Assembly (NCBI GenBank): GCA_964507445.1
Contig: CAZDQF010000012.1
Span: 65,989 to 129,988, forward strand
Length of the DNA stretch: 64,000 nt
Reading direction: 5' to 3'
Source: an uncultured Isosphaeraceae bacterium
Lineage (GTDB): Bacteria > Planctomycetota > GCA-002687715
The notes under the pieces were generated by a model that saw only the letters and a list, made by a program, of their open reading frames with translations, did not search any database and was not told the origin of the DNA. The position numbers and the translations under genes were made by a program. This document shows positions 1 through 64,000 of the stretch, piece by piece. Numbering within the stretch: the stretch's first letter is position 1; each line of letters starts with the position of its first letter.

Positions 1-608
1 TGTCCGGGTGCGGAGGGCTCGTGATCGGCGGTAGCCTCCTCACTCGGGTTGGTGGGTTCCCCGGCGGTGGCGCCGACGGCCGCTTCGCGGGCGGGAGTTC
101 GGGGCGCGCCGTTGTCGTCGTCGCCGGGCCACACAGCGAGGCCGATGATCAGCGCCGCCACGGCTCCTACCCCCAGGGCGACGGGGGCCAGGTTGCGTTT
201 GTGCTGGCGGGCGCGACCGCCGGCGCCGACGACGGTCTTCGGATGGGACTCCCCTCCGCTGGCGTGGGAGCTGGCAGGCGCTGCTCTTGCGGGGGAGGCG
301 GCTCCCGTCTCGAGCCACGCGGTGACCTCGCCACCGAAGGTGATGGTGTCTTCGGGGGACAGCTTCGTCGGACGGAAGATCGGGACGCCGTTGACGAGGG
401 TGCCGTTGCTGCTGTCCAGGTCGGTGATCTGGATCGCGTCTCCGACGCGCTCGATCTCCGCGTGGAGCCGCGACACCCGGTGGTCGCTGATGCGGACGTC
501 AGCCTCATCGCCCCGGCCGATCCGTAGGCGGCCACCGTGAAGATCATGCATGGCACGCTCGCCTGCATGCTCGACGACCAGTCGTGTTTTGGGGGCATCC
601 TGGGTCAC
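1..608 (-). CDS. FHA domain-containing protein, partial (C-terminal part runs off the window start); contains a predicted TM helix
   Basis: Manual translation of the minus strand from about 608/551 downwards gives ...RLVVEHAGERAMHDLHGGRLRIGRGDEADVRISDHRVSRLHAEIERVGDAIQITDLDSSNGTLVNGVPI..., a canonical FHA fold signature (GR...D..I.D..VSR.HA.I......I.DL.S.NGT.VNG). A hydrophobic segment LAPVALGVGAVAALIIGLAVW follows. There is no stop before position 1. It is missing from the ORF track because it leaves the window. The start is uncertain (GTG about 608 or ATG 551). Confidence 0.55.
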   Translation of the reverse strand, partial: MTQDAPKTRLVVEHAGERAMHDLHGGRLRIGRGDEADVRISDHRVSRLHAEIERVGDAIQITDLDSSNGTLVNGVPIFRPTKLSPEDTITFGGEVTAWLETGAASPARAAPASSHASGGESHPKTVVGAGGRARQHKRNLAPVALGVGAVAALIIGLAVWPGDDDNGAPRTPAREAAVGATAGEPTNPSEEATADHEPSAPG

Positions 609-798
609 GTTGGTCTCCGGGTTGGGATCGGAGGACGACAGCGGCTCGTACGACCGATGTTAGCGCAAACCCCATGCCCGGTAGCGGTTGATGTTCGCGT
701 CATAAGTGCATTCGAACGCGATTCTTGGGTCGCCGTCAGAATCCTCGGTGGTGGCCCGGTGTAAACCGTGATTGACAACCCCGGAGATGGGCCCGGCG

Positions 799-2937
<2,139 letters not shown>

Positions 2938-2983
2938 TCGTAGCACTCTACCAAGTGTTGAAAGGGTAAGGACTTCCGGGGGC

Positions 2984-5167
2984 TTACCACACCTGGTCTT
3001 CGCGGATTTCAAGATGCGAGTGGCGCAGCACCAGCGTCCGTCGCCCCTCGTCTTCGAAGTCCACCACCACCTTGCGATCCAGGCCTCGCCCACGTCCTCG
3101 AAGGCCGACCACGGTCCCCTTGCCGTAATCCGGGTGCCAGACCGGCGCTCCATTGGCGAGCCGCGCCAGGGGAGAGTCTTCGTCTTCCATCTCGAAGCCG
3201 CCCCCGTGGCTGCGGTGGTCGGTCGCGCCGGTGTCTCCGAAGTGCTCGACGCCGTCCTGGCCGATCTCGTCGAGGAAAGGGGAGGGCGTCGCCAGCGTCG
3301 CGCGACCGAACCGGGTGCGGCTCCCCGCCCACGTGATGACCAGGCGCTTGCGGGCCCGGGTCATCCCCACGTGCATGAGCCGCCGCTCCTCCTCGTACCC
3401 GTGGGTCGAGTCCATGGACATGGCGTGAGGCAACATCCCGTGCTCAGCCCCGACCATGAAGGCCACGTCGAACTCAAGTCCCTTGCTCGTGTGGAGCGTC
3501 ATCAAGGACACGGCGTCGTCCTTGCGCTCCGTTCTGTCCAGGTCCGTGAGCAGCGCCACCTGAGCGAGGAACTCCGAGAGCCCTCCCTGGTGGGTCCGGT
3601 CGAACTCCTCCGCCAGGGACACGAGTTGCCCGATGTTCTGATGGGGGTCCAGGGAGCCGGACCTGGTGGCCTTCTGGCTCCAGTAGGCTTCGTACGTGGT
3701 GACGTCCAGGACGATGCGGATGAACCGGGCCACCGGCAGGTCGCGGTGCGCGTCCAACTCGGTGAGCCGTTTGGAGAACTCCTGGAGCGCCGTGCGCGCG
3801 CGCTTGGGGAACTCCGAGAAGGCGTCCGGGTCACGCAGCAGGGCGCCGATGGGGGTCCCGGTCTCCGCCGACAGCTCGAGCACCCGTTGCCTGGTCTGCT
3901 TGCCGATGCCCCTGGGGGGTACGTTGAGCACCCGGGAGAGGGAGACCGTGTCGGATGGGTTGGCCAGGAACCGCAAGTAGCCCAGGAGGTCCTTGACCTC
4001 CGCTCGTGCGAAGAACTCGAGGCCCCCCACCACGACGTAGGGGATGCCTCGGCTGACCAGGGCCCGTTCGATGGGCAGGGACAGGGCGTTGGTGCGGTAG
4101 AACACCGCCATGGACCCGCGCTCGAACCCCTCCGACTCGAACTCGGTCACCGCCTGGGCGATGGCATCCGCCTCCTCGTAATCGTCGCGGAAGGACACCA
4201 CCCGCACGGGCTCACCCTCGCCCGCGTCGGTCCACAGGTCCTTGGGGATGCGGTGGCGATTGCAGGAGATCAGGGTGGAAGCGGCGGTCAGGATGCGGTT
4301 GGTCGAGCGGTAGTTCTGTTCCAGTCGCACCAGGGCGGCGTCCGGATGATCCTCGAGGAAGCGGTCGAACTGCTCCGGCTCAGCGCCCCGCCAGGAGTAG
4401 ATGGACTGATCCTGGTCGCCGGTGACGCAGAGGTTGTGGCCCTCGCGGGTGAGGACCCTGACCAGCTCGTATTGCACCTTGTTGGTGTCCTGGAACTCGT
4501 CCACGAGCACGTGTGTGAGGCGCCGAGTCCACCGCTCCCTGATGTCGTCATGGTCCCGCAGCAGCAGCAGCGCCCGTAGCAGCAGATCGTCGAAGTCGCA
4601 GGCGTTGGACTCGGCGAGGGCGGCGTCGTAGCGGGCGTAGGCTCCCGCCAGCTCCTGTTCGATGGCACCCGTCTCTTCCGCGATGGCCTCCTCCGGAGTC
4701 ACCAGGCGGTTCTTCCATCGTCCCACCTGGTTGAGGATTCGCTGCGGCTGGTGGACCTCCGGGTCCAGCTCCAGTTGCTCAACCACACGCTTCATCAACG
4801 CCAGGCCGTCGGCGTCGTCGTAGATGGAGAAGTCGCTGGATCGACCGACGGACGGAAACTCCTCGCGCAGGAACGCGGCGCAGAAGGAGTGGAAGGTGCT
4901 CAGCCACACCCCGGCTCTGCCCACCAGGGAGTCCACCCGGTCCCGCATGACCCTCGCGGCCTTGTTGGTGAAGGTGACCCCGAGGATCGAGGAGCCCGGG
5001 ATTCCCTCACGAACCATGTGCGCGATGCGATGGGTGATGACCCGTGTCTTGCCGCTCCCTGCCCCGGCCAGCACGCAGAGAGGGCCGTCCAGCGCGGCGA
5101 CGGCCGCGGCCTGGGACGGGTTCAGGGGGTCGAGGATGGGGTCTTGCGGGAATGTAGGTTCAGCCAT
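2984..5167 (-). CDS. uvrD: ATP-dependent DNA helicase, UvrD/PcrA/Rep (SF1) family
   Basis: Walker A GAGSGKTRVITHRIAHM, motifs VDEFQDTN, TLHTSKGLEFD, and a UvrD-like C-terminal extension. Likely start is MAEPTF at 5167, with ATG verified in the sequence. Confidence 0.88.
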   Translation of the reverse strand: MAEPTFPQDPILDPLNPSQAAAVAALDGPLCVLAGAGSGKTRVITHRIAHMVREGIPGSSILGVTFTNKAARVMRDRVDSLVGRAGVWLSTFHSFCAAFLREEFPSVGRSSDFSIYDDADGLALMKRVVEQLELDPEVHQPQRILNQVGRWKNRLVTPEEAIAEETGAIEQELAGAYARYDAALAESNACDFDDLLLRALLLLRDHDDIRERWTRRLTHVLVDEFQDTNKVQYELVRVLTREGHNLCVTGDQDQSIYSWRGAEPEQFDRFLEDHPDAALVRLEQNYRSTNRILTAASTLISCNRHRIPKDLWTDAGEGEPVRVVSFRDDYEEADAIAQAVTEFESEGFERGSMAVFYRTNALSLPIERALVSRGIPYVVVGGLEFFARAEVKDLLGYLRFLANPSDTVSLSRVLNVPPRGIGKQTRQRVLELSAETGTPIGALLRDPDAFSEFPKRARTALQEFSKRLTELDAHRDLPVARFIRIVLDVTTYEAYWSQKATRSGSLDPHQNIGQLVSLAEEFDRTHQGGLSEFLAQVALLTDLDRTERKDDAVSLMTLHTSKGLEFDVAFMVGAEHGMLPHAMSMDSTHGYEEERRLMHVGMTRARKRLVITWAGSRTRFGRATLATPSPFLDEIGQDGVEHFGDTGATDHRSHGGGFEMEDEDSPLARLANGAPVWHPDYGKGTVVGLRGRGRGLDRKVVVDFEDEGRRTLVLRHSHLEIREDQVW

Positions 5168-5369
5168 GACGGGGTCGTCGGGCGCCTCCTCGCGATCTGT
5201 GGCCCGTGTGGTAGCGTCTCGACACAACGGTCACGCACGGAGCGGGTTGAGAGACTTGCTGAAGTTCACTCTCAATCCCGCGACACGTCGCGAATCCGAC
5301 ACCGAGGTGTAAGATATTCGTATTCGACCAGTTTATCCCGCGACGCCTCGGGCCCGTTGGGTAATCGGG

Positions 5370-6125
5370 TTGTTGATGAACATGAACGAGCCAACACCAC
5401 CATCAAGTGATCAGGCAGCGGACGGCGCGAGGTTCGCTCGCTACGAGTTGAAGATCGTGCTCGCGCGGGCGGAGGCGGAGCTGGTCCAGGCCTGGGCGAC
5501 TTCCCGCCTGGCACCGGATTCCTTCGGTGACGCGGAGGGGCGCTACGAGGTCCGCACCGTTTATCTCGACTCCCCTGAACTCGAGATCTACCAGCGCCTG
5601 GGTGACGAGCCGGGTACCAAGTTCCGCGTCCGACGCTACGGCGAGGAGGGCGAGGTCTGGCTGGAGCGCAAGCGGCGCCGAGGAGACCGGGTCCGGAAGC
5701 TGCGGGCCAAGTGGCCCCTGGCAGACCTCACGACGCTCCTGGACGGGCGCGGCTCGCCCCGGCAGTGGCCCCGCCGTTTCCAGGATGCGGTGAGAGGCCG
5801 TGACCTCGCGCCCGTGCTCCTCGTCGTGTACCCCCGCTCGGCGTTCTCCGGCGAGGGCGACATCCGCCTCACCCTCGACTGGGGGGTGAAGGTCTGGCGC
5901 ATGCGGGTGGATGAGGACGTGTTCAGCCCCAAGGGGGATCCGACAGAGGTCACCACGGACGTGATCCTGGAGTTGAAGTTCGACGGCGACATGCCCGAGC
6001 TCTTCGCCGAGCTGATGACCATGCTCGGCCGAGACGTGGGGAGCTTCTCCAAGTACGGGCGCGGTGTGGAAGCGGCTGGGTTGGCGGTGACCAGCGATTC
6101 GTCAGACTCTCCTGATGATGAGTAG
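5370..6125 (+). CDS. VTC (polyphosphate polymerase-like, CYTH-type) domain-containing protein
   Basis: N-terminal ARYELKIVL motif typical of bacterial VTC domain proteins. Paired with a downstream DUF4956-like membrane protein, a widespread conserved gene pair. The start may be slightly downstream. Confidence 0.55.
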   Translation: MLMNMNEPTPPSSDQAADGARFARYELKIVLARAEAELVQAWATSRLAPDSFGDAEGRYEVRTVYLDSPELEIYQRLGDEPGTKFRVRRYGEEGEVWLERKRRRGDRVRKLRAKWPLADLTTLLDGRGSPRQWPRRFQDAVRGRDLAPVLLVVYPRSAFSGEGDIRLTLDWGVKVWRMRVDEDVFSPKGDPTEVTTDVILELKFDGDMPELFAELMTMLGRDVGSFSKYGRGVEAAGLAVTSDSSDSPDDE

Positions 6126-6810
6126 TGACGCGATCGCCTTGGCGGACCTCTTCGCCTGGTCCCGCGACGACATCCTTGACGCCGTCTCCCGACTGCTCCT
6201 GTCGTTGATCCTGGGTATCGCCGTCTCTGGTTTCTACGCCTACTCCGCGCGGCGACGGCCCGAGGCCATGGCACTCGGCGGCACCCTGGTGCTCCTCTCC
6301 GTGCTCATCACCATGGTGACCATGGCCGTGGGGGAAAACACCGCGGTGGCGTTCACCCTGGTCGGCACCCTGGCCATCGTCCGTTTCCGGACCACCGTCC
6401 GCGATATCAGGGATACGGCGTTCGTCATCTTCGCCGTGGCGGTGGGTCTCGCCATCGGCGCGGGGAATCCCCTGGTGGCGGTGGTGGGCGCGGTCATCGT
6501 CGGTTTCTCCTCTATGGTCATCGCCAGATTCGGCGGCGACGCGCCCATGGACGACGCCCCCGTCCCGGGCCGACTTTCCATGCGCCTCGAGGGCCCCGGC
6601 CCTCACCAGGGGCCGGTGGAGGCGTTGCTGAAGGATCGGGTCCGGCAGTTCCGGCTCCTCGAAGTCCGCCTCGATGGACGCGGCAACACCCGCATGGCCT
6701 ATGAGGTGGACGGGGCGGCCGAGGACGGGGCCGGGCTGGTGGCGGCCCTCGACTCCGTCGACGGTGTGTTGCGGGTCAGCCTGTCCTTCGGCGCGCCAGA
6801 GGACATCTGA
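6115..6810 (+). CDS. DUF4956-like integral membrane protein (partner of VTC domain protein)
   Basis: Multiple hydrophobic helices. Start overlaps the VTC gene stop (translational coupling). Assignment is by conserved synteny with the VTC domain protein. Confidence 0.5.
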   Translation: MMSSDAIALADLFAWSRDDILDAVSRLLLSLILGIAVSGFYAYSARRRPEAMALGGTLVLLSVLITMVTMAVGENTAVAFTLVGTLAIVRFRTTVRDIRDTAFVIFAVAVGLAIGAGNPLVAVVGAVIVGFSSMVIARFGGDAPMDDAPVPGRLSMRLEGPGPHQGPVEALLKDRVRQFRLLEVRLDGRGNTRMAYEVDGAAEDGAGLVAALDSVDGVLRVSLSFGAPEDI

Positions 6811-6828
6811 TCGACCCTGTCCTCGCGC

Positions 6829-9789
6829 TCAGGCTCCGAAGTCGATGACCACGTTGGTGACCTGCGGCAGCGTCGGTACCGGCGCCCCCACGGGCACCAC
6901 CGGGTAACTCAGGGTGATGCGCATGCGGATGAACCGGTTGCCGCTGAGGGTGTAGATCTGGGATCCCGGAACGGCGGCGGTCACGGTGGTCAGGTTCGGT
7001 TGCGTAGGATTGGTGACGCTTCCTTGCGCGGCCTCGTAGAGGATGGTCACCGTCCCCGTGGTGCCGCTGACGAAGGTCTCCGTGGCGCCGGTGAACGTGG
7101 GGTTGGTGAAGCCGGTATCGAGGAACTCGGACGTGGCCGTGTCCTCGATGGTGTTCGGGTTGCCCGGCACCATCATCACGGAGACGTTGGCTCCTCCGAG
7201 GACGTTGCCCAGCGGTTGGAAGAACGACGCGTTGACCATCCCGTCAGCGTCCTCGAACTGGTAGAGACCCACGCCTCCGGACCCGCCCAGGTGACTAGAA
7301 CAGGAGCTGCCCATACTCCCGCCGGCCACGCTCAAGGTCGCCGACGAGGAGATCTGGATCTGGGCCAGAGACTGCATCCAGAGCATCCCGCCGGAGCCGG
7401 CGCCGCCGTTTCCTCCGAAGAAGAGGTTCCCCTGACCGCCGTCTGCGCCTTCGAGGGTGATGACGGCGGTAGGGTTGAGTTGGATGACCCCCGCCGCGCC
7501 CACATAGAGACCGCCTCCGCCGCCGCCTCCGCCGCCGCCCTGATCGTCGTTGGGTGCCCCCGTCAACTCGAAACGGTCACCGCCGCCGCCCCCTCCTGAA
7601 CCGGCCGAGAGATTGCCGACGGGGAGGACCATGGCTGACGGGACCGGCGCCGCCAGGGCCACGGTCTGCACCGTCGGCACTAACGGCACGCATAGGCCTG
7701 ATATCTGCGAAAGCTGGTACGGCCCACCGTTGCCACCCTGGGCCCAGGCGGAGCCCCCGGCCCCGCCGAGGCCTCCGAGCTCACCGACCATCCCGCCAGC
7801 CGGGAACCGGAAGCCGCCGCCGCCACCGCCGCCGCCACCGAAGGTGGGGTTGGCTCCGGAGGGACCCGTGTTGGGAACCCCGGCCTCCGGCGGACCGAAC
7901 CCGGATTCACCCTGCGCCGTGCGGGTGAGGTACCCCGACTGGGAGGCGCGCCCTCCGTTGCCTCCGCTGACCCCGGCGACGCCGCCGCGAACCACGGAGT
8001 TGGCTGCGCTCGCACCGTTATTGAACCCGCCGCTGCCAGGGCCTTGTTCAGGACTTCCGGTAGGGGCCGTCGAAGACATGCCGGCGTTGCCGCTGAGCGT
8101 GCCGTCGATGAACACCTGGCCGCTGCATCGGATGTGTGCCCGTTCCGTTCCGATGATGCGGACGTTGGCGCCCGGGGCGACGAATACGGTGTGCGGCTGC
8201 CAGAGCCCTGCGGCGAACCCCGTTGATGGCGGCGCGCCGGTGTCCAGGGTCCCGGATCCGGGAGGGAGCGTCATGAGCCCGAAGCTGCCGTCGCCTCCGA
8301 TCACGGTGCCGTTGAGGCCGGCGATGCTCAATGCGCCTCCGCCCCAGGTCATGAGACTGCCGACCTGGGCTGCGGATGCGCTGGAGTTGAAGTTCTCCGT
8401 CAGGGGTGGCTGCGGCGTCGGGGCGGCCCCCTGGGTGACGAACAGCAGCGGCGCGCCCGGGCTCCCGGGGACCAGCTCTACCGGATTCCCCGCCGGGTCC
8501 GTGACCACCGGGTCCACCTCGAATCGGAACGTGGACCCGGCCGACAGGGGGCTGGCGGCGACGTACTCGATGCGGGACCCGGGGCCCAGGGCGCCCCCTG
8601 GTCCGGTGTAGGTGACGCTGCCGGGGATCTGGATGCCTCCCAGCGTGACGTTCACCAGCCGCACCGTGGTGATGTCCACCGTCCCGCCGAGCAATCCCTC
8701 GTTGAGGGTGACGCTGACGGTGTTGGCGGCGATGGAGCCCACCGGGATTGCTGCCGGAGCGGGATTCGCCATGGCGGGCACGGTCCCGATCACCTGAGGT
8801 GAACCGGGAGAGACGTCCGTGAAGGAGGCCCCCGGATTGGCGGCGGAGCACGGCCTCGTCATGAAGCAGGCGTTGATGCTCCGGGTGATGGGGCTGCCGG
8901 CCACGGTCACCACCGGGCCGCCGGCGGTGACGTCCGGGACCTGCACCGTGTACTGGGAACCCGGAGCGAGGCCGGCGCCGTTGCAGGTGAGCGCGCTCCC
9001 CGCCACGGCGGGGAGGAACACCACCAAGCGCTGGTTCCCCGCAGGCAGCAGAGGATCGTCCTGCACGAAGAACTGCCCGGCGGCGTACTCCGGACCCGAC
9101 GGAGTGGTGCGGAAGATGTTGATGGACCCCGATGCCGATCCGGCGGTGGGGAGCGATGAGGGGTCGACGGGTCCGCCGAACATGAACGTGAGGTCGTTGT
9201 TGAGGAAGACCCCGCCGATGCAGGTGCCGGTCCCGTTGATCACGCCTCCGTTGTTGGACCAGAACGGAGCGGAGACACCGCCCACGTAGACCGCTACGGG
9301 TTCCACCACCATCGGGGCGAAATCCAGCGCCGCCGTGAGTCGCAAGCCTGTGGCGGCGGCGGGGTCCGTGACCACCGCCTGTAGCCCTACTGGCGCGACC
9401 GCGCCGGCGCCGCCGCCGTTGAAGAAGCTCACCTGGAAACTGCCGCTCCCGTTGAGTTGAGCGATGGGTGCGGTGGGGGAACCGGGAGTGAGACCGTCCA
9501 GGACCACGGAGAAACCCGATGCCGTGTAGTCCAGGTCCACGAGGCCTTCTGGGAGGGTGGAGAACCCGGCCGAGACAGTTCCGGCTCCAGCCAAGAATGG
9601 GGTGTTGGATGCCGCGGCGCTTCCTTGCAGGGTCAACTGCACGACGGTGCCTCGCAGACCACCCAACTGGACGGGGTAGGGCGGGCCCCCGAGGGCGCCA
9701 TTGGCTGTCAGGCTTGCGGTCGAGGCATTGGGTTGCTGCGCGCAGAGGCAGATCGCCAGAGCGAGGCTGATGACTGTTATCCGGAACAT
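6829..9789 (-). CDS. Secreted glycine-rich repeat protein (unknown family; paralog of 52203-54902)
   Basis: Signal peptide MFRITVISLALAICLCAQQ. Poly-Gly runs (G9-G10) and GNLFFGGNGGAGSGG, FRFPAGGMVG, VGLYQFEDADGMV blocks shared with the second copy. Ser/Thr/Gly/Pro-rich throughout. Confidence 0.7.
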   Translation of the reverse strand: MFRITVISLALAICLCAQQPNASTASLTANGALGGPPYPVQLGGLRGTVVQLTLQGSAAASNTPFLAGAGTVSAGFSTLPEGLVDLDYTASGFSVVLDGLTPGSPTAPIAQLNGSGSFQVSFFNGGGAGAVAPVGLQAVVTDPAAATGLRLTAALDFAPMVVEPVAVYVGGVSAPFWSNNGGVINGTGTCIGGVFLNNDLTFMFGGPVDPSSLPTAGSASGSINIFRTTPSGPEYAAGQFFVQDDPLLPAGNQRLVVFLPAVAGSALTCNGAGLAPGSQYTVQVPDVTAGGPVVTVAGSPITRSINACFMTRPCSAANPGASFTDVSPGSPQVIGTVPAMANPAPAAIPVGSIAANTVSVTLNEGLLGGTVDITTVRLVNVTLGGIQIPGSVTYTGPGGALGPGSRIEYVAASPLSAGSTFRFEVDPVVTDPAGNPVELVPGSPGAPLLFVTQGAAPTPQPPLTENFNSSASAAQVGSLMTWGGGALSIAGLNGTVIGGDGSFGLMTLPPGSGTLDTGAPPSTGFAAGLWQPHTVFVAPGANVRIIGTERAHIRCSGQVFIDGTLSGNAGMSSTAPTGSPEQGPGSGGFNNGASAANSVVRGGVAGVSGGNGGRASQSGYLTRTAQGESGFGPPEAGVPNTGPSGANPTFGGGGGGGGGFRFPAGGMVGELGGLGGAGGSAWAQGGNGGPYQLSQISGLCVPLVPTVQTVALAAPVPSAMVLPVGNLSAGSGGGGGGDRFELTGAPNDDQGGGGGGGGGGLYVGAAGVIQLNPTAVITLEGADGGQGNLFFGGNGGAGSGGMLWMQSLAQIQISSSATLSVAGGSMGSSCSSHLGGSGGVGLYQFEDADGMVNASFFQPLGNVLGGANVSVMMVPGNPNTIEDTATSEFLDTGFTNPTFTGATETFVSGTTGTVTILYEAAQGSVTNPTQPNLTTVTAAVPGSQIYTLSGNRFIRMRITLSYPVVPVGAPVPTLPQVTNVVIDFGA

Positions 9790-9867
9790 GTGGAGGCCCT
9801 TTCCTCGTCCAAACGCGCCCCGGTAGCATGACAGATGGTGGGCCGCGAGCGCAAGACAGCTATCGGA

Positions 9868-11085
9868 TCAACCCTTGACGCAGACGACCTGCTTCAAGGT
9901 GGCGACGACCTCCACGAGGTCCGACTGAGCCTCCATGACGGCGCGTATGTCCTTGTAGGCCATGGGGGTTTCGTCGATGACCGCGCTGTCCTTGCGACAC
10001 TCTATGTCACGGGTGGCGTTGATGTGGTCGTCCACGGAGAACTTCCGCCGGGCCTCTGTGCGGGACATGGCGCGGCCGGCGCCGTGGCTGCACGAATGGA
10101 AGCTGTTGGGGTTGCCTTTGCCGCGAACGATGAAGGACTGGGCGCCCATGGAACCCGGGATGATGCCCAGCTGCCCCTTGGCGGCGGAGACCGCTCCCTT
10201 ACGGGTCACGAAGACCTGCTCGCCGAAGTGGGTCTCCTGCTCGACGTAGTTGTGATGGCAGTTCACCGCCATGAGATCCGCCTTGAAGCGCGGCAGGTCC
10301 CGGTTCCGGCGGAGCGTGTCCAGCACCAGGCTCATCATCAACTCGCGGTTCTTCAGGGCGAAGCGCTGGGCCCATGTCACCGCTTCGGTGTAGTCGTCAA
10401 AGTGACGCGCCCCTTCGGTGAAGTAGGCCAGGTTCTTGTCAGGGAGATTAGCGATGTGCTGGCGCATGTCTCGTTGCGCCAGGTTGATGAAGTGGGTCCC
10501 GATGCGGTTGCCCACCCCGCGGGAACCGGAGTGGAGCATCACCCAGACGGCGCTGTCCGTATCGAGGCAGACCTCGATGAAGTGGTTGCCCGTCCCGAGG
10601 GTCCCCAGGTGTTCGCAGTGGCGGCCACGATCCAGCTTGGGGTGCTTGCCCACGATCCGCTCGTAGCCCGGCCGCAGCTTCCTCCAGGTGTCCGCCACGG
10701 CCGCGGGAGGCTCGCGCCAGGAGCCGCGGTCGCCTTTGCCGCCGCCCGAGGTCCGACCGTGGGGGACGGCCTTCTCGATGGCGGACCGGACCCCGCCGAG
10801 ATGGTCCGGCAGGTCGGCTCCTTGCAGCGAAGTCTTGACGGCCATCATGCCGCAGCCGATGTCCACCCCCACCGCCGCCGGGATGATGGCCTTGCGGGTA
10901 GGGATGACGCTCCCGACGGTGGCGCCCATGCCCCAGTGAACGTCGGGCATGGCCGCGACCCAGCGATGGATGAACGGCAGGCTGGCCACGTTCTTCAGCT
11001 GCGTCAGCGCGCTCTCCTCTACCGGGACTCCACGGGTCCATGCCCTGATGGGGACGCCGGCGGTGTCGATGACCTGCTCGTTCAC
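9868..11085 (-). CDS. rtcB: RNA-splicing ligase RtcB
   Basis: Conserved RtcB metal-binding and active-site region (DVHWGMG, HNYV, NATRDIECRKDSAV). Typical length of about 405 aa. Confidence 0.88.
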   Translation of the reverse strand: MNEQVIDTAGVPIRAWTRGVPVEESALTQLKNVASLPFIHRWVAAMPDVHWGMGATVGSVIPTRKAIIPAAVGVDIGCGMMAVKTSLQGADLPDHLGGVRSAIEKAVPHGRTSGGGKGDRGSWREPPAAVADTWRKLRPGYERIVGKHPKLDRGRHCEHLGTLGTGNHFIEVCLDTDSAVWVMLHSGSRGVGNRIGTHFINLAQRDMRQHIANLPDKNLAYFTEGARHFDDYTEAVTWAQRFALKNRELMMSLVLDTLRRNRDLPRFKADLMAVNCHHNYVEQETHFGEQVFVTRKGAVSAAKGQLGIIPGSMGAQSFIVRGKGNPNSFHSCSHGAGRAMSRTEARRKFSVDDHINATRDIECRKDSAVIDETPMAYKDIRAVMEAQSDLVEVVATLKQVVCVKG

Positions 11086-11095
11086 TCTGGTCTTC

Positions 11096-11947
11096 TCAAC
11101 TGAACACCACGGTCTTGTTGCCCCAGACGATGACCCTGTCGTCGAGGTGCCACCGGACGGCGCGGGCGAGGACGTTCCGTTCGATGTCGCGGCCGAGTGA
11201 CACCAGGTCTCCGGGCGCGTGGCGATGGGATACGCGGGCCACGTCCTGTTCGATGATGGGTCCTTCGTCCAGGGCGCTCGTCACGTAGTGAGCGGTGGCT
11301 CCGATGACCTTCACGCCTCGATCCCAGGCCTGATGGTACGGGCGGGCGCCGGCGAATGCGGGGAGGAAGGAGTGGTGGATGTTGATGATCCTGGACGGGA
11401 ACCGTTCCACGAATCCGGGGGAGAGGATCTGCATGTAGCGGGCCAGCACCACCAGGTCCACGCCGTCCAGCAATCCGAGCTGCTGTGTCTCCGCCGCTTC
11501 CTTGGTAGTGGGGGTCATCGGGACGTAATGGAACGGGACCCCGAAGGTCGAGACCGCTCCCTCGGCGTCCTCGTGATTGGAGATGACGCACGTGATGTCC
11601 GCGTTCAACTCGCCATTCCGCCAGCGCCACAGCAGCTCCAGCAGGGCGTGATCCATCTTCGAGACCATCAGCGCCATGCGCTTGCGTCTCGATGGATAGG
11701 AGATCCGCCAGTCCATCTCCAGGGGATGAGCGACCTGGGCTGAGAAGGCGGACTCGAACGCGGCGGCGGATGCTCCACGGTCCGGGAGGGTGAACTCCAG
11801 TCGCATGAAGAACGTGCCGTGGTCTGGTTCCGTGGTGTGCTGGTCCAGTCCGGTGATGTTGGCCCGTTGCTCCAGGAGGAAGCTGGTGCAGCGGGCGATG
11901 ATGCCCGGCTGATCCGGGCACGTGATGAGCATGCGGGCGGTGTTCAC
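11096..11947 (-). CDS. purU: Formyltetrahydrofolate deformylase
   Basis: N-terminal ACT domain (MLITCPDQPGIIARCTSFLLEQRANITGLDQH) followed by a formyltransferase domain (INIHHSFLPAFAGARPYHQAWDRGVKVIGATAHYV). Confidence 0.88.
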   Translation of the reverse strand: MNTARMLITCPDQPGIIARCTSFLLEQRANITGLDQHTTEPDHGTFFMRLEFTLPDRGASAAAFESAFSAQVAHPLEMDWRISYPSRRKRMALMVSKMDHALLELLWRWRNGELNADITCVISNHEDAEGAVSTFGVPFHYVPMTPTTKEAAETQQLGLLDGVDLVVLARYMQILSPGFVERFPSRIINIHHSFLPAFAGARPYHQAWDRGVKVIGATAHYVTSALDEGPIIEQDVARVSHRHAPGDLVSLGRDIERNVLARAVRWHLDDRVIVWGNKTVVFS

Positions 11948-12002
11948 GCCTCCTCTTGTATCGGACCGACGGTCAAGAAGGGAGGGTGGAACCCGTGACG
12001 GG

Positions 12003-12557
12003 TCAGTCTTCGCGTCGCCGCTTGCCGCCCAGGAGGAGGGCGCCCATCACCATCAGACCGGAGGAGATGAACGGGTTCCAGGCCACGGCTTCCGTGGTGA
12101 CGGAGAGGGTCTCGGCGTATTCCAACTGGGCTGAGGGAGCGCTGTAGGCGGGGAAGAGGGCGACCACGCCAGCCAACAGGACCATGAGCGCGAGGCCGCG
12201 GAATCGGGTCCCCGGAAGCAGGACGGCGAGGAGCAGGGCGGCGAGCCCGATGGCGCCGGCGCTGGGCGGGAGCACCCACGGTGCCTGGTCGTCCCGGACG
12301 CCGTCGTTGACCATCTCCCAAGCGCGGGGCAGGAACGAGTGGTCACCTTCCGGGGGCGGAGCCTTCTGCAGCAGCTCGAGGCGGCGCCTCCCGGCCTCCA
12401 CGGCCGCCAGGCCGTAGGGGTGGTCCCGCATGACCTTGCGCAGGGCCGGGACGTCGGTGGCGGCGGCGAGAGCCCCCTCTGCCGCGGTGTTGGTGAACAG
12501 ACCGTGACACAGCAAGGTGGTGGCGCAGGCAACCAGGGCCAGACTGATGATCAACCG
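12003..12557 (-). CDS. Hypothetical secreted/membrane protein
   Basis: Internal Met MRLIISLALVACATTLLCHG is a signal peptide. The track ORF start at 12836 would overlap the upstream gene. C-terminal hydrophobic helix plus basic tail (GGKRRRED). Confidence 0.4.
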   Translation of the reverse strand, partial: RLIISLALVACATTLLCHGLFTNTAAEGALAAATDVPALRKVMRDHPYGLAAVEAGRRRLELLQKAPPPEGDHSFLPRAWEMVNDGVRDDQAPWVLPPSAGAIGLAALLLAVLLPGTRFRGLALMVLLAGVVALFPAYSAPSAQLEYAETLSVTTEAVAWNPFISSGLMVMGALLLGGKRRRED

Positions 12558-12592
12558 CATGGGGATGGTATACGGGGTCGCGTCCGCATCTT

Positions 12593-13996
12593 CTACGAGC
12601 ACCTCTCCGGATCGCCGATCACCGGGTGCCCCGCTTCGATCCACGCGTCCAGGCCGCCCTTCAGATCCGCGAACCCCGTGCGGCCGTGGCGGGCCAGGAG
12701 GCTGGCGGCGACGGCGGATCGGTAACCGGACTGGCAATGCAGGTGCAGGGGCCCTTCCGCGGGCAGCCTGTGGAGGTCCTCGACGAACCGGGTGAGCGGG
12801 ATGTTGACGCTGCCGGCTATGCGGCTGGCTTCCCACTCGTTGGGTTGGCGCACGTCCACCAGCACTCCGGGAGGGGCCTCACGAAGCGCCTGGTGCATGG
12901 CATCCGGCGTGATGCGGTCCAGGGCGATGGACTGGGACTCGGCGACGGCCGCATCGAAGCCATCGATGCAGCCCACCACGCGGTCAAACCCGATCCGCCC
13001 CAGCCGACGGGCTGCCTCTTCGCCTCTGCCCTCGGGTGCCCCGATGACCAGCTCGGTATCGTGGGACAGGATCGTCCCCACCCACGTGACGAAGCGTCCG
13101 TCCAGACCGACGTTGATGCTGCCCGGGATGTGTCCGGCGCAGTAGGCCTCCGAATCCCGGGTGTCCAGGATGACGGCGCCCTGTCGTTGGCGATCGAGGG
13201 CCTGCTCCACGGAGATGGACGGGATGGCCGAGATGACCGTGCCCATGATCGCGTGGTCGCGTTTGTTGAACTCGGCGTCGTAGGAGAAGTAAGGCGGAAC
13301 GGTCTGTTGCCCCTCGCAGACCAGTGCCACGAACGCCTCGCACGACATGGGCTGCAGCGCCGGGTTGCTTCGTCGTTGTTCGCCGATGGTGGACACCGTC
13401 TCCGCGCCCAGGCTCTTGCCACACATGGAGCCGGCGCCGTGACCCGGGTAGATGAGGGTGTCGTCCGGCAGGGTCAGCAGGCGATCTCTGGTGGAGCGGT
13501 ACAGCTGCGTCGCCATCTCTTCCTGGGTCAACCCGGCGGATGCCATGAGGTCGGGTCTCCCGACGTCGCCGATGAACAGGCAGTCACCCGTGAGCACCGC
13601 GTGAGGAGCGTCACCGGTCTTCGTCAGGTCGAAGACGAGCAGGCTGATGGACTCCGGTGTGTGCCCCGGTGTGGCCATGACCTCGACGCGGACGTCGCCG
13701 AAGGTCCAGGAGTCCCCGTCGGCGGACGGGGTGAAGGCATACTCCGTCTCCGCTCCCCGGCCGATGTGAATCTCGGCGCCGCAGCGGTCCCTCAACTCCA
13801 GGTGCCCGGACGCGAAGTCGGCGTGGAAGTGGGTGAGGAACACGTGCTGGATTTGGAGCCCTTCAGCGCTCGCGGCGTCGATGTAGACGTCCACGTCCCG
13901 GCGGGGGTCGACCACGGCGGCGACGCCGCTGGCCCGGTCGCCGACGAGGTAGGACGCCTGGGCGAGGCACTCCAGGTAGTACTGGTGCAGCAGCAT
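12593..13996 (-). CDS. MBL-fold metallo-hydrolase fused to two rhodanese domains (persulfide dioxygenase-sulfurtransferase type)
   Basis: HxHxDH metallo-beta-lactamase motif (LTHFHADFASGH) at the N-terminus. Two C-terminal rhodanese-like modules with active-site Cys regions (CAGHIPGS; CQSGYRSAVAA). Confidence 0.8.
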   Translation of the reverse strand: MLLHQYYLECLAQASYLVGDRASGVAAVVDPRRDVDVYIDAASAEGLQIQHVFLTHFHADFASGHLELRDRCGAEIHIGRGAETEYAFTPSADGDSWTFGDVRVEVMATPGHTPESISLLVFDLTKTGDAPHAVLTGDCLFIGDVGRPDLMASAGLTQEEMATQLYRSTRDRLLTLPDDTLIYPGHGAGSMCGKSLGAETVSTIGEQRRSNPALQPMSCEAFVALVCEGQQTVPPYFSYDAEFNKRDHAIMGTVISAIPSISVEQALDRQRQGAVILDTRDSEAYCAGHIPGSINVGLDGRFVTWVGTILSHDTELVIGAPEGRGEEAARRLGRIGFDRVVGCIDGFDAAVAESQSIALDRITPDAMHQALREAPPGVLVDVRQPNEWEASRIAGSVNIPLTRFVEDLHRLPAEGPLHLHCQSGYRSAVAASLLARHGRTGFADLKGGLDAWIEAGHPVIGDPERCS

Positions 13997-14017
13997 GGGA
14001 GGACCTTAACCGGTGGG

Positions 14018-15580
14018 TCAGCGGAGGCGTAGCACCAGGCCGCCGTCCGATGTCCCGTGGAGCAGGGTCATGTCAGCGGGGAGGGAATCGGCGTCGAACC
14101 AGCCGCCGGGCCGGCGGTTGGCGGACCTTGGCATGATGACCAGCAGGGTGGCTCCCTTGCTCCTGGCGAAGGCCAGCAGGCCCTCGGAGGTCGCGCTGAC
14201 AGGAGTGGGGACCCACCGGGCCCCGGCATGGAACGGCACCCGCGAGTCCGACGCCATCACCAGGTCGCCGTCCGCCACGTGCTCTCCGACGACCTGCGCA
14301 AGCTCCTCGACCACCAGGTGTCCGCTCTCCGCGAACTCCCCGTGTCCGTGGAGAACGCCGCGGAGGCTGGAGAGGATCAGGATGGCGCAGCCGACGGCCG
14401 CCCACGGCCGCCCCGCGAGCCCGCGCCCGGCCCACAAGGCGGCGGGCAGGGCGAGGGGTGCGAGGTAGCGGATGAGCGTCTTGTAGACCGATGCGGTCGC
14501 GAAGATGTAGAGCCCCATGACGAGCAGCAGGGCGTCGAGGGACCGCGTGGAGCGGGAGCGGCCCCGGTCGCGCAGGGCCAGCCAGACCGGCAACAGCCAG
14601 AGCAGGGAGACCACCCCCTTTCCCGAGACCAGGGTCCAGGCGTTGCGGATTCCGTTGTGGAACACGTGGCTGGCGATCGCCGACGGATTCTCTGCGAAGA
14701 GGGTGAACGCCCCCGGACCTCGCCACGGGGTGTTGGGCTCCAGCCACGTCCCTTCCTGCCGGCCCTCCGCGTCTACGGCGTAGTTGGCCTGCTCCAGGGT
14801 CATGCCGCGGCTGAAGCGGTCGATGGTGGCGAACACCCGCGCCGACTTGCCGGCGAAGGTGGCTTCATCGGTCACCCCATGGACCCAGATGGGGTAGGGG
14901 AGGGCCACCAGCCCGAAGGCCATGAGGCACGCGCTCGGGGCGAACCAGCGAGATCGGTGGGGCGCCCGGTCTCCCGTCCGAAGAGCGAGGAGGATGGCCG
15001 CCGCGGGTCCCAGGAGCACCATCTCCACACGAGCCAGGTAGGCCAGCCCGAAGGCAACTCCGGTGCTCGCAGCCCAGGCGAGCCGTCGGGTCGCCGCTGC
15101 CCTCTCGAAGCAGAGCGCCCCCAGCGCCATGGCCATGATGGTGAGGGACTCGCTGAACACGGCGGCCCCGGTGAGGACGAAGGCGGGGCCCAGGGCGACC
15201 AGAACGCCGGTCCACCAGGCGGCTCTCCGACCTGCCACGCGCGCGGCCAGCACCCAGCAAGCCAGGACGGTCACGAGGCTGGCCAGGCAGGACACGGCCC
15301 GCCCCGCCGTCTCCGCACCCACCCCCGTCACCTTCATGGTGGCGGCCATGCCGAGGGAGTAGAGGGGCGGCAGCATCAGCTCCGGTCCGTCCATGAGGCC
15401 GACGTAAGCGCCGTCGCGGACGAGGCTCTCGGCGATTCTCCCGTACTCCGAGCCCTCGATCTCCACCACGTGGGTGAACAGGAGGATGCGCACGATCCTG
15501 ACCGCCAGAGCCAGCATGAGGAGGGTGTAGAGGTCCCGACGCGGCGGCGGGAATGGAGGGGCGTCAGGGGCGGTGGTCAC
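14018..15580 (-). CDS. Glycosyltransferase family 39 (ArnT/PMT-like, dolichyl-phosphate-mannose-protein mannosyltransferase family) membrane protein
   Basis: About 12 predicted TM helices, an N-terminal loop typical of the GT-C/PMT family, and a C-terminal soluble domain. The long antisense ORF 14057-15652 is rejected. Confidence 0.7.
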   Translation of the reverse strand: MTTAPDAPPFPPPRRDLYTLLMLALAVRIVRILLFTHVVEIEGSEYGRIAESLVRDGAYVGLMDGPELMLPPLYSLGMAATMKVTGVGAETAGRAVSCLASLVTVLACWVLAARVAGRRAAWWTGVLVALGPAFVLTGAAVFSESLTIMAMALGALCFERAAATRRLAWAASTGVAFGLAYLARVEMVLLGPAAAILLALRTGDRAPHRSRWFAPSACLMAFGLVALPYPIWVHGVTDEATFAGKSARVFATIDRFSRGMTLEQANYAVDAEGRQEGTWLEPNTPWRGPGAFTLFAENPSAIASHVFHNGIRNAWTLVSGKGVVSLLWLLPVWLALRDRGRSRSTRSLDALLLVMGLYIFATASVYKTLIRYLAPLALPAALWAGRGLAGRPWAAVGCAILILSSLRGVLHGHGEFAESGHLVVEELAQVVGEHVADGDLVMASDSRVPFHAGARWVPTPVSATSEGLLAFARSKGATLLVIMPRSANRRPGGWFDADSLPADMTLLHGTSDGGLVLRLR

Positions 15581-15603
15581 GGTCAGAACGGTACACTGCG
15601 GCC

Positions 15604-17088
15604 ATGCTCACGTCCCGAACTCCATGGTGTGTCGCATCGGTGCTGCTCCTGATCCTGTCATCGGAGCGTGGGCTGGGGCAGGGGCGGCGTCTCCTGGTCC
15701 CCCGTGATCACGAGACCGTGGCCGCGGCGCTCGAACAGGCGCGCGCCGGGGACGTGGTGGAGGTGGGGGCGGGGGTCTTCGAGGAGAACGTCACGGTCGG
15801 ACCCGGCGTCACCCTGCGTGGGAAGGGACCGGACAAGACCATCATCCGCGGAGACCCGGGGGCATCGGTGCTGACCGCCGTCGCCGGGGACAAGGTCCGG
15901 ATCGAGAAGATCGCGCTCGAGCACCCCAAGCCCGAACGCCCCGCCAAGCGTGCTCCGGCGGTGGTGTTCCTTCGCGGCCGTGACATGCACCTGCAGGACG
16001 CCCGGATCGGCACGGGCCATGGTCCCGGGGTCCTCATCACCGACGGCAGCCTGGAGGCCGTGGGGCTGGAGGTCCGGGACTGCGTCGGGAGCGGGCTGCA
16101 CGTCATCAACGCCGACGCGACTCTGTCCCGATGCGTCTTCATCTTCAATGGCGGCGCCGGCGTTGAGGTGAACGGACCCTCCGAGCTGTCCATGCGGAAG
16201 AGCTCGGCGGAAGCCAACAAGGGCTGCGGCGTCGACGTGAACGGTGAAGGTGCGCGGGCGACCTTGGTGGAGGTCATCAGCAAGCTGAACGTCCGGAAGG
16301 GGGTCCGGGTGATAGGCGCCTCGGGGAGCGCCAAGGACTGCCAGTCCCTCAGCAACGAGGAGGACGGATTGATCTGTCGCGGCTCCCCCGCCTTCGAGCT
16401 CGACGGGGGCGTCATGAAGGGCAATCGCACTCTCGGTGTGTGGATCGGAGGTGAAGCCAAGGTCGTGATCAAGGGCACCAGGATCCTCGGCAACGAGTCC
16501 GGCGGCCTGACGGCGGTCCACGCCAAGACCGATGTCCGCATGACCGACGTCACGGTGTCCGACAACAAGGCCCATGGCATCCGCATCACCCAGGGGGCCC
16601 GGGGGGAGGTCCGTGATTCCACCTGCTCCGGCAACGCCCACTCCGGCTTGAGCGCGGCGGACGAAGGCACCCACGTCGTGTTTGAGAAGAACACGTGCAC
16701 CGGCAACTTCATGCACGGGCTCGCGGTGGTGGAGAAGGCCAAGGGGCGCCTCAAGAACAACACCGCCTCCAACAACAAGATCCAGGGCTTCGGCGTGTTC
16801 GGCAAGGCGGAGGCCCACCTGGAGCGGAACAAGGCGGAAGGCAACGGCCACAATGGCCTCCAGGTCTGGAAGGCTGGCAAGGCCGTGCTCGAGCGCAACA
16901 CCTTCGACAAGAACGGTCAGAACGGCATCGAGGTCAACGGCAAGGGCAGCACCATCCAGCTCAAACGCAACCGGTGTCGGGGCAACGCGTCTTATGGCGT
17001 CCTCTTCGTCTCCGGCGCGGAGGGGTTCAAGGTGGGCCGCGACAACGAGCTCAAGAAGAACCGCAAGGGGCGCGTGCGCGTGAAGTGA
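15604..17088 (+). CDS. Secreted right-handed parallel beta-helix repeat protein (pectate-lyase/NosD-like fold)
   Basis: Signal peptide MLTSRTPWCVASVLLLILSSERGLGQ. Many about 22-aa PbH1-type repeats (GxxGxxV.N, ...G..V.G). Converges on the giant gene, with a hairpin between them. Confidence 0.72.
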   Translation: MLTSRTPWCVASVLLLILSSERGLGQGRRLLVPRDHETVAAALEQARAGDVVEVGAGVFEENVTVGPGVTLRGKGPDKTIIRGDPGASVLTAVAGDKVRIEKIALEHPKPERPAKRAPAVVFLRGRDMHLQDARIGTGHGPGVLITDGSLEAVGLEVRDCVGSGLHVINADATLSRCVFIFNGGAGVEVNGPSELSMRKSSAEANKGCGVDVNGEGARATLVEVISKLNVRKGVRVIGASGSAKDCQSLSNEEDGLICRGSPAFELDGGVMKGNRTLGVWIGGEAKVVIKGTRILGNESGGLTAVHAKTDVRMTDVTVSDNKAHGIRITQGARGEVRDSTCSGNAHSGLSAADEGTHVVFEKNTCTGNFMHGLAVVEKAKGRLKNNTASNNKIQGFGVFGKAEAHLERNKAEGNGHNGLQVWKAGKAVLERNTFDKNGQNGIEVNGKGSTIQLKRNRCRGNASYGVLFVSGAEGFKVGRDNELKKNRKGRVRVK

Positions 17089-17130
17089 CGCGGGCAACCC
17101 AGGCGGCGTCCTTCGCCCGGGCCTGATGGG

Positions 17131-17158
17131 GTGCCCCCCTCGATGGGGAGGGGGGCAC
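17131..17158. terminator. GC-rich stem-loop between convergent genes (putative bidirectional terminator)
   Basis: gtgcccccctc / gaggggggcac is a perfect 11-bp inverted repeat with a 6-nt loop, sitting in the 76-bp gap between the beta-helix gene stop (17088) and the giant gene stop (17164). Confidence 0.5.
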
Positions 17159-17163
17159 GGGTG

Positions 17164-20100
17164 CTATAGCCGGTCCGGGAACTTGCCCCAGGTCACGGAG
17201 TACCCGAGGGGCGCCAAGGGGTTGATGAACGCACCCTGCACGGTGATCTGGATTCCGAGTGGGGGGTTGGGAAGGGTGAAGGGTCCCAGGTCGAAGTGTC
17301 CGTTCGGGTCCATGGTGGCGCCGGAGGGCGGGGCGAAGGTGCCGATGCCGTCCACCAGCGGGATGATGCTCGGCGCCGGGTAGGGCAGCACGGAGAGGAC
17401 GAAGTCCCCGGTGGGGTTCGGCCACGGGTAGATGGGCGTCGGGTTGCTCACGTCCACGACGCAGAGGAAGGGCATGTTGGGCATGCCGTTCTCGAAGTGG
17501 GCGATGTAGGTCTCGCCGGGTAGCGGGCCGAGCGGATGCCGGATCCCGATGCCGAGGTTGCTCGCGGGGCCGCCCACAGAGTGAGCCTTCGGATTGGACG
17601 GCACCGTGTGGGCGTTCTCCACCGCGATGGCGACCCCGCCTCGCTGCTGCACTCCGGGGTGCGTGCCCGGGATCTGGCACTGCAATTCCGTCGAGCTGAT
17701 GAACGTGGTGGAGAGCGGGAACTCATCGGCATAGGCCACGGTGCCCGGGTGGAAATTGGCGCCGAAGATGGTCACCGGATGGGGCGGGCTGGCGGGGTTC
17801 ATGATCGGACCGCCTGCAGGCTGCAGAGACGAGATCACGGGGGCGAGGACCGGGAACGGCAAGGCGCCGGAGATGCCGCCGAAGCCCATGCCGGTCACGT
17901 CGATGTTCTCCACGTCGATGTTCGCGGTCCCGGGTTGTCCGATAAGCGCTGCGGACACCAACCCCTGGACCTGCGTGTTCGAGACGTAGGTGGTGGGGAT
18001 CGCCGTTCCGTTCCAGCGCACCATGGTGGCGCCGTCGAAGAACCCGGTTCCGTTGACGTTCATGGTGAACGTGACGTCGCCGGCGATGGCGGAGGTGGGC
18101 GCTGTGGACGTCAGCGTCGGCGCCGGAATGACGGTGTTGAAGGCGATGCTCGACACCCCGCTGCCGACGGTGGGCGCCGGATTCGTCACGATGACGGAGA
18201 ACGTTGACAGGGCGGTGATGGACGACGCGGGGACCGTGGCCGTCAGCGTGTTGGCGTTGACGAACGTGGTCGCCAGGTTCAGGCCGTCGAAGCTGATGAC
18301 CGCACCCTGGACGAAGTTCGTGCCGTCGACGGTGAGCAGGAACGCGGGTCCCCCGGCGAAGGTCGTGGCCGGCGTGGTGGAGGTCACGACCGGGTTGGGA
18401 TTGTTGATGGTGAAGGTGGCCGCGGCACTGGTGCCTCCTCCGGGAGCCGGGTTCTCCACGGTCACCGCTGCGTATCCCGCGGATGTGACGAGGCTGGCCG
18501 GGATACCGCAGGCAAGTTGGCTCGATGACACGTAGGTCGTCGGCTGCGGAGCGCCGTTCCACCGGACTACAGAATTCGTGGTGAATCCGGTTCCCTGCAC
18601 GGTGAGAGTGAAGGACGGGTCATTCACGACCGCCGACGGGGGATTGAGGGAGCCGATGGCTGGAACGGGGTTGGTGATGGTGAACGTCTGTCCGTTGGAC
18701 GTGCCGCCGCCGGGCGCCGGACTCTGCACCGTCACCGTAGCGACGCCGGGGCTCGCGATCAGCGCCGCGGGTACGGTCGCCGCAAGCGTCGACGAGTTCA
18801 TGAAGCTCGTGCTCAGAGGCGTGCCGTTCCAGTGGACGATGGAGCCGAGGGCGAAGCCTGATCCGTGGACGGTGAGGCCGAAGGACGGCCCGCCGGCCGG
18901 GGTGGAGCTCGGAGTCATCGCCGTCGTGGAAGGAGCCGGGTTCGGTACTTGTTCCACCAGCATGGTGAACCCGAAGTAGGTCGCTGCGGAGACCGGTCCG
19001 GTATCGGTGGTGCAGACGATGGCGTGGAGACCGGGCGACAAGCTGACGGTGGACGTGACCCCGTCAACGCCGCTGGCGATGGCCGAGCCCCGTGGCCTGA
19101 AGTCGGCGTTCGTCCCAGGGTCGAACAGGCGCCACTTCAAGGGCGCGGCGTTGGACATGGTGATGTTGTAGTTTCCTGCGACGGGCGCGTCGAACTGGAA
19201 CAACCGGATGACCTCGTAGGCGTTCCAGTTCTGAGGGAGGGATGGCGTACCCACGGTGAGCGGATGACCCGATCTCGACTTGATGCGCGCGCTGCCGGTG
19301 CCGCCGACGCGGCTGGCCACGCCGTGAAGCGGGCTGACCGTGCCGTTGTCCCCGTTAGCGACAACGAACTCCGACACGGCACCCGGGGATTGAGAGAAGG
19401 CGGAGCCCACCCCCAGGTCCCAGTCAGAAGTGGATTGCAGTCCCACCGCGACCCATCCCCCGGCCTGGGCCGTGAAGGTGAACGGACTGCAAGGCTCCGA
19501 GATGGTCCAGGCGCTGGACCCCTGGAGATGCGCCAACGCGGTCGTCCTGTAGTGCACGGCGCCGCTCCAGACTCGGGGTGAGAACGTCGCGCCGAAAGGA
19601 TAGGTTTTCCCGGCCCCCTCGAGGATCTGGAGGTTCGCGTCCGCCGCGAAGACCGCGCCGGGAGAGGTGCCGACGAGGTCGTTCATGGCCGCGCCATTGG
19701 TCACCGTGACGTAGAACCCCTGGGTAGAGCCCGCCGCCAACGAGACCATCAGGCCGATGGGCAAAGGCGTCGGGACGTTGCCGCCGTTGGACACGACGCC
19801 CGTCGCTGCGCCGGCCAGGGTCCATGCGCTTGGATCGTTTTCCTTACCGATGAACGTGCCCCCACCGGTCACCGTGTAAACCTCCAAGTCCCAGGTCCCC
19901 GGGTCCAGGTTGACGTCGAAGCCGCAGATGCTGACGTCGTTGATCGCCACCAGATCGAACATGTTGCCGGCCTGTCCGCTGTTGGCGGCGAAGGTGGTGC
20001 CCAGGCTCGTCGTCGGAGTCGGACCAACGACCGTAAAGGGTAAGGATGAAGAGACGCCGCCGCCGGGCCCGGTCGTCTCCACGTCCACGCTGACGACTCC

Positions 20101-23100
20101 AGCGCTTGCAAGGAGGGACGACGTCGCGTAGCCGCGGAGTTCATTCGCAGAGATGAATTGCGTCGTCAACGCCGTTCCGTTCCACCGGACCGTGGAGTCA
20201 CCGCTGATGAACTGGGACCCCATGACGGTCAACCAGAATCCCGGAGTCCCGACGGATACGCTGGTGGTGCCCAGCGACGTTAGCGTGGGAGTCGGGTTCT
20301 CGACCGTGAAGGTGGTGAAGGCGCTGCCACCTCCGGGGGCCGGGTTCTCGACACCGATGGATGTGATGTTGGCGAAGTTGAACCAACCCTGGGAGTTGGT
20401 GAGCGTCACGGTGACCGTGTTGGCGTCGATGAACGTGGTCGGAAGCGCGTTGCCGCCGCCGTTGCCGAACCTGACCACCGAAGTGGAGTTGAAGTTCGAT
20501 CCGTTGACCGTGACCAGGAGCGGACCGCTGCCGAGGAGCGCCGTATCCGGAGTCACCGAGGAAATCGTGGGCGCGGGATTGGTGATGTCGAAGGTCAAGG
20601 GGGCGGAGATGCCGCCTCCAGGTCCCGAGGTCTCCACGTCCACCGCTGCGGTTCCGGGCAAGGCGATGAGCGGCGAGGGGACCGTGGCGCGAAGCTGAGT
20701 GGCGGAGACGAACGCAGTGAGGAGAGGCGTCCCGTTCCAGCGCACGGTGGAGGACCCGTTCACGAAAGCCGAGCCGTTGACGTTGAGCAGGAACGTCGGA
20801 CCTTCGGTGAGGACGGAGGGCGGGTCCAGAGAGGTGGGCGCGGGCGCCGGGTTCTCCACAGTGAAGGTGGTCGATCCGAAGCCGCCGCCGGGTGACGGGT
20901 TGGTGACGCCGACGATCACCGTGCCCGCGGCCGTGAGCGCCCCGCAGGGCACGGTCGCGGCGACCGTGTTGGCATCGACGAAGGTCGTCGCGAGGCTGAT
21001 GCCGTCGAAGCTGATCACCGAACTTGGGACGAACTCGGAACCGTTGACGGTGATGGGGAACGCTCCGCCCCCGTTCTCGTACCAGGCGACCTTGTGGTCA
21101 GGGTCGGTAGAGAAACCTCCGAATGCCAGCGACGCGGAGAGGACGTCCATGTCACAGTCGCCGTCAAGGTCCGCGGCGAAGACGCATTCGGGGGACTCAA
21201 CGTCCATGGAGATCGCGGAGGGCGGTCCGAAGCTGCCGCCGCCCAGATTCTCATACCACGTAATTTGCTCCGGAGAACTCCCGCCGGACGCGCCGGACGC
21301 GGAGAGCACGTCGGTGTCGCCGTCGCCGTCGAGGTCTGCGGCAAACACGCTCGTGGCGGAATCAGCGCTGGCGCTGACCACCTGCTGCGGTCCGAAGCTG
21401 CCGCCGCCCATGTTCTCGTACCACGCGATCTTGTCGTCCGTAATTGAAGCCGAGAGCACGTCACGGTCGCCATCACCATCGAGGTCCGTGGCGAACACGC
21501 TCGTCCCTCCCCACACGCCAGTGGGGGTGCCTGCTGGCCCGCTCAGCCATTGCTCGGCGCCGAAGCTGCCGCCGCCGGTGTTCTCGTACCACGCGATCCT
21601 GTCCTGAGACGCGTGGAGCACGTCGGTGTCCCCGTCGCCGTCAACGTCGATGGCGAAGACACTGCGGGCGCTGCCCGCACTCGTGGTGATGACTTGCTGG
21701 GCACCGAAGGTGCCGCCGCCGGTGTTCTCGTACCAGGCGATCTTGTTGTCGAGGGGGGAAGCGGAGAGCACGTCGTGGTCGCCGTCCCCGTCCACGTCGG
21801 CGGCGTGCACGCACCAGGCGCCTGCCGCGAGGGTCGTGATGACCTGCTGGGGTCCGAACGTGCCGCCGCCGAGGTTCTCGTACCAGGCGATCTTGTCGTC
21901 GTCAAAGGAGGCGGAGAGGACGTCCGCGTCATTGTCGCCGTCGAGATCGATGGCGAAGACGCTGGTGCCTCGCTGGAGGGTGGAGGGTATGGAGTACGTC
22001 GTGACCGCTTGCATGGTGCCGAAGTTGCCGTCCCCCAGGTTCTCGTACCAACCGATCGTGTGGAGAAACGCTGCGAGGACGTCGAGGTCGCCGTCGCCGT
22101 CCAGGTCTTCGGCGTAGACGCTTCGCGGTTCACGTTGATCCAGACCATTGGTGTACGGGCTGAGCACCTGCTGCGGTCCGAAGCTGCCAAGGCCGCCGAT
22201 GACCGCCGAGGACGGCGACGTGGACGTCACCGTCGGTACCGGGTTGACGGTGTTGAACGCGACGGAGGAGTATCCGCTGCCGATGGTGGGTGCGGGGTTC
22301 ACGACGCCGACGGTATAAGTCCCAATCCCGGCGATGGACGAGGCCGGGACGGTCGCCGTGAGGGTGCCCGCGTTCACGAACGTGGTCGCCAGGTTCAGGC
22401 CGTCGAAGCTGATCACGGACGTCGGGACGAAGTTCACGCCGTTCACCGTCAGGAGGAACGCCGGACCGCCGGCGGCGGCGGTGCTCGGAGTGGTGGAGAC
22501 GACCAGCGGGTCCAGGTTGTTCACGGTGAAGGTGTTCGCCGTGCTGACGCCGCCGCCGGGAGCGGGGTTCTCCACGGTCACCGCTGCGTACCCTGCCGAC
22601 GCGACGAAGCTCGCGGGGATGGCGCACGTCAGCTCGCTCGATGTCACGTAGGTCGTCGGCTGCGGAGCGCCGTCCCATTGGATGACGGAGCTCGACGAGA
22701 ATCCGGTGCCGATCACGGCGAGGGTGAACGCCCCGCCTCCCACCAGGGTCGATTGGGGAGTCAAGCCCGTGATGGTCGGCACGGGGTGCCCGATGGTGAA
22801 AGTCTGGGTCGTCGAGATGCCACCTCCGGGGGTCGGGTTCTGGACGCTGACGCTGGCGGTGCCGAACGTCGCCACCAGAGACGCGGGGACGGCTGCCGTG
22901 AGCTGGGAGGCGCTGACGAACGTGGTGCTCAGCGGCGCTCCGTTCCACTGGATGGTGGCGTTGGATGCGAAGCCGGACCCGTTGGCCGTCAGGGTGAAGC
23001 CGCCTGCGCCGGCGGTCGTTGCCGCGGGCGAGATCGACGTCAGCGCGGGCACCGGGTTCTGGGGCTGCGGCTCAACCAGCATGGAGAAGGTGAACGGCGT

Positions 23101-26100
23101 TCCCACCAGGCCGCTGTCGGTGGTGCAGACGATGGCATGCCAGCCTGGTGACAGGTTGACGGAGGAGGTCACCCCGTCGACGCCGTTGGCGATGGCGGCG
23201 TCCCGTGGCCTGAAGTCCGAGGTGGTCCCCGGGTCGAACAGACGCCACTTCAGGGGCGCCGCGTCGGACATGGTGATGTCGTACGTGCCCGCTGTCGTCA
23301 CACTGAATTCGAACGTCCTGATGACGCGGTTGGTGGGCCACGAGGCGATGGTGTAGGGCGTCCCCATGGCGAGCGTCACGTTGTAGGAACGCATGATGCT
23401 GGCGCCGTCCGTGCCGCTGACCCGGCTGGCGATGCCGTTGGCCTGATTGACGGGGCCGTTGCGGCCGTTGGCGATGACGAAGTCGGTGATGGCTCCCGAG
23501 GATCGGGAATGGACGCCGCCGATGCCGATGTCCCAGTCGGAGGTGGAGGCGCAGCCGACGGCGTTCCAGCGATTGAAGTCCAGAGTGAAGCTGAACGGGC
23601 TGCAAGGGTTGACGACGGATACCGGTACGGCGGTTGGAAGGGTGGTGTTCTGGAGCGCCGTCGGGCTGTAATGGACGGTGCCGTTCCAGACCCGGGGCGA
23701 GTACGTGCTTCCGAAGGGGTAGGTCTTTCCGGCTCCCTCCAGGATCTGGAGATTGGAATCCGCGGCATAGACCGCGCCGGCGGTCGTGCCGTTGGTGTAC
23801 TTGATGCCCGAGCCGTTGGTGACGGTGACGTAGAAGCCCTGGGTCGTGCCCGCCGTCATCGGCGTCATCAGGCTGATGGGGAGCGGCGTCGGGGCATTCA
23901 GGCCGTTGGAGACCACGCCGGCGGCCGACCCGATCAGAGTCCAGGCCGAGGAGTTGGTCTCGTTGCCGACGAAGGTGCCGCCTCCGGTGACCCCGTAGAC
24001 CTCGAGGTCCCACGTCCCCACGTCGAGGTTGACGTCGAAGCCGCAGATGCTGACGTCGTTGATGGCCACCAGATCGAACATGTTGCCGGCCTGGCCGTTG
24101 TTGCTCGCGAAGGTCGTGGTCAGTCCCGTTGCCTGGGAGAAGTTGTTGATGATGAAGGGCAAGGACGCCGAGGTCCCGCCCCCGGGGAGCGGGCTCTCCA
24201 CCAACACCGCCGCCGTGCCCGTCGTGGTCAGGAAGTTGTCCCCCACCAGAGCCTTGAGGGTGTTGCCGTCCTCGAAGGTGGTGGTCAGGGTGGTGCCGTC
24301 GAACTTGACCGTGGAGTCGGCGACGAAGCCGGACCCGCTGACCGTGATCTGCAACGGATCGAAGGTGTTCTCGTACCAGGTGATCGCGGAAGTGCTGAGG
24401 GACAGGGAGAGGATGTCGAGGTCGCCGTCGCCGTTGAGGTCGCTGGCGAACACGTTGTTGGCGTAGTCCGCCGTGGTGGAGACGACGTTCTCGGGCCCGA
24501 AAGAGCCGCCGAGGTTCTCGTACCAGGCGATCTTGTCGTCGAACCGGGACGCCGACAGCACGTCGCGGTCGCCGTCGCCGTCCAGATCGGCGGCGAACAC
24601 GCTCACGGCGCCGTCGGCGCTGCTGCTGATCACCTGCTGGGTCCCGAAAGACCCGCCGAGGTTTTCGTACCAGGCGATCTTGTCGTCGCCTTGAGACGCG
24701 GAGAGGACATCCACGTCGCCGTCGCCGTCGAGATCGGCGGCGAAGACGCTACGGGCGCCCTGCGCGTTGGTGGTGATCGTCTGCGGGGTACCGAATCCCC
24801 AGGGGAAGTTCTCGTACCAGGTGATGCGGTTGTCGCCCTGGGACGCCGACAGCACGTCGGCGTCACCGTCGCCGTCAAGGTCCGCGGTGAAGACGTCCAT
24901 GGCGCCCATCGCGTTGCTGGTGATCAAGTGCTGGGGCCCGAAGGAGCCGCCGATGTTCTCGTACCAGGCGATCTTGTTGTCATCGCGGGACGCGGAGAGG
25001 ACGTCGAGGTCGCCATCCCCATCGAGGTCCGCGGCGTGAACGGCGTAGGCGTAGGCGAGGTTGCTGGTGATCACCTGCGGTGCGCCGAAGGACCCGCCGC
25101 CGAGGTTCTCGTACCAGGCGATCTGGTTGCTGGGCAGGGAGACCGAGAGGACGTCGAGGTCGCCGTCGTTGTCGAGGTCGCCCGTGTGCACGTCAACGAA
25201 ATGACTGTAGGTACCAGCGTGGACCACGACGTTTTGCGGGGCTCCGAAGGATCCGCCGAGGTTCTCGCACCACCGGACGGCGTTGACCGTGGTGCCGAGG
25301 ATGTCGTTGTCGCCGTCACCGTCGAGGTCGGCGGCGTGGACGTCCCATGCGAAGCCAAAGCCCGTCGCGATCACCTGCTCCGGGCCGATTCCACCGGCCG
25401 GAGTGACGACGGGGCTGCTGTCCGGGGTGACCGAGGTCAGCGTCGGGACCGGGTTCACGAAGGTGACCGTGAACGGCGTCGAGGCCGACGTCCCGCCGCC
25501 TGGCGACGGGTTGAAGACCTCCACGTCGTGGGTCCCTGCCGTGGCGACGTAGCTCGCCGGGATGGTGCATCGCAAGAGGCCGGGCAGCACCAGGGTGGTG
25601 GGCTGGCTCAGGCCATTCCATCGGATCACCGAGCTGGTGTTGAAGCCGGAGCCGAGGAGGTCGAGGCTGAAGGACCCGCTGCCGGCGGTGGTGGAGGACG
25701 GGAACATGCCGGTGACCGAGGGCGTCGGGTGACCGATGAGTAGGGTCTGGCTCGGGGAGAATCCGCCCCCCGGGGCCGGGTTCTCGATGCTGATGGCAGC
25801 GGTTCCGACGGTGGCCGTGAGGGATGAGGGTACGGATGCCGTGAGCTGGGACGTGCTGACGAAGGTGGTGGCCAGAGGGGTGTTGAGAGTCGTGCCGCTC
25901 CAGTGGACCATCGCGCCCGAGACGAAGTTGGAGCCGTTGGCGGTCAGGGTCAGGGTGCCGCCGCCGACGGTCGCTGACGTGGGGGCGATCGACGTCAAGG
26001 TGGGTAACGGGTTCGATCCAGGGATGCTGTCCACGCGGACCTGGAACGACAGGCTGCTGGCGGGCGCACCGAAGGGGTGGGTGACGGCGATGGCGTGCCA

Positions 26101-29004
26101 TCCGGCGTCGAGGGTGACGGTGTGGGTCGTGCCGTTCGCAACTCCGTTGATCACGAAGTCGCTGCTGGGTCGCCACTGGGAGTCGTTCCCCGGTGCATGG
26201 AGCTTCCAGTACAGGGCGCTGCTTCCCGTGAGCGTGATGTCATAGCTGCCAGCGGTGGTGGCGTTGAAGTCGAACATCCGGATCACGAAAGAAGCCGGCC
26301 AGCTGGAGGAGAGGGTCGTGCCGACGGGGAGACCATCGATGTCCGCCCGCTGCAAGCGCGCCGCCGCGGCGCCCGCGTTCAGGACGGCGACTCCGTTCTG
26401 CGGGTTGATGGCTCCGAGGTGACCGTTGGTGATGACGTAGTCCGTCAGGCCGAAGGCGTAGCCGGACTGGGCCGAGCCGACGCCGATGTTCCAGTCCGAG
26501 GTCGAGGCCACGCCCACGGCGTTCCAACGATTCGCGGCGGTGACCGTCGTGAAGGGGTGGCAGGGACCGCCGATGTTGCTGACGGAGATGCCGCTCAGGG
26601 GGACATTGCTGGCCACCGGGCAGACGTTGCTCATGACGTAGGTCGTGTCGGGTGACGGTCCGTTGTTCCGGTAGAGAAGGAGCGCGTGGTATCCCGTGCT
26701 CGACACCGTCACGGTCCAGGTCGTGCCGCTCGCCGTCCCGCCGCCGATGTAGTCGTTCTTGCGGATCCAGTTGGCGTCGGACTGGGGTGCGTAGAGGCGC
26801 CAGGAGATGGAGGAGTCTCCCGTCACGGTGACGGCGTAGGTGCCGGTGGCGGCGAGGTTGATCTCTCGAAGCTCCAGGATCTCGCCGGGGCTGAACGTGT
26901 CGACCCCGTTGAATCCGGTCGCGCCGAGCGCCGTGGCGCCCTCAGCCTCCACCGTCGCGTCGGCGGACCCGGCGGTGCCGATGACCAGCCCGGTGGTGGG
27001 GCTGATGGCCCCGTGGTGTCCGTTGGCCAGAACGAAGTCCGCGCCCGTGGTCGTCGACGTGGCGCTTCCCATCACCAGGTTCCAGTTGGAGGACGACGAG
27101 ACGCCCACCACGTTCCACCGACCGGCCACCGGGTTGACACCGATCTCCCGGCAAGGCGTGGCGTTGGTGATCACGGCCGGGCTCTCGTTGGCGATCAGGT
27201 TGATGGAAGACCCGTTGCACACGGTGACCCCGAAAGTGGACGGGGTCACGGCCGCCGTGCCGTTGTCCTTGTAGACGACGATGACGTGCCAGCCCGCGTC
27301 GAAGAGCAGGTGGTTGCTGGCGCCGTCGCCCACGGTTCCGCTGGCGATCAGCGTGGTCGAGTTCCGTGCCCGCCAGCTCTCATCCGAACCGGGCTTGTAC
27401 AGGCGCCAGCTCAGGTCCGGGCTGCCGGAGACGGCGATCTCGTAGTAGCCGCCCAGGGACTCGAACTCGAACATCTGCATGACGTCCGTGGACCCCCAGG
27501 TGTTGGTGTCCATGGTCCCCACGGTGAGGGTCTGGGCCTCGAGGAGATCGGCGCGAGCGGTGTCGGTGCCGACGTACTGATCGAACTCCCCGGACGTCGG
27601 GGCGACGGTGCCCAGGTGCCCGTTGGCGATGATGAAGTCGCAGCTCCCGCCGCTCAGGGTCGAGCTGGCGTCTTCATGGATGAGGTCCCAGTCGCTGGCG
27701 GACGTGATGCCGAAACCGACCCAGCTGTTGGCTGCCGGTGTGCCGTTGAACACCTGGAAGTCGCAGGTCACCGGGTCTGAGTTTCCCGTGGTGGAGCTGG
27801 CGAGGTACTGGTTCGAGCAGCCGACGGTGTTGGAGATGGCGATCTGCAATCCGGGTGTCAGGATGCTCTGGGCGTGGTTGTTCAAATAGCCTGCCAATGC
27901 ACACCCACCGTGCGTGTGTATCCCGATCACCTCCCCGGTCGCCTCATTGATCATGGGAGCCCCAGAGGCGCCGCCAGCGGAATCAACAAGGTGCTCAATG
28001 TAATCGTTGACGTAAGCGGTAAGGGGTCCCGTCGCCGTCTGCTGAGCGCACCAGTACGCAGGGTCATTCGCATCAACTCCAAAGCCGGTGAGGCGGAGTA
28101 CTGGGTTGTTTGGCGGAGGCAGGATTAGAGGCAAGGTCGTCGCGAGGGTGAAGTGCGCGCCCTGGTTCCCGACCGCCGTCTGCCCGGTGGAATTCGGGTG
28201 GAGGCGCCCCACGAGCCAATCGGCACCAATGCCGTTGTTGAGGGACCAGATGGAAGACTGGTCCACCGGGTACTGATCGGCCACGGGAGGATGCTGAAAC
28301 TGAGCCGGTGGACTATTACCGGGGTTGGACACTGGAAGGGACAACGGAACGTTGAACTCCGCGATGACCACCGCCCCGGGCGGTACCTGGTTGGGATTCA
28401 AAGGGCCGGGTGCATAGCAATGCCCGGCGCTGACGATGGTGTTGGTGTCGCTGATGAGGAATCCGGTGCAAGCTGCAGGTCCGGTACCCAAGCTGGATAC
28501 GAGGCGGCAGACGCGCGGGTCACTGCTGGGGACTCGATCGTCGATACCCGCGCAAATCGAAGCTAATGGGTCATTGCCGTGATGCTGCCCGACCAACCCG
28601 AGTGCACCCACATAGAGATCACGGATGACCACCTGCCCGACGGATCCCGCAGCCAGCTCCACGGAGAGCTCCAGACGGTCGCCGTTGAACCACGCGGTGT
28701 GGTTGCGCCAGAGCTTGAGGTTGGAGAGGGTGAGGCGCTGCTGCTCGCCGTCGCGGGGATTGGTGACGACGATGGCGTCGTCCGGGTGTTGCAGGTCCGC
28801 CGTGTCGAAGAGGAGCTGTAGGGAGGGCGCCCCGGGTACGGTCACCGTAGTCTTCCACACCGTCTTGGACCCGGCCCCGCTGTTGGAAAGGATGCCGGAG
28901 GCGAGGGGATAGGGGATCATGGTCCCCATAGGCGCCGGTGATTGAGAGGCGGCCGAGGTCACAAGGCAGACAAGGACGGCAGCAAGGCGTGACTGGCGCA
29001 TCAT
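17164..29004 (-). CDS. Giant (3946 aa) secreted multidomain protein: N-terminal trypsin-like S1 serine protease, pre-peptidase-like beta-sandwich repeats, about 20 IPT/TIG domains, two FG-GAP/VCBS beta-propeller arrays, conserved C-terminal domain
   Basis: Signal peptide MMRQSRLAAVLVCLVTSAASQ with RBS GGAG 7 nt upstream. Protease motifs SAGHCY and GGASGAP. Repeated W(R/K)LY/F...PG.D..WR modules. IPT/TIG repeats (P.LTS..P.SA..GG..FTLT.NGS.F..GS.V.WNG..L.TTFVS...L.A.VP). FG-GAP blades (VFAADLDGDGD.DVLSAS..D.KIAWYENLGGGSFG). The frame stays open for 11.8 kb. Confidence 0.85.
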   Translation of the reverse strand: MMRQSRLAAVLVCLVTSAASQSPAPMGTMIPYPLASGILSNSGAGSKTVWKTTVTVPGAPSLQLLFDTADLQHPDDAIVVTNPRDGEQQRLTLSNLKLWRNHTAWFNGDRLELSVELAAGSVGQVVIRDLYVGALGLVGQHHGNDPLASICAGIDDRVPSSDPRVCRLVSSLGTGPAACTGFLISDTNTIVSAGHCYAPGPLNPNQVPPGAVVIAEFNVPLSLPVSNPGNSPPAQFQHPPVADQYPVDQSSIWSLNNGIGADWLVGRLHPNSTGQTAVGNQGAHFTLATTLPLILPPPNNPVLRLTGFGVDANDPAYWCAQQTATGPLTAYVNDYIEHLVDSAGGASGAPMINEATGEVIGIHTHGGCALAGYLNNHAQSILTPGLQIAISNTVGCSNQYLASSTTGNSDPVTCDFQVFNGTPAANSWVGFGITSASDWDLIHEDASSTLSGGSCDFIIANGHLGTVAPTSGEFDQYVGTDTARADLLEAQTLTVGTMDTNTWGSTDVMQMFEFESLGGYYEIAVSGSPDLSWRLYKPGSDESWRARNSTTLIASGTVGDGASNHLLFDAGWHVIVVYKDNGTAAVTPSTFGVTVCNGSSINLIANESPAVITNATPCREIGVNPVAGRWNVVGVSSSSNWNLVMGSATSTTTGADFVLANGHHGAISPTTGLVIGTAGSADATVEAEGATALGATGFNGVDTFSPGEILELREINLAATGTYAVTVTGDSSISWRLYAPQSDANWIRKNDYIGGGTASGTTWTVTVSSTGYHALLLYRNNGPSPDTTYVMSNVCPVASNVPLSGISVSNIGGPCHPFTTVTAANRWNAVGVASTSDWNIGVGSAQSGYAFGLTDYVITNGHLGAINPQNGVAVLNAGAAAARLQRADIDGLPVGTTLSSSWPASFVIRMFDFNATTAGSYDITLTGSSALYWKLHAPGNDSQWRPSSDFVINGVANGTTHTVTLDAGWHAIAVTHPFGAPASSLSFQVRVDSIPGSNPLPTLTSIAPTSATVGGGTLTLTANGSNFVSGAMVHWSGTTLNTPLATTFVSTSQLTASVPSSLTATVGTAAISIENPAPGGGFSPSQTLLIGHPTPSVTGMFPSSTTAGSGSFSLDLLGSGFNTSSVIRWNGLSQPTTLVLPGLLRCTIPASYVATAGTHDVEVFNPSPGGGTSASTPFTVTFVNPVPTLTSVTPDSSPVVTPAGGIGPEQVIATGFGFAWDVHAADLDGDGDNDILGTTVNAVRWCENLGGSFGAPQNVVVHAGTYSHFVDVHTGDLDNDGDLDVLSVSLPSNQIAWYENLGGGSFGAPQVITSNLAYAYAVHAADLDGDGDLDVLSASRDDNKIAWYENIGGSFGPQHLITSNAMGAMDVFTADLDGDGDADVLSASQGDNRITWYENFPWGFGTPQTITTNAQGARSVFAADLDGDGDVDVLSASQGDDKIAWYENLGGSFGTQQVISSSADGAVSVFAADLDGDGDRDVLSASRFDDKIAWYENLGGSFGPENVVSTTADYANNVFASDLNGDGDLDILSLSLSTSAITWYENTFDPLQITVSGSGFVADSTVKFDGTTLTTTFEDGNTLKALVGDNFLTTTGTAAVLVESPLPGGGTSASLPFIINNFSQATGLTTTFASNNGQAGNMFDLVAINDVSICGFDVNLDVGTWDLEVYGVTGGGTFVGNETNSSAWTLIGSAAGVVSNGLNAPTPLPISLMTPMTAGTTQGFYVTVTNGSGIKYTNGTTAGAVYAADSNLQILEGAGKTYPFGSTYSPRVWNGTVHYSPTALQNTTLPTAVPVSVVNPCSPFSFTLDFNRWNAVGCASTSDWDIGIGGVHSRSSGAITDFVIANGRNGPVNQANGIASRVSGTDGASIMRSYNVTLAMGTPYTIASWPTNRVIRTFEFSVTTAGTYDITMSDAAPLKWRLFDPGTTSDFRPRDAAIANGVDGVTSSVNLSPGWHAIVCTTDSGLVGTPFTFSMLVEPQPQNPVPALTSISPAATTAGAGGFTLTANGSGFASNATIQWNGAPLSTTFVSASQLTAAVPASLVATFGTASVSVQNPTPGGGISTTQTFTIGHPVPTITGLTPQSTLVGGGAFTLAVIGTGFSSSSVIQWDGAPQPTTYVTSSELTCAIPASFVASAGYAAVTVENPAPGGGVSTANTFTVNNLDPLVVSTTPSTAAAGGPAFLLTVNGVNFVPTSVISFDGLNLATTFVNAGTLTATVPASSIAGIGTYTVGVVNPAPTIGSGYSSVAFNTVNPVPTVTSTSPSSAVIGGLGSFGPQQVLSPYTNGLDQREPRSVYAEDLDGDGDLDVLAAFLHTIGWYENLGDGNFGTMQAVTTYSIPSTLQRGTSVFAIDLDGDNDADVLSASFDDDKIAWYENLGGGTFGPQQVITTLAAGAWCVHAADVDGDGDHDVLSASPLDNKIAWYENTGGGTFGAQQVITTSAGSARSVFAIDVDGDGDTDVLHASQDRIAWYENTGGGSFGAEQWLSGPAGTPTGVWGGTSVFATDLDGDGDRDVLSASITDDKIAWYENMGGGSFGPQQVVSASADSATSVFAADLDGDGDTDVLSASGASGGSSPEQITWYENLGGGSFGPPSAISMDVESPECVFAADLDGDCDMDVLSASLAFGGFSTDPDHKVAWYENGGGAFPITVNGSEFVPSSVISFDGISLATTFVDANTVAATVPCGALTAAGTVIVGVTNPSPGGGFGSTTFTVENPAPAPTSLDPPSVLTEGPTFLLNVNGSAFVNGSSTVRWNGTPLLTAFVSATQLRATVPSPLIALPGTAAVDVETSGPGGGISAPLTFDITNPAPTISSVTPDTALLGSGPLLVTVNGSNFNSTSVVRFGNGGGNALPTTFIDANTVTVTLTNSQGWFNFANITSIGVENPAPGGGSAFTTFTVENPTPTLTSLGTTSVSVGTPGFWLTVMGSQFISGDSTVRWNGTALTTQFISANELRGYATSSLLASAGVVSVDVETTGPGGGVSSSLPFTVVGPTPTTSLGTTFAANSGQAGNMFDLVAINDVSICGFDVNLDPGTWDLEVYTVTGGGTFIGKENDPSAWTLAGAATGVVSNGGNVPTPLPIGLMVSLAAGSTQGFYVTVTNGAAMNDLVGTSPGAVFAADANLQILEGAGKTYPFGATFSPRVWSGAVHYRTTALAHLQGSSAWTISEPCSPFTFTAQAGGWVAVGLQSTSDWDLGVGSAFSQSPGAVSEFVVANGDNGTVSPLHGVASRVGGTGSARIKSRSGHPLTVGTPSLPQNWNAYEVIRLFQFDAPVAGNYNITMSNAAPLKWRLFDPGTNADFRPRGSAIASGVDGVTSTVSLSPGLHAIVCTTDTGPVSAATYFGFTMLVEQVPNPAPSTTAMTPSSTPAGGPSFGLTVHGSGFALGSIVHWNGTPLSTSFMNSSTLAATVPAALIASPGVATVTVQSPAPGGGTSNGQTFTITNPVPAIGSLNPPSAVVNDPSFTLTVQGTGFTTNSVVRWNGAPQPTTYVSSSQLACGIPASLVTSAGYAAVTVENPAPGGGTSAAATFTINNPNPVVTSTTPATTFAGGPAFLLTVDGTNFVQGAVISFDGLNLATTFVNANTLTATVPASSITALSTFSVIVTNPAPTVGSGVSSIAFNTVIPAPTLTSTAPTSAIAGDVTFTMNVNGTGFFDGATMVRWNGTAIPTTYVSNTQVQGLVSAALIGQPGTANIDVENIDVTGMGFGGISGALPFPVLAPVISSLQPAGGPIMNPASPPHPVTIFGANFHPGTVAYADEFPLSTTFISSTELQCQIPGTHPGVQQRGGVAIAVENAHTVPSNPKAHSVGGPASNLGIGIRHPLGPLPGETYIAHFENGMPNMPFLCVVDVSNPTPIYPWPNPTGDFVLSVLPYPAPSIIPLVDGIGTFAPPSGATMDPNGHFDLGPFTLPNPPLGIQITVQGAFINPLAPLGYSVTWGKFPDRL

Positions 29005-29048
29005 TCACTCCACGATATGCGATTGGGATGGTGGCTCTGAACGCGTTG

Positions 29049-29077
29049 ATTTGAATGAAAAAGGCGGATTGCGTCAA
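29049..29077 (-). promoter_or_regulatory. Candidate sigma-70-type promoter of the giant gene (-35 TTGACG, 17-bp spacer, -10 TCAAAT)
   Basis: Read on the minus strand in a locally AT-richer stretch about 45-75 nt upstream of the ATG at 29004. A sequence-pattern match only. Confidence 0.25.
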
Positions 29078-29254
29078 TAGCCCATCACAGTCCAGTCCTG
29101 GATTGCCCCATTGCATTGGGATCAGTCCTTCCGGCTGTCCCTGGACTCGCACACCATGCGTGATTGCGCGACCCATTGGCGTCACGGACTGGTCCCGCCC
29201 AGGAGTCTGTAGCTCGAGAGTCGCAGTGCTCCGGGAGTTGCGACTCACCCCGGG

Positions 29255-29330
29255 GAGCGCGGAGGGGTTCAAGGTGGGCCGAGACAACGAGCTCAAGAAG
29301 AGCGGCGGGGGGGCGTGTGCGCATGAAGAG
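29255..29330 (+). pseudogene. Remnant of the 3' end of a parallel beta-helix gene (duplicate of 17020-17088)
   Basis: The nucleotide run gcggaggggttcaaggtgggccgagacaacgagctcaagaag, encoding SAEGFKVGRDNELKK, matches the C-terminus of the 15604-17088 protein (AEGFKVGRDNELKKNRKGRVRVK). Only about 25 codons remain and they then diverge. It lies just 3' of the second giant gene, the same relative position as the intact copy. Confidence 0.55.
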
Positions 29331-29362
29331 ACCGCGTCACTCCACAGGGAGTGACGCGGTCT
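29329..29362. terminator. Perfect 15-bp stem / 4-nt loop hairpin downstream of giant gene 2 (putative terminator)
   Basis: agaccgcgtcactcc-acag-ggagtgacgcggtct. Same relative position as the 17131-17158 hairpin. Confidence 0.5.
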
Positions 29363-29392
29363 GTTTCACGCTGCCTGGTGGCTCAGAGAGTC

Positions 29393-32300
29393 TTAGAGCT
29401 GGTCAGGGTAGCGGGGCCATTGGAGGGTGAAGCCCACCGGTGAGCTGGGGTTGATGTAGGCACCCTGCACCGTGATGCTCCAGCCGAGGGCCGGGTTGGG
29501 GAGGGTGAGACCCGGGAGGGTGAACTCACCGGCGGCGTCGTAGACGATGCCGGGGATCGGAGGTCCGAAGACACCGATGCCGTCGATCACCACGAACCAG
29601 TCCCCCGGGACCGCCGGCTGGGAGCCGCGGACCGACAGCACGAAGTCTGCCGCGGGGCTCGGCCACGGATAGATGGGGGTCGGGTTGGTGAGGTCCGCCA
29701 GCAGCAGCAGCGGGAAGCCCGGCAGGCCGCTCTCGCAGCGGGCCCCGTAGGACTCGCCCGGCAGCGGCGCCAGCGGGTTGCGGGTGACGGTGCCGGCGTT
29801 GCTGCCGAGACCGCCGACCACGCACGCCACCGCGTTGGACGGCACCGTGTGGGCGTTCTCCACCGCGATGGCGAGGCCGCCGCGGCGCAGGGCGCCGAGC
29901 ACCGTCGGGCCCACCTGGCAGCTCAGGGTGGAGCTGTTCAGGTAGGTGGTGGGCAGGGCGTAGCCGTCGGCGTAGGCGACGGTGCCCGGATGGAAGTTGG
30001 TCCCCGTGATGGTGATGGTCTGAGCCGGTGATGCCGCGGTCAGGATGGGGATCGAGGACGGCGTGATGTTGATGATCGAAGGCGCAAGCACCGGGAACGA
30101 CAGGGCGCCGGAGGCGCCGCCGCCAGGACCGGCGGTCTCCACGTCCACGTTGGCGGTGCCCGGCGTCCCGATGAGGGCCGCGGACACCGTGGCCTGCAGC
30201 TGGTTCGAGGAGACGAAGCTCGTGGGCAACGGGCCGCCGTTCCAACGCACCTGGGAGTCACCGTTGATGAAGTCGGAGCCGTTCACGTTCATGGTGAACG
30301 TGGCGTCGCCGGCGACGGCGAACGTGGGCGCCACCGAAACGATGGACGGTGTCGGGTTCTCAACGGTGAAGTTGGTGGAGCCCAGACCGCCGCCGGGCGC
30401 CGGGTTCTCCACGCTGACCAGCACCGATCCGGCGGTGGACAGGGATGCGCCGGGCACCGTGGCGGTGACCGCGTTGGCGCTCACCAGGGTGGTGGCCAGA
30501 CCCAGCCCGTTGAATCGGATCACCGAGCTGCTGTTGAAGTTGGCGCCGTTCACCGTGATGGCCAGGGGGCCGCTGCCCACCACCGCTGAGGCGGGGCTGA
30601 CGGAGGCCACCGTGGGCACCGGGTTGTTGACCGTGAAGGTGCTGATGGGAGTGATGCCGCCACCGGGTGACGGGTTGAACACCTGCACGTTCCGGGTCCC
30701 GGCGTTGGTGATGAAGCCGGCCGGGATGGTGCAGCGCACCAGCGTCGACGACACCAGGGTGGTGGACTGGCTCAGACCGTTCCACCGGATCACTGAACTG
30801 CCGTTGAAGTTGGAGCCGCTGACGTTGAGGGTGAAGGCTCCGCTCCCTGCGGTGGCCGACGACGGGCTCAGGGAGCTCAGGGTCGGCGCCGGGTTGTTGA
30901 TGGTGAAGGTCTGGCTGCCGGAGATGCCGCCGCCGGGGGCGGGGGTCTCCACGTCCACGGACGCGGTGCCGGCGCTGGCGATGAGCGCGGAGGACACCGA
31001 GGCCGTGAGCTGGCCGGAGTTCACGTAGGTGGTCGTCAGGTTGCTGCCGTTCCAGCGGATGCTGGAGCCGGAGATGAAGTTCGATCCGTTCACGGTCAGG
31101 GTGAAGGAGGAACCACCAGCGAAGGCCGAGCTCGGCGACAGGGACGAGGTGGACGGCGCCGGGTTGGGCGTCGGCTCCACGGTCACGGAGAAGGTCGGTT
31201 GTGACGACGGGTCCGCGGTGGCGTGGTAGACGCTGATGGCGTGCCACCCGGTGGTGGAGAAGGTCCGGGTCAGCGTGGTGCCGCCCGCCGCGCCCAAGGC
31301 CACGTAGTCGTTGTCCGATCGCCAACTGGCGTCCGTGCCCGGTTCATGGAGTCGCCACGACAGGTTCGGGGCGTTGTCCAGGGTGATGTCGTAGCTGCCC
31401 GGGCTCGGGATGTCGAACTCGAACATGCGGATCACCCGGTTGGCCGGCCATCCGGCGATGGTGTACGGCGTCCCCACGTTCAGGGTCACCGTGTAGGAGC
31501 GCATGAGGCGAGCGCTGTCCGCTCCGGAGAAGCGAGAGGAGACGCCGTTGCTGGGGGTGACGGTGCCGTTATGTCCGTTGGCGATGACGAAGTCGGTGAC
31601 GCCGCCACCGGACCTCGAGTAGCCCGTGCCCACACCGATGTCCCAGTCGGAGGCCGAGGCGACACCGACCGCGTTCCACCTGCCGGACTCCGGCGAGAAC
31701 GTGAAGGGGGCGCAGGGACCCGCAGCCGTGGCCACACCGAACCCGGACAGGGTGGTGCTGGTGGAGACGGAACAGATGTTGGACATCACCGTGGTGGTGT
31801 CGGTGGAGGGCCCGTTGTTGCGATACAGCAGCAGGGCGTGGTACCCGGTGCTGGAAACCGTCACGTTGACGGTGCCCCCGCCGCCGTTGCCGGAGGCGAT
31901 GGAACTCGCTTCCGGGACCCAGTTGGCGTCCGATTGAGGCGCGTAGAAGCGCCACGAGATCGAGGAATCCCCGACCACCGTGATGGCGTAGGTGCCCGTG
32001 GAGGTGAGGTTCACCTCGCGCAGCTCCAGGATCTCCCCTGCGGCGAACGCGTCCACCGAGTTGGACCCGGTTGCGCTGAGGGACAGGGCGTCCTGGTGCT
32101 CCATGGTCCCGTCTGAGGAGCCGGAGAACCGGTTCACCTGACCCCATATGGGAGAGATGGTGCCGAGGTGCCCGTTGGCGAGGGCGAAGTCGGCGCCGCC
32201 CGTGTAGGAGGTCGCGCTGCCCAGCACCAGGTCCCAGTCGGAGGGAGAGGAGATGCCGACCACGTTCCATCGTCCCGCCACCGCCGTTATCCGGAAGTCC

Positions 32301-34129
32301 TGGCACGGGTCGGTGATGGTCGTCGGAACGTTGTCCGTGAGCAGGATTGACCCCGTCGCCGAGCACACCGTGACCGCGAGGCTGGTGGGGCTGACCGCCG
32401 CGACGCCGTCGTCCTTGTAGACCACGATGACGTGCCATCCGGTGTTCAGGGTCGCGCCCTGGTATGTGGAAAGGCCGACGGTCCCGCTGGCCTCCAGGGT
32501 CGTGGAGGTGCGGCTGCGCCATCCGGCGTTCGACCCCGGTGCGTACAGCCGCCAGTTGAGGTCGCTGCTGCCGCTGACGGTGATGTCGAAGCTGCCCGCG
32601 GCCGTGACCTCAAACTCGAACATCTGCATCACGTCGGTGGACCCCCAGGAGCTGGTCTCCGTCTCGCCGACCGCGAAGGTCTGGGCTTCGAGGAGGTCTG
32701 CGTAGGCGTTGGAGCCGCCGGAGAAGCGGTTCAGCTCGCCGGAGGTGGGCGCGACGGTTCCGAGGCGCCCGTTGGCGATGATGAAGTCGCAACTGCCGCC
32801 ACCGAGGACCGACGACGCATCTTCGTGGATCAGGTCCCAATCGCTGGCCGACGTGATACCGAAGCCGACCCAGCTGTTGGCCGCAGGTGTGCCGTTGAAC
32901 ACCTGGAAATCGCAGGTCACCGGGTCGGCGGCCCCGCTCTGCGAGCTGGCCAGGAACTGGGTCGAGCACCCGACGGTCTGTGCGATGGCCGTTTGCAGCG
33001 CTGGCCGGAGAATGCTGGTCCCGCTGTTGGAGCTGGTGGAGCTGGTGCCGCAGCCGCCGTTGGTGTGGATGCCGATGGCCAGGCCCGTCGCGGTGTCGAT
33101 GATGGGGCTCCCGGAGTTGCCGCCCTCGGTATCCACCCGGTGGCGGATCTGGTCGCCTACGTACCCGAAGTGCGTGCCGGTGTCCGTCTGTTGATCGTAG
33201 GCGCGGGTAGCGTTGTTGCTGTCATCCCCGTGTCCGGTGACGCGGAGGTTGGGCACCACGAACGGCGGGATGTACGCCGGCAAGGTCGTGGCCAGGCTAA
33301 AGAATGAACCCTGGTTGCCGAAAGCCGTGGTGCCTGTGGAGTTGGGGTGCAGGCGCGCGACGGCCCAGTCGTCGCCGCCTCCCGGCAGGCCCAGATTTTC
33401 GAACTGGATGGTGGATTGATCCACCGGGTACTGATCTGCGACGGGTGGGTGCTGGGCGCAGCCTGCGGCGTTGGATGCCGGGGTGTTGAATTCGGCGATG
33501 ACAAACCAGTCCGGCAGCGGGTCGGCGCAGTGGCCGGCGCCGAGGATGGTGTTGGTCGAGCTGATCAACCAACCGGTGCAGGAGCCGCACGACGCGGCCG
33601 TCATGACGAGTCGGCAGACGCGTGCGTCATTGCTCAGGGTCCGCTCGTCGCCGCTGCCGCAGATGGTGTTGGACGTGCCCAGGATGGGCTGGATCCCCGC
33701 GTAGACGGTGCGGATGACGATCTGGCCGGTGGAGCCTGGCGCCAGCTCGATGGCCACGTCCACACGGTCTCCGTTGAACCACGCGGTGTGGTTCCGCCAC
33801 TGCTTCAGGCGCAGGTGATCGAGCCGCTGGGTCTCCCCGTCTCGCGGGTTGGTCAGGATGACGGCGTCGTCAGGACCGATCTCGACGGTGTCGAAGAGCA
33901 ACTGGAGCGAATGGGCCCCGGTGACCTGGATGGGTGCGCTCCACGCTCGCCAGGGGATGTCCCTGCCGTTGCTCACCAAGCCCGAAGAGGCGGGGTAGTT
34001 GACCGCGGTGGCGATAGGTGCAGAGGGTTGGGCCACGACCGAAGGCATGGTCGCGGCGACGAGGAGGAGCGTCAGCGCTCCGAGTGCGGTGACTCGGCCG
34101 ACAGGCCGGACACTGATGGAGAGGGACAT
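29393..34129 (-). CDS. Large (about 1578 aa) secreted trypsin-like S1 protease with pre-peptidase-like repeats, about 6 IPT/TIG domains and a conserved C-terminal domain (paralog of the 17164-29004 protein)
   Basis: Internal Met MSLSISVRPVGRVTALGALTLLLVAATMPSVVAQ is a signal peptide, preceded by RBS AGGAAG. The ATG at 34129 was checked. The protease region aligns with gene 1 (SLQLLFDT...NPRDGE.QRL...WRNHTAWFNGDR; AGHC; GNSGSPI). The C-terminal 170 aa is shared with gene 1. Confidence 0.85.
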   Translation of the reverse strand: MSLSISVRPVGRVTALGALTLLLVAATMPSVVAQPSAPIATAVNYPASSGLVSNGRDIPWRAWSAPIQVTGAHSLQLLFDTVEIGPDDAVILTNPRDGETQRLDHLRLKQWRNHTAWFNGDRVDVAIELAPGSTGQIVIRTVYAGIQPILGTSNTICGSGDERTLSNDARVCRLVMTAASCGSCTGWLISSTNTILGAGHCADPLPDWFVIAEFNTPASNAAGCAQHPPVADQYPVDQSTIQFENLGLPGGGDDWAVARLHPNSTGTTAFGNQGSFFSLATTLPAYIPPFVVPNLRVTGHGDDSNNATRAYDQQTDTGTHFGYVGDQIRHRVDTEGGNSGSPIIDTATGLAIGIHTNGGCGTSSTSSNSGTSILRPALQTAIAQTVGCSTQFLASSQSGAADPVTCDFQVFNGTPAANSWVGFGITSASDWDLIHEDASSVLGGGSCDFIIANGRLGTVAPTSGELNRFSGGSNAYADLLEAQTFAVGETETSSWGSTDVMQMFEFEVTAAGSFDITVSGSSDLNWRLYAPGSNAGWRSRTSTTLEASGTVGLSTYQGATLNTGWHVIVVYKDDGVAAVSPTSLAVTVCSATGSILLTDNVPTTITDPCQDFRITAVAGRWNVVGISSPSDWDLVLGSATSYTGGADFALANGHLGTISPIWGQVNRFSGSSDGTMEHQDALSLSATGSNSVDAFAAGEILELREVNLTSTGTYAITVVGDSSISWRFYAPQSDANWVPEASSIASGNGGGGTVNVTVSSTGYHALLLYRNNGPSTDTTTVMSNICSVSTSTTLSGFGVATAAGPCAPFTFSPESGRWNAVGVASASDWDIGVGTGYSRSGGGVTDFVIANGHNGTVTPSNGVSSRFSGADSARLMRSYTVTLNVGTPYTIAGWPANRVIRMFEFDIPSPGSYDITLDNAPNLSWRLHEPGTDASWRSDNDYVALGAAGGTTLTRTFSTTGWHAISVYHATADPSSQPTFSVTVEPTPNPAPSTSSLSPSSAFAGGSSFTLTVNGSNFISGSSIRWNGSNLTTTYVNSGQLTASVSSALIASAGTASVDVETPAPGGGISGSQTFTINNPAPTLSSLSPSSATAGSGAFTLNVSGSNFNGSSVIRWNGLSQSTTLVSSTLVRCTIPAGFITNAGTRNVQVFNPSPGGGITPISTFTVNNPVPTVASVSPASAVVGSGPLAITVNGANFNSSSVIRFNGLGLATTLVSANAVTATVPGASLSTAGSVLVSVENPAPGGGLGSTNFTVENPTPSIVSVAPTFAVAGDATFTMNVNGSDFINGDSQVRWNGGPLPTSFVSSNQLQATVSAALIGTPGTANVDVETAGPGGGASGALSFPVLAPSIINITPSSIPILTAASPAQTITITGTNFHPGTVAYADGYALPTTYLNSSTLSCQVGPTVLGALRRGGLAIAVENAHTVPSNAVACVVGGLGSNAGTVTRNPLAPLPGESYGARCESGLPGFPLLLLADLTNPTPIYPWPSPAADFVLSVRGSQPAVPGDWFVVIDGIGVFGPPIPGIVYDAAGEFTLPGLTLPNPALGWSITVQGAYINPSSPVGFTLQWPRYPDQL

Positions 34130-34392
34130 TACTTCCTGGTTCCTTTGGAATGATGAGGGTCCACTGGGGTGAAACGTCGAGCGGGGGGCGGGAGACCCCC
34201 CAAGTTGTAGTGGATTCACCCGCCGCTGGGGTTTCGTGCGACAAAAAAAAGGGGATTCTGCGATTTGCAGTCGACGAAGGGGCGTCCGGAGCTCCGAACT
34301 GAGTCCCTCGGCCGGCCACGCGGCCTTCGCAAGCGCCTCTCCCGCAGTTACTTGTGCCTGCGCTCCGAGCACTCTGCGGTCGGCGCGAGGCT

Positions 34393-35661
34393 CTATCGCA
34401 GGCTGAGGCTCAGGGCGCCGCCCTGGCCGCCGCCGATGCAGAGGGTCGCGAGGGCTCTCGAGCCGTGGCGGCGTCTTAGTTCCAGGAGGCTGGTCAGCAC
34501 CAGGCGGGCGCCGGTCATCCCCACGGGGTGTCCCATGGCGATGGCGCCCCCGTTGACGTTGAGGCGTTCGGTGGGGATGGTCCCCAGCGGATCGTCTCGC
34601 GAGAGGACGTCCCTGGCGTAATCCCCGTCCTCCGCGGCTCGGAGGCAGGCCAGGACCTGAGCGGCGAAGGCCTCGTTGATCTCGATCAGGTCATAGTCGG
34701 GGAGGGGGGCGTCCGGGTGAAGGCGGCTCATGGCGTGCACCGGTCCCAAGCCCATGCGCCGGGGATCGCACCCCGCGTACGCCCATTCGTCGAGGAAGCC
34801 GAGGGGGGTGAGCCCCATGGTCTCCGCCCACCGTTCGTCCCCTACCAGCAAGGCCACCGCCCCGTCGGTGATCTGGCTGGAGTTGCCGGCGGTCACGGAG
34901 CCGTGGCGACGATCGAACACGGTGCGTAGCCTGGCCAGACGTTCAGGAGTGGAGTCGTCCCGGACTCCTTCGTCATCTCGGAGGACGCCTCCTTGATGGA
35001 CGACATCGAAGGTCTCCTCCCGGAGCTTGTCCCGACCAGCGAGGGCCTTGCGGTGGCTCTCGGCGGCGAATCCGTCTTGCGCGCTGCGTGAGATCGCCCA
35101 TTCACGGGCGAGGAGCTCCGCCGTGTCTCCCATGCCCATGCCCACTACCGGGTCGGTCAGCCCGCGGATGAGCGCGGCCTCCGGGCTGATCATGGAAGGG
35201 CGGAAGCCCACCAGGGTTCGCATCCGGGCCCACACGGAGCGGGCTCGTTGCAGTCGTTTGAACCAGGCCACCGCTCGGGGACGGAACAGGAGCGGGTAGT
35301 TGCTCATGCTCTCCGTCGCGACAGCGGCGAACAGGTCTCCGCGGCCGGCGCGTAGTCGGAGTGCGCACTGGGTGATGGCCTCGAAGCCGGAGGCGCAATT
35401 GCGGTGCACCGTCATGGCCTCGACGGATTCGGGGACGCCGGCACGAAGAGCGATCACCCTGCCGATGTTAGGGGCGTCAGGGCCCTGTCCGACGTTGCCG
35501 CAGACCACCGTGTCCAGCCGTGACGGGTCGACGTCTGTGCGCAGCAGCAGCTCGCGGAGGGCCAGGGTGCCGAGGTCGTCGGCTCCCAGGCGGCGCAGGG
35601 CCCCGTCCATCTTCCCGAGTGGGGTGCGGATTCCGGCCAGGATGCAGAGTCGTTGGCTCAC
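34393..35661 (-). CDS. fadA: Acetyl-CoA C-acyltransferase (3-ketoacyl-CoA thiolase)
   Basis: Thiolase signatures (ILAGIRTPLGK; VHRNCASGFEA; C-terminal NVNGGAIAMGHPVGMTGARL; CIGGGQGGA). GTG start at 35661 overlaps the fadB stop (GTGA). Confidence 0.88.
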   Translation of the reverse strand: MSQRLCILAGIRTPLGKMDGALRRLGADDLGTLALRELLLRTDVDPSRLDTVVCGNVGQGPDAPNIGRVIALRAGVPESVEAMTVHRNCASGFEAITQCALRLRAGRGDLFAAVATESMSNYPLLFRPRAVAWFKRLQRARSVWARMRTLVGFRPSMISPEAALIRGLTDPVVGMGMGDTAELLAREWAISRSAQDGFAAESHRKALAGRDKLREETFDVVHQGGVLRDDEGVRDDSTPERLARLRTVFDRRHGSVTAGNSSQITDGAVALLVGDERWAETMGLTPLGFLDEWAYAGCDPRRMGLGPVHAMSRLHPDAPLPDYDLIEINEAFAAQVLACLRAAEDGDYARDVLSRDDPLGTIPTERLNVNGGAIAMGHPVGMTGARLVLTSLLELRRRHGSRALATLCIGGGQGGALSLSLR

Positions 35662-37652
35662 GAGGACTCCTCCGCCCAGTGAAGCAGGCCGCCCTTCTCC
35701 GGTGGGAACCCGATCCCGAAGACGGTGCCGATGTCCACGTCTTCGGGGCACAGGACGAGGCCCTCCGCCAGGATGGCCTGCGCTTCCGTCACCATCCGAC
35801 CGACCAGCCGCGCGGACAGGTCCGGGTCCGCCGCCGCGTTCCGCCGCGAGGGTCGCCGCTTGCCGTAGGTGTAGAAGCCGCGACCGGACTTCTTGCCCAG
35901 GTGCCCCTTCTCGACCCGCTGTTCGATGCTCGGGTGAAGCTCGAACGGATTCCCGTCCCGTGTCGCCGCGTGTCGTCCGGCGTCGACGATGACGTCGAGG
36001 CCGACCTCGTCCATGAGCCGGAAGGGCCCCATGGGTAGCCCGAAAGCCCTGATGGATGCGTCTACGGACTCCCGGTCCACGCCTCCGTCGCAGATGCGGC
36101 AGGCCTCCAAGAAGTACGGCGCCAGGAGCCGGTTCACCAGGAACCCCGGACCGTCGCCGACGACGATGGGGGTCTTGCCAAGCGCCTTCGCGGCGGCCAG
36201 TCCACGGGCCAGGGTGTGGTCGGAGGTCTTCGCCCCACGGACGATCTCCAGCAGCGGCATCAACCCCGGGGGGTTGAAGAAATGCAGGCCGAGGAACCGG
36301 CCCGGGACCCCCGTGGCGTCCGCCAGCTCATCAACGGAGAGGCTCGAGGTGTTGGTGGCGATCATCGTCCGGTCGGAGGTCTCGGCCACCACCTGGGTGA
36401 GGATGTCGTGTTTGAGCTCCATGCGCTCCGGCGCCGCCTCGATGACGCAGTCCATGGAGCGGAGGCCGTCGATCTTCGTGGACACCGTGAAGCGGGTGCG
36501 GTGGAGGTGTGCCTCCGCTTTGCTCATGTCGCCACGCCGGACGCGCCGCTTCAGTTCGTTCTCGACGCGTCTCAATCCGGCGGCGAGGGCGTCCGGTTGG
36601 GGGTCGATGAGGCGCACGCCGAGCCCCTTGCCGACGGCCAGGGCCGCGATCCCGGCTCCCATGGTGCCGCCGCCGATGACCGCCAGCTCGCGGGGGCCCT
36701 CCGTGTCCCGACCGGCGCCGTAGACCGGTGGCCGGTTCCCGTCCCGGGTGAGGCGGAACAGCCGCAGCAGGTTCTCATGGGCGGAGGTCTGGAGGAGCTT
36801 CAGCACCTCCTGCCGTTCCGACTCCAGGGAGTCGGACGTGGGAGCGGTGACGGAACTCGCCATGACCTCGAGAGCGGCCATGGGCGCCGGAAACCGTCCC
36901 TTGGTCTGCTTCAGGATCGCCTTGCGAGCGAAGCGCTGGGTCAAGGCCCGTCCGGGAGGGGTGTGGTCCAGGAACCGCTGGATCATGCCCTTGCGAGGGC
37001 GCCGGCCGTGTCCTCCCCGACCCCGCTCTTCGATCAAGTCGAGGGCGACAGGGACCAGTTGCTGGCTCGCCACGACGTCGTCCACCAGGCCGAGTCTGCG
37101 GGCCTTGCGAGCGTTGACGGTCTTGCCCGCGGTGACCAGGGGGATGGCCGCCCCCAGGCCGATCAGGCGAGGCAGCCGCGTGCTGCCGCCCCAGGCGGGG
37201 AGGATGCCCAGCTTGGTCTCGGGCAGGCCGAGTTGAGTCTTGGGGTCCTCCGTCGCCAGGCGGGCGTCGCACGCGAGGGCCAGCTCCAGGCCGCCGCCGA
37301 CGCAGACCCCGTCAACGAGCGCGACGGTCACTTGTGGTAGGTGTGCGATGCGTTCGAACAGGTCCTGACCACGGCGGATCATGACCTCGGCCTCTGCTGG
37401 GGACTCCAGGGCGGCCATGGCGTCCACGTCGGCGCCGGCGCAGAACACGCCCGGGACCTCGCTGCGGAACAGGACGCCTCGGAGGTCCTTGTTGGCGACC
37501 AGCTCCTGGAGCAGCTCCTCCAGCTGCTCCACCACACCTTCGCCGATGACGAACGGAGCGTCGTCCTCGGTCCGGAAGGTGACGGCGACGACGCCGTCCT
37601 CTATCTGGTCAGCCCTGATCATCCCCATGTCGCCCGCGGATATCCTAATCAA
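35658..37652 (-). CDS. fadB: Fatty acid oxidation complex alpha subunit (enoyl-CoA hydratase / 3-hydroxyacyl-CoA dehydrogenase), FadB/FadJ family
   Basis: N-terminal crotonase domain (FCAGADVD), central NAD-binding LAVIGGGTMGAGIAA, and a 3HCDH C-terminal domain. About 664 aa. Confidence 0.88.
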   Translation of the reverse strand: MIRISAGDMGMIRADQIEDGVVAVTFRTEDDAPFVIGEGVVEQLEELLQELVANKDLRGVLFRSEVPGVFCAGADVDAMAALESPAEAEVMIRRGQDLFERIAHLPQVTVALVDGVCVGGGLELALACDARLATEDPKTQLGLPETKLGILPAWGGSTRLPRLIGLGAAIPLVTAGKTVNARKARRLGLVDDVVASQQLVPVALDLIEERGRGGHGRRPRKGMIQRFLDHTPPGRALTQRFARKAILKQTKGRFPAPMAALEVMASSVTAPTSDSLESERQEVLKLLQTSAHENLLRLFRLTRDGNRPPVYGAGRDTEGPRELAVIGGGTMGAGIAALAVGKGLGVRLIDPQPDALAAGLRRVENELKRRVRRGDMSKAEAHLHRTRFTVSTKIDGLRSMDCVIEAAPERMELKHDILTQVVAETSDRTMIATNTSSLSVDELADATGVPGRFLGLHFFNPPGLMPLLEIVRGAKTSDHTLARGLAAAKALGKTPIVVGDGPGFLVNRLLAPYFLEACRICDGGVDRESVDASIRAFGLPMGPFRLMDEVGLDVIVDAGRHAATRDGNPFELHPSIEQRVEKGHLGKKSGRGFYTYGKRRPSRRNAAADPDLSARLVGRMVTEAQAILAEGLVLCPEDVDIGTVFGIGFPPEKGGLLHWAEESS

Positions 37653-37670
37653 CCCCGGGCCGCAGGGGGA

Positions 37671-38585
37671 TCAGCGAATCGAAGCCCAGCCCGGGTTGAG
37701 GTGGGGCAGCAGCTCGTCGCGGACGTTGGCGGCCGCCGCGCGACCACGCTCCGCCATCTCCGCCGCCTGGTTGAAGTCTGACCAGGGGAGGCTGTCCACG
37801 TCAGGGTGGATGATGACATCCGCGAGGGAGAGGACGTGGTCACGGAACACCGTCCCGGCGATCTCCTCCATCCTCATCATGACCCCGAGGGCGGTCTCGC
37901 AAGTCTCGAGGGGGGTCACCGCCCGGCTCACGTCTGCCGCGATGACCAGGGACGGGTTGTAGTAGCGACACTCCTGGGTTGGCAACGGAGAGAAGATGCC
38001 GATGTCCGAGAGCAGCATGCCGTCCAACTCCACCGGCGGGAAGATGCCAGGGAGCGAGGCGGATCCACGGACCGCCTTTCGGAGATTGCCCTTCTCGAGG
38101 ACCACCCGCCTGCCGCTACGAAGATCGATGGCCACGATGGTCAGGGGAATGCTGGCGTCGGCGATGTCGGCGTCGGGCAGCACGTTGTCGGCGACGTCCT
38201 TGAGCAGCTGGGATGCCAGCAGGCCCTTCTTGGTCACCACGCGGTTGAACATCCGGTTGGCGCGGAGGTACTCGCGGATCTGGTTGAACCAGCCGACCCC
38301 GCCGTCCTTGCCGTCTCCGTTCTGGTTCTGACCTCGGCTGGCGCCCATCATGGACTTCTGGTGCGTCTGGAATCGGTCGCTGGTCACGTAGTCGATGACC
38401 CGCTTGGAGATCACGTCGGCGTCGGGCTCGAAGGCATAGGCGGCGCCAACGATGCTGCCGATGCTGACGCCGACGATGCGGTCCGGTCGGATGGGGCTCT
38501 GCTCCAGCACCTCGAGGACGCCAAGGTGAGCGAGCCCGCGGGCGCCGCCGCCACCGAGAGCGACCACCACCGGACCACGGCTCAT
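37671..38585 (-). CDS. Patatin-like phospholipase family protein
   Basis: Oxyanion hole GGGGARG, nucleophile elbow GVSIGS (GxSxG), and a downstream catalytic Asp region. ATG overlaps the stop of the upstream ligase gene (ATGA). Confidence 0.82.
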   Translation of the reverse strand: MSRGPVVVALGGGGARGLAHLGVLEVLEQSPIRPDRIVGVSIGSIVGAAYAFEPDADVISKRVIDYVTSDRFQTHQKSMMGASRGQNQNGDGKDGGVGWFNQIREYLRANRMFNRVVTKKGLLASQLLKDVADNVLPDADIADASIPLTIVAIDLRSGRRVVLEKGNLRKAVRGSASLPGIFPPVELDGMLLSDIGIFSPLPTQECRYYNPSLVIAADVSRAVTPLETCETALGVMMRMEEIAGTVFRDHVLSLADVIIHPDVDSLPWSDFNQAAEMAERGRAAAANVRDELLPHLNPGWASIR

Positions 38586-40093
38586 GGGGTCGTGCCCTGC
38601 TGCTCGGGGATCAACTGCGTGCGGCGGTCCACGATGCGGACCTCCTTCATCTCTTCCTCCATGCCGACGCGTCGCAGCAAGGAGTTGACGTCTTCGATGA
38701 CCACCTCGTTCAGGTGAAGCTCGCAGCGTTCACTGACCACGTCCTGGATTCGATGTCGGAAGCGGTCCCGGTCCGCCCCGTCCTTGAGCGCGGCGTAGAG
38801 GACCAGCTCGTCCGTCTCGAAGGGGTCGTCGTTGAGCTTGCGGATCTCAAGTTGCCATTCCTCGACCTCCAGGTCGCCGCTGAAGGCCTCCGAGAGGGTG
38901 TTGAGGTTGACGAGGCAGCCCTTCACCTTGCCGATGTCCAGGCTCTTGACGTTGGACGTGCGTTGGATGTCGGACATGATCCGCGGGACGGTGCGCCCAC
39001 ATCCCGGGCAGGGCTCGGAGACGATGCCGCCTTGGACGATATCCCCGGTCCTGTAGCGCAGGACCACGCTGCCCCGCCCGTCGAGGGATGTGTAGACGAG
39101 CTCCCCCGTCTCGCCTTCCGGCAGCGGCTCGCCGCTGTCGGGATCGACGATCTCGAACAGAGCCAGGTCCGGGTACGTGTGGAACCCGGTCCGACGAGCG
39201 CCGGTGCACTCCGCCCAGCATTGCCGGGCCTCCGTGAATCCGAGCACGGAGGCGACGCGGACGTCCTCGGCGCCGCACTCGGCCATGAGCTCGACGACCT
39301 TGCGTTTGAAGCCTGCCGGCACGTTCTCGCCACCCAGCGCGACGATGCGCACCGAAGACATGTCGAGCCCGTGTTCCATCATGCGTCGGAGCACGTGATA
39401 GTAGTAGCCGGGCATGGCGACGATCACGGTTGGCTTGAGCCGCTCGAACGCGGCGATCAGCCGATCCGTGGGCATGGAGCGACCGCCGCCGGTGTTCAGG
39501 GACAGGGTCCCCGTGGCGATGCCGGCGAAGGTGGTCTGCCAGAAGGCGAGGTGCGGCGCGTAGGGGAACAGGTTCAGGACCCGGTCGTCCCCCGGCCGGA
39601 TACCCACGACCTCTGACAGGCGCCGTCCGGACTCCATGAGCAGTCGGTGGTCATAAGGAGTCAGGAAGAACGGGATGGACCCGGAGCTCCGACCTGTCGT
39701 GAAGAACATGCTGCATGGGTTGAACTCCCGGAAGAGTCGTTCCCGTAGTCGCTTCTTGCCCAGCAGGAGCTTCGTGCCCAGGAGCTTGAGCTTCTCGCTG
39801 GTCGGCAACGCCGTCTTGATCAGGTGCTCGTTGGGCTGGAGGATCAGGTCCTTGGGGCCGTTCGGATGGGCTTCGCTGACCAGGATGTCGGCCTTCGTCG
39901 TGAACGGGATGCGGCGCAGGTCGTCCAATGTGCGGACGTCTCCCGCCTCCAGGCCAGCGGACTCGAACAGCCTCCTGTACAAGGGGCTGAACGGGAGTAC
40001 CCGCGTCCTCAGGTGTTTCCTGAGCTTGGCTTCCTGGAGGGCTCGGATCTCTCCGGCGGAGAGATGACCCCAGGATCCTCTGTTGCCCACCAT
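38582..40093 (-). CDS. Phenylacetate-CoA ligase-like (PaaK / coenzyme F390 synthetase family) adenylate-forming enzyme
   Basis: N-terminal LQEAKLRKHLR...IPFTTKADI, typical of PaaK-family ANL enzymes. About 500 aa with an AMP-binding core and a C-terminal domain. Confidence 0.7.
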   Translation of the reverse strand: MVGNRGSWGHLSAGEIRALQEAKLRKHLRTRVLPFSPLYRRLFESAGLEAGDVRTLDDLRRIPFTTKADILVSEAHPNGPKDLILQPNEHLIKTALPTSEKLKLLGTKLLLGKKRLRERLFREFNPCSMFFTTGRSSGSIPFFLTPYDHRLLMESGRRLSEVVGIRPGDDRVLNLFPYAPHLAFWQTTFAGIATGTLSLNTGGGRSMPTDRLIAAFERLKPTVIVAMPGYYYHVLRRMMEHGLDMSSVRIVALGGENVPAGFKRKVVELMAECGAEDVRVASVLGFTEARQCWAECTGARRTGFHTYPDLALFEIVDPDSGEPLPEGETGELVYTSLDGRGSVVLRYRTGDIVQGGIVSEPCPGCGRTVPRIMSDIQRTSNVKSLDIGKVKGCLVNLNTLSEAFSGDLEVEEWQLEIRKLNDDPFETDELVLYAALKDGADRDRFRHRIQDVVSERCELHLNEVVIEDVNSLLRRVGMEEEMKEVRIVDRRTQLIPEQQGTTP

Positions 40094-40207
40094 TGCGATT
40101 GCCTGTACGGATCATCCCTCGCTTCGGAGGGAGGTTTCCGGTGTGCCACCGGCGGATCCGCTCCCATGTGCACCATCGGCACGGGAGGGGCCTGATGGAG
40201 AGGCCTC

Positions 40208-40864
40208 TTAGAGATACTTCAGGGGGTTCTCCCCGAGGACCCGTCTCCAGTGCTCAAGGCCTCGCTTCAATTGCTGGGAGACCGTGTTCTTCTTCACGTT
40301 GAGGATCTCCGCAATCTCCGTGCGGCTCTTGCTTTGCAAGCAGGCCAGGTCGAGCACCTCGCGGTACGTCTCCGGCACGGTCTCCAGGGACTCGACCAAC
40401 CGCTGCCGCAGGTCCTTGCGGCCGATCTGCGTCGCCGGACCGGCACCCGTCGCGGCGGGATCTCCTCGCGGTGCGTCGCTGTCGTCGTTGGGATCGAGAG
40501 CTGCCAGATCCTCCCTGCCTTCGTCGTGACGACAGCGGTCGAGGATCACCCAGTGCACCTGTTTGCGGAGCCAGTCGAGGAAGCTCCCCTTCTTGCGGTA
40601 CTCGAACTGATCGATCTTGCGGATGGCTCGCCACCACGCTTCGTTGATGATCTCGTCCGGATCGTGCCGCGTCCGCATGGCCGGGCCCAGCTTGTGGGCG
40701 ACGAACAACCGCAGGCGCAGAGCATAGCGACGTTCGAGGAACTGGAGCGCTCCTCCAGCGTTGGCGTCCCGCCGGAGGGCCTGCACCCAGACCTCCGAGT
40801 TCTCGTGCTCCGCCGGGTCCGGGAGGGACCCCGAGTTCTGTGGACTGTCTTGTGACTCAGCCAT
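40208..40864 (-). CDS. ECF-type RNA polymerase sigma factor (sigma-70 family, regions 2 and 4)
   Basis: Region 2 (DEIINEAWWRAIRKIDQFEYRKKGSFLDWLRKQV). Region 4 HTH (YREVLDLACLQSKSRTEIAEILNVKKNTVSQQLKRG). The track ORF's low-complexity His/Arg-rich N-terminal extension (to 41686) is rejected because it overlaps the divergent transporter gene. Start is MAESQ at 40864. Confidence 0.8.
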   Translation of the reverse strand: MAESQDSPQNSGSLPDPAEHENSEVWVQALRRDANAGGALQFLERRYALRLRLFVAHKLGPAMRTRHDPDEIINEAWWRAIRKIDQFEYRKKGSFLDWLRKQVHWVILDRCRHDEGREDLAALDPNDDSDAPRGDPAATGAGPATQIGRKDLRQRLVESLETVPETYREVLDLACLQSKSRTEIAEILNVKKNTVSQQLKRGLEHWRRVLGENPLKYL

Positions 40865-41186
40865 CGCGTGTACCGAACTCCGCCATTTTAGCAGGGGGAG
40901 CGCCGCTCCAGGGCGGCGGGAGCTCATGACGGCCAGTTGGTTTTCTTCGGCATGCCCGGATTTCGACGCTCGAGGCGGCGGGTGGGGGTAGAGTTCCCCG
41001 GATTGACATGGGTCGTGCAGCCCGCGACGACCGCCGTCAACTCCGCGACAGACAACCCGGTCGCATCGGGCCCTCAGCCGTGTGCCTCGTTGTTTCGTTT
41101 GGCTGTTCACTGCTGCATCATGGGGCAGGGGTGGGCCTACGGACGGCAGGTGGTGTGACCTTCGGGTGGTTCTTCGGCGAATGGGC

Positions 41187-41221
41187 CCGGGTGCCGTCAG
41201 GTGCCCGGGCCGTTTTTTTTG
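41187..41221 (+). terminator. Intrinsic (rho-independent) terminator in the 5' leader/intergenic region upstream of the DASS transporter gene
   Basis: cccgggtgcc-gtca-ggtgcccggg is a 10-bp stem (two G-U pairs) with a 4-nt loop, followed by ccg and a T8 run. It lies 70 nt upstream of the transporter ATG on the same strand. Confidence 0.55.
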
Positions 41222-41293
41222 GCCTCGCGCGATCGTCGTTCCGCTCCATGGCACTTCTTGCGACCGGCGACCTTCGGTTACCCTGCCCGGCGC

Positions 41294-43069
41294 ATGGATG
41301 GGCAGAAGATCGTCACCCTGGTCGTGCTGGCCGCCGCCATCTTCGCGCTCGTGCGCGAGCTGCTGCCGATCGGCCTGATCGCCTTGCTCGCGCCGCTGAG
41401 CCTGGTCTTGATGGGGATCATGGCGTCGAAGGACATGTGGGCGGGGCTGGCTCACGAGGCTGTGGTCGCTGTCGCGGGGATGTACGTGGTGTCCGTCGGG
41501 GTGTCGCGCACCGGTGCCGTCGCGTTCCTGGGCGAGGCGTTCTCGCGCTTCGCGGACCGGGGTCGTCGCCGGATCGTGGGCGGGATGATGGTGGTCGTGG
41601 CGGTGATGTCCGCGTTCATCAACAACACCGCCGTCGTGCTGTTCTGCCTTCCCATCGTCCTGGCCATGTGTGAGCGCAAGGACCACCCACCGAGCCGCTA
41701 TCTCATCCCGCTCTCCTTCGCCTCCATTTTCGGTGGGATGATGACGCTCGTGGGGACCTCCACCAATCTGGTGGTGGCCACCGTCGGGAAGAGCGCCACG
41801 AACGGACAGTTCAGCCCGGGCATGTGGGATTTCTTCCCTGTCGGCGTTCTCTTCGTCATCGTCGGGGTCGCCTACATGACCATGTTCGGCGTCAAGCTGC
41901 TACCGGATCGGGCGGCGCTCTCCATGACGCTGTCCCGCGGTGTCCCTACGGACTACGTCACCGAAGCCGAGGTCTTGCCCGAGTCCGCTCTGGCGGGCCG
42001 GACCCTCGGTGCCATCTCGGAGAAGTACGACCTCCGCGTCTTGCAGTTGGTCCGTAGCGACATCATCGAGGTCCCTGCCAAGGGGACGGTCCTCAAGGTC
42101 GGGGACGTCCTCCTGGTGAAGGGGGGGGCCAGCCAGATCTTCGACCTGACCAGCGGCGCCGGCACAGCGTTGCTGCCCGGAGTGGATGAGGAGGACGTCA
42201 GGGCGCGGCGAGTGGACATGACCCTCGCGGAGGTCATCGTGCCGCCGTCGTCTCGCTGGATCGATCGGCGGGTGGATGAGATCGGTTTTCGCGCGCGGTA
42301 CGGTGTCTCGGTGATCGCGCTGCAGCGTCATGGTCATCACGTCCGTCAGAAGGTCGGCGAGCTGCGAGTGGAGCCTGCGGACACGCTCCTGGTCCAGGGT
42401 GAGGTGGAGAGCCTCAGGAACCTGCGGGCGTCCGAGAACCTGATCCTGATCGAGGGAGTGCAGGAGCACGTGCGTGAGCACGCCAAGGCTCCGGTGGCGC
42501 TCGCCATCCTCGCTGGCCTCGTGGGCATCGTCTCCACCGGTCTTCTTGACATCGCCACCGCTGCGGTCGTGGCCGCATCGGTCATGGTGTTGACCAGGTG
42601 CATCACGGTCCAGCAAGCGTACGCGGCTCCGGATTGGAACGTCCTGTTCTTGCTCGCCGGGTTCCTCGCCCTGGGGACGGCCCTCGACGACGTGGGGCTG
42701 GCCCGTGATGCCGCAGGGGGGCTCGTCGGAATCCTGGAGGGAGCTCCCGCGTGGGTCGTGGTGGGCGTCATCTACCTGTTCGTGGCCTTCTTGAGCGACC
42801 TCCTGTCCAATCAGGCGACGGCGACTCTCATGATCCCCGTCGTCGTGGCGGCGGCGAAGCAGCTTCAATGGAGCCCGGAGCCATTGCTGATGACCATTGC
42901 TTTCGCCGCGTCCGCCGCGTTCCTCACGCCCGTGGGGTACCAGACCAACCTGCTGGTGTACGCCCCTGGCGGTTATCGGTTCCGGGATTTCCTTACTGTG
43001 GGTTTGCCCCTCCGTTTCATCTTCGCCGTCGTGGCCGCGATCACGATCCCCCTCGTCTATGCCCCTTGA
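41294..43069 (+). CDS. DASS/SLC13-family anion transporter with two central TrkA-C regulatory domains
   Basis: About 12 TM segments, SLC13 signature region (SFASIFGGMMTLVGTSTNLVVA), two TrkA-C-like soluble domains in the central loop, and a duplicated permease half. Confidence 0.82.
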   Translation: MDGQKIVTLVVLAAAIFALVRELLPIGLIALLAPLSLVLMGIMASKDMWAGLAHEAVVAVAGMYVVSVGVSRTGAVAFLGEAFSRFADRGRRRIVGGMMVVVAVMSAFINNTAVVLFCLPIVLAMCERKDHPPSRYLIPLSFASIFGGMMTLVGTSTNLVVATVGKSATNGQFSPGMWDFFPVGVLFVIVGVAYMTMFGVKLLPDRAALSMTLSRGVPTDYVTEAEVLPESALAGRTLGAISEKYDLRVLQLVRSDIIEVPAKGTVLKVGDVLLVKGGASQIFDLTSGAGTALLPGVDEEDVRARRVDMTLAEVIVPPSSRWIDRRVDEIGFRARYGVSVIALQRHGHHVRQKVGELRVEPADTLLVQGEVESLRNLRASENLILIEGVQEHVREHAKAPVALAILAGLVGIVSTGLLDIATAAVVAASVMVLTRCITVQQAYAAPDWNVLFLLAGFLALGTALDDVGLARDAAGGLVGILEGAPAWVVVGVIYLFVAFLSDLLSNQATATLMIPVVVAAAKQLQWSPEPLLMTIAFAASAAFLTPVGYQTNLLVYAPGGYRFRDFLTVGLPLRFIFAVVAAITIPLVYAP

Positions 43070-43793
43070 ACAGTCGGAGCGGTGCGCACCGAGAATCCGT
43101 CGGTTGGCCTGGCATGTGGGCGCGTTCATCTGGATGTGCTTCGCCCGGTTGCGGCTGCGTGTCCGACTCACCTATCACGGTGTCCCGGGACCGGATCAGG
43201 CGGTGCTGCTGGCCGGGAAGCACGCCTCCGCCCATGACATCGTGCTGCTGGGCGTCCTCTCGTTCCGACGCACAGGCCGCAGGCCGTTCTTTCAGATGGG
43301 GTCGTTCATCGGTTACCGGGTACTTGGTCGCGTGAAACCCATCATGCGTTGGGTGGGTGGCTTTGAGGTCATGCGGCCCAAGGAGGTGCGACGGCTGGCC
43401 AAGACCCCGGGCTGGGATCGGAGCGCCGCCCTCGAGCACATGCGGGAGGTGAACGACCGCGCGGAGTCCGTTCGTCGCGCGGTGCTCACCGAGGGCGGTG
43501 TGTTGGCGGTCTTCCCCGAGGGTACCCGCGACAGCGAGCGGGTCCGGGAGCTCAGCTCCGAACTGGAGGTCCGGTCGGCCCTGGCCATCGCCGCCGAGGG
43601 CCGGGATGTGGTCGTCTGGCCCGTGTCGGTAGCCATGGGGCGCCCTCGGCTGCTGCGTCGACCCATGACCGTGGATTTCCTGGAGCCGTTCCCGTTGCGG
43701 TCAGGGACCTCCCCCGGCGAGGTGCTGAGCCGCATCGACGACAGCTGGCGAGAGCGCTGGAAGCCCCCGGAGATGGTGGACGATTCTCGCTGA
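43059..43793 (+). CDS. Lysophospholipid (1-acyl-sn-glycerol-3-phosphate) acyltransferase family protein
   Basis: HxxxxD-like acyltransferase block (AGKHASAHDIVLL) and FPEGTRD motif. Start MPLEQ overlaps the transporter stop by 11 nt. Confidence 0.6.
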   Translation: MPLEQSERCAPRIRRLAWHVGAFIWMCFARLRLRVRLTYHGVPGPDQAVLLAGKHASAHDIVLLGVLSFRRTGRRPFFQMGSFIGYRVLGRVKPIMRWVGGFEVMRPKEVRRLAKTPGWDRSAALEHMREVNDRAESVRRAVLTEGGVLAVFPEGTRDSERVRELSSELEVRSALAIAAEGRDVVVWPVSVAMGRPRLLRRPMTVDFLEPFPLRSGTSPGEVLSRIDDSWRERWKPPEMVDDSR

Positions 43794-43825
43794 GGCTCTC
43801 CGGGGCACTCTGCTACCCTTCTCCC

Positions 43826-44392
43826 ATGGCGCTCGAACTACAGGCCGGACGTTTGCTGGTGGCCAGGACCTCGCTGTTCGATGACAACTTTCATCGGACG
43901 GTGATCCTGATCTGTCGCTACGAAGCCGAGTCCGGCGCTCTGGGTGTGGTGCTCAATCGTCCGACCAAGGTGGAGGTGTCCACGGTGCTGCCCGGGGTTG
44001 CGACGGACCGTAGTGAGATCCTGTGGGTCGGTGGTCCGGTCGACGGCCGGACGCTCTGGATGCTCCATCGGAGGGCCGACGCGCCTACCCGAGGTGATGA
44101 GGTGGCGGACGGTGTCTGGTTCGGCGGCGACTCGGACCTCATCGAGCACATCCTCGCCACCAACGGCCCTGATCGCTCGGGCAACGTGTTCCGGTTGTTC
44201 GTTGGCTACGCGGGATGGGGTCCGGGGCAGTTGGAGAGCGAGCTGGAGTCGGGGGCGTGGTGTGTCGTGCCTGCGGGTCCGCCGGCGTTGTTTGAAGGGG
44301 AGGCGCAGACGCTGTGGGGTGAGATGTTGCTCCGGTCGGAGCTTCCAGGCGGAGACGAACCACGGTTGATCTCCGACTGCTGGAAGAACTGA
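43826..44392 (+). CDS. YqgE/AlgH family protein (UPF0301)
   Basis: LVARTSLFDDNFHRTVILICRYEAESGALGVVLNRPT, GGPV, and WFGGDSD motifs. About 188 aa. Confidence 0.8.
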   Translation: MALELQAGRLLVARTSLFDDNFHRTVILICRYEAESGALGVVLNRPTKVEVSTVLPGVATDRSEILWVGGPVDGRTLWMLHRRADAPTRGDEVADGVWFGGDSDLIEHILATNGPDRSGNVFRLFVGYAGWGPGQLESELESGAWCVVPAGPPALFEGEAQTLWGEMLLRSELPGGDEPRLISDCWKN

Positions 44393-44573
44393 GAGCGATC
44401 CCAAGACGGGGGACCGCGTGCACGACCGCGATCCCCCCACACCTCACACGAAACAAGGGGGAACACCGTCCCGGCGAGCCTGCTCACATGGGGTCTCGAA
44501 CAGGCTCACCAGGGCGGGGAACGAGCAACCTACAGATGTGGTGGACGCAGAATCAAACCCACTCCTCGGGCTC

Positions 44574-45083
44574 ATGGATCTTCACCTGATTCCCGGTCAT
44601 TTCTCTGAAGCGGCGACGCGTCTCGCCGAGCGGATCGGCGTGCCCGTCGCTCACGTCACGCCCGGTCTGAGTCAACGGACAGACGTGGACGTGCCCTTGC
44701 TCGGCGGCCGTTCTCGGCCGGCGACCGTGGAGGCGTTCGGCGGCGAGCCGGCCGGGCGGGTGTTCATGTCCATCTCCTTCACCGACGACGTGATCAGCGA
44801 TGCCCTGACCATCAAGGACCTGGAGATCGGCCTCATGGGTCTCGCCTGCGCCGCCATGGGAGGGGAGGAGCAGGGCGCGGTGCTGATCGGCGAGGCGCTG
44901 GGGCCCGTCGGAGCAGGGGTGCCGCGGGGGACTCTGGGAGAGCAGACCCGAGCGTTGCTGACGCTGCACGGAGAAGCCGCTCAGGTGCTGGTGGTGTGTC
45001 CCGGCACCTCTCAGAGCCTGGGGGAGCTGGACGGCTACCTCAGGGAGCCTCTCGGAGATCTGGTGACGTACCGGCTGATGTGA
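44574..45083 (+). CDS. Hypothetical protein
   Basis: Open frame with GC3-rich codon usage and no recognisable motifs. The Pro/Arg-rich 5' part of the track ORF (44418-) is probably not coding. Confidence 0.3.
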   Translation: MDLHLIPGHFSEAATRLAERIGVPVAHVTPGLSQRTDVDVPLLGGRSRPATVEAFGGEPAGRVFMSISFTDDVISDALTIKDLEIGLMGLACAAMGGEEQGAVLIGEALGPVGAGVPRGTLGEQTRALLTLHGEAAQVLVVCPGTSQSLGELDGYLREPLGDLVTYRLM

Positions 45084-47159
45084 TCAGCGCAGCGCCTCCT
45101 CGATACGCGCCGCCACCTCTTCCGGCGTCCTGGCCGGCTCCAGGCAGGTCTTGCCGACACAGACCAGGACGAACGGCGGCCCTTCAGCGCCCTGCTTCCG
45201 GGTGACGGCGGCGAATGGCTGGTAGATCCGGCGTACGGACTGCAACAGACCTTCACCTCCCGCGCCGTGAAGCTCGACCCTGACGGCCGGCCGTCGGACC
45301 AGGTCCAGTGCGATCAGCGTCTGCGTGGCCGCCCTGGGGGAACGGGTCAACTCTGAGTTCACCGCCTTCAGCACCTCATGTGCGCGGGACATGACGCCGT
45401 CGTCTGCTGTGAGGAGCGCCAGCCTCACGAGCCCCGTGATCGCCAGCGATGACCCACAGGGGCGCGCCCCGTCGAAGAGGTCGCGGGTCTGCACGATGAG
45501 GTCCGCGGCGGTGGAGTCGACGAAGCCGCCGTCCTCGTGTTTGAAGTGGGCGTCCAGGACCTGGGCCATCTGCTTCGCCCGCTGCAGCCACCGGTCATCG
45601 AGGGTGGTCTCGTGCAGGTCCAGGTAGGCGGTCATCATGGCGCCGTGATCCGAGAGTTCGCCGTCGTGCCGGGTCCGGTCCCCCACCATGGAGCGGCGAA
45701 ATCGCCCATCCTTCTGACGGAGGTGGCGCTCCAGGTGTTCCATGATCTTGACCGCTTCGGCGACGTAGCGGGGGTCGCCGAGGGCGGTGCCTGATCTGGC
45801 GAGGGCCGAGATCATGAGCCCGTTCCAGCCCGTGAGCACCTTGGTGTCCGCCATGGGTTGGGGGTGCCCCGCTCGCGCCTTGAGCAGCTTGGGCCGCGCC
45901 GATGCCAGCAACGCCTCCGCCCGCTTCGGCGTGATGCCGAGGCCGGCGGCTACCTTGGTGATGGGCTCGGCGGCATACAGGACGTTGGTCCCGGTCTTGT
46001 GTGTCGGGGCGGACTCTTCGCGCCAGTTGCCATCCTCGGTAGCGCCGCACCATGCCACCACCAACGCGGCCTCTTCCTTGGTGAGCAGGTCGTGGAGCTC
46101 CTTCAGCTTCCAGACGTAAGTGGCGCCTTCCACGTGGTCCGCGTCGGCGTCGTAGGCGCTGATGAAGCCGCCCCCGGCGTCGCGCATCTCGGACAAGCAC
46201 CAGTCGAGGGTCTGGCGCAGCGCGCGTTCGTAGCGTTCGTCTCCCCACACCAGATAGACCTCGGCCAACAGCTGGGACAACAAGGCCTGGTCGTAGAGCA
46301 TCTTCTCGAAGTGAGGGAGCTTCCAGAACCGGTCCGTGCTGTATCGATGGAAGCCGCCGGCGAGGTGATCCCGGATACCTCCCGCCAGGATGGCATCCAC
46401 GAGGCGTTTCACGGAGGCACCATGGGTGCGCGCGTCACCCATCCGGGCGGCCTGCCGGAGGAGGAACAGCGGTACGCTCGGGCTGGGGAACTTGGGGGCC
46501 CTGCTGAATCCTCCGAACTCCCGGTCCTCCGTGGCGATGATCGCCTGATAGGTCTCCTCCAGCAGCTCCAGATCCGGCAGGTCCTCGGTGGCTCCTCGTC
46601 GCTGTGTCGCGGCGAGGTAGTCCGCGAACTCGGTCGTGTATTCCGCGATGCCCTTGCGCCGCTTCTCGTCTCCCCAGGCGGCGACAATGTTCTCGAGCAG
46701 CGGCTTGAATTGCGACGGGGGCAGGTAGGTGTCGACGAAGAACGGTTTCTTGTCAGCGGTCAGGAACGCCGACAGGGGCCAGCCCCCAGCGGCCTGCTTC
46801 ATGATCTGACACGCGCGCATGTAGACGCGGTCCACGTCGGGGCGTTCCTCCCGGTCCAGCTTCACCGAGACGAAGTGCTGGTTCATGTACTTGGCGATGG
46901 ACGCGTCCTGGAAGCACTCTCGCTGCATGACGTGGCACCAGTGGCAGGCGGAGTAGCCGACGCTCAAGAACACGGACTTGTCCTCCCGGCGGGCCTTCTC
47001 GAAGGCCTCTTTCCCCCATGGGTACCAATCCACCGGGTCGTGTTCGTGCTGCCGCAGGTAGGGGCTCTGCTCCTTGGCCATCCGATTGGTCGGCTTGGGC
47101 TCCTGGGCGATCAGGGGGGCCGTGACCAGGATCAGGGCCGCAGATGCGAAGTGGTTCAT
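45084..47159 (-). CDS. Thioredoxin-domain protein of the DUF255/YyaL family (N-terminal thioredoxin-like plus six-hairpin glycosidase-like domain)
   Basis: QSPYLRQHEHDPVDWYPWGKEAFEKARREDKSVFLSVGYSACHWCHVM is the hallmark N-terminus of the DUF255 family. About 690 aa, with a signal peptide. Confidence 0.85.
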   Translation of the reverse strand: MNHFASAALILVTAPLIAQEPKPTNRMAKEQSPYLRQHEHDPVDWYPWGKEAFEKARREDKSVFLSVGYSACHWCHVMQRECFQDASIAKYMNQHFVSVKLDREERPDVDRVYMRACQIMKQAAGGWPLSAFLTADKKPFFVDTYLPPSQFKPLLENIVAAWGDEKRRKGIAEYTTEFADYLAATQRRGATEDLPDLELLEETYQAIIATEDREFGGFSRAPKFPSPSVPLFLLRQAARMGDARTHGASVKRLVDAILAGGIRDHLAGGFHRYSTDRFWKLPHFEKMLYDQALLSQLLAEVYLVWGDERYERALRQTLDWCLSEMRDAGGGFISAYDADADHVEGATYVWKLKELHDLLTKEEAALVVAWCGATEDGNWREESAPTHKTGTNVLYAAEPITKVAAGLGITPKRAEALLASARPKLLKARAGHPQPMADTKVLTGWNGLMISALARSGTALGDPRYVAEAVKIMEHLERHLRQKDGRFRRSMVGDRTRHDGELSDHGAMMTAYLDLHETTLDDRWLQRAKQMAQVLDAHFKHEDGGFVDSTAADLIVQTRDLFDGARPCGSSLAITGLVRLALLTADDGVMSRAHEVLKAVNSELTRSPRAATQTLIALDLVRRPAVRVELHGAGGEGLLQSVRRIYQPFAAVTRKQGAEGPPFVLVCVGKTCLEPARTPEEVAARIEEALR

Positions 47160-47183
47160 CCCCGCATTGTAGCGGGCGGAGCC

Positions 47184-49685
47184 CTATGGAATCACGTAGC
47201 GGACGCCTCCCGCGATGCTGGTCGCGGCGGGCGTGGCGTCCACGGTTACCCCGGAGATGATGAACGACCAGCCCGAGACCACCGGGGTGTTGGGGATCAC
47301 CAGCTGCGCCGAGGCGGAGCCCTGGTGATCCAACACTCCGTAGAAGTCCTGGAACACGGAGGGGAACAGGGGGACCATGCCGAACAGGTCGTCCTCATCC
47401 AGGGGGACGACTCCGATGCCGGTGGAGACTCCTTGCAACGCGCTGCGCGCCACGCCGAGCAGGTAGGTGGCGTGGGGGTGATGCGGCGCGGTGACCTGGA
47501 CGGTGGACGTGCTGCCCGCCATGGGGCTCCCCGTCACGGTCAGGTCCATGGGCGGTTCGAACCCGTGCAAGGAGAGGTCATCGATGGCGACCTCGAGGAT
47601 GTCCAGTGAAGGCCAGTCGACCGCGCGGAACCGGATGCGCATGGCGCTGGTTCTGGGGAGGTGGTCTTCGAGCACGTGGGTCACTTCGACCCACTGGGGC
47701 TGGTTGAGGGTGACCACCTCCATGGGCTTCCAGGTGTCTCCTCCGTCGTTGGAGAGCGAGACCTCCAGGAACCCTGACCCGAGGTTGGAGACCGCGAACC
47801 ACCGCCAGTAGGTGAGCCGTGGTCGGAAGAGGTGCGAGGCGTCCAGCAACGGGGAGATCAGGGTGGTGATCCCGTCCACATCGTGGGTGGCGTGGTTCCC
47901 GGGGCTGCCGCCCAGGTCTCCCGTGACCCAGCAGTGGGTGCCCGGCGCCGGGGTGTGGTCATGATCCGGGTTCCACAGCTGGTTGGCGAACGTGGTGCCC
48001 GTGGGGGCCGCCAGGACCCAATCGCCAGCGGATGAGATCTCGTTGTGCACGGTCCAGCCACCCTGGCCGCTCTCGAAGTCCTCGAACAACGTGGGCGCCG
48101 CTTCCAGGCCCGCAGGTTGGGAGACCGTGACCCGGCTGGGGGCGCCCAGAGGGCCCTCCACGACGATGTCGAAGGTCACCTCCGCCCCCACCGGCGTCGC
48201 CGCGTTGATCTGAACTTGCATGGGGCTGCCGTTTGAAGCGGTGCCGCCGTGGGCCGCGACCACGCCGACGCTGACCGGGCCGCCCAGGACCTGGACCCAC
48301 GGGTTCGTGCTCTCGATCCGCAGCTCGAAGGTGTCCGGGCTGACGCCTCCGTTGCTCACGGTGGCGCTGACGTCCAGGACCTCCCCCGGGTCCCAGCTCC
48401 CGTTGGATTGCCCGGAGTCGATGACGTCGAAATCCAGGATCCGTGGATCCGGTCCCGTGATCCGAGTCACGTGCTTGAGGAAGGCGAAGGCGTCCTCGCA
48501 GATGGGGATGATGCGAGACGTGGATGGCCAGAAGCCGTCCGTCAGGCTGCCCAGCTCTGCTGCGAAGGACCAGACGCTCTCACCGCCGTTGACGGCGCCG
48601 TAGTGCCAATCAAGAGACGTCCCGTTGGCAGGCTGGCCCAGGAGCGAGTAGGAGTGGCCCGTTGCGTACTGGGGGGAGAGGTGCGCGAGCTCGGAGGCGA
48701 AGGTGTCATAGATGGGCTGCACAGCGGAGGACGCGGTGGCGCCAAAGGCATACCCCGGGGGTATGAACACGTAGGAGCCGAACGCGTGCAGGGTGAAGTA
48801 CCCGGCGAGCCGTGCTCCGAGGCTGGTGGACAGACCCTTGATGGCTGCCGCACACGGTTCGCTGAAGGGCGCCGTGCCCCGATAGTAAGGAGAGCTGGGG
48901 GTAGCGCTGGAGCCCACCTCATCGAGGCCCCACTGGAAGGCGTAGTTGCGGTTGGGGTCCACGCCCACGGAGCCGTCGCTGTTGATGCGCCGGTTCTTCC
49001 TCCAGACGCCGCCGCCACCGGGGTGGGTCGCTTCGTTGTGGACGAACCCGTCTACGTTCACCAGGGGCACGATGTACAGCTCCCGATGGTCCACGAGGCT
49101 GGTCAGCTCCGGGTCCACGCCGTGCCCTTCGCACAGCCGTTTGGCGAACCAGACGCAGGCCTGCACGGTGATGGGTTCGCGACCGTGATGCCCCCCGTCG
49201 ATGACCACCGCCGGTTCGTTCTCGCTGACCTGAGGGTTATCGGAGATCTTCCACATCCAGATGTCACGCCCCTCGAGGGTGAGGCCCAGGGAGACCTTCG
49301 GGGCGACCAGATTGGGATGGAGGGCCCGGAGCTCGTCCATGGCGGCGACCACCTCCTGGTGCGTGTAGTACCCCCCCATGGACCCCTGCCCGAAGGGGGG
49401 CGTCCCCACCCATCGCGACGCCGTCTGGAGCCGTGAGGCGTAGTCCTGCTCCACGTTCCAGCTGACGACCCGCGCCGCGAATCCCATGGCGCGGAGCCTC
49501 GAGAGGGACTCGGCGTCACCGAAGACGCGCGGCTCCGGGGTCATGCGGATCACGTCGAACGACCCGCACTGCAGGCGCTCCATGTCCACCTTCCCCTTCA
49601 ACGGGACCGCGATTTCGAGGGTCTGCGTCGAGGCGCCCGGCGAGGCGCACCACATCGCGCAGAGTAGGAGCAGGGTGTTCTTCAT
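47184..49685 (-). CDS. Secreted M14-family zinc carboxypeptidase with C-terminal beta-sandwich extensions
   Basis: Signal peptide MKNTLLLLCAMWCASPGAST (start 49685 verified). Zn-binding HxxE region (DGGHHGREPIT) and carboxypeptidase core. The long C-terminal region is probably Ig-like/propeptide domains. Confidence 0.75.
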   Translation of the reverse strand: MKNTLLLLCAMWCASPGASTQTLEIAVPLKGKVDMERLQCGSFDVIRMTPEPRVFGDAESLSRLRAMGFAARVVSWNVEQDYASRLQTASRWVGTPPFGQGSMGGYYTHQEVVAAMDELRALHPNLVAPKVSLGLTLEGRDIWMWKISDNPQVSENEPAVVIDGGHHGREPITVQACVWFAKRLCEGHGVDPELTSLVDHRELYIVPLVNVDGFVHNEATHPGGGGVWRKNRRINSDGSVGVDPNRNYAFQWGLDEVGSSATPSSPYYRGTAPFSEPCAAAIKGLSTSLGARLAGYFTLHAFGSYVFIPPGYAFGATASSAVQPIYDTFASELAHLSPQYATGHSYSLLGQPANGTSLDWHYGAVNGGESVWSFAAELGSLTDGFWPSTSRIIPICEDAFAFLKHVTRITGPDPRILDFDVIDSGQSNGSWDPGEVLDVSATVSNGGVSPDTFELRIESTNPWVQVLGGPVSVGVVAAHGGTASNGSPMQVQINAATPVGAEVTFDIVVEGPLGAPSRVTVSQPAGLEAAPTLFEDFESGQGGWTVHNEISSAGDWVLAAPTGTTFANQLWNPDHDHTPAPGTHCWVTGDLGGSPGNHATHDVDGITTLISPLLDASHLFRPRLTYWRWFAVSNLGSGFLEVSLSNDGGDTWKPMEVVTLNQPQWVEVTHVLEDHLPRTSAMRIRFRAVDWPSLDILEVAIDDLSLHGFEPPMDLTVTGSPMAGSTSTVQVTAPHHPHATYLLGVARSALQGVSTGIGVVPLDEDDLFGMVPLFPSVFQDFYGVLDHQGSASAQLVIPNTPVVSGWSFIISGVTVDATPAATSIAGGVRYVIP

Positions 49686-49809
49686 GTACCGGCAGGGTCG
49701 TTGGCCGACGGGTTCGAGCGGGCGCGCACTTGATCGAGGGCAGTGTACCGCCGAGGGAACGGCCAGCGCCACGCTAATCCTGCGAACAACCTCTGCCTTG
49801 TCGCGGCGC

Positions 49810-50925
49810 TCAGTCGTCTTGCGGAGCGTCTTCGTTCGTCGCTTCCGGCGGCGGCGCAGGGGTCGGGACTCCAGGCCCCTGCAGCGAGTCGGGGGCCACG
49901 TCAGCATAGTCCAGCCCATCCACGTCCTTGCGGAGGATGAGGAACAGGGATGAGAACGCCCCGAAGACGAACGAGATGATCGTGCCCCAGAGGAGCAGGC
50001 GATAGATCAGGTGGACCAGCCCGTAGCCGCAGGCGCAGAGCCACTGGAACCCGCTCAGGCCGGACGTGTCCCCGGTGACCATCTGCGCAAACTCACCGTC
50101 GGCCCAGAGCGGAGCCATGGACCTGGCGATGACCGTCTCTACCAGCCTGCCGTCGATGAACAGACCGTGGATCAGGTCCACGAACAGCCACACGACGGTG
50201 AGGTGGAGCACCAGGGGCAGGGCGCGAGCGAACACATAGTTGATGGACTTGCCGAGGGAGTCGTAGGTGCCTTTGCGCTCGGTGGCGATGGCCGCCGGGA
50301 CGAAGCCCAACGACACGACGCCGGCCACCCCGAGGAGCACGGCGATGACGCTTGAGATCAGGACCAGGGGGACCACCAGGATGCCGAGCACCCAGCCGAT
50401 CCACGGGATCCAGGTGACGATGCCCGCGATGTGGTTACACAGCAGCAGGAAGGCGATGGGCAGCAGCACCGCCAACGGATACAGCATCCCCGTCAGCTTG
50501 ACCTGCCAGGCGTAGGAGAACGCGTCTCCGATCGGGCAGTACTCATCCTTGGCGACGCGGAGGACCAGGGTCCGGCAGATGGCGACGCCGAACGTGGACC
50601 ACAGGAAGAAGAACAGGATGACCTGTCCCGCGAACACCACGCCCAGATGATCGACCGGGTCGGACGCGCTCGCGGTCGGCCACGAGAGGGAGGCCACGGC
50701 GTTCCATGCCTCGGCGGGGAATTGACCCGCCAGGAGATCCGCTCGCTCGCTGAACGAAGGGGCGTTGTCGGCGTCCACGCCCTCGGGCAACCCAGCGAAC
50801 ATGGCGAGTCCGAAGGAGCCCGCCCAGAAGACCACCACCGCGACGGCGGCCAGGGCCATGGCGTTGAGTGAGAGCGGAAACCAGAGGACCCGGAAGACCT
50901 TGAAGAGGCTCGTGTTTTCGCTCAT
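49810..50925 (-). CDS. Hypothetical polytopic membrane protein
   Basis: About 8 hydrophobic helices and no recognised motif. Confidence 0.45.
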   Translation of the reverse strand: MSENTSLFKVFRVLWFPLSLNAMALAAVAVVVFWAGSFGLAMFAGLPEGVDADNAPSFSERADLLAGQFPAEAWNAVASLSWPTASASDPVDHLGVVFAGQVILFFFLWSTFGVAICRTLVLRVAKDEYCPIGDAFSYAWQVKLTGMLYPLAVLLPIAFLLLCNHIAGIVTWIPWIGWVLGILVVPLVLISSVIAVLLGVAGVVSLGFVPAAIATERKGTYDSLGKSINYVFARALPLVLHLTVVWLFVDLIHGLFIDGRLVETVIARSMAPLWADGEFAQMVTGDTSGLSGFQWLCACGYGLVHLIYRLLLWGTIISFVFGAFSSLFLILRKDVDGLDYADVAPDSLQGPGVPTPAPPPEATNEDAPQDD

Positions 50926-51067
50926 CAGAAGATGACTCCTGCGCCGCGCGCGCGGTCATGGTAGAGCAGAGCATAGGGGTGGGCAAGCGCGGGTGGGCCC
51001 GGTGTCCCACCCCATGGCGCTTCGCTTCCGGGCAGCGCATCCGGATCGCAGAGGACAGGACCGAATC

Positions 51068-52111
51068 ATGACCGTATCACCGGAAGATCCGCGTTACTCC
51101 CGTCAGGTGCTGTTCAAGCCCATCGGCGCGGAGGGGCAGCGTCGGCTGTCAGAGAGCACGGTGGCCATCGTCGGCTGTGGAGCCCTGGGGGCGTCCCTGG
51201 CGGAGCAGGCGTCACGGGTGGGCTTCGGCGGCTTGTTGCTCATTGATCGGGACGTGGTGGAGGAGTCGAACCTCGGTCGGCAATCCCTGTACACGGCGCA
51301 GGACGCGGAAGAGGGGTTGCCCAAGGCGGCGGCCTTGTCGCGTCACTTGAAGGCCTTCAATCCGGACCTCGTGGTGACGGCTTCCGTCTCCGATCTCAAC
51401 GGGGCTACGGTGGATGGCCTGCTGAATGGAGCCGACCTGATCCTGGACGGGACCGATAATTTCGAGACGCGCTACTTGCTCAACGACTGGTGCGTGTCGC
51501 GCGGGGTTCCATGGATCTATGGGGCCTGCGTCGCCAGCCGTGGCCTCACGGCGGTGATCGTCCCTGGAGAGACCCCCTGTCTACGGTGCCTCTTTCCGGC
51601 GCCGCCGCCCGCCGGTGCTGCGGAGACCTGCGACACCAGCGGTATCATCGCGCCGGCAGCCACGGTGATCGCCGCGCTGCAGATGGCGGAGGCCCTCAAG
51701 ATCCTCGCCGGAGCGCGAGACGACGTTCGTGGGACCCTCTTCTCCATCGAGCTCTGGCCGTTCAGGGTTATTGAGCTGGGGGGTACAAACCCGCAGCCGC
51801 GGGCCGACTGTCCTTGCTGTGCGGAGCGTCGGTTTGATTGGCTCGACGAAACCGCGAGGACCCGGACGTTGACCTATTGCGGTCGAGATGCGGTACAGGT
51901 TGTTCCCCCCCAGAAGGGGCGAGCCTTCGACCTGGACGCGGTGGAGCGCCGACTTGCGGAGTCGTTCCTCTGCCGCCGCAATGACTACGTGCTGAAGGTC
52001 GAGCTGACGAAGCACGAGTTGACGGTGTTTGACGACGGCCGGGCTCTGGTCTCTGGCACCGCTGACGCCGAGGAGGCGCGCTCGATCTACGATCGATACG
52101 TGGGAAGTTGA
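51068..52111 (+). CDS. ThiF/MoeB/HesA-family E1-like adenylyltransferase with about 100-aa C-terminal extension
   Basis: Rossmann nucleotide-binding IVGCGALG, LLLIDRDVVEESNLGRQ, two CxxC zinc pairs (CLRC, CPCC), and an extra C-terminal domain (FDLDAVERRLAE...VLKVELTKHELTVFDDGRALVSG). Start MTVSPEDPRYSRQ at 51068 verified. Confidence 0.82.
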   Translation: MTVSPEDPRYSRQVLFKPIGAEGQRRLSESTVAIVGCGALGASLAEQASRVGFGGLLLIDRDVVEESNLGRQSLYTAQDAEEGLPKAAALSRHLKAFNPDLVVTASVSDLNGATVDGLLNGADLILDGTDNFETRYLLNDWCVSRGVPWIYGACVASRGLTAVIVPGETPCLRCLFPAPPPAGAAETCDTSGIIAPAATVIAALQMAEALKILAGARDDVRGTLFSIELWPFRVIELGGTNPQPRADCPCCAERRFDWLDETARTRTLTYCGRDAVQVVPPQKGRAFDLDAVERRLAESFLCRRNDYVLKVELTKHELTVFDDGRALVSGTADAEEARSIYDRYVGS

Positions 52112-52202
52112 CGAGCGATCTCCGTGGGCTGGCCCAGAACGCGAAGCGCCCCCCGAAGACCTCGGTCTTCGGGGGGCGCTTCGCCATGCGAGGGACCTGT
52201 CC

Positions 52203-54902
52203 CTACGGTGCGGTTGTGCAGTTGAGCGGCGCGGAGTAACCGAAGGTCACCGAGCTCACCGTGGGCAGCGAGTTGGTGGGCAACGTGCCGGTGCCGGAGG
52301 TGTTCGGGGTCGGGATGGTCATGCTGACCCGGAAGCGGATGTAGCGGTACCCGTCGATCTGGTCGATGTTGGGGCCGGTGACCCACGAAGAGACGCTGCT
52401 CAGATCGGGACTGCCACCAGACAGCGCTTCGAAGGCGCCCTGGTATTCGACCACGACCGTGGCGCTCGCGGGCGGATTGGTGCCCAGGCTGGTGGACTCC
52501 ATGACCGTGGCCGGATCGAAGTCCGGGTCGCCATAGCCGGTGTCGAAGAAGATGGAGAGCGCTGTCCCGCTGGTGGTGACGGAGTCGAAGGGGAACTGCA
52601 GCACGCTGATGTTGGCGCCGCCGGTTCCACCCATGGCGGGGATGAAGTTGGTCTCCACCACTCCGTCCGGGTCCTCGAACTGGTAGAGGCCGGTGCCGCC
52701 GCCGCCGCTGGCGTGATCGCTGCACGTGTTGTTGGCTGCGCCGGGTGTGACGGTCAGCTGGGCCGTGGTCGAGATGTTGATCCCCAAGAAGCTCTGGAGC
52801 CAGATCTCACCACCGGAGCCGCCAGCGCCGCCGCCGCCGAAGAACAGGTTCCCCATGCCGCCGCTGGCTCCGTTGAAGAACAGAGCCGAGCCGGGGTTGA
52901 GGTCGATGTTCTGGACCGCGGAGATGCGGAAGCCGCCGCCGCCGCCGCCGCCGCCGCCGCCCTGGTCATCTGCCGTTGAGCCCATGATTTCGTGACGATC
53001 GCCGCCGCCGCCGCCGCCGGAGCCGGCGGAGAGAATGGAGATGGGAGCGATCATGGCTGGTGGTACGGGAGTGGCGTTGGAGACGGGCTGATTGGCCGAC
53101 GTCTGGGCGATGCAGCCCTGGGCCGCGTTGGACCGAGCCTGACCGTTGCCCCCGGATTCCCATGCGGTGCCGCCTCCGCCACCGACGCCGCCCATGTCAC
53201 CCATGACGCCGCCGGCGGGGAAGCGGAAAGCTCCCGCGCCGCCCGCGCCGCCCGCGAACAACGCGTTCGCGCCGAACGGGCCCACGTTGTCCATGCCGCT
53301 GATCGGTGGGCCGAAGCCAGACTCGGCCACGTTGGTGCGAGTGGAGAATCCGTCCTGGGACGCCCGCCCGCCGTTTCCTCCGCCGACGCCGCCGACGCCG
53401 GCTTTGACGATGGAGTTGGCGGCGCTGCCGCCGTTGTTGAACGCGCCACTACCGGCGCCCTGGTTGGGGATGCCCGTCGCGGCGCTGTTGGTGCCGGCGT
53501 TGCCGTTGATGGTGCCGCTGATCTGGGCCTGGCCGAGGCAGCGGAGGTGGACTCTGTAGACGCCCTGGGCGCGGACGTTGGCGCCCGCGGCGACGGTGAA
53601 GTTGAGGCAGTCCCAGTTACCGTCCGCGAACCCAGGCTGAGCGGCCATGCCGGTGTCCAGGGTCTGGGAGCCTGCGTTGAAGGTCAGGTCTCCGAAGCTG
53701 CCGTCACCGGTGAGGGTGAAGGGGAAGGTGGAGCCGATTGCCCCCGAGCCGTCCCAGATCGCGATCCCGGTGACGGTGTCGCGGTTGGTGGTCGTGGAGA
53801 AGTCGTCCATGATGGGCGGCTGTGCGCAGAACGTGATGGGGATGGTCTGGAAGAACCGCTTGCCGCTGGTCGGGGAAGCGGGGTCGTTGGGGTCGTAGAG
53901 GACCACCGAGTTCTGACCGAAGTCCTGGATCGCCGAGGACAGCTCGAGCTCGTACTGGACGTTGGCCAGTAGCTGGGAAGAGGCGAGGTAGTCGATGCGG
54001 GCATAGCCTTCCTCCCCGGCCTCAGGAGTTCCGGTCTGGAAGAACTGCACGGAGCCTGGGACCTGCGCCCCGGAGTTGCTGTTGATCAGCCTCACGTTGG
54101 CCAGGTTGATCCCTGCGGGGAAGAGGGGCTCGCTGATGAAGATGGTGACCGTGTCGTTGGCGACGTTGCTCGGGTCGATGGACGGGGGAGAGGGGTCGTT
54201 GCTGACGGGGGTCGTGACCACCACGAACGGAGGGCCCGGGATGGGGTCCGTGAAGCAGGCGGCGGCGCCGCCGGTGCCGTTGGGATCACAGGTCGTGAAG
54301 GTCGCCACCGCGGAGTTCTGGATGGGGCCGCCCCCGACGTTCAGCACCTGTCCGCCGCCGCCCGCGCTGGGGATGAACAGGGTGTAGGGGATGGCTCCGC
54401 CGAGTCCGGCCGTGGTCGCCGGGTTGAGCGGATCGGTCGGTGGAGTCGGCAGGAAGGTGACGATGCGTTCGTTGCCCGCCGGGAAGTTGGGTGAATCGGA
54501 CACCGCGAACGATCCGGCGGCTCCGACCGTGGTCACCCCATCTGTGGTCGTGATGTTGATGGTGCCCAGGGCGACCCCGGCTTGCGGCAGCGAGGTCGGG
54601 TCCACGTTGCCCTCGAACTCGATCTCGACGGCCACGTTGAGTGGGATGTTGGCGGGCGGGTTGGGTGTCGTCGGCCCGGTTGCGCTGCTCCACAGTTCGA
54701 TAGTGGCGAAGCCGTTGCTGGTCGGCACGTTCAGCAGTCGGACGGAGGACACCAGCGACTCACCGCTGCCACCACCACCACCGCCACCACCGCCGCCGCC
54801 GCCCCCACCGCCGCCGCCGCCGCCCCCACCGCCGCCGAGTCCCATGACGGTCACCGCGACTAACGCGACGATGAGGCCAGGGTGCTTGCGCATGAATGTC
54901 AT
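52203..54902 (-). CDS. Secreted glycine-rich repeat protein (paralog of 6829-9789) with 23-residue poly-Gly tract after the signal peptide
   Basis: Signal peptide M(TF)MRKHPGLIVALVAVTVMG followed by G23. Shares FRFPAGGVMGDMGG, GNLFFGGGGAGGSGG, GTGLYQFEDPDGVV and a C-terminal YRYIRFRVSMTIP block with the other copy. Confidence 0.7.
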   Translation of the reverse strand: MTFMRKHPGLIVALVAVTVMGLGGGGGGGGGGGGGGGGGGGGGGGSGESLVSSVRLLNVPTSNGFATIELWSSATGPTTPNPPANIPLNVAVEIEFEGNVDPTSLPQAGVALGTINITTTDGVTTVGAAGSFAVSDSPNFPAGNERIVTFLPTPPTDPLNPATTAGLGGAIPYTLFIPSAGGGGQVLNVGGGPIQNSAVATFTTCDPNGTGGAAACFTDPIPGPPFVVVTTPVSNDPSPPSIDPSNVANDTVTIFISEPLFPAGINLANVRLINSNSGAQVPGSVQFFQTGTPEAGEEGYARIDYLASSQLLANVQYELELSSAIQDFGQNSVVLYDPNDPASPTSGKRFFQTIPITFCAQPPIMDDFSTTTNRDTVTGIAIWDGSGAIGSTFPFTLTGDGSFGDLTFNAGSQTLDTGMAAQPGFADGNWDCLNFTVAAGANVRAQGVYRVHLRCLGQAQISGTINGNAGTNSAATGIPNQGAGSGAFNNGGSAANSIVKAGVGGVGGGNGGRASQDGFSTRTNVAESGFGPPISGMDNVGPFGANALFAGGAGGAGAFRFPAGGVMGDMGGVGGGGGTAWESGGNGQARSNAAQGCIAQTSANQPVSNATPVPPAMIAPISILSAGSGGGGGGDRHEIMGSTADDQGGGGGGGGGGFRISAVQNIDLNPGSALFFNGASGGMGNLFFGGGGAGGSGGEIWLQSFLGINISTTAQLTVTPGAANNTCSDHASGGGGTGLYQFEDPDGVVETNFIPAMGGTGGANISVLQFPFDSVTTSGTALSIFFDTGYGDPDFDPATVMESTSLGTNPPASATVVVEYQGAFEALSGGSPDLSSVSSWVTGPNIDQIDGYRYIRFRVSMTIPTPNTSGTGTLPTNSLPTVSSVTFGYSAPLNCTTAP
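54768..54837. repeat. GGN-codon simple sequence repeat (gcc/acc triplets on the plus strand) encoding poly-Gly
   Basis: About 70 nt of near-perfect (GCC/ACC)n directly visible in the sequence, inside the N-terminus of the 52203-54902 gene. Confidence 0.85.
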
Positions 54903-55582
54903 TCCCGCGAACTCCTTGTTGAGAGAGGGCAGCCCGACCATCACCCGACGCACCCGGCGAGCGCAGCTCGGAGCTGCTGTCACCGATACGCGAGCGCAAA
55001 CGGGATACCGTTCTCCTCGCTCTCAGGGCCTATCCAGAAGCCCTTGCTTGTAAGGTCCTTACATCCGGCGCCCTTGCTGCGCTATGACGCTCGCCGTCAA
55101 GCGGAGCGGAAGCGCACGGGAGGGTTTGCCGGAGCGTCTCTCGATCCTCCCGCTTCCATCAGGCGGGAGGCGACGAGGATTGTAGGAGCGGTGCCAGGAC
55201 CGGTCAACGGCTCAGGACTTGGGCCTTGGAGGCGGGGCCGGTAACGTCCGCGCTCTCTCTCATGACCGCCGAATTCAGAAATTCCCGCAGATCATCCGGT
55301 CCCGTGCGAGGTCCTGGTTTCGTCTCCCTGGGAACCGTGCCTCCCAGGGCGGAGGAGGCGCTCGCGGCCTGCACAGAGCGAGCTGGGTGTCGACTCTTCC
55401 GTGCATCTGGCCCGGCGGCGGAAGGGGATTGGGCGGTTCAAGGCGAGCCGGATCAACTGGCCGCCCTGAGGGTCCTGGTGGCTCCCCTGGGTGACTTGGC
55501 AGGGGTCGCTGGAGCCCTGGGCTCGGCCGTGGATGCTGGACCAGGCCCGGACCCCCTCCCGCCGGCGGACCAGGACCTGTAC

Positions 55583-55993
55583 CGGCGCCGTCAGGTGGAC
55601 GAGGAAGACGGCCATGAGGCCGGGAGCCCGCCCACGTTGTTGATCACTCGGGAGTTCAGCTTCGACGCCGCTCACAACCTGCCCCGCTATGACGGCAAGT
55701 GCGAGCGCCTGCACGGGCACAACTACCGGGTGCGGGTGACGGTGAAGGCTCCCCTCGACGCCTGGAGCGGGCTCTGCTTCGACTTCCATGACATCAAGAC
55801 CGTGGTCAGGGAACGGGTCGTGGATGTGCTGGACCACCGATACCTGAACGAGTTCCTCCCCAACCCCAGCGCGGAGCATCTCGCGGTCTGGTGCTGGCAG
55901 CGGCTGGAGAGCCTGCCCTTGCACGAGATCCAGATCTGGGAGACCCCCACCAGCTACGTCACCTACCGGGGCCCGTCGTCCTTCGAAGGTTGA
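55583..55993 (+). CDS. queD: 6-carboxy-5,6,7,8-tetrahydropterin synthase (QueD / 6-pyruvoyl-tetrahydropterin synthase family)
   Basis: FSFDAAHNLPRYDGKCERLHGHNYRVRVTV with the CxxxHGH zinc/catalytic motif. The 5' part of the track ORF (55226-55582) has A/T-ending codons and looks non-coding, so a GTG start near 55583 is assumed. Confidence 0.78.
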   Translation, partial: RRRQVDEEDGHEAGSPPTLLITREFSFDAAHNLPRYDGKCERLHGHNYRVRVTVKAPLDAWSGLCFDFHDIKTVVRERVVDVLDHRYLNEFLPNPSAEHLAVWCWQRLESLPLHEIQIWETPTSYVTYRGPSSFEG

Positions 55994-56023
55994 CGCGGTC
56001 GGGGCGCCCTCTAGGGTGAGGGG

Positions 56024-58585
56024 GTGTCCACGCCCATGATGAAGCAGTTCCACGCCGCGAAGGCGGAGCACCCTGACGGCCTGCTCTTCTTCCGCATGGG
56101 GGACTTCTTCGAGCTGTTCGGGGAGGACGCGGTGGTCGCCTCCCAGGAGTTGAACCTCACCCTGACGTCGCGAGAGAAGGGGGACGGGGCGTTGCCAATG
56201 GCCGGGGTGCCGGTGCGCAGCGTGGAGGGGTACATCAACCGCCTCATCCGTCTCGGTCGGAAGGTCGTGGTCTGCGATCAGGTCCAGGACCCATCCGAGG
56301 CCAAGGGCATCGTGGAGCGGGCGGTGACCCGGGTCGTGACCCCGGGCACGGTCCTGGAAGAGGAGGGGCTCGTGGACGGCGAGCACAACTTCCTCTGTGG
56401 GGTGATGGTCAGCGGCGACGTGGCCGGCCTCGCTTACGCCGACATCAGCACGGGGACCTTCCTGCTGGAAGAGGTGCAGGCCGAGCGGATGGTGGACGGC
56501 GTCCTGCAGGTGGACCCAGCGGAGTGCCTGCTGCCGGAGTCCGCCCTGGACGCAGACAGCCCCTATGCGGTGTTGCGAGAGGCGCTGGAGAGTCCGTGTT
56601 CCACGTTCCCGGACTGGCGATTCGACCGCGACGAAGCGGAACGCCTGCTGAAAGAGCAGTTCCGTGTCGCCCGGCTTGAGGGTTTCGGAGTGGGTGAGCT
56701 CGGTCCCGCCATCGGGGCCGCCGGCGCTGTCCTCCAGTACCTCCTGGACACCCAGAAGGGCGCCCTCGCCCACCTGACCCGGATGCGGCGGGTGCGGCGC
56801 GACCAGACCATGGTGCTTGATCGCACCACCCGCGCGTCCCTGGAGCTGGCCTCCACACTCAAGGACAAGAGCCGGAAGGGGAGCCTCATCTGGGTGCTGG
56901 ACCGGACCCAGTCATCCATGGGTTCGCGCATGCTCAGGGACTGGATCCTGGAGCCACTTCGGGATGTGGACGCCATCCGCGCGCGCCAGGACGGCGTGGA
57001 AGAGCTGCTGGAGGATGAGGTCCTGAGGGAGGACCTCCGCTCCGTCCTCAAGCCCGTTCAGGACATGGAGCGTCTGCTGGCTCGACTCTCTACCGGCCGT
57101 GGAACCGCCCGTGAGCTGGTGGGGCTCCGCTCCAGCTTGCGGGCCTTGCCGCTGGTCAAGGGCAAGTTGAAGGCGTGCTGGAGCGCTCCGCTCAAGGGGA
57201 TCGTGGAGGACACGCCGGACCTCGATGAGCTGACAGACCTGCTCGAGCGAGCGCTCAAGGACGAGGTCCCACCCACCATCCGCGAGGGCGGGATGATCCG
57301 CGAGGGCTTCGATCCGGAGCTGGATGAGCTGCGAGAAGTGGGGAGCAAGAACAAGTCCTGGATCGCCGCGTTCCAGGTCAGCGAGTCTGAGCGCACCGGG
57401 ATCTCGAACCTGAAGATCGGCTTCAACAAGGTGTTCGGGTACTACATCGAGGTTACGCACGCCAACACCACCCGGGTGCCCCCGGAGTACGTGCGTAAGC
57501 AGACCCTCAAGAACGCCGAGCGCTACATCACTCCCGAGTTGAAGGAGTACGAGGAGAAGGTCCTGGGGGCAGAGGACCGTATCCGTGAGCGCGAGACCGA
57601 GCACTTCTTGCGTCTTCGGGAGCAGGTGAGGGAAGAGCTGCTGGAGATCCAGGCGGCGGCGGACGCGCTGGCGCGGCTGGACGCCCTCCAATCCCTGGCC
57701 CAGGTGGCTCGAGAGAACCGGTACGTCCGACCGGAAGTGGACGACTCCCGGGACATGGAGGTGGTGGAGGGGCGTCATCCGGTGCTGGACCACATGGCCT
57801 CCGATGAGCCCTTCGTCCCCAACGACCTCCGGTTGTTCGGAGGTGACCGGGAGCTGGCGCTGATCACCGGTCCGAACATGGCCGGTAAGTCGACGTTCAT
57901 TCGGCAGGCGGCGCTGCTGGTGATCATGGGGCAGGCGGGCTCTTTCGTCCCCGCGGACTCGGCGCGCATGGGCGTGGTGGACCGGGTCTTCACGCGGGTC
58001 GGCGCGTCCGACGAGCTGCAGCGGGGCAACTCCACCTTCATGGTGGAGATGATCGAGACCGCGGAGATCATCAACAACGCCACGGACCGCAGCCTGGTGA
58101 TCCTGGACGAGGTGGGGCGGGGCACCTCCACCTTCGACGGTCTCGCCATCGCCTGGGCGATCACCGAGTTCCTGGCCAACGAGGTCAAGAGCCGCGCGCT
58201 GTTCGCCACCCACTACCACCAGCTCCTCGAGCTGGCCGACTCCCTCCCCAACACGTTCAACCTGCACGTGGCGGTGCGCGAGTGGGGCGACGAGATCGTC
58301 TTCCTTCACAAGATCATCGAAGGCGGAACGGACCGCTCCTACGGCATCCACGTGGCGCGTCTGGCGGGGCTGCCGCGTGCGTTGCTAGCGCGGGCGGAGG
58401 CGGTGCTCGACCGCGTCGAAGCGGAGCAGGAGTCGGGAGCCGCCATGGGGGTCGGGGAGCAGCAGCTCAACCTGTTCGTCGAACCTGATGACCGGCTGCG
58501 TGCGGCGCTCAAGGATGTGGACGTCAACGACCTGTCGCCCAAGGCGGCCCTGGAGCTGCTGTATCGCCTCAAGGAGCTGGCGTGA
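56024..58585 (+). CDS. mutS: DNA mismatch repair protein MutS
   Basis: N-terminal mismatch-binding MKQFHAAKAEHPDGLLFFRMGDFFELFGEDA, Walker A GPNMAGKST, DELGRGTSTFDG, and a C-terminal dimerisation/HTH region. Confidence 0.95.
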   Translation: MSTPMMKQFHAAKAEHPDGLLFFRMGDFFELFGEDAVVASQELNLTLTSREKGDGALPMAGVPVRSVEGYINRLIRLGRKVVVCDQVQDPSEAKGIVERAVTRVVTPGTVLEEEGLVDGEHNFLCGVMVSGDVAGLAYADISTGTFLLEEVQAERMVDGVLQVDPAECLLPESALDADSPYAVLREALESPCSTFPDWRFDRDEAERLLKEQFRVARLEGFGVGELGPAIGAAGAVLQYLLDTQKGALAHLTRMRRVRRDQTMVLDRTTRASLELASTLKDKSRKGSLIWVLDRTQSSMGSRMLRDWILEPLRDVDAIRARQDGVEELLEDEVLREDLRSVLKPVQDMERLLARLSTGRGTARELVGLRSSLRALPLVKGKLKACWSAPLKGIVEDTPDLDELTDLLERALKDEVPPTIREGGMIREGFDPELDELREVGSKNKSWIAAFQVSESERTGISNLKIGFNKVFGYYIEVTHANTTRVPPEYVRKQTLKNAERYITPELKEYEEKVLGAEDRIRERETEHFLRLREQVREELLEIQAAADALARLDALQSLAQVARENRYVRPEVDDSRDMEVVEGRHPVLDHMASDEPFVPNDLRLFGGDRELALITGPNMAGKSTFIRQAALLVIMGQAGSFVPADSARMGVVDRVFTRVGASDELQRGNSTFMVEMIETAEIINNATDRSLVILDEVGRGTSTFDGLAIAWAITEFLANEVKSRALFATHYHQLLELADSLPNTFNLHVAVREWGDEIVFLHKIIEGGTDRSYGIHVARLAGLPRALLARAEAVLDRVEAEQESGAAMGVGEQQLNLFVEPDDRLRAALKDVDVNDLSPKAALELLYRLKELA

Positions 58586-58627
58586 CCGTCGCCCAGGGAC
58601 ACGATCGCCGACCGGTCGGGACCCGGT

Positions 58628-59062
58628 ATGGGCTCTGATCGCCCCTCGGATCGGTTCCTGGAAGCGTTGATCGCGGCGTTCGTGTCCTGCCATGAGGCGG
58701 ACCTGCCGCCCGTGTCCGACACCCGGGCATCAGCGCGCCTGAGGCAGATGATCCAGCGGTTGCCGCGCTCGGAGCGCGCCCTGCTGAACGGGGGCTTCAT
58801 GGTGCTCCAGTCTCTGGCGATCTTGCGCTTCGGGCGTCCCGTTCAAGGGCTCGGCGTGGACCGCGCGCGCCGCCTGGTGCGGTCCCTGGAGGGTGCTCCG
58901 CTGAAGCCCCTGCGCAGGCTCCACTACGGATTGAAGATGCTCTGCCAGTTCTCCTACTTCGCTGACGAAGGTGCGTGGGCGGCCTGTGACTACGGAGGGC
59001 CCTGGCTGGGTCGCGTGGAGGTGGAGGTGTCGGAGCCGCCGGACCTGGGAGGGCAGGTGTGA
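58628..59062 (+). CDS. Small accessory protein upstream of the GMC oxidoreductase (gluconate 2-dehydrogenase subunit-3-like), hypothetical
   Basis: 144 aa, 4-nt overlap with the downstream GMC gene. Assignment by context only. Confidence 0.4.
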   Translation: MGSDRPSDRFLEALIAAFVSCHEADLPPVSDTRASARLRQMIQRLPRSERALLNGGFMVLQSLAILRFGRPVQGLGVDRARRLVRSLEGAPLKPLRRLHYGLKMLCQFSYFADEGAWAACDYGGPWLGRVEVEVSEPPDLGGQV

Positions 59063-60594
59063 CCCGTGAGCTACGCTGCGAGGTCTGCGTGGTGGGCTCC
59101 GGGGCGGGAGGGTCGGCCGCGGCCGCCACCTACGCCGCCGGGGGGCGCGACACCCTGTTGCTGGAGGCGGGCGCGCACCATCCGCCGTCCACCTTCGATC
59201 AACGTGAGGATCAGATGATCCCTCGTCTCTACGCCGACGCGGGCCTCCGCATGACGTCGGATCAGTCCATGATGGTCATGTCCGGCGAGGGGCTCGGTGG
59301 TTCCACGGTCCACAACACGGGGCTGGCGGTCCCCGCTCCGCGGGCCGTGCTGGATCGTTGGGGCGCTGACGGTGGCCTGCCCGTAGATCCGGCGGCGTTC
59401 GACGCAGCTCAGCAGGAGGTCCTCCGACGCATGGAGGCGCGGCCTGTTGATGACGACGAGATCAACACCAACAACCGTCTCCTCATGGAGGGTGCGCGGT
59501 CGGTCGGGCTCTCCTACATGGTGGCCCGCCACAATCGCCGACGTTGCTCCGGGTGCGGCTTCTGCATGATTGGTTGCGCCTACAACCGAAAACGCAACGC
59601 CCTGTTCTCGTGGCTGGAGGAGGGGGTGAGGTCGGGGCTTCGGATGGTCGTCGAGTCACCGGTGGAGCGCATCGTTGAACGAGCGGACCATGCCCTGGTC
59701 CGAGGGGCCGGGTTCACCGTGCGCGCCCAGGAGGTGGTGGTGGCGGGGTCGGCCATCGGCACTCCAGTGCTCCTGCGTCGCTCCGGGCTGGGGCCACGGC
59801 GGGTCGGGCGCAACCTGCGGTTGCACCCCTTCGCGCCGGTCGCGGCGGTGTTCGATGAGCCTGTTTCCGCATGGCGCGGGGTTCCCCAGTCGGTGCTGGT
59901 CACCGGAGGCGCCCGGTTCCTGGAGGGCGGCCGTGGCGGCTGGATCCTCATGGCCGCGGGCCGCGGGCCCCGCGGGGCGGCGGCCCGGGGGCCCGGGGAG
60001 TGGGCCGGGCGGGGGGGGGGCGGGTGGAGCGGCTGGCCCGGGGCGGCCGGCCCGGGGGCTACGGCGGCCTTCGTCCCTGGCTATGGGACGGAGGTGGCGG
60101 ATGTGATGCGTCGTTATGGTCACCTCGCCTCCGCCGGGGTCCTGCTCCATGACGAGGAGCCCGGGCGGGTGAGGGGACGGCGGGGCGGGCGCCCGTTCAT
60201 TCGATCCTGGCCCAGGAGCGAGGACCGCCGGGGTCTGGTGGATGGGGTCGAGGCCCTGGCCCGGCTCTATCTTGCGGCAGGGGCGAGAGAGGTCATGTTG
60301 CCGTTTCGATCGAGGCCACGGGCGCAGACCCCAGCCGCCCTCGAGGGACTCCACGAGCTGCCGTTTCGCCCCTACGACGTGTCGCTCAACTCCGTGCACC
60401 CGCAGGCCAGCGTCCCCATGGGCAACCACCGATCGGCCTGCGTCACGCCGGATGGACGGTTGCGCGGCACGAGGCGGGTACGGGTGGCGGACGGGTCGTT
60501 GTTCCCCGGCTCCGTCGGCGTCCCGCCTCAGGTGGCGATCATGACCTTCGGCATGCTGGTGGCCACCGCGGCTCTCTCTGACAAGCCGCGGTGA
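59059..60594 (+). CDS. GMC-family FAD-dependent oxidoreductase (contains a Gly/Arg-rich low-complexity insert)
   Basis: N-terminal FAD-binding VCVVGSGAGGSAAAATYAAGGRDTLLLEAG. C-terminal GMC substrate-binding region (HPQASVPMGNHR...VADGSLFPGSVGVPPQVAIMTFGM). Confidence 0.75.
   Translation: MTRELRCEVCVVGSGAGGSAAAATYAAGGRDTLLLEAGAHHPPSTFDQREDQMIPRLYADAGLRMTSDQSMMVMSGEGLGGSTVHNTGLAVPAPRAVLDRWGADGGLPVDPAAFDAAQQEVLRRMEARPVDDDEINTNNRLLMEGARSVGLSYMVARHNRRRCSGCGFCMIGCAYNRKRNALFSWLEEGVRSGLRMVVESPVERIVERADHALVRGAGFTVRAQEVVVAGSAIGTPVLLRRSGLGPRRVGRNLRLHPFAPVAAVFDEPVSAWRGVPQSVLVTGGARFLEGGRGGWILMAAGRGPRGAAARGPGEWAGRGGGGWSGWPGAAGPGATAAFVPGYGTEVADVMRRYGHLASAGVLLHDEEPGRVRGRRGGRPFIRSWPRSEDRRGLVDGVEALARLYLAAGAREVMLPFRSRPRAQTPAALEGLHELPFRPYDVSLNSVHPQASVPMGNHRSACVTPDGRLRGTRRVRVADGSLFPGSVGVPPQVAIMTFGMLVATAALSDKPR
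60011..60020. repeat. G10 homopolymer inside the GMC oxidoreductase gene
   Basis: gggggggggg flanked by c on both sides, in a stretch encoding low-complexity GRGGGGWSG. Confidence 0.9.
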
Positions 60595-60613
60595 CCCGGG
60601 AGCCAGCGGCGGG

Positions 60614-61162
60614 TTACTTGCTCTTGGCGGCGTCGAAGGACCTGACCCACGCCATGAACGCGGCGTCCTGCGGGTCCAGGACCGAGGCCGCTCCGATGGA
60701 CTTGATGTAGAGCGGGCCGCCGGGGGTCTCGATGACAGCCGCGACGAGCCGGCTGTCAGGCTTGTTGTTGCGCTCCGTGGCCCCTGGCCTGACCGGAGCC
60801 ACGTAGGTGCCACGGGCGTCCAGCATATGGACCTTGAAGCCCTTGCGGATGTCGAACGTCTTGGTCTCCGGGTCCTTGGTGGTCTTGATCTGTTTGCGCC
60901 AACGGTCCAGGTTGGCCTTGACCCCACCGGCGCCGCGCTTGCCGAACCAGTACACCACCACGTCCACGCTCTCGGACTTGTGGCTGATCTTCCACGTGGC
61001 CGCGCGCATGGTGGAGGTGGTCTTCACCTCCTTCCAAGTCGCGGGGACCTGACAGGTCACCCCCGGAGGGGTGAGGGTCTTGGAGACGGTCTTCGCCTTC
61101 TTCTCGTCCTGCGCGGCGACGGTCACCGCCAGCAGGCTGAGGACAACGCATGTGATTCGCAT
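60614..61162 (-). CDS. Hypothetical secreted protein (signal peptide)
   Basis: MRITCVVLSLLAVTVAAQ signal peptide. Lys-rich 182-aa protein with no recognisable motif. Confidence 0.5.
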   Translation of the reverse strand: MRITCVVLSLLAVTVAAQDEKKAKTVSKTLTPPGVTCQVPATWKEVKTTSTMRAATWKISHKSESVDVVVYWFGKRGAGGVKANLDRWRKQIKTTKDPETKTFDIRKGFKVHMLDARGTYVAPVRPGATERNNKPDSRLVAAVIETPGGPLYIKSIGAASVLDPQDAAFMAWVRSFDAAKSK

Positions 61163-61181
61163 GCGTCCATGTTAACCGGCC

Positions 61182-62732
61182 TCAACGGAGTCGGAAGTGA
61201 TCGCCGTCCCTCTGGAACTCCAGGGTGATGCTCTCCGTGGTGGTCGGGCCGATCACCTTGCACTCCACAGTGGCGGAATCCGCCCCTCGCTCCACGGTCC
61301 CCAGGGTCAGCCGGAACCGAGGGTCGCTGAGCCGGTCGGACAAGGAGACGAAGGAGGCGCGGTTGGCGGTGGTGTCGTATCCCGGTGCGCAGAGGGTCCG
61401 GTAGAGCGCGAAGTCGCGCTTGGTGACAGCCTCGCGCCAGGTGTTGAACAGGCCTGCGAGGACGTCCTCTCCCGAGTCTGTCGCGTCCTGACGGGGACTC
61501 TCGAAGGTGAAGCTGCTGATGCACTGCTCCATGAGCGCGCCGGTGGTGTCCAGCAGGTCCGCACGCGTGGCGTAGGACAGGACGTAGACCTGGTCCTGCT
61601 GCCACGTCACCAGCATGCGGCCCTGGTTGCTGGCGCCGCTCTGCGCGCTGCTCCCCACGCGGTACGAGCGGGCCGGGCGACCCGAGACGTGGGTGTCCGT
61701 CCCGTCGGAGTAGGTGAGAGACAGGCCACGCTTGACGTAGGACGACTTGAGGGTGGTGAGGAAGCGCTGGGCGATGGCGTCCAGGTTCTTCTCCACCAGC
61801 CACTCCGGGCGGCGGGACCGATAGCGCAGGATCTGGATCTCGGTCTCCGTGGTCTGGTCGCCCGCGGATTGCGCCTGCCGCGTGAAGGAGACCAGGGAGT
61901 TGGCGTTGCGGTCTTCGCGGTAGATGGAGAAGCCGCTGGGGACGTTGATGCTGAACGCGCCGGCCGGTTCCCTGTGCGTGATGAGCTCGGGTGCCTTCGT
62001 GGTCCGGGCTGGGGTGTTGTCTGACGGGGCCTCGGGTCCCGGTTCAGCGTGTTCGACTGTCGGGCGCAGGACGGTCGGCCCGTCGCCCTTCCGCGCCCAT
62101 ATCTCCTTGAGCACGTCCTGGTGAACTCCCTGGCGGGTCATGTCCAGGAGGTCGTCCACGGCGACGTCGAAGCGGGCGTCGGCCTTGCGGATACGCCGGA
62201 TGATCTCGTTGGCGGGGATGTTCGCTCGGGTCATGTCCACCACGCCCCCGGTGCTCACCGTGGTCGCCGCCTGCGCCACCTCGGTGGTGGTCTTGCCGCG
62301 AGCACGCATCTCCTTGATCACCTCTGCCGGGACGCCCCGTCGTGCGAGCCCCACCAGATCATCGATCGTGAGGTCGAAGCGGCTGTCGGTCTTGCGGATC
62401 CTGGCGATGACGTCCTCGCCGTTCACGCCCATCTCCACGAGGGCCATGACGTCGGCGATGTTCATGGGGTCCGGTTGGCGCAGCTTCAGCTCGTTCTCGA
62501 GCCGGGTCACGAGGCCTTGATCGAGACCCCCCTTGCGCAGCCTTTGGACCGAGCTAGCGTCCAGATCGACGGGGATGCCATGCTGATCCACCAGCCTGAT
62601 CAGCTCCGTGGCCGAGACTCCGGCCTCGTGCAGAGTGACCAGAACTTCCGTGTTCATCTGCGGTTCCTGCGCTACCGCGACGCCGGCGAACGCCGACAAC
62701 GACAACAGCAGGACGACGGTCTTCCCGGACAT
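61182..62732 (-). CDS. Secreted protein with three tandem about 42-aa repeats at the N-terminus (unknown family)
   Basis: Signal peptide MSGKTVVLLLSLSAFAGVAVAQ with RBS AAGGAGA. Three repeats share the pattern [DN].I.R.(R/V)....F/P.D..(V/L)D.L......G(V/L)...V..E.... (ATELIRLVDQHGIPVDLDASSVQRLRKGGLDQGLVTRLE / EDVIARIRKTDSRFDLTIDDLVGLARRGVPAEVIKEMRAR / ANEIIRRIRKADARFDVAVDDLLDMTRQGVHQDVLKEIWAR). Confidence 0.6.
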   Translation of the reverse strand: MSGKTVVLLLSLSAFAGVAVAQEPQMNTEVLVTLHEAGVSATELIRLVDQHGIPVDLDASSVQRLRKGGLDQGLVTRLENELKLRQPDPMNIADVMALVEMGVNGEDVIARIRKTDSRFDLTIDDLVGLARRGVPAEVIKEMRARGKTTTEVAQAATTVSTGGVVDMTRANIPANEIIRRIRKADARFDVAVDDLLDMTRQGVHQDVLKEIWARKGDGPTVLRPTVEHAEPGPEAPSDNTPARTTKAPELITHREPAGAFSINVPSGFSIYREDRNANSLVSFTRQAQSAGDQTTETEIQILRYRSRRPEWLVEKNLDAIAQRFLTTLKSSYVKRGLSLTYSDGTDTHVSGRPARSYRVGSSAQSGASNQGRMLVTWQQDQVYVLSYATRADLLDTTGALMEQCISSFTFESPRQDATDSGEDVLAGLFNTWREAVTKRDFALYRTLCAPGYDTTANRASFVSLSDRLSDPRFRLTLGTVERGADSATVECKVIGPTTTESITLEFQRDGDHFRLR

Positions 62733-62842
62733 AAGTCGTCTCCTTGGGGGGCCGGCGGAGGCCGGCCGATTCACCTGTCTTGACCTCTATCGGCAAGAAC
62801 CGACCCGTGACATCCTGAAAACCAGCAGGAGATGCACATTTC

Positions 62843-64000
62843 ATGACCTCTGTCGCGAAATACGACGGTCTTGAGCAGCGGGAGTGGCTCTGTGCCACGG
62901 GCGGTGGTGGCTACGCCCTCGGGACCAGCTCCGGTGTGGCGACGCGGCGCTACCACGGGAACCTGATCGTGGCCTACCCCCCGCCGTTGGGCAGGATCAT
63001 GGTCTGGCCCCGGACGGAGGAGGTCCTGGTCACGGCTGGCGGGAGATCCGTCCCCATCGCCCGCGCCTGGTACGGACCCGGCGTCCTCACCCCGGTGGAC
63101 GCCGTGGAGGCAGTCGCGTTCTCCCTCGCTCCCGATGGTTCCCCGTGCTGGGTCTTCGACGTGGAGGGACACCGGATCAGGCGTCGCCTGACGGTCGGTG
63201 AACGTCACGCGGAGCTGCGGTTCGACCTGCTCTCCGGCGACCCGTGTGACGTGCTCGTCCGACCGCTCCTGACCTGGCGCAGCCACCATCACCTGATCCG
63301 GGAGCCGGACGTGTCTTCCATCCAGGTGACGTTCGGTGGCGAGGTGGAGGACGACCAGCCGCACGTCTACGAGAACGCGCTCTGTCCGAGGGAGCGGGAT
63401 CGAGGCTACGACTACGAAGAGAATCTGGTGGCCCCTCTTCAGGTGCGCCTGCCCGTAGGCGGAGATCGAAGCTGGCTGCGTGTGTCCGTCGGTTCGGAGT
63501 CGGGGTCGTGTCCTTCCTCGGACGCGGCGGCGAGGGCGGCGGCGTCCTTCATCGTGCGGCGTCCGGACGGCCACCGGGGGATCATCGCCGGTTACCCGTG
63601 GTTTGGTGAGTGGGGTCGAGACACCATGATCGCGATCCCCGGGTTGCTGTTGCCGCACGATCCCGGAGGCGCTCGCGAGATCATGGAGGCCTGGTGTCAG
63701 CGTCTGCGACGTGGCCTGCTCCCCTGCCAGCTGTCCGACGGATCTCCGGATGAGCTCCACACCAACACCGCGGACGCGGCGCTGCGCATGTTGGATGCGG
63801 CGGCGGCGCTCTACCTCGTGGAGCCCGGCTCCGTGGATCAGCCCCTGCGAGAGGCGGTGTTCGCGGTCTTGGATGCGTACCACGAGGGTACGGACCACGG
63901 CATCTTCGTGGACGATGACGGTCTGTTGGTGGCGGGAGCGCCCGGGGCGGCGCTGACCTGGATGGACGCCATCGGATCGGATGGACCGGTGACCCCGAGG
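62843..64000 (+). CDS. Glycogen debranching enzyme family protein (GDE N-terminal domain plus amylo-alpha-1,6-glucosidase domain), partial (runs off the window end)
   Basis: Manual translation from ATG 62843 stays open to the window end. GYPWFGEWGRDTMIAIPGLLL and LTWMDA are hallmark GDE-family motifs. It is not in the ORF track because no stop falls inside the window. The overlapping minus-strand ORF 62771-63898 is its antisense artefact. Confidence 0.72.
   Translation, partial: MTSVAKYDGLEQREWLCATGGGGYALGTSSGVATRRYHGNLIVAYPPPLGRIMVWPRTEEVLVTAGGRSVPIARAWYGPGVLTPVDAVEAVAFSLAPDGSPCWVFDVEGHRIRRRLTVGERHAELRFDLLSGDPCDVLVRPLLTWRSHHHLIREPDVSSIQVTFGGEVEDDQPHVYENALCPRERDRGYDYEENLVAPLQVRLPVGGDRSWLRVSVGSESGSCPSSDAAARAAASFIVRRPDGHRGIIAGYPWFGEWGRDTMIAIPGLLLPHDPGGAREIMEAWCQRLRRGLLPCQLSDGSPDELHTNTADAALRMLDAAAALYLVEPGSVDQPLREAVFAVLDAYHEGTDHGIFVDDDGLLVAGAPGAALTWMDAIGSDGPVTPR

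Follow-up and report, generated by a model that had tools for sequence, protein, structure and literature searches.

Two genes in the window, by which we mean the whole 64-kb stretch of DNA analysed, encode diverged paralogs of a single Planctomycetota protein family. We put at roughly one in two the probability that these proteins, here called A and B, are tethered or secreted envelope binding proteins with the domain plan collected in Table 1. Export of the family proteins would be by Sec. From N to C terminus, the proposed ground plan comprises an L-x-x-C signal, a poly-Gly tether, two Ig-like spacers (the second Big_5-like), a rigid head and a jelly-roll, and the head would be a short right-handed β-helix bearing a Gly-rich insert of about 190 residues. 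B-type members would be lipid-anchored, with the Gly tether and Ig stalk holding the head off the membrane, whereas A-type members would have replaced the lipid anchor by a cleavable signal together with some 140 aa of additional N-terminal sequence. The head would bind a ligand outside the cell, which is probably either a glycan or a surface, and the protein would act as an adhesin or receptor.

Table 1 Coordinates of the two paralogous genes, their predicted domains and an upstream promoter-like site.
Feature	Position in window	Strand	Basis or remark
Gene A, A-type paralog	6829..9789	(-)	986 aa, ATG start; ORF and translation
A signal peptide, residues 1-17, MFRITVISLALAICLCA	9739..9789	(-)	putative cleavage before conserved QQPN
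A-type-specific N-terminal region, residues 18-158	9316..9738	(-)	pLDDT below 50 in model
A Ig-like domain 1, about residues 160-315	8845..9312	(-)	all-β, pLDDT 80-95
A Ig-like domain 2, Big_5/CopC-like, about residues 328-452	8434..8808	(-)	
A β-helix module including Gly-rich insert, about residues 460-850	7240..8412	(-)	
A Gly-rich insert, residues 567-760	7510..8091	(-)	G9/G6/G10 tracts, GGx motifs
A C-terminal jelly-roll β-sandwich, about residues 866-986, GYRFIRFR motif	6832..7194	(-)	
Gene B, B-type paralog	52203..54902	(-)	899 aa, ATG start; ORF
B signal peptide n- and h-regions, MTFMRKHPGLIVALVAVTVMG	54840..54902	(-)	lipobox Cys of orthologs is Gly here
B N-terminal G23 tract, residues 23-45	54768..54836	(-)	imperfect (GGN)23 repeat, DNA read
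B Ig-like domain 1, about residues 50-210	54273..54755	(-)	collinear alignment to A
B Ig-like domain 2, Big_5-like, about residues 225-345	53868..54230	(-)	Pfam Big_5
B β-helix module, about residues 355-745	52668..53840	(-)	AF2 model of B 350-899
B Gly-rich insert, residues 467-657	52932..53504	(-)	candidate polyglycine-II lattice; DSSP and pLDDT mapping
B C-terminal jelly-roll, about residues 765-899	52206..52610	(-)	pLDDT 90-98, weak jelly-roll matches
σ70-like promoter match, TTGACC-17-TACAAT	55179..55207	(-)	10/12, ~280 nt upstream of B start codon

The two proteins align collinearly over 811 residues with 44% identity and 58% positives (BLASTP, composition-adjusted, E 9e-131), a similarity far above chance. 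Both ORFs are real, and all of the motif blocks on which the original prediction based its claim of a paralogous pair are present in this alignment. They are the only copies that tblastn detects within the 64-kb window, separated by 42.4 kb between the genes or 45 kb from start to start. GC3 is of the coding type (0.84 for A, 0.87 for B), and the ATG of B is preceded by an AAGGAG SD sequence 9 nt to its 5' side. A longer GTG start for B at 54983 is unlikely, because in orthologs this ATG is where a canonical signal peptide starts. Both genes are intact and under purifying selection, with dN/dS against orthologs of 0.32 for A and 0.27-0.29 for B (overall range 0.17-0.32). The exact A protein is present in a public collection (P0001) together with an ortholog 60% identical to it (P0002), while syntenic B orthologs with 70% identity occur in two related loci (L005 and L006). 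The promoter consensus scan returned one site, upstream of B, against 0.3 expected, and this is a weak pattern match only. Terminator scans around A and B gave none near A and none attributable to either gene, the single plus-strand match lying inside B and falling under the shuffle expectation of 1.6.

Both genes are monocistronic and lie among housekeeping neighbours, with DUF4956, VTC, RtcB, ThiF, PTPS and MutS in the window. A conserved operon partner was sought in six related loci and none was found, nor was there a conserved neighbour gene pointing to function around A, B or their homologs. ThiF turns up repeatedly beside the family genes, but either convergent with them or separated from them, and this therefore looks like inherited synteny.

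The extent of the family was revealed by an exhaustive HMM profile search. Word-indexed homolog searching did not reveal it, returning three matches only, swamped by poly-Gly words, and five only when Gly-rich windows were masked with X. The profile search gave 338 cluster representatives at E<=1e-3, of which 59 also reach E<=1e-30; many are full-length proteins of 830-930 aa, and all named records derive from Planctomycetota MAGs. Genomes contain multiple copies: there are two in the window, MAG ARS1434 has three, and L004 and L007 show tandem pairs. Scans with Pfam, NCBIfam and PHROGs models left A and B uncovered, the sole exception being a weak Big_5 Ig-like match; the Pfam scans were run at E<=1 for A and B, at E<=0.01 for 31 members and at E<=10 for isolated sub-domains. 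When PDB sequences were searched, using one sequence and two profiles, nothing covering A or B came up; the matches were limited to artificial Gly linkers, the Ig-like domain of TssM and an Obg homolog that was not significant, and no description of the family was found in the literature searched. The initial impression of an unrecognised family thus stands: no clear match to a characterised family emerged, and the likeness to haemagglutinin-type adhesins does not go beyond the fold. We regard this nameless family of marine Planctomycetota as most likely comprising cell-envelope binding proteins.

Most members carry a lipoprotein signal (L-x-x-C) in which the lipobox Cys is followed directly by G4-G9. 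A lipobox of the form [LVI][ASTVI][GAS]C is present in most members and in the B orthologs, which read MGLGGC-GGGG and MGLGCC-G13, with LVGC-G9 in L001. It is absent in A and in the window B, which reads MGLGGG. Neither window copy has a canonical lipobox, and the anchoring of A and B themselves is therefore uncertain; B, having apparently lost the lipobox Cys, may therefore be signal-anchored or released instead of lipidated. All A-type members lack the canonical lipobox and carry an Ala followed by QQPN, and their signal appears to be of the signal-peptidase-I type, with a putative cleavage site between these residues. The A-type N-terminal region is found only in A, P0002, P0008, P0012 and L003, and has no Pfam match at E<=10. 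Across 31 members the N-terminal Gly run is anywhere between 2 and 23 residues long, its length is not conserved, and it would serve as a flexible tether. Signal peptides and Gly tracts had been predicted for both copies and are indeed found in both (G9/G6/G10 in A; G23/G6/G10 in B). The (GGN)n expansion ascribed to B also exists, but not in the body of the protein: it is the codon-level G23 tract that comes right after the hydrophobic core of the signal peptide. A lipoprotein signal followed by a Gly tether is a family-wide feature, and had passed unmentioned before. To our knowledge, surface exposure of Planctomycetota lipoproteins has not been established.

Domain assignments rest on AlphaFold models of full-length A (pLDDT 77) and of B 350-899 (pLDDT 94.4, pTM 0.90, from an 85-sequence alignment). 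A Foldseek search with the full A model against the PDB returned tandem Ig domains only, and the family profile matches Burkholderia TssM in its N-terminal Ig-like domain (8pz3, E 3.8e-5). The Pfam Big_5 match on B 225-331 (E 0.048) scores 14.8 bits, under the 23.6-bit cut-off, yet Big_5 is found in 21 of the 31 members and exceeds the cut-off in members other than B. In the predicted models the following module is a right-handed parallel β-helix, with about five rungs predicted (B residues 429-466, 657-675, 699-717 and 739-744), and its best structural matches are adhesin β-helices, not lyases. The C-terminal jelly-roll is predicted to resemble carbohydrate-binding modules, and a Foldseek search of the high-confidence C-terminal B model against the PDB gave nothing better than E 0.08. 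Of the earlier suggestion of a β-helix or β-roll fibre, the β-helix agrees with the predicted fold. The β-roll does not, since tandem RTX nonapeptides are absent and HemolysinCabind gave no match, and some five rungs do not make a long fibre. The two N-terminal Ig-like domains and the C-terminal jelly-roll had not been noticed in that first reading.

Within the β-helix lies the Gly-rich insert. The Gly tracts of A are G9 (651-659), G6 (732-737) and G10 (751-760), and the lengths of the internal tracts are invariant across the family, down to under 30% identity. The contrast between these length-invariant tracts and the variable N-terminal run was not remarked on in the first reading. Conserved motifs of the insert include LGGLGGAGGSA, GSGGGGGGD and Q-G10. 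A GGx periodicity is present, with a spacing of 3 between single non-Gly residues observed 86 times against 13.3 after shuffling. The B insert is 28% Gly, and has only 22% of its residues in helix or strand at pLDDT >90; the 78% assigned to 'other' is compatible with polyglycine-II (PGII) packing, although not diagnostic of it. The isolated inserts of A and B have no Pfam match at E<=10, including to PF12810 (Gly_rich), the ALK/LTK-type model, which also has no match on the 31 members at E<=0.01. The solved PGII proteins gp38, ALK, LTK, Obg and sfAFP are absent among the Foldseek matches listed.

Judging from the models, the fixed-length internal Gly tracts are probably structural, and may pack in the PGII manner with all-Gly helices forming the core and GGx helices the edge. 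The GGx spacing and fixed tract lengths match the design rules of the gp38 and PGRS PGII sandwiches (PMC6851490, PMC9436101). It is quite possible, if less than probable, that the internal tracts (G6, G10, GGx) form a PGII helix lattice grafted into a β-helix. This would be a new natural class of Gly-rich PPII bundle, the first in a widespread cellular bacterial envelope family, and either convergent with or distantly related to the 'polyglycine sandwich' tip of gp38. Few natural Gly-rich PPII-bundle domains are listed in 10.1101/2023.11.25.568672.

The gp38 of phage S16/T2 type combines a short β-helix with extended turns bearing Gly-rich motifs, as A and B are predicted to do, and it is a monomeric binding head at the end of a stalk, to which the predicted A/B head may be likened (PMC6851490). 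Its all-Gly stretch, GGGGGGGG, has its counterpart in the G6 and G10 of A and B, and GGx-type motifs with short loops between them are common to both (PMC6851490). However, there is no detectable sequence similarity to gp38 (PHROGs) and no structural match among those listed. The loops between Gly motifs are conserved in A and B but hypervariable in gp38, and A and B are cellular proteins of lipoprotein type, with a putative PGII geometry. The mycobacterial PE_PGRS proteins, for which a PGII sandwich is predicted, also share with A and B the GGx triplets, whose Gly would face inward, a probable envelope association and multiple copies (PMC9436101). Their GGAGGX arrays are long, polymorphic and tolerant of indels, whereas the tracts of A and B are few, of fixed length and embedded in a β-helix. 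PE_PGRS membership was rejected, as A and B have neither a PE domain (PF00934) nor an ESX-5 context.

Conserved Gly-rich motifs inside a folded domain are likewise seen in Obg, ALK/LTK, snow-flea antifreeze protein and acetophenone carboxylase. The family motif GGxGNxFFGGGGxGSGGxIW resembles the Obg motif, and the top phmmer match in the PDB is the Obg homolog GTPBP10, although this is not significant (E 0.8). No significant sequence or fold match to these proteins was found, and domain context and cellular location differ. The TpsA-type proteins (HMW1, EtpA, HxuA, FHA, HpmA) share with the predicted A and B models a right-handed parallel β-helix. At 6-13% identity, A and B differ from them in a much shorter helix, with Ig-like domains before it, a 190-aa Gly-rich insert within it and a jelly-roll after it. 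TpsA membership was rejected: the signal is followed by Ig-like domains and not by a TPS domain (PF05860, Haemagg_act) with its NPNL/NPNGI motifs, and there is no adjacent TpsB partner (ShlB/POTRA Omp85). Similarity to the Big_5 (PF13205)/CopC-like Ig domains, which occur in SbsC and other bacterial surface and S-layer proteins, covers only about 110 of about 900 residues, and is uninformative on the function of the C-terminal 550 aa.

Other explanations for these proteins were weighed against that of an envelope binding protein. We consider it unlikely, while deserving some weight, that they are carbohydrate-active enzymes in which the β-helix is the catalytic domain of a polysaccharide lyase or hydrolase and the jelly-roll is its CBM. 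This would suit the polysaccharide-degrading lifestyle of marine Planctomycetota, a β-helix followed by a CBM-like jelly-roll is a frequent CAZyme layout, and there are conserved acidic and basic residues (GGGGGGD[RHK], DDQ, QxED.DG). However, no match to Beta_helix, Pectate_lyase, NosD, glycoside-hydrolase or polysaccharide-lyase families was found with sub-domains to E<=10, while a genuine PF13229 protein of the same window was readily found (E 1.7e-37). The small number of predicted rungs, the adhesin-like rather than lyase-like structural matches and the lack of any polysaccharide-utilisation gene context around A or B also speak against an enzyme. Rather improbable, too, is a structural envelope component that builds an S-layer-like surface lattice by self-assembly, in which Ig-like domains and flat Gly-rich faces would make the contacts and no foreign ligand would be bound. 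Flat PGII faces are known self-association surfaces (10.1101/2023.11.25.568672), and the multiple copies per genome would fit such a role. Against this, the Big_5 and Ig similarity is generic, the Pfam scans of A, B and 31 members revealed no SLH or other S-layer anchoring domain, and a lipid anchor with a long flexible tether is atypical for lattice-forming proteins. For an S-layer or bacteriocin role, both raised in the original prediction, we found no supporting evidence.

We think it very improbable that sequence methods have missed membership of a characterised adhesin family (TpsA/filamentous haemagglutinin, PE_PGRS or RTX). The GGxGGx motifs are superficially PGRS-like and one stretch, GGGGGDRFE, fits the RTX nonapeptide consensus (GGxGxDxUx), but this stretch is single and not part of a tandem array, and with no PF00353 match RTX β-roll membership was rejected. 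Pfam Fil_haemagg was also without a match, no TpsB, type I secretion or ESX gene lies beside A, B or their homologs (L001, L002, L007, L008), and a lipoprotein or signal-peptidase-I signal, rather than a TPS or PE domain, forms the N terminus. We give next to no credence to the view that the Gly-rich half is disordered low-complexity sequence or that the ORFs are non-functional. A Gly content of 17-19% with homopolymer runs might suggest it, as might the artificial Gly linkers among the PDB sequence matches. This reading was rejected on the high pLDDT and pTM of the B model, the tract lengths kept to under 30% identity, the purifying selection, the coding-type GC3 and the syntenic orthologs.

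Planctomycetota abound in the sea as degraders of polysaccharides, and almost none of their envelope proteins have been characterised. The present family is common in Planctomycetota MAGs, often in multiple copies, and its C-terminal 550 aa are absent from domain databases. Going by the models, it is unusual in having polyglycine tracts of fixed length inside a confidently folded domain. If there is no lattice, this is another β-helix/Ig/CBM-like surface protein, useful for annotation but unsurprising. The few solved folds of the PGII kind are those of snow-flea antifreeze protein, Obg, acetophenone carboxylase, gp38, ALK and LTK. If the PGII lattice is true, the family would provide a large natural sequence set, of hundreds of clusters, for a very rare fold that is also relevant to protein design.

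The two long minus-strand reading frames of the original prediction, here called A and B, were confirmed by ORF reading and by GC3 values of 0.84 and 0.87, a bias typical of real genes in a window of 67% GC. For B, the ATG preceded by AAGGAG is the same codon at which orthologs begin a canonical signal peptide, so use of the alternative GTG at 54983 seems unlikely. The two proteins align by BLASTP over 811 collinear residues with 44% identity (E 9e-131), and every motif block on which their paralogy had been proposed falls within this alignment. Searches by tblastn with both proteins gave no third copy in the window. The Gly tracts are G9, G6 and G10 in A, and G23, G6 and G10 in B; the (GGN)n expansion claimed for B holds for the N-terminal G23, an imperfect GGN codon repeat directly after the signal-peptide core.

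Genes and sequence features in the window, with tandem relatives in two homologous loci (L004, L007)
Feature	Position	Strand	Remarks
VTC-domain gene	5370-6125	+	convergent with A; 11-nt overlap with next
DUF4956 gene	6115-6810	+	convergent with A
Gene A	6829-9789	-	986 aa, ATG start
PMT_2 family glycosyltransferase	14018-15580	-	head to head with next, overlapping starts
PF13229/NosD-repeat protein	15553-17088	+
3946-aa protein gene	17164-29004	-	12 FG-GAP_3 and 7 TIG matches
1659-aa protein gene	29393-34372	-	Trypsin_2 peptidase domain; weak TIG_SUH below Pfam cut-off
ThiF-family E1-like gene	50993-52111	+	adjoins or lies near family gene in window, L001, L005, L008
Gene B	52203-54902	-	899 aa, ATG start preceded by AAGGAG
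B, Gly in place of lipobox Cys	54768-54845	-	compared with L005, L006, L001
Sigma-70-like match, TTGACC-17-TACAAT	55179-55207	-	about 280 nt upstream of B start codon
Tandem B-type pair, L004	10001-12388, 12553-14967		Planctomycetota assembly
Tandem B-type pair, L007	10001-12580, 12598-15162		Planctomycetota assembly

The family had been called unrecognised, and this stands: A has no match in Pfam or NCBIfam, the sole match of B is a sub-threshold Ig-like Big_5, and no description of the family is found in Pfam, NCBIfam, PHROGs or the PDB. A word-indexed protein search was flooded by poly-Gly words and returned only A itself (P0001), an A-type ortholog (P0002, 60%) and a B-type relative (P0003, 43%); masking of Gly-rich windows brought little gain. 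A profile search run exhaustively on 1.84 billion cluster representatives gave 338 proteins at E<=1e-3, of which 59 reach E<=1e-30; many are full length (830-930 aa), and the only source name encountered was 'hypothetical protein [Planctomycetes bacterium]'. When one genome per species was scanned with a pattern, four loci emerged, all of them from MAGs of marine Planctomycetota; in one of these MAGs a single A-type gene is accompanied by two B-type genes in tandem. The family is real and widespread in Planctomycetota MAGs. L007 has a second tandem pair, and such B-type pairs in two assemblies besides that of the window (L004, L007) indicate that the family duplicates repeatedly. P0149, a 1577-aa FG-GAP repeat protein, has at its C terminus (residues 1426-1562) only the C-terminal, Gly-rich beta-helix module of the family, which indicates the reuse of this module in other surface-protein architectures.

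Members typically begin with a signal peptide that closes with a lipobox Cys; Gly residues follow directly (CGGGGGG or CSGGGG), in runs of 2 to 23 across the family. A-type members depart from this: their signal is of signal-peptidase-I type, ends '...A|QQPN' and is followed by about 140 extra residues. The A|QQPN directly after the signal peptide is common to all A-type members (A residues 17-21, region 9739-9741; P0002, P0008, P0012, L003), perhaps as a conserved N terminus of the mature protein (a pyroglutamate, for instance) or as a motif for sorting. The sequence in B orthologs is MGLGGC-GGGG or MGLGCC-G13. In the window's B, Gly replaces the lipobox Cys of three orthologs (L005, L006, L001), and the Gly run is 23 long as against their 8-13. 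Neither window copy therefore has a canonical lipobox. The change in B would reflect either a true loss of lipidation, by alteration of the (GGN)n repeat, or a mistake of assembly inside that repeat.

An AlphaFold2 model of full-length A (31 sequences) has a mean pLDDT of 77, with residues 1-158 below 50 and the remainder mostly at 80-95; B 350-899 (85 sequences) reaches pLDDT 94.4 and pTM 0.90. Foldseek with the full A model retrieved tandem Ig domains only, Big_5 is matched in 21 of the 31 members (best E 3.5e-14), and the family profile matches the TssM Ig-like domain (E 3.8e-5). The C-terminal model of B gave nothing in the PDB below E 0.08, the weak matches being jelly-rolls. From these models and matches, the domain order is signal, Gly tether, Ig-like 1, Ig-like 2 (Big_5), beta-helix and jelly-roll, with beta-helix rungs mapped by DSSP string at B 429-466, 657-675, 699-717 and 739-744.

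A stretch of about 190 residues (B 467-657) parts the second and third rung groups; it is 28% Gly and has helix or strand in only 22% of residues, with pLDDT still above 90. Two more Gly-rich arcs of 21-23 residues lie between later rungs. Internal tract length is kept in 31 members, even below 30% identity: the first tract reads G-S-G-G-G-[GA]-G-G-D-[RHK], and the second is Q, ten Gly positions (only Ala/Ser substitutions), a hydrophobic residue and R-I. The one unusual feature of the family is its set of length-invariant polyglycine tracts within a confidently folded domain. In Gly-rich segments, a spacing of three between single non-Gly residues, as in the conserved LGGLGGAGGSA, occurs 86 times, a count for which shuffles give an expectation of 13.3. 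In the polyglycine sandwich of the phage adhesin gp38, and in the model of Mycobacterium PE_PGRS arrays, core segments consist of Gly alone, with GGx segments flanking them at the edges (PMC6851490, PMC9436101; polyglycine-II domains are overviewed in 10.1101/2023.11.25.568672). The insert follows the same logic, and by this analogy it may be a polyglycine-II lattice, which we would put at somewhat below even odds. No solved polyglycine-II protein is among the fold matches listed, and the sole sequence hint is a non-significant match (E 0.8) to the Gly-rich Obg fold of GTPBP10.

B is flanked by the convergent ThiF-family gene on one side and by a divergent PTPS (QueD-like) gene, then MutS, on the other. 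The gene order is the same for orthologs of 70% identity in two MAGs and for one of 56% identity on a 4.3-Mb contig. A ThiF-family gene adjoins or lies near the family gene even for the 30%-identical P0034 in L008; its adjacency is probably inherited synteny. The sigma-70-like match sits in the 320-nt divergent intergenic region common to B and the PTPS gene. A lies downstream of RtcB, convergent with the VTC/DUF4956 pair, and its surroundings are not retained in its ortholog. Gene order suggests that this pair is a two-gene unit unrelated to A and B. None of the neighbours of A or B hints at function or a dedicated secretion partner. The giant 3946-aa and 1659-aa genes are adjacent on the same strand and probably encode very large surface proteins.

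Taken together, export signal, flexible tether, Ig stalk, rigid beta-helix head and CBM-like tip point to an exported binding protein, and we consider an envelope adhesin or receptor, probably glycan-recognising, the main reading (probability roughly 0.5). The architecture itself is shown here; by inference, the signal would send the protein to the envelope, tether and stalk would carry the head in a presumably anchored and exposed position, and the head would bind the ligand. A beta-helix carbohydrate-active enzyme is unlikely, since no lyase, hydrolase or Beta_helix HMM matches, while the true PF13229 right-handed beta-helix protein in the window, a positive control for the working of ordinary beta-helix HMMs on this genome, was easily found.

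A self-assembling envelope or S-layer-like component seems slightly less probable again. Hidden membership of TpsA, PE_PGRS or RTX families is very improbable, as their defining domains and partner genes were looked for and are absent. We give least credence to disordered or non-functional sequence, against which stand the confident B model, the conserved tract lengths and a dN/dS of 0.17-0.32 against orthologs.

Ig-like, right-handed beta-helix and jelly-roll are known kinds of fold, so the family is a variant of the beta-helix surface-protein theme and not a new kind of system. If the polyglycine-II lattice is true, the family would join a very short list of natural polyglycine-II domains.

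Follow-up and report, generated by a model that had tools for sequence, protein, structure and literature searches.

An 11.8-kb gene from an uncultured member of the Planctomycetota encodes a giant protein of 3946 amino acids which is an expanded member of a widespread, uncharacterised planctomycete family, 'proteases on a stalk'. The gene consists of the family core plus two diverged cassettes of ~1,370 amino acids each. Its product is probably a multi-head, very acidic extracellular protein that is exported by Sec, and it likely operates as a secreted or surface-held protease equipped with several binding modules. From the domain composition set out below we infer that the pro-region is processed, that the protease is active, that WRLY, QAG and propeller modules serve in binding and that the C-terminal domain acts as an anchor.

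The giant gene is intact

The gene is located on the minus strand at 17164..29004 of the window, i.e. of the entire 64-kb stretch of DNA which was analysed. It comprises 11,841 nt with an ATG start, 3946 codons and a stop. A GGAG is situated 6-7 nt 5' of the ATG. GC3 of the open reading frame is 0.87 and the codon bias is even along the whole frame. This confirmed the single uninterrupted frame of 3946 amino acids reported in an initial annotation of this DNA, which had left the strand unstated. Promoter and terminator scans returned nothing near either end of the gene. A strong RNA hairpin (29321..29371, minus strand; dG -43.5 kcal/mol, z -8.5) lies 5' of the giant gene, just past the stop of an upstream paralog. 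It has no T-tract and therefore was not reported by the terminator scan.

An interrupted frame, against which the initial annotation had cautioned, was not seen. The exact 3945-aa product, counted from Met2, was found on seven contigs of 50-200 kb, and 10 more JGI contigs had this sequence with Met29 as the start (3918 aa, 100% identical). The identical product was present on 16 metagenome contigs, which derive from more than one sample and from two sources of assemblies. The source samples are SAMN10231890-892 and SAMN10231914. The gene carries an internal segmental duplication with an offset of 4.1 kb. Because the internal DNA repeats are 60-79% identical, with at most 79% over 300 nt, collapse or mis-joining of repeats is unlikely. 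Domain boundaries stay in register over all junctions. The recurrence of an identical product on 16 contigs and the divergence of the repeats demonstrated that the gene is not an assembly artefact. It is real and intact.

Domain organization

All features described here are on the minus strand. The protein starts with a signal peptide (residues 1-20; 28945..29004), MMRQSR followed by LAAVLVCLVTSAA, which has a basic n-region, a hydrophobic core and small residues ahead of SQ. The signal peptides of homologs, ending in A-Q, align with it; thus, reading of the sequence and alignment agreed with the earlier assignment. Next is an N-terminal pro-region (residues ~21-148; 28561..28944) which according to the alignment is conserved in the family (W99, F106, G108). 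It is followed by an S1 serine protease domain of the S1B/V8-like type (residues ~149-400; 27805..28560) with the triad H195, D262 and S347. WRLY modules 1-3 (residues 412-598, 614-796 and 811-995; 26020..27771) lead into TIG/CoaZ domains 1-2 (residues 999-1180; 25465..26010). TIG domain 3 (residues 1183-1619; 24148..25458) is split by propeller 1, an insert of seven FG-GAP blades (residues ~1203-1549; 24358-25398). Then come QAG module 1 (residues 1620-1790; 23635..24147), WRLY module 4 (residues 1797-1981; 23062..23616) and TIG/CoaZ domains 4-6 (residues 1984-2253; 22246..23055). TIG domain 7 (residues 2256-2716; 20857..22239) is split by the FG-GAP insert of propeller 2 (residues ~2272-2646; 21067-22191). 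TIG/CoaZ domains 8-10 (residues 2719-2992; 20029..20850) precede QAG module 2 (residues 2995-3162; 19519..20022), which is 69% identical to QAG module 1, WRLY module 5 (residues 3168-3354; 18943..19503) and TIG/CoaZ domains 11-15 (residues 3356-3809; 17578..18939). The family-specific C-terminal domain of ~145 amino acids (residues ~3810-3946; 17167..17577) ends with GYSVTWGKFPDRL. The protein is very acidic (290 D+E vs 97 K+R). A transmembrane segment is absent from the giant protein, and the signal peptide is its sole long hydrophobic run.

Much of the inventory in the initial annotation was retained, i.e. about five WRLY modules (five were counted), two jelly-roll-like modules, the QAG modules, and a distinct C-terminal domain, which measures about 145 amino acids. 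Its estimate of about 20 IPT/TIG domains had to be lowered to 15 TIG/CoaZ domains, two of them split by propellers. Two propeller arrays are indeed present; the proposed 8 and 7 blades became 7 and 7 plus one weak partial unit.

The N-terminal head is an S1 protease

The motifs SAGHCY and GGASGAP, on which the earlier assignment of an S1 protease was based, were located at residues 192-197 and 343-349. When residues 1-399 were scanned alone, Pfam Trypsin_2 scored 32.2 bits (cut-off 27.6) and Trypsin 30.7 bits (cut-off 20.6). In a scan of the entire 3946-aa protein neither was listed at E ≤ 0.01. A single-sequence PDB search with the head gave no match, and a family profile was required. This profile detected V8 and glutamyl endopeptidases with E-values of 3e-10 to 2e-9 and aligned LTAGHC with LTNGHC, DWAV with DFAV, and GGNSGSP with SGNSGSA. 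In 1p3c, 6tya and 1qy6, the motifs around His, Asp and Ser line up with those of the head. In an alignment of 33 family sequences S347 was invariant, and H195 and D262 were at least 90% conserved. The triad, the absence of which would have spoken against a protease, is thus complete, conserved in the family and aligned to solved glutamyl endopeptidases. Membership in S1, S1B-like, is given by Pfam scores above cut-off and by His, Asp and Ser falling in order on known catalytic residues. The nucleophile motif is GGASGAP in the giant protein and GGNSGSP in the family consensus; because of this replacement, protease activity or specificity could differ.

The pro-region ends ahead of a CxxxDDRxxS..R motif which precedes the catalytic domain, and it may be a propeptide. 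Presumably, the DDR motif ahead of the first barrel in Bacillus glutamyl endopeptidases corresponds to this arrangement. The giant protein shares its catalytic family with the glutamyl endopeptidases and V8 protease (MEROPS S1B; PDB 1qy6, 1wcz, 6tya, 1p3c), as seen in the aligned His (TAGHC), Asp (DxAV) and Ser (GNSGSP-type) motifs; in either case the protein is secreted and has a pro-region at its N-terminus. However, the match is at profile level only (E about 1e-10), the pro-region of the giant protein is much longer and conserved, and about 3,500 amino acids follow the catalytic domain. The head family mostly consists of stand-alone secreted proteases of 430-700 amino acids with assorted small C-terminal domains. 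Named homologs are mostly from Planctomycetota MAGs; on the basis of these and of the nearest genomic relative, the giant gene was placed in this phylum.

WRLY modules, TIG stalk and inserted propellers

All 15 stalk domains match the NCBIfam model NF058597 ('choice-of-anchor Z repeating domain', CoaZ_rpt_PGGG; 1048 bits over 15 stretches), and the PGGG motif is present in 11 of them. Pfam TIG (PF01833) scored 214 bits over 11 stretches, and a purpose-built HMM counted 15 copies. FG-GAP_3 (PF13517) reached 338.9 bits for the whole giant protein. The TIG and FG-GAP arrays which had been proposed initially were therefore both matched in HMM searches. Excision of the propellers restored full-length TIG matches of 104 bits for TIG domain 3 and 106 bits for TIG domain 7. 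This demonstrated that the propellers are nested insertions in TIG domains.

A calcium-type loop, DxD/NxDGxxD, was found in 13 of 14 blades, including all seven of propeller 1. Seven repeats per array and DxDxDGxxD calcium-type loops are shared with integrin alpha and with bacterial FG-GAP (VCBS-type) proteins; in the other FG-GAP proteins examined, however, the propeller is an N-terminal head. Metagenomes abound in FG-GAP propellers of this type, at 45-60% identity. A cassette scan of metagenomes was dominated by generic FG-GAP propellers, and in none of its 79 loci did a propeller occur together with a WRLY module, a QAG module or the C-terminal domain. QAG domains and similar propellers are positioned directly behind the signal peptide in other proteins; in the giant protein each propeller is nested in a TIG domain and the QAG modules are internal. 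The cassettes thus hold domains which elsewhere serve as N-terminal heads of separate proteins. As read from sequence, a cassette would contain a 7-bladed FG-GAP propeller inserted in a TIG loop, a PHR/CBM-like jelly-roll followed by WRLY, and more TIG domains.

Structure prediction assigned the WRLY module of ~185 amino acids, of which about 98 were aligned, to the PPC/collagen-binding beta-sandwich fold. PPC as such, suggested for checking in the initial annotation, was not borne out at the sequence level: Pfam PPC (PF04151) did not match the WRLY segments at E ≤ 10. Clostridial collagenases ColG/ColH have an M9 metalloprotease head, whereas the giant protein has an S1 head. Further, the WRLY modules, aligning over about half their length and outside the Pfam PPC family, are located right behind the head rather than C-terminally. 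The QAG module, with more than 170 homologs, is predicted to adopt a PHR/CBM-like jelly-roll fold. Because these are generic beta-sandwich folds and the similarity is at 6-18% identity, the fold by itself does not identify a ligand of WRLY or QAG.

A family of proteases on a stalk

Upstream and in tandem is a paralog with the core architecture (29393..34129, minus strand). Its 1578 amino acids comprise a signal peptide, a pro-region, an S1 protease, three WRLY modules, five TIG domains and the C-terminal domain. The paralog head is 53% identical to that of the giant protein and keeps the consensus GGNSGSP. The paralog was also called with 1578 amino acids in L008. An exhaustive representative search revealed about 25 clusters (50% identity) that share the head, three WRLY modules, 2-7 TIG domains and the C-terminal domain in proteins of 1.3-1.8 kaa. 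In this core, the protease is preceded by a signal peptide and a pro-region of ~125 amino acids. In the Planctomycetota MAG contig JBGANV010000003.1 two family genes are in tandem. One family member of 3043 amino acids contains PKD and FG-GAP as well, and astacin metalloprotease heads were found on the same scaffold of WRLY, TIG and C-terminal domain. A genome scan with residues 1-1000 retrieved one GTDB representative only. A word-indexed homolog search returned only proteins of less than 700 amino acids and, with the WRLY profile, a single fragment. Because known members were missed, the absence of long homologs in this search is uninformative, and it was corrected by the exhaustive search. 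The domain combination, initially considered unusual, is therefore common in its core to the paralog and about 25 clusters; the nested propellers and the internal QAG modules are particular to the giant gene.

The C-terminal domain

The C-terminal domain is conserved in the paralog, in L007 and among the representatives of about 25 clusters, astacin-headed proteins included. In the family consensus it ends with GFRLTWARFPDxL; the tail of the giant protein, WGKFPDRL, is not hydrophobic. Sequence and profile searches in Pfam, NCBIfam and PDB gave no match. NF058597 covers the repeat alone, and the C-terminal domain of the giant protein has no NCBIfam model. Known sorting and anchoring signals (T9SS CTD, PEP-CTERM, LPXTG, SLH, NCBIfam invert_tail) were absent from the last 228 amino acids at E ≤ 10 and from 19 aligned C-terminal domains. 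Accordingly, cargo of the PEP-CTERM, T9SS or LPXTG type was rejected because such a tail is lacking, an S-layer protein because neither SLH nor another anchor known in Pfam or NCBIfam is present, and a lipoprotein because there is no lipobox. Secretion or sorting machinery is not encoded within the 64-kb window.

T9SS cargo proteases are functionally analogous only. They, too, combine varied heads of secreted proteases, Ig-like or beta-sandwich modules and a conserved, beta-rich C-terminal domain. Yet the giant protein has no Por_Secre_tail or T9SS CTD match, whereas smaller head homologs carry PF18962 tails. As the domain has no recognisable relative, a role in anchoring or sorting is a guess. 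Speculatively, the WRLY-TIG stalk and the 145-aa C-terminal domain might constitute an undescribed planctomycetal surface-display or sorting system with interchangeable heads (S1 protease, astacin, FG-GAP propeller, QAG jelly-roll) and a dedicated recognising machinery, as for T9SS CTDs and PEP-CTERM tails. In that case, the giant gene would represent a natural fusion of several heads on this system. We regard this as rather doubtful. Only if the C-terminal domain were a new sorting signal might a major concept change.

Discussion

How may such a protein operate? It would be exported by Sec, and removal of the pro-region would activate the protease. The C-terminal domain might retain it on the cell envelope or guide its final sorting. 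The TIG rod would display both the protease and a number of modules for binding, and the protease may then act on a polymeric or particulate substrate held by the same molecule.

Alternatively, the protein may be mainly a structural or adhesive surface protein, such as an adhesin, a holdfast or a component of a surface layer, in which the protease acts in cis only for self-maturation or release. About 3,500 of the 3,946 amino acids are in non-catalytic Ig-like, propeller and beta-sandwich modules, and the residues around the nucleophile differ from the consensus of the family. FG-GAP propellers with calcium loops, like arrays of TIG domains, are characteristic of adhesins, as known from integrin alpha and bacterial FG-GAP/VCBS proteins. 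Yet the relatives of the head mostly are stand-alone secreted enzymes, and the PPC-like modules come immediately behind the head, an arrangement known from secreted proteases that bind their substrate. Moreover, an unrelated astacin can take the place of the S1 head with the scaffold unchanged, suggesting that the protease is the payload. On balance, a mainly adhesive function appears unlikely. A head that has become a pseudo-protease and survives only as a fold for binding, in a mega-scaffold without any enzymatic role, is considerably less probable. The change from GGNSGSP to GGASGAP and Pfam scores barely over threshold would fit; however, in pseudo-proteases one or more residues of the triad have usually been lost, whereas His195, Asp262 and Ser347 are all kept and aligned with the catalytic residues of solved enzymes, and the paralog retains the consensus motif. 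Finally, a chimeric assembly across repeats, or adjacent genes fused by sequencing errors, might come to mind for an internally repetitive gene of metagenomic source, yet this is exceedingly improbable given identical full-length products in several samples and two assembly sources, repeats of only 60-79% identity, uniform codon bias and domain boundaries in register.

The favoured reading, a protease displayed together with binding modules on a stalk, concerns a phylum which plays a major part in the breakdown of organic matter, polymeric as well as particulate, and which has many giant genes without an assigned function. Giant genes for surface proteins are an established feature of Planctomycetota (Kohn et al., 2016; PMC5177795). 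With 11,841 nt in a Planctomycetota genome, the gene is well above the >5 kb that define a giant gene (Reva and Tummler, 2008, as quoted in PMC5177795). With the other planctomycetal giant genes it shares a length of >5 kb and a repetitive, predicted surface protein as product; in contrast to those, a protease head is present here, and the domain grammar and a smaller, ancestor-like paralog are resolved. The paralog with the core architecture next to the giant gene shows how such a gene can grow, i.e. by insertion of domains known as heads of other proteins into an Ig-like stalk that was already present. The giant gene is an example of modular growth, not a new kind of system. Three unannotated domain families are now defined for curation, WRLY (PPC-like), QAG (PHR/CBM-like) and the C-terminal domain. 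The latter occurs on cargo of both protease types, serine and metallo, and is a candidate signal for sorting or anchoring.

An intact reading frame

The giant gene is a single ORF on the minus strand, running from an ATG at 29004 to 17164 (3946 codons). GGAG lies immediately 5' of the ATG and GC3 (0.87) resembles that of adjacent genes. In ENA/NCBI assemblies, 7 contigs (50-200 kb) encode the identical 3945-aa product (from Met2); 10 JGI contigs carry a 3918-aa version, the same protein begun at Met29 and 100% identical. The uninterrupted frame seen in the initial annotation is thus real, as the same product on contigs of other assemblies speaks against an interruption. Repeats within the gene are old, with DNA identity over 300 nt never above 79%; therefore, repeat-driven mis-assembly is very unlikely.

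Domain architecture

Repeat HMMs were built from the giant protein itself, iterated, and merged with Pfam and NCBIfam matches. The signal peptide (residues 1-20) is the sole hydrophobic segment. It is followed by a conserved pro-region (~21-148), an S1 protease (~149-400) and three WRLY modules, i.e. beta-sandwiches of about 185 aa (412-598, 614-796, 811-995). Next are two Ig-like TIG domains (999-1180), a TIG interrupted by a 7-blade FG-GAP propeller (1183-1619), a jelly-roll-like QAG module (1620-1790; window 23635-24147) and a fourth WRLY module (1797-1981). Three TIGs (1984-2253), a TIG interrupted by the second propeller (2256-2716), three further TIGs (2719-2992), the second QAG module (2995-3162; window 19519-20022) and the fifth WRLY module (3168-3354) then lead to five TIGs (3356-3809) and the C-terminal domain (~3810-3946). 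The domains and their order had been listed correctly in the initial annotation. Its count of about 20 TIGs was too high, as 15 were found; of its 8 and 7 propeller blades we recovered 7 and 7, plus one weak partial unit. The TIG units correspond to the NCBIfam 'choice-of-anchor Z repeating domain' (CoaZ_rpt_PGGG; 1048 bits, 15 stretches). The protein is very acidic (D+E 290 versus K+R 97).

The TIG matches 3' of each propeller span only HMM positions 15-19 to 88, and the absent first strand was found just ahead of the propeller. Once residues ~1203-1549 and ~2272-2646 were excised in silico, the TIG matches became full-length and scored 104 and 106 bits, on a par with intact copies. Each propeller is thus inserted into a TIG domain, at an early loop. 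The DxD/NxDGxxD loop, a calcium-binding motif as in integrin alpha subunits, is present in 13 of 14 blades. In the other metagenomic proteins inspected, similar propellers (starting FGPQQVI...) immediately follow the signal peptide; a propeller together with WRLY, QAG or C-terminal domain was absent from all 79 metagenomic loci examined.

The protease head

Scanned alone, the N-terminal 399 aa scored above the cut-offs of both Pfam models, Trypsin_2 and Trypsin, and the triad His195/Asp262/Ser347 is retained, which bears out the protease assignment. Ser347 occurs in all 33 aligned head sequences, His195 and Asp262 each in at least 90%. The homologs form a large family with the JGI label 'V8-like Glu-specific endopeptidase', mostly of 430-700 aa and spanning pro-region and catalytic domain; the few with a source name are from Planctomycetota or Acidobacteria MAGs. 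This word-indexed search returned no match above ~700 aa and missed even the query's own 3945-aa protein and its 1578-aa paralog; its missing long homologs are no evidence of absence. Glutamyl endopeptidases in PDB, V8 protease among them, matched the family profile (E 3e-10 to 2e-9), with all three catalytic motifs aligned. The nucleophile motif is GGASGAP in the giant protein versus GGNSGSP in the family and the paralog. As the Ser nucleophile is retained, the predicted head is likely active. A further large predicted peptidase of the window is a 911-aa protein (47184-49919, minus strand) that combines an M14 zinc carboxypeptidase domain with an unannotated C-terminal extension of ~430 aa.

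WRLY and QAG modules

Neither module had a match in Pfam or NCBIfam. In the fold comparison, the lower-ranking WRLY matches included the C-terminal domains of two proteases, KP-43 and Tk-SP. About 98 of 185 residues aligned, so that the modelled WRLY is an elaborated PPC-like sandwich. PPC-like folds typically follow secreted proteases and often bind substrate.

The QAG domain (LTTTFAxNNGQxGNMFD...) is the hallmark of a large family that lacks annotation (database proteins P0125-P0244). More than 170 homologs were found in proteins of 200-620 aa, the named ones nearly all from Planctomycetota MAGs. In the ~60 with domain coordinates listed, the domain immediately follows the signal peptide; some homologs have a PEP-CTERM end. 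The member P0204 showed a weak, sub-threshold NCBIfam similarity (E 5e-5) to the flocculation-associated PEP-CTERM protein PepA.

A scaffold shared by two protease classes

An exhaustive phmmer search with residues 1-1000 returned 1621 matches (E <= 0.001) among 1.84 billion representatives. About 25 representatives (1277-1805 aa) match over the entire query, with head, three WRLY, two to seven TIG and the C-terminal domain. Directly upstream of the giant gene, the paralog (29393-34129, minus strand; 1578 aa) has a signal peptide, pro-region, S1 protease, three WRLY, five TIG and the same C-terminal domain; its WRLY copies match copies 1-3 of the giant protein position for position. The sole GTDB match, in the related Planctomycetota MAG JBGANV010000003.1 (locus 9782-19768), comprises two tandem core genes. 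Astacin (M12A) heads occur on TIG, two WRLY, further TIGs and the same C-terminal domain (proteins P0269, P0271 and P0312). Thus, the scaffold of WRLY, TIG and C-terminal domain carries different protease heads, and two unrelated protease classes have one carrier and one C-terminal domain in common.

This well-conserved ~145-aa domain (mean column identity 51%, 19 sequences) ends in the consensus GFRLTWARFPDxL and has no relatives in Pfam, NCBIfam or PDB sequences. PEP-CTERM, T9SS, LPXTG and SLH signals were rejected, as no Pfam/NCBIfam match was obtained. Because serine-protease and metalloprotease cargo share it, we hypothesize that it might be an anchoring or sorting domain.

Genomic neighbourhood

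The neighbouring genes have housekeeping or otherwise unrelated roles; those upstream are thiolase and FadB-like genes. Directly downstream (14018-17088), in all contigs recovered, are a PMT_2-family glycosyltransferase (minus strand) and a convergent NosD-like right-handed beta-helix protein (plus strand); RtcB is also downstream. The window contains no secretion system. A strong hairpin just 3' of the paralog's stop codon (29321-29371, minus strand; dG -43.5 kcal/mol, z -8.5) has a perfect 15-bp stem inside a longer helix. Lacking a T-tract, it was missed by the terminator scan. This hairpin and the 388-nt spacer ahead of the giant gene suggest that both genes are transcribed separately.

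Two further minus-strand ORFs had no Pfam match. That at 6829-9789 (986 aa) has a signal-peptide-like N-terminus and adjoins RtcB in all metagenome contigs recovered; that at 52203-54983 (926 aa) has high GC3 and an N-terminal hydrophobic segment followed by an unbroken run of ~24 glycines.

Origin and meaning of the giant gene

A core gene may have been duplicated in tandem; the core would then have acquired a cassette of TIG domains, propeller, QAG and WRLY, and the cassette itself would have been duplicated later. DNA repeats at an offset of 4113-4119 nt (65-78% identity) and the 69% identity of the QAG copies point to this last step. Because the cassette domains are N-terminal heads elsewhere, the giant protein resembles a fusion of several 'head-on-stalk' proteins on a single rod.

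Planctomycetota are known for giant surface-protein genes (PMC5177795). The initial annotation called the fusion of S1 protease, propellers and TIG arrays unusual. This holds only in part: members of the family are common in Planctomycetota, and one of 3043 aa has an S1 head, three WRLY, 16 TIG, PKD and FG-GAP, so this gene is not alone in combining S1, TIG and FG-GAP. New in detail are the nested propellers, the internally captured QAG heads, the predicted PPC-like identity of WRLY, the astacin-shared scaffold and the unannotated C-terminal domain. It is reasonable to infer that the giant protein is a secreted protease with adhesin-like modules.

Follow-up and report, generated by a model that had tools for sequence, protein, structure and literature searches.

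Head-to-tail duplication of a multi-domain block within a giant gene for a predicted secreted protease in an uncultured marine planctomycete

The window, a stretch of 64,000 nt of metagenome-assembled DNA from an uncultured marine planctomycete, contains a giant gene on the reverse strand whose product comprises a signal peptide, a pro-region, an S1/trypsin-like protease, five PPC-like modules (X1–X5), 15 IPT/TIG domains, two FG-GAP propellers, two jelly-rolls and a C-terminal domain. The module map was drawn with HMMs built on the protein itself. The start of the gene is called at the second ATG in ENA/NCBI, giving 3,945 aa, and at M29 in JGI. A shorter paralogue adjoins it in tandem. The genes and the parts of the giant gene outside its repeats are as follows.

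17164..29004, reverse strand: giant gene, an uninterrupted ORF of 3,946 aa
27805..28617, reverse strand: trypsin-like (S1) serine protease domain, aa ~130–400, from Pfam and motifs
26038..27765, reverse strand: PPC-like 178-aa modules X1–X3, aa 414–593, 616–791 and 813–989
17167..18120, reverse strand: ancestral C-terminal scaffold, IPT g14–g15 and the 143-aa C-terminal domain
29393..34129, reverse strand: tandem paralogue adjoining the giant gene, 1,578 aa counted from M82 of its ORF

An N-terminal Sec signal peptide was found on the giant protein, and Pfam searches of the N-terminal 420 aa returned Trypsin_2 (PF13365, 31.9 bits against a cut-off of 27.6) and Trypsin (PF00089, 30.6 bits against a cut-off of 20.6). 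The motifs around the catalytic His (SAGHC) and Ser (GGASGAP) are kept and correspond in alignment to SAAHC and GDSGGP in beta-trypsin, whilst the triad Asp (DWLVGRL) was assigned by eye only. The product is predicted from its sequence to be a Sec-secreted trypsin-like serine protease that carries an extended arm made up of binding and spacer modules. Modules X1–X3 form an ancestral scaffold common to the giant protein and the neighbouring paralogue, and the C-terminal scaffold is common to the giant gene, its neighbour, the gene of a syntenic metagenome contig (L039, see below) and P0124. Pfam recognized IPT/TIG (PF01833) in 11 stretches (214.1 bits, cut-off 20.9) and the in-house HMM identified all 15 domains.

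Between these scaffolds lie two adjacent head-to-tail units in one reading frame, each a block of ~1,100–1,370 residues in which a split IPT carrying an FG-GAP propeller is followed by a jelly-roll, a PPC-like module of 178 residues and three IPT domains.

22255..25455, reverse strand: repeat unit A, aa ~1184–2250, propeller-in-IPT, jelly-roll A, X4 and IPT g4–g6
18139..22245, reverse strand: repeat unit B, aa ~2254–3622, propeller-in-IPT, three extra IPT, jelly-roll B, X5 and g11–g13
24349..25407, reverse strand: FG-GAP propeller A, aa 1200–1552, seven DxDxDxDxD loops and seven W(Y/C)EN motifs
21016..22200, reverse strand: FG-GAP propeller B, aa 2269–2663, seven blades
23650..24147, reverse strand: jelly-roll A, aa 1620–1785, putative PHR/CBM-like beta-sandwich
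19531..20022, reverse strand: jelly-roll B, aa 2995–3158
23080..23610, reverse strand: PPC-like module X4, aa 1799–1975
18961..19497, reverse strand: PPC-like module X5, aa 3170–3348
20035..20844, reverse strand: IPT g8–g10, found in unit B only, aa 2721–2990, between propeller B and jelly-roll B

The original prediction had described two like units with four to five IPT domains at the end of each, extending over 19900–25400. The duplicated DNA proved to be wider (about 18085–25455) and the units unequal, with one IPT ahead of the jelly-roll in unit A and four in unit B; only three IPT follow within the repeat, the last two of the protein belonging to the ancestral C-terminal scaffold. The positions that it gave for the FG-GAP arrays (~25400–24300 and 22150–20900) were close to those found.

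FG-GAP_3 (PF13517) was detected by Pfam in 12 stretches (338.9 bits, cut-off 26.9). From the seven loop and seven W(Y/C)EN motifs, each array is predicted to form a seven-bladed propeller, as in the integrin-alpha-like FG-GAP/VCBS propellers, and each blade has a loop of the putative calcium-binding type. Unlike in other FG-GAP/VCBS proteins, the propeller apparently sits inside an IPT domain and has been duplicated together with unrelated modules. The partial IPT after each propeller, taken with the short strand-A-like segment before it, covers positions 1–84 of the IPT model; without that segment coverage begins at position 19 or 20, and joining the two gains 4–8 bits. The propeller would thus be nested in the A–B loop of the IPT domain.

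The jelly-roll, which has no match in Pfam or NCBIfam, is putatively a beta-sandwich like those of the PHR domain (MYCBP2/BTBD2; PDB 3gbw, 3no8) and of CBM6/32/35, although sequence identity to these is 5–12 % and, unlike them, it is bacterial, extracellular and without a family model. It also occurs alone in more than 150 small secreted proteins, mostly from marine Planctomycetota but also from other phyla, often directly after the signal peptide, and these homologues reach 68 % identity to copy A. Module X conformed to the PPC beta-sandwich fold, but is about 80 residues longer than the PPC domain (PF04151) and falls under every Pfam threshold; the two X modules tried gave no Pfam match at E ≤ 5, and the X modules had no NCBIfam match.

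The tandem intragenic segmental duplication is real. The original prediction was staked on an off-diagonal line at an offset of about 4.1 kb, and a strong one was present: the DNA repeat search returned five families spaced 4113–4119 nt apart (local identity 73–78 %), and a self-diagonal scan of the protein, counting 40-aa windows at ≥50 % identity, gave 1372, 1373 and 1371 aa as its top offsets (253, 165 and 109 windows). Comparison of unit A with unit B by blastn produced a single HSP (22205–24129 with 18089–20010, 1,947 columns, 71.3 %, E = 0), and blastp aligned residues 1553–2268 with 2925–3640 (719 columns, 61.9 % identity, E = 0). The 4.1-kb offset is confined to the block of last IPT, jelly-roll, PPC-like module and three IPT. 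The propellers align at about 1,077–1,090 aa (~3.2 kb), a shorter spacing that the three additional IPT domains of unit B explain.

The units match collinearly across five to six modules, with nucleotide identity of 68–71 % (the copies differ at about 29–32 % of nucleotides) and amino acid identities of 69 % in the jelly-roll, 58 % in the PPC-like module, 62 % in the IPTs and 61 % in the FG-GAP array. The 70–80 % amino acid identity first estimated is thus too high for the collinear block (62 %); the jelly-roll core stands at 75 %. X4/X5 (59 % identical), g5/g12 (67 %) and g6/g13 (74 %) are reciprocal best matches, unlike g4/g11 (52 %), with g4 nearer to g1 (62 %) and n1 (55 %) and g11 to n1 (57 %).

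Estimates of dS were uniform across modules (FG-GAP 0.82, jelly-roll 0.83, PPC-like 0.83, IPTs 0.72) and dN/dS lay between 0.28 and 0.44 in every module, with the DxDxDxDxD loops intact in both propellers (14 of 14). Uniform dS with purifying dN/dS fits one old event after which both copies were retained under purifying selection. With synonymous sites near saturation (GC3 = 0.87), these dS values do not resolve the timing of the unit duplication against that of the gene duplication or of an earlier X3–IPT duplication. The original proposal of an old intragenic segmental duplication is supported by the collinear block, the sister relationship of the jelly-rolls and the uniform dS of 0.72–0.83.

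It had also been suggested that the repeat architecture predisposes to recombination and length variation, and ongoing recombination or conversion between the units, as in a contingency repeat varying in length from strain to strain, was therefore considered. The longest exact word common to the units is 38 nt and occurs twice (in-register runs of 38, 38, 29, 29 and 26 nt), close to the lower limit generally given for RecA-dependent recombination, and the 147-nt blade repeats within each propeller are up to 75–77 % identical. A 99-nt window at 24005–24103 reaches 92 % identity, with 24 of 29 identical-residue codons identical, compared with a background of 60 % (uncorrected p = 0.008). However, this value fails correction for about 14 independent windows, so that no gene-conversion tract survives, and the same 99 nt encode the motif that is best conserved across the jelly-roll family as a whole. 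Overall nucleotide identity is only 68–71 %, and the window carries a gene for MutS. Mismatch repair, which may thus operate here, is established to suppress recombination of diverged repeats with one another. The whole 11.8-kb gene showed no nucleotide difference among four contigs (L040–L043; one from ENA and three from JGI, with four sample accessions), which were those compared of the 6 + 10 on record and represent one population-level genotype. The 90 %-identity protein cluster held start-codon variants and one 75-aa fragment only, and no copy-number or length variant was found in either set. Active recombination at this locus is accordingly improbable, and the suggested proneness was not borne out.

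Insertion of similar FG-GAP/jelly-roll cassettes from outside on two separate occasions is less probable still. The jelly-roll is evidently mobile, given its solitary occurrence in small secreted proteins and the 68 % identity that these attain to copy A, and the number of IPT domains differs between the units. Nevertheless, collinearity takes in the adjoining IPT, the PPC-like module and three more IPT, scaffold-type modules that the external jelly-roll proteins lack. The two jelly-rolls formed a two-member clade in a neighbour-joining tree of 125 domains, and their cores are 75 % identical to one another but no more than 68 % identical to any of about 120 external homologues. Both propellers, moreover, lie between a short IPT strand-A-like segment and a partial IPT, and dS is uniform throughout.

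An assembly artefact, in which mis-assembly (by expanding a repeat or through a chimeric join) added a second unit to a real one-unit gene, can be dismissed: the sequence is metagenome-assembled and repeats are well known to mislead assemblers, but the copies differ at far too many nucleotides (~29–32 %) to confuse an assembler, the ORF is open across all junctions, and an identical 11.8-kb gene was recovered in the four contigs, which carry four sample accessions, and 16 contigs are on record.

The tandem paralogue consists of a signal peptide, protease, X1–X3, five IPT and the C-terminal domain, and FG-GAP and jelly-roll modules are absent from its 1,578 aa. It is 55 % identical to the giant protein over aa 17–1218, and its C-terminal half is 51 % identical to giant aa 3160–3946. 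On the syntenic contig L039 a short form of 1,524 aa was found between the AMP-binding/patatin genes and the PMT gene, and the giant gene was absent from that position. A paralogue without the units, together with the short form only in L039, indicates that the giant form is a lineage-specific expansion. Identities are mosaic, the giant protein and its neighbour being closest in the protease and X1, and the neighbour and the L039 protein in X2, X3, IPT and the C-terminus; conversion or uneven rates may thus obscure the sequence of events. The homologue searches turned up no orthologue carrying one or three units, and the duplication therefore cannot be placed in time on a species tree.

We consider it very likely that the giant secreted-protease gene carries an old head-to-tail intragenic duplication of about 3.2–4.1 kb with a history of the following kind. 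The ancestor would have had the short architecture that persists in the neighbouring paralogue and on L039, of protease, three PPC-like modules, four to five IPT and the C-terminal domain. After a tandem gene duplication, one copy would have gained a cassette of a seven-bladed propeller (in an IPT) and a jelly-roll, and the block of propeller-in-IPT, jelly-roll, PPC-like module and three IPT would next have been doubled in tandem, probably by unequal recombination or slippage between similar flanking IPT/linker sequences (NPVPT(L/V)TS...). Three IPT may afterwards have been gained by unit B or lost by unit A. The likely outcome, judged from the folds, would be a longer, bivalent arm binding substrate or surfaces on a tethered protease.

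Genes longer than 5 kb were present in all 29 of the planctomycetal genomes analysed by Kohn et al. (2016; PMC5177795), with up to 19 genes longer than 10 kb in one genome, and giant genes code for surface proteins or PKS/NRPS in more than 90 % of cases according to Reva & Tummler (2008), whom Kohn et al. cite. The present gene likewise exceeds 10 kb and its product is predicted to be secreted, repetitive and multi-domain, without close orthologues; it differs in that the catalytic S1 domain comes first and that a short adjoining paralogue allows its growth to be followed. The literature searched held no domain-level description of it. In the clostridial collagenases ColG and ColH (PDB 1nqd, 5iku, 3jqw), an M9 peptidase precedes PKD and one or two PPC/collagen-binding domains, whereas the giant protein has an S1 protease with five longer PPC-like modules in addition to propellers and jelly-rolls. 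Giant adhesins of the LapA, SiiE and MpIBP type contain numerous near-identical tandem Ig-like repeats, the number of which varies between strains in some families. Long Ig-like extender regions that present binding modules at a distance from the cell are shared with these adhesins, but here there are only two complex units, 62 % identical, no length variant was seen, and the protein has an N-terminal Sec signal peptide.

Duplication of this kind is the ordinary way in which giant modular surface proteins grow, a case of textbook modular evolution, and in itself it matters little. A stronger reading, that the repeated block acts as a selectable binding cassette with two unmodelled families at its core (the PHR-like jelly-roll and the extended PPC-like module) and that its doubling was adaptive and lineage-specific and created a new bivalent substrate-targeting arm, is possible but rather doubtful; if true, the cassette and the IPT-nested propeller would serve a tethered serine protease on marine particles. 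The locus illustrates giant-gene growth cleanly, with a short paralogue of ancestral type beside a derived form of 2.5 times its length, and with the short form alone at the syntenic locus of a related organism. Three conserved extracellular modules (the jelly-roll, the PPC-like module of 178 aa and the C-terminal domain of 143 aa) are lacking from Pfam and NCBIfam; they are common in uncultured marine Planctomycetota, and family models for them are possible. In assembly or strain work the two copies should be too diverged for the repeat to collapse.

Antisense and out-of-frame ORFs are numerous in the giant gene and reach 744 aa. Two on the antisense strand had been put forward as a sign of the duplication.

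19910..20131, forward strand: antisense ORF over jelly-roll B, mirroring the sense-strand repeat and not a gene
24029..24466, forward strand: antisense ORF over jelly-roll A, likewise a mirror of the repeat and not a gene

Both do exist, start at TTG and read LTSKPQMLTSL(I/M)ATRSNMLPA, but they add no information to the sense-strand repeat, being by-products of DNA of 67 % GC in which stop codons are rare.

The giant ORF lies in a window with a GC content of 65–71 % throughout. Pfam analysis of its whole product returned FG-GAP_3 (338.9 bits, 12 stretches) and TIG (214.1 bits, 11 stretches) and no other family; when the N-terminal 420 residues were analysed alone, Trypsin_2 and Trypsin were also matched, just over the cut-offs. 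The modules listed below were mapped with HMMs built from the giant protein's own modules and run on this protein and on its upstream neighbour.

Module map of the giant gene and its product (X, PPC-like 178-residue modules; g, IPT domains)
17164–29004, − strand: giant ORF, 3,946 codons
Residues 1–20: signal peptide
Thereafter: pro-region, then S1 protease (about residues 130–400)
Residues 414–989: X1–X3, three 178-residue modules
Residues 1001–1178: IPT g1–g2
Unit A: FG-GAP 1200–1552; partial IPT to 1617; jelly-roll 1620–1785; X4 1799–1975; IPT g4–g6 1986–2250
Unit B, first half: FG-GAP 2269–2663; partial IPT to 2714; IPT g8–g10 2721–2990
Unit B, second half: jelly-roll 2995–3158; X5 3170–3348; IPT g11–g13 3358–3622
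Residues 3629–3803: IPT g14–g15
Residues 3804–3946 (17167–17595, − strand): C-terminal domain, 143 aa
Unit boundaries: about 22250 and about 18130/25455
24349–25455 and 21016–22245, − strand: propellers with flanking IPT pieces
23650–24147 and 19531–20022, − strand: jelly-roll A and jelly-roll B

In each FG-GAP array, DxDxDxDxD loops and W(Y/C)EN motifs numbered exactly seven apiece, and the two arrays are predicted to form two seven-bladed propellers. Alignment to trypsin showed that the protease retains its His motif (SAGHC) and its Ser motif (GASGAP). As read from its sequence, the product would be a secreted serine protease whose long arm is made up of Ig-like spacers and modules that may mediate binding, and the duplication doubles the propeller/jelly-roll/PPC-like set of this arm. 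Start calls for the gene differed: ENA/NCBI records begin at the second ATG (3,945 aa) and JGI records at M29 (3,918 aa; 28918–29004, − strand), which deletes the signal peptide. The first and second ATG are preceded by a GGAG sequence at distances of 4 and 7 nt, respectively.

Self-blastp of the whole protein gave the trivial match only; instead, the protein was compared with itself at every offset (40-residue windows, at least 50 % identity), and the two units were compared with each other by BLAST. The top offsets were 1372, 1373 and 1371 residues (253, 165 and 109 windows, respectively), equivalent to 4,113–4,119 nt, and a repeat finder identified five DNA families with the same spacing of 4,113–4,119 nt and a local identity of 73–78 %. 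Units A and B were joined by a single HSP both in blastn (22205–24129 with 18089–20010, 1,947 columns, 71.3 %, E = 0) and in blastp (residues 1553–2268 with 2925–3640, 719 columns, 61.9 %, E = 0). The off-diagonal near 4.1 kb on which the original prediction had staked an intragenic duplication was thus present in the diagonal scan and in the unit-versus-unit BLAST. The propellers are offset by only ~1,077–1,090 residues (~3.2 kb), compared with 1,371–1,373 residues from the jelly-roll onward, because IPT g8–g10 occur in unit B only. The duplication is real and well delimited; the process is a known one, and this case of it is ordinary.

Codon-aligned comparison of the two units gave the following values.

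Divergence between units A and B
FG-GAP: aa 61 %; nt 68 %; dS 0.82; dN/dS 0.40
Jelly-roll: aa 69 %; nt 72 %; dS 0.83; dN/dS 0.28
PPC-like module: aa 58 %; nt 67 %; dS 0.83; dN/dS 0.41
Three IPT: aa 62 %; nt 69 %; dS 0.72; dN/dS 0.44

The similar dS across modules would fit one duplication event, and the low dN/dS indicates that both copies have probably been maintained. The event is old. As GC3 is 0.87, synonymous sites are near saturation, and the duplications within the giant gene could not be ordered by dS, all comparisons giving 0.76–1.25 at this GC3. The amino acid identity of 70–80 % originally proposed for the copies held for the jelly-roll core (75 %) but was too high for the unit as a whole.

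Mis-assembly was ruled out, the giant gene showing zero nucleotide differences from the window in four contigs, one from ENA and three from JGI (source samples ENA ERZ23498639 and JGI 3300009008, 3300007760 and 3300007754). Database records list the 3,945-residue product for 6–7 NCBI/ENA contigs, and 10 JGI contigs carry the same sequence with the later start call; within this one population-level genotype, no length variants were seen. The longest exact word common to units A and B was 38 nt, and the in-register identical runs measured 38, 38, 29, 29 and 26 nt. The best 99-nt window (24005–24103) reached 92 % identity, with 24 of 29 codons identical versus 60 % (p = 0.008 uncorrected). This excess was not significant after correction, and a gene-conversion tract was rejected; the segment overlaps the most conserved motif of the jelly-roll family. 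The corollary that the repeats predispose the gene to recombination and length variation between strains was therefore unsupported, with short exact words, no significant tract and no length variant in the one genotype sampled. Mismatch repair suppresses recombination between diverged repeats, and MutS, whose nearest named relatives are from Planctomycetota MAGs, is encoded within the window.

The two antisense ORFs cited as a trace of the duplication both exist, with TTG starts and the sequence LTSKPQMLTSL(I/M)ATRSNMLPA, but their similarity follows from the sense-strand repeat. They were rejected as genes: besides their TTG starts, they lie wholly inside an opposite-strand coding region, and dozens like them occur in this 67 % GC gene. 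Long antisense and out-of-frame ORFs of up to 744 aa are found inside 17164–29004, for example at 23509–25743 (+ strand); such ORFs are to be expected in coding DNA of 67 % GC and do not point to overlapping genes.

The origin of the giant form was examined by comparison with two loci.

29393–34372, likely start 34129, − strand: tandem paralogue (neighbour), 1,578 aa, directly upstream of the giant gene
L039 (metagenome contig Ga0310342_100005894) 1–8377: AMP-binding gene, patatin gene, short-form protease, then directly a PMT glycosyltransferase gene

The neighbour shared 55 % identity with giant residues 17–1218, and its C-terminal half 51 % with giant residues 3160–3946. On the HMM map it comprised the protease, X1–X3, five IPT and the C-terminal domain, with FG-GAP and jelly-roll absent. 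Judged from module-by-module identities, the giant protein is this same scaffold, carrying units A and B as an insertion that separates IPT 2 from the final X–IPT(1–5)–C-terminus. X4 and X5 were closer to each other (59 %) than to X3 (44 and 40 %, respectively) or to the neighbour's X3 (53 and 47 %), which implies that X–IPT–IPT was probably also duplicated, at an earlier stage.

The L039 short form has 1,524 residues, with X1–X3 and four IPT. The AMP-binding and patatin genes of this contig match the window at 38.1–40.5 kb and its glycosyltransferase gene matches 15005–15538 (62 %); this syntenic locus lacks the window's FadB/thiolase pair as well as its giant and beta-helix genes. The giant form is therefore either a lineage-specific expansion or was lost in the L039 organism, a related uncultured one. 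Identities among the three genes were mosaic, giant–neighbour exceeding neighbour–L039 in the protease and X1 and being lower elsewhere; this pattern hints at conversion between the two tandem genes or at unequal rates, either of which may have obscured the history. The beta-helix gene (15553–17088, + strand; right-handed beta-helix/NosD-like, Pfam Beta_helix 129 bits) lies directly downstream of the giant gene in convergent orientation and, being absent from the L039 locus, may have arrived together with it.

For gene length among close relatives, comparison was limited to the neighbour, L039 and a second short-form contig, L038 (Ga0310345_10013815), because genome, protein and metagenome searches gave no closer form. 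A 460-aa query (IPT + jelly-roll + PPC-like) found 37 loci in 185,579 species-representative genomes, none with the jelly-roll/PPC-like junction, the matches being confined to the jelly-roll part. When protease + X1 + X2 served as the query of a word-indexed search, the relatives returned were all distant (≤41 % identity, 448–1,112 aa). Exhaustive HMMER with the whole of unit A against 1.84 billion representatives was dominated by proteins rich in FG-GAP/IPT; P0264 (4,790 aa), which ranked first, is an IPT-only array, and among the matches listed none had its best stretch on the jelly-roll. A metagenome scan with the PPC-like alignment found two loci only, both short forms. Because start-codon choice differs, neither the 3,946-aa product nor the thiolase ORF had an exact match in the databases; the giant product is on record as 3,945 aa, counted from the second ATG.

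The jelly-roll, of putative PHR/CBM-like fold, had no Pfam or NCBIfam model; with 155 database homologues (E ≤ 1e-3) and the consensus LTTTFASNNGQxGNMFD...YVT.T...Y.NG...PRVWNG, this widespread domain could be the basis of a new family model. Most homologues were secreted hypothetical proteins of about 200–570 residues from marine Planctomycetota MAGs, some also with PEP-CTERM, T9SS-sorting or PKD domains, and its usual place was right behind the signal peptide (database matches P0001–P0120); genome matches reached Aestuariibacter, Bacteroidota, Nitrosomonas and Nitrospirales. The 143-aa C-terminal domain, ending ...GIQITVQGAFINPLAPLGYSVTWGKFPDRL, likewise had no match in Pfam or NCBIfam. It is common to the giant protein, the neighbour, the L039 gene and P0124 (a 741-aa database protein without the protease domain), and is possibly a sorting or anchoring module.

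Each propeller is immediately preceded by a short IPT strand A-like segment, NPVPT(L/V)TS..., and the IPT immediately after it begins at model position 19–20, without the first ~18 positions. Joined together, the two pieces covered model positions 1–84 and gained 4–8 bits; this rebuilding of a full-length IPT match suggests that the propeller in both units is nested in an IPT loop, as a domain within a domain.

Planctomycetes are rich in giant genes (PMC5177795): genes >5 kb occurred in 29 of 29 genomes analysed, and as many as 19 exceeded 10 kb in a single genome (Kohn et al., PMC5177795), and according to Reva & Tummler, as cited there, giant genes mostly encode surface proteins or PKS/NRPS. 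Module-block duplication is an expected growth route for giant planctomycete proteins, and this locus displays the short and expanded gene forms side by side. The by-products of the analysis, namely the possible propeller-in-IPT nesting and three conserved extracellular modules for which family models are lacking, are modestly useful. Elsewhere in the window, four large ORFs of 422–986 aa (6829–9789, 52203–54983 and 61182–62774, − strand; 9835–11103, + strand) had no Pfam match at E ≤ 1e-3, and some of them may be on the wrong strand. At 45084–49919 (− strand), a DUF255/thioredoxin-domain protein (691 aa) adjoins a 911-aa M14 zinc carboxypeptidase, predicted to be another secreted-peptidase-type gene in the region.

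Follow-up and report, generated by a model that had tools for sequence, protein, structure and literature searches.

A conserved ligase-patatin-FadJ-thiolase operon of Planctomycetota, probably for lipid breakdown, next to a lineage-gained ECF sigma factor gene and unrelated giant genes

Several described systems come close to the genes considered here. In the fad operons (E. coli fadIJ with fadK/fadD, S. aureus fadXDEBA) a ligase is linked to a FadJ/FadB-type enzyme and a FadI/FadA-type thiolase, and the genes of the alpha and beta subunits are translationally coupled. In eukaryotes, the path from lipolysis to oxidation leads from the patatin-domain lipase ATGL (PNPLA2) through an acyl-CoA synthetase to beta-oxidation. 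To our knowledge, and going by the descriptions of our structure matches, the substrates of characterised PaaK-family enzymes are all aryl-acetic acids or small hydroxy acids and never fatty acids. As for regulators, ECF sigma factors typically act on genes for envelope and secreted functions. Certain Planctomycetes groups of them (TIGR02984, PF07638) have no cognate anti-sigma factor. Literature searches on Planctomycetes that paired patatins with ligases of the PaaK type, or with beta-oxidation genes, turned up no account of the module reported below. The Kuenenia gene kuste3344 ('paaK') lies within the proposed ladderane gene cluster and has different neighbours (PMC3477478, PMC4790861); hence its identity with the ligase of L023, a ligase-FadJ-thiolase locus, is not evident.

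The present locus shares with the fad operons both the linkage of the three enzymes and the coupling of the alpha and beta subunit genes. It differs from them in that its ligase is of the short PaaK/F390 branch and not a FadD/FadK, a patatin is built in, no acyl-CoA dehydrogenase is encoded, and the equivalog cut-offs for FadJ and FadI are not reached. The order of activities is that of the eukaryotic route, with a patatin-fold lipase first. The likeness is one of analogy only; a single bacterial operon carries the steps here, and its ligase comes from a family unrelated to ACSL. In our opinion, the best overall explanation, and on balance a probable one, is that we see adjacent units, namely a core lipid-breakdown operon, an ECF sigma factor gene gained in this lineage, and giant genes unrelated to either.

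The window, that is the whole 64,000-nucleotide stretch that was analysed, contains seven genes between positions 40864 and 17164, all in the same direction according to the gene calls and the list of open reading frames:

40864-40208, minus strand: ECF-type sigma factor, 218 aa (Sigma70_r2 and Sigma70_r4_2 in Pfam, TIGR02937)
40093-38582, minus strand: PaaK-fold adenylate-forming acid-CoA ligase, 503 aa, the hub of the module (PF00501, AF2 model, motifs)
38585-37671, minus strand: cytoplasmic patatin-like lipid acyl hydrolase, 304 aa (PF01734), its ATG overlapping the ligase stop
37628-35658, minus strand: FadJ/FadB-like enoyl-CoA hydratase/3-hydroxyacyl-CoA dehydrogenase, 656 aa (ECH_1, 3HCDH_N and 3HCDH)
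35661-34393, minus strand: FadI-like thiolase, 422 aa (Thiolase_N/C), its GTG overlapping the FadJ stop
34129-29393, minus strand: giant gene 2, for a secreted trypsin-like protein of 1578 aa (Trypsin_2, choice-of-anchor-Z/TIG repeats)
29004-17164, minus strand: giant gene 1, for a secreted 3946-aa paralogue of giant gene 2 with added FG-GAP/VCBS blocks (domain matches)

A preliminary description of this DNA had pointed to the seven-gene run, and indeed it ends on both sides where that description placed its ends, at genes of the plus strand: a beta-helix protein gene (15553-17088) at the lower flank and a transporter gene (about 41294-43069) at the upper. The domain identities proposed there (ECF sigma, PaaK-like ligase, patatin, enoyl-CoA hydratase plus 3-hydroxyacyl-CoA dehydrogenase, thiolase) agree with Pfam and NCBIfam. 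A common strand for seven genes is unremarkable by itself. The intergenic gaps measure 114, 42, 263 and 388 nt, and two junctions overlap. Read directly, the sequence is ccccATGAgcc at 38585-38582, where the ligase stop meets the patatin ATG, and ctcGTGAgcc at 35661-35658, where the FadJ stop meets the thiolase GTG. The translational coupling suggested from these two overlaps is supported: such stop/start overlaps recur in relatives at 61-81% identity.

The core of the locus is the four-gene operon ligase-patatin-FadJ-thiolase (40093-34393), which is conserved across Planctomycetota. Among 84 distinct related loci, 78 have a patatin and/or a thiolase/FadJ gene beside the ligase gene, with a median gap of 39 nt; in the remaining six the sequence ends downstream of the ligase. 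Across the phylum the locus belongs to the syntenic core, in single copy and beside housekeeping genes. The ligase tree has three clades, which correspond to three gene arrangements. The exact order found here marks one clade; clade C, with a third of the loci, has ligase and patatin without beta-oxidation genes; and in 23 loci of the ligase-thiolase-FadJ arrangement clustering of the neighbours revealed a divergent patatin-Fer4 gene, so that a patatin stands beside the ligase in all three clades. In about half of all loci the ligase is coupled to both core beta-oxidation enzymes with overlapping codons. Two relatives (L010 and L095) keep sigma, ligase and patatin while FadJ and thiolase are missing locally, hence degradation is not essential to the linked module. 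No acyl-CoA dehydrogenase gene occurs in the operon or its conserved neighbourhoods, and full beta-oxidation of saturated chains would therefore need genes located elsewhere.

The ligase has the two-domain fold of PaaK (PDB 2Y27, 2Y4N; BT_0428, 4R1L) and shares its core adenylation motifs. Its AF2 model (pLDDT 83) matches both PaaK1 and BT_0428 with a TM score of 0.87; against 2Y27 this score is normalised to the target (E = 7e-34). The motifs TTGR, GFTE, YRTGD and KxKG are invariant across 22 homologues. The differences from PaaK are equally clear: identity is only 21-24%, about 40 aa are inserted ahead of the P-loop, an invariant YAPHLAFWQ motif (the same 22 homologues) replaces the aryl-pocket region, and no paaABCDE/G/Z genes lie near the ligase in the window or the inspected contexts. 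Pfam AMP-binding (PF00501) spans residues 164-334 only. The PaaK equivalog TIGR02155 scores 108.4 bits (cut-off 646.3), and the PaaK, FlxY and F390 models all stay far under their cut-offs; FadD/FadK-type models give partial matches (E = 1e-7 to 1e-3, 16-30 bits against cut-offs of 476-766). A basic amphipathic helix insertion in the model (residues 98-124) hints at membrane or lipid association. Annotations of this family in Planctomycetota as 'PaaK / phenylacetate-CoA ligase' are probably wrong. Its gene neighbours suggest instead that it activates fatty acids to acyl-CoA.

The patatin matches PF01734 with 97 bits (gathering score 27.7), and it has the oxyanion motif GGGGARG (GGGxRG) and the serine motif GVS41IG. 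Among 50 orthologues the motifs GxS41xG and D194-x-G (here D194-I-G) are at least 95% conserved; the latter holds the Asp of the catalytic dyad. One may ask whether this patatin serves anti-phage defence, and weak matches to CBASS and defence phospholipase models are indeed found. They reach only 22-29 bits against cut-offs of 200-400, PADLOC has no meaningful match for the other four proteins, and no defence partner genes are present; a single-copy syntenic locus beside housekeeping genes is not what such a system would look like either. We consider this reading, to which we assign hardly any probability, effectively refuted as generic patatin similarity.

The FadJ-like protein, whose start codon rests on gene call and sequence, has the fused ECH, 3HCDH_N and 3HCDH_C architecture of the FadJ/FadB alpha subunit. 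Its best NCBIfam model is FadJ with 513.6 bits against a cut-off of 869, and FadB gives 460 against 870, so it falls below both equivalogs. The thiolase passes the subfamily model TIGR01930 (378.3 bits, cut-off 240.55) and stays below the FadI equivalog (340 bits, cut-off 560).

From these parts a pathway may be drawn, in which substrates and direction of flux are our suggestion. The cytoplasmic patatin would cut an ester-linked acyl or hydroxyacyl chain off an intracellular lipid. The PaaK-fold ligase would then adenylate the freed acid and convert it to a CoA thioester, acting as a working stand-in for FadD, though from another branch of the adenylate-forming superfamily. Finally, the FadJ-like hydratase/dehydrogenase and the FadI-like thiolase would shorten the chain to acetyl-CoA.

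The preliminary description had spoken of a lipid-remodelling set. Remodelling is possible, but the gene associations fit breakdown better. In a remodelling or biosynthetic scheme the patatin would remove or transfer an acyl chain, the ligase would re-activate a fatty acid for re-acylation in the manner of a Lands cycle, and FadJ and thiolase would modify the chain or provide it. Transacylase activity is known from patatin-fold enzymes and speaks for such a scheme, as do clade C and L010, which have ligase and patatin without the beta-oxidation genes. A PlsC-type acyltransferase gene diverges upstream in the window, and a PAP2 phosphatase gene lies upstream in L007, but neither neighbour is conserved. 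No acyl carrier protein or acyltransferase is among the annotated recurrent neighbours, and the codon-overlapping linkage of the ligase to both beta-oxidation enzymes in about half of the loci also speaks against remodelling. Hence we regard this scheme as unlikely.

The substrate might also be something other than an ordinary fatty acid. One option is a 3-hydroxy acid, released from a polyester or 3-hydroxyacyl lipids; a different small acid, or an aromatic one, is conceivable too. Esterase, ligase, 3-hydroxyacyl-CoA dehydrogenase and thiolase would then act in this order, and an acyl-CoA dehydrogenase would not be needed. The absence of that enzyme from every conserved neighbourhood fits this, and the nearest solved relatives of the ligase are phenylacetate-CoA ligases and 2-hydroxyisobutyryl-CoA ligase, the latter also crystallised with a 3-hydroxy-acyl adenylate. 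However, neither paa genes nor PHA synthase genes appear in the window or the inspected contexts, the aryl pocket of PaaK has been replaced, FadJ keeps its hydratase domain, and the helix insertion may point to lipids. In our judgement such a substrate is rather improbable.

Planctomycetota make unusual lipids, and the turnover of these lipids is poorly understood. We would propose, tentatively and as a possibility that may well not hold in full, that this PaaK-fold subfamily supplies the missing acid activation in a lipolysis-oxidation module present throughout Planctomycetota, anammox bacteria included. It would always be paired with a patatin, fused to a 4Fe-4S ferredoxin in one clade, it may use an unusual planctomycete lipid, and in one marine/sediment sub-lineage it would have come under a private ECF sigma factor without an anti-sigma factor. 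Single-copy and, in almost all genomes examined, next to a patatin and/or the core enzymes of beta-oxidation, the ligase is a testable candidate for the recycling of acyl chains.

Two non-coding features lie downstream of the operon genes:

34392-34130, minus strand: gap of 263 nt between thiolase and giant gene 2, with a T8 tract at 34250-34243 (sequence, terminator scan, fold)
29362-29329, minus strand: perfect 15-bp hairpin, 31 nt past the stop of giant gene 2 (sequence, fold test)

The length of the gap follows from the start of giant gene 2, which is the ATG at 34129 (MSLSISV..., signal-peptide-like, with AGGAAG 5 nt upstream) and not the limit of the open reading frame at 34372. The A8/T8 tract (34243-34250), which had been suggested to terminate the lipid genes, does exist, but a canonical terminator finds no support: it is preceded by a 4-bp stem only, the terminator scan of 34130-34392 called none, and the gap folds no better than shuffled sequences (z = -0.33). 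The gap is likely an operon boundary and not a canonical terminator. The hairpin is a different matter. With -46.3 kcal/mol and z = -5.6, equalled by none of 200 shuffles, it is likely a terminator without a U-tract.

The protein of giant gene 2 has five CoaZ_rpt_PGGG repeats, a Trypsin_2 domain and a signal-peptide-like N-terminus; that of giant gene 1 has 12 FG-GAP_3 and 7 TIG stretches, and the two share 55% identity across about 1200 aa. In both, the Trypsin_2 match is weak and N-terminal (28-31 bits), and aligning the pair shows His, Asp and Ser motifs. The 388-nt gap upstream of giant gene 1 contains TTGACG-N17-TCAAAT. Beside the ligase, the giants are absent in all other species compared, and they lie within a 22-kb segment that the closest syntenic relative lacks; in L010 and L095 the patatin is directly followed by a PMT_2 gene, a 56% identical orthologue of the window gene at 14018-15580. 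The giants are thus tandem paralogues in a species-specific variable segment, separate from the lipid module, and call for a separate explanation. Their proposed membership in one 24-kb cluster does not hold up against this absence elsewhere, the variable segment, the long gaps and the hairpin.

The sigma factor at the other end has regions 2 and 4 only, which is the ECF (group 4) architecture, and it exceeds the cut-off of TIGR02937 (72.4 bits against 42.9). The best subfamily model is Planctomycetaceae-specific and reaches 79 bits, under its cut-off of 184; one orthologue matches PF07638. As had been noticed earlier, no anti-sigma gene adjoins it: the ligase gene lies downstream, the divergent transporter gene upstream, and no gene is called in either gap. 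In both respects, region content and lack of an adjacent anti-sigma gene, it resembles the Planctomycetes groups mentioned at the outset. It differs from them in its score below the subfamily cut-off, in the lack of an adjacent Ser/Thr kinase, and in being tied tightly to a metabolic operon and not to envelope genes.

This tie, also proposed earlier, is real within the lineage. The orthologue group is narrow, with just 7 protein clusters at or above 53% identity, and its members adjoin the ligase gene in every inspected context even though the gene upstream of the pair varies (transporter, secretin, PilZ, sulfatase); the link covers 5-7 fairly closely related lineages. The sigma gene is confined to a single sub-clade of the ligase tree, with ligase identity of at least 71%, and the next homologue (L094, 37% identity) has an unrelated context with an adjacent Ser/Thr kinase. 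We take it that this sub-lineage gained a dedicated ECF sigma gene by insertion just upstream of the operon, and that this gene probably controls the ligase operon or is co-transcribed with it. Such strict pairing would offer a simple natural system for the control of a metabolic operon by an ECF sigma factor without an anti-sigma factor.

Two further non-coding features may bear on this regulation:

40997-40984, minus strand: GGAACTCTACCCCC block, a candidate ECF-type -35 element (conserved in relatives)
40207-40094, minus strand: spacer of 114 nt between sigma and ligase genes, with two conserved boxes (alignments of relatives)

The GGAACTCTACCCCC block lies ~120 nt upstream of the sigma start, with xGTC/CCTC 16-17 nt further on. 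The window shares it with L091 and L010 and, in part, with L090. In the spacer, box 1 is CCGATG-N17-TCCG at 40179-40153 and box 2 is CCGTACAGG at 40110-40102. They occur in 7 and 8 of the 9 loci of the clade, respectively, independent of the presence of the sigma gene, with chance expectations per 180 nt of 0.9% and 2.4%. The terminator scan called nothing on the minus strand of the spacer, which folds with z = -1.5. The operon probably retains, in this spacer, a two-box element older than the sigma gene.

A search for ECF-type promoters (GGAAY or TGAAY, N16-17, NGTC), as the preliminary description had advised, yielded no motif common to the region upstream of sigma and those upstream of the ligase or the giants. 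The GGAAY pattern has 20 matches against 11.8 expected, a number reached or exceeded in 1 of 100 shuffles, and TGAAY has 9 against 6.5; the matches lie almost wholly within coding sequence. These results bear on the idea of a single regulon or super-operon under sigma control that takes in all 24 kb, with the ECF sigma driving lipid genes and giants together, for example in a cell-envelope response. The common strand of all seven genes, the usual envelope and secreted targets of ECF sigma factors, and a single TGAATC-N16-GGTC match (34218-34194) 65 nt upstream of giant gene 2 could be quoted in favour. However, that match is at chance level, given the TGAAY total, and the one exact copy of the GGAACTCTACCCCC block has no second in the window. 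In other species the giants are never beside sigma or ligase. One would expect of a single operon short or overlapping junctions, no internal terminators and a kept gene order, and 40864-17164 as a whole lacks these: given the gaps of 114, 42, 263 and 388 nt, the hairpin after giant gene 2 and the absence of the giants elsewhere, it is not a single operon. We consider joint control of this kind very unlikely; the 24-kb run is a set of adjacent same-strand transcription units and not one system.

Rfam families were found neither in the whole window, nor in 40000-41400 at E <= 1, nor in five related loci. In the ligase-thiolase-FadJ clade an element of ~75 nt upstream of the ligase is strongly conserved. 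As a riboswitch or other structured leader RNA it was rejected: RNAalifold gave zero base pairs, a hand-drawn hairpin covaries no more than shuffled controls, a test of cognate against non-cognate duplexes gave p = 0.82, and a covariance model recovered just its training sequences and nothing in the window. Since the element sits between divergent genes, it is more likely a DNA operator or promoter.

The preliminary description had read the genes from the ECF sigma factor down to the two giant protease-like genes as one functional cluster of 24 kb. This is only partly right, since the ligase, patatin, FadJ and thiolase genes form a conserved series, whereas the giant genes are species-specific. 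The series below is based on an ORF listing, Pfam and NCBIfam scans, and independent gene calls taken from identical metagenome scaffolds of one population (ENA SUTE22-1 series).

Genes of the minus-strand run and its flanks
from about 41294, plus strand, DASS/CitMHS-type transporter, flanking gene
40864-40208, minus strand, ECF sigma factor, 218 aa
40093-38582, minus strand, PaaK-like ligase, 503 aa
38585-37671, minus strand, patatin, 304 aa
37628-35658, minus strand, FadJ-like hydratase/dehydrogenase, 656 aa
35661-34393, minus strand, thiolase, 422 aa
34129-29393, minus strand, giant gene 2, 1578 aa
29004-17164, minus strand, giant gene 1, 3946 aa
15553-17088, plus strand, beta-helix protein, flanking gene

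Both flanking genes lie on the plus strand, therefore the run ends where it was said to end. The two overlaps thought to couple translation are read directly, as ATGA at 38585-38582 (ligase/patatin) and GTGA at 35661-35658 (FadJ/thiolase), and indeed no anti-sigma gene is present beside the sigma factor among the gene calls. G+C makes up about 67% of the window, the homologues found for its genes are nearly all from metagenome-assembled Planctomycetota genomes, and the run is surrounded by ordinary chromosomal genes (UvrD, MutS, RtcB, ThiF and a sigma-54 activator). The last of these (799-3153, minus strand) is sigma-54-dependent, has FHA and GAF as input domains, and is unrelated to the present observation.

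A search for ligase homologues gave 80 genome loci plus metagenome contexts, whose neighbours were scored by tblastn with the window proteins. In 78 of 84 distinct loci, the window excluded, a patatin gene and/or the thiolase/FadJ pair directly adjoins the ligase, with a median gap of 39 nt; the remaining six have less than 4.5 kb of downstream sequence each. The neighbour-joining tree of the ligase has three clades, each matching one gene arrangement: ligase-thiolase-FadJ in clade A, ligase-patatin-FadJ-thiolase in clade B, which contains the window, and ligase-patatin in clade C, where the housekeeping genes tmk and holB come next. Stop/start codon overlaps recur among clade B relatives with 61-81% ligase identity. 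Clade B also includes a Kuenenia genome whose order is ligase-FadJ-thiolase. In a Kuenenia stuttgartiensis MAG (L023, 10001-14731) FadJ and thiolase directly follow the ligase, and anammox genomes carry this arrangement; the 'paaK' gene kuste3344 is placed differently, in a proposed ladderane gene cluster (PMC4790861).

When neighbouring ORFs were clustered without bias, clade A too proved to have a patatin gene, which lies about 140 nt upstream in divergent orientation and carries a fused 4Fe-4S ferredoxin domain, at 23 loci. Hence the ligase-patatin pairing spans all three clades, and the two core beta-oxidation enzymes are added in about half of the loci. This fusion, in which the ferredoxin domain is C-terminal (L079:615-1805, minus strand, and 22 other loci), suggests a redox-linked lipase.

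The predicted ligase structure has high confidence (pLDDT 83) and superposes on PaaK1 and BT_0428 (TM 0.87), and also on 2-hydroxyisobutyryl-CoA ligase, at an identity of only 19-24%. All its adenylation motifs are invariant, as is YAPHLAFWQ, which is specific to the family; ahead of the P-loop, about 40 inserted residues form basic amphipathic helices, and the protein scores far under every NCBIfam equivalog cut-off. The patatin lacks a signal peptide and its Ser/Asp dyad is kept in 50 orthologues. FadJ and thiolase have complete domain sets, scoring under equivalog cut-offs.

In our opinion, the most economical reading is that the patatin would hydrolyse its substrate, the ligase would activate the product with CoA, and hydration, oxidation and thiolysis would follow. 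A simple fatty-acid version of this pathway has two observations against it, namely that no acyl-CoA dehydrogenase is linked at any locus and that many genomes link ligase and patatin alone. For these reasons two alternatives are alive: the substrate may be a 3-hydroxy acid or another special compound, or the enzymes may serve lipid remodelling and not breakdown. An anti-phage defence role is excluded. On the pathway from hydrolysis to thiolysis, the module would work as a fad operon does, but with a PaaK-branch ligase and a built-in patatin lipase. Our literature searches found no description of a ligase-patatin-beta-oxidation module.

That the giant genes belong to the cluster is not supported. 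None is found beside the ligase in other species at the tblastn-scored loci, and we regard them as specific to the window's species. In the closest syntenic relative (L010/L095) sigma, ligase and patatin are kept and six genes upstream correspond to those of the window, but directly after the patatin gene comes a PMT_2 glycosyltransferase (L010 12536-14149; L095 11332-12915) with 56% full-length identity to the window gene at 14018-15580. Thus a segment of 22 kb, which carries the FadJ and thiolase genes, the two giants and the beta-helix gene on the plus strand, is lineage-variable. Of these, FadJ and thiolase are ancestral in the clade; L010/L095 lost both or never had them locally.

The giants are tandem paralogues, 55% identical over the N-terminal 1200 or so residues and 52% over a C-terminal block of about 800, with extra FG-GAP/VCBS and CoaZ/TIG blocks inserted in giant 1. 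Both are secreted proteins that have, at the N-terminus, a weak trypsin-like domain with intact His/Asp/Ser motifs; choice-of-anchor-Z/TIG repeats follow it in both, FG-GAP blocks in giant 1 only. Giant gene 2 starts at the ATG at 34129, not at its ORF limit, with AGGAAG just upstream and a signal-peptide-like N-terminus, MSLSISVRPVGRVTALGALTLLLVAATMPSVVAQ. The T8 tract proposed as a terminator after the thiolase exists (34250-34243), but it comes after a stem of only 4 bp and has no terminator-scan match, and the 263-nt gap to giant gene 2 has no stronger fold than shuffled sequence (z = -0.33). A perfect 15-bp hairpin at 29329-29362 (z = -5.6) follows giant gene 2 and separates the giants, and the 388-nt gap upstream of giant gene 1 contains TTGACG-N17-TCAAAT.

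The sigma gene lies upstream of the ligase only where ligase identity is at least 71% (L010/L095, L011, L090, L091 and the window), and these loci are one sub-clade of the ligase tree. Sigma homologues of at least 53% identity form only 7 clusters in a search of 5.8 billion proteins, and every one among the contexts inspected adjoins the ligase. Linkage in both directions thus makes the sigma factor a partner of the operon that is specific to this lineage. The next homologue (37% identity) lies elsewhere, with a Ser/Thr-kinase/WD40 gene about 4.5 kb away on the same contig. What precedes the sigma gene varies: it is a divergent transporter in the window and L010, a type II secretion secretin in L011 and L090, and a PilZ gene in L091; in L092 (64% identity) the secretin abuts the ligase without a sigma gene.

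The 114-nt sigma-ligase spacer has no terminator-like site in the terminator scan. It holds two boxes, CCGAT[AG]-N15-23-TCCG, kept in 7 of 9 clade B loci (chance 0.9%), and CGTA[CG]A[AG][AG], kept in 8 of 9 (chance 2.4%). Since both are conserved with or without the sigma gene, we infer that the operon retains an older control element of its own. In L026/L009 the region some 100-150 nt ahead of the ligase holds four or more copies of ACCCGATAAGA(C/T) in tandem, with a spacing of 11 nt; they share a CCGATA core with the first box and look like a protein-binding-site array.

Upstream of the sigma gene, three to four of five loci keep a block, GGAAY-TCTACCCCC...(C/A)GTC, that resembles an ECF promoter; the window has no second copy of it. 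An ECF-promoter-like sequence, TGAATCCACTACAACTTGGGGGGTC (34194-34218, minus strand), lies about 65 nt upstream of the giant gene 2 start; it is the sole intergenic ECF-like match of the run, and the whole-window count is at chance level.

Immediately upstream of the ligase, clade A loci (alignment A6, L046:9897-9981 and 28 others) share a strongly conserved element of about 75 nt, TCTCTAGATCGRCC...GGTTGCCTGAAGNNCGCAACC...GCCGACAACCTAGTACAG, which could not be detected in the window; TAGATC, expected in 1.4 of the 84 loci, occurs in 34. The element has no Rfam family and no covariation, and its place between divergent genes makes an operator or promoter the probable reading.

The window's 430-nt divergent gap contains, at 41184-41221 (plus strand), a strong terminator-like hairpin whose 12 bp include 10 G-C pairs and which is followed by T8. 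Rfam gives no match there. The hairpin precedes the start of the DASS/CitMHS transporter gene by about 73 nt, on that gene's sense strand, is conserved in L010, and could be an attenuator or riboswitch-type leader of the transporter.
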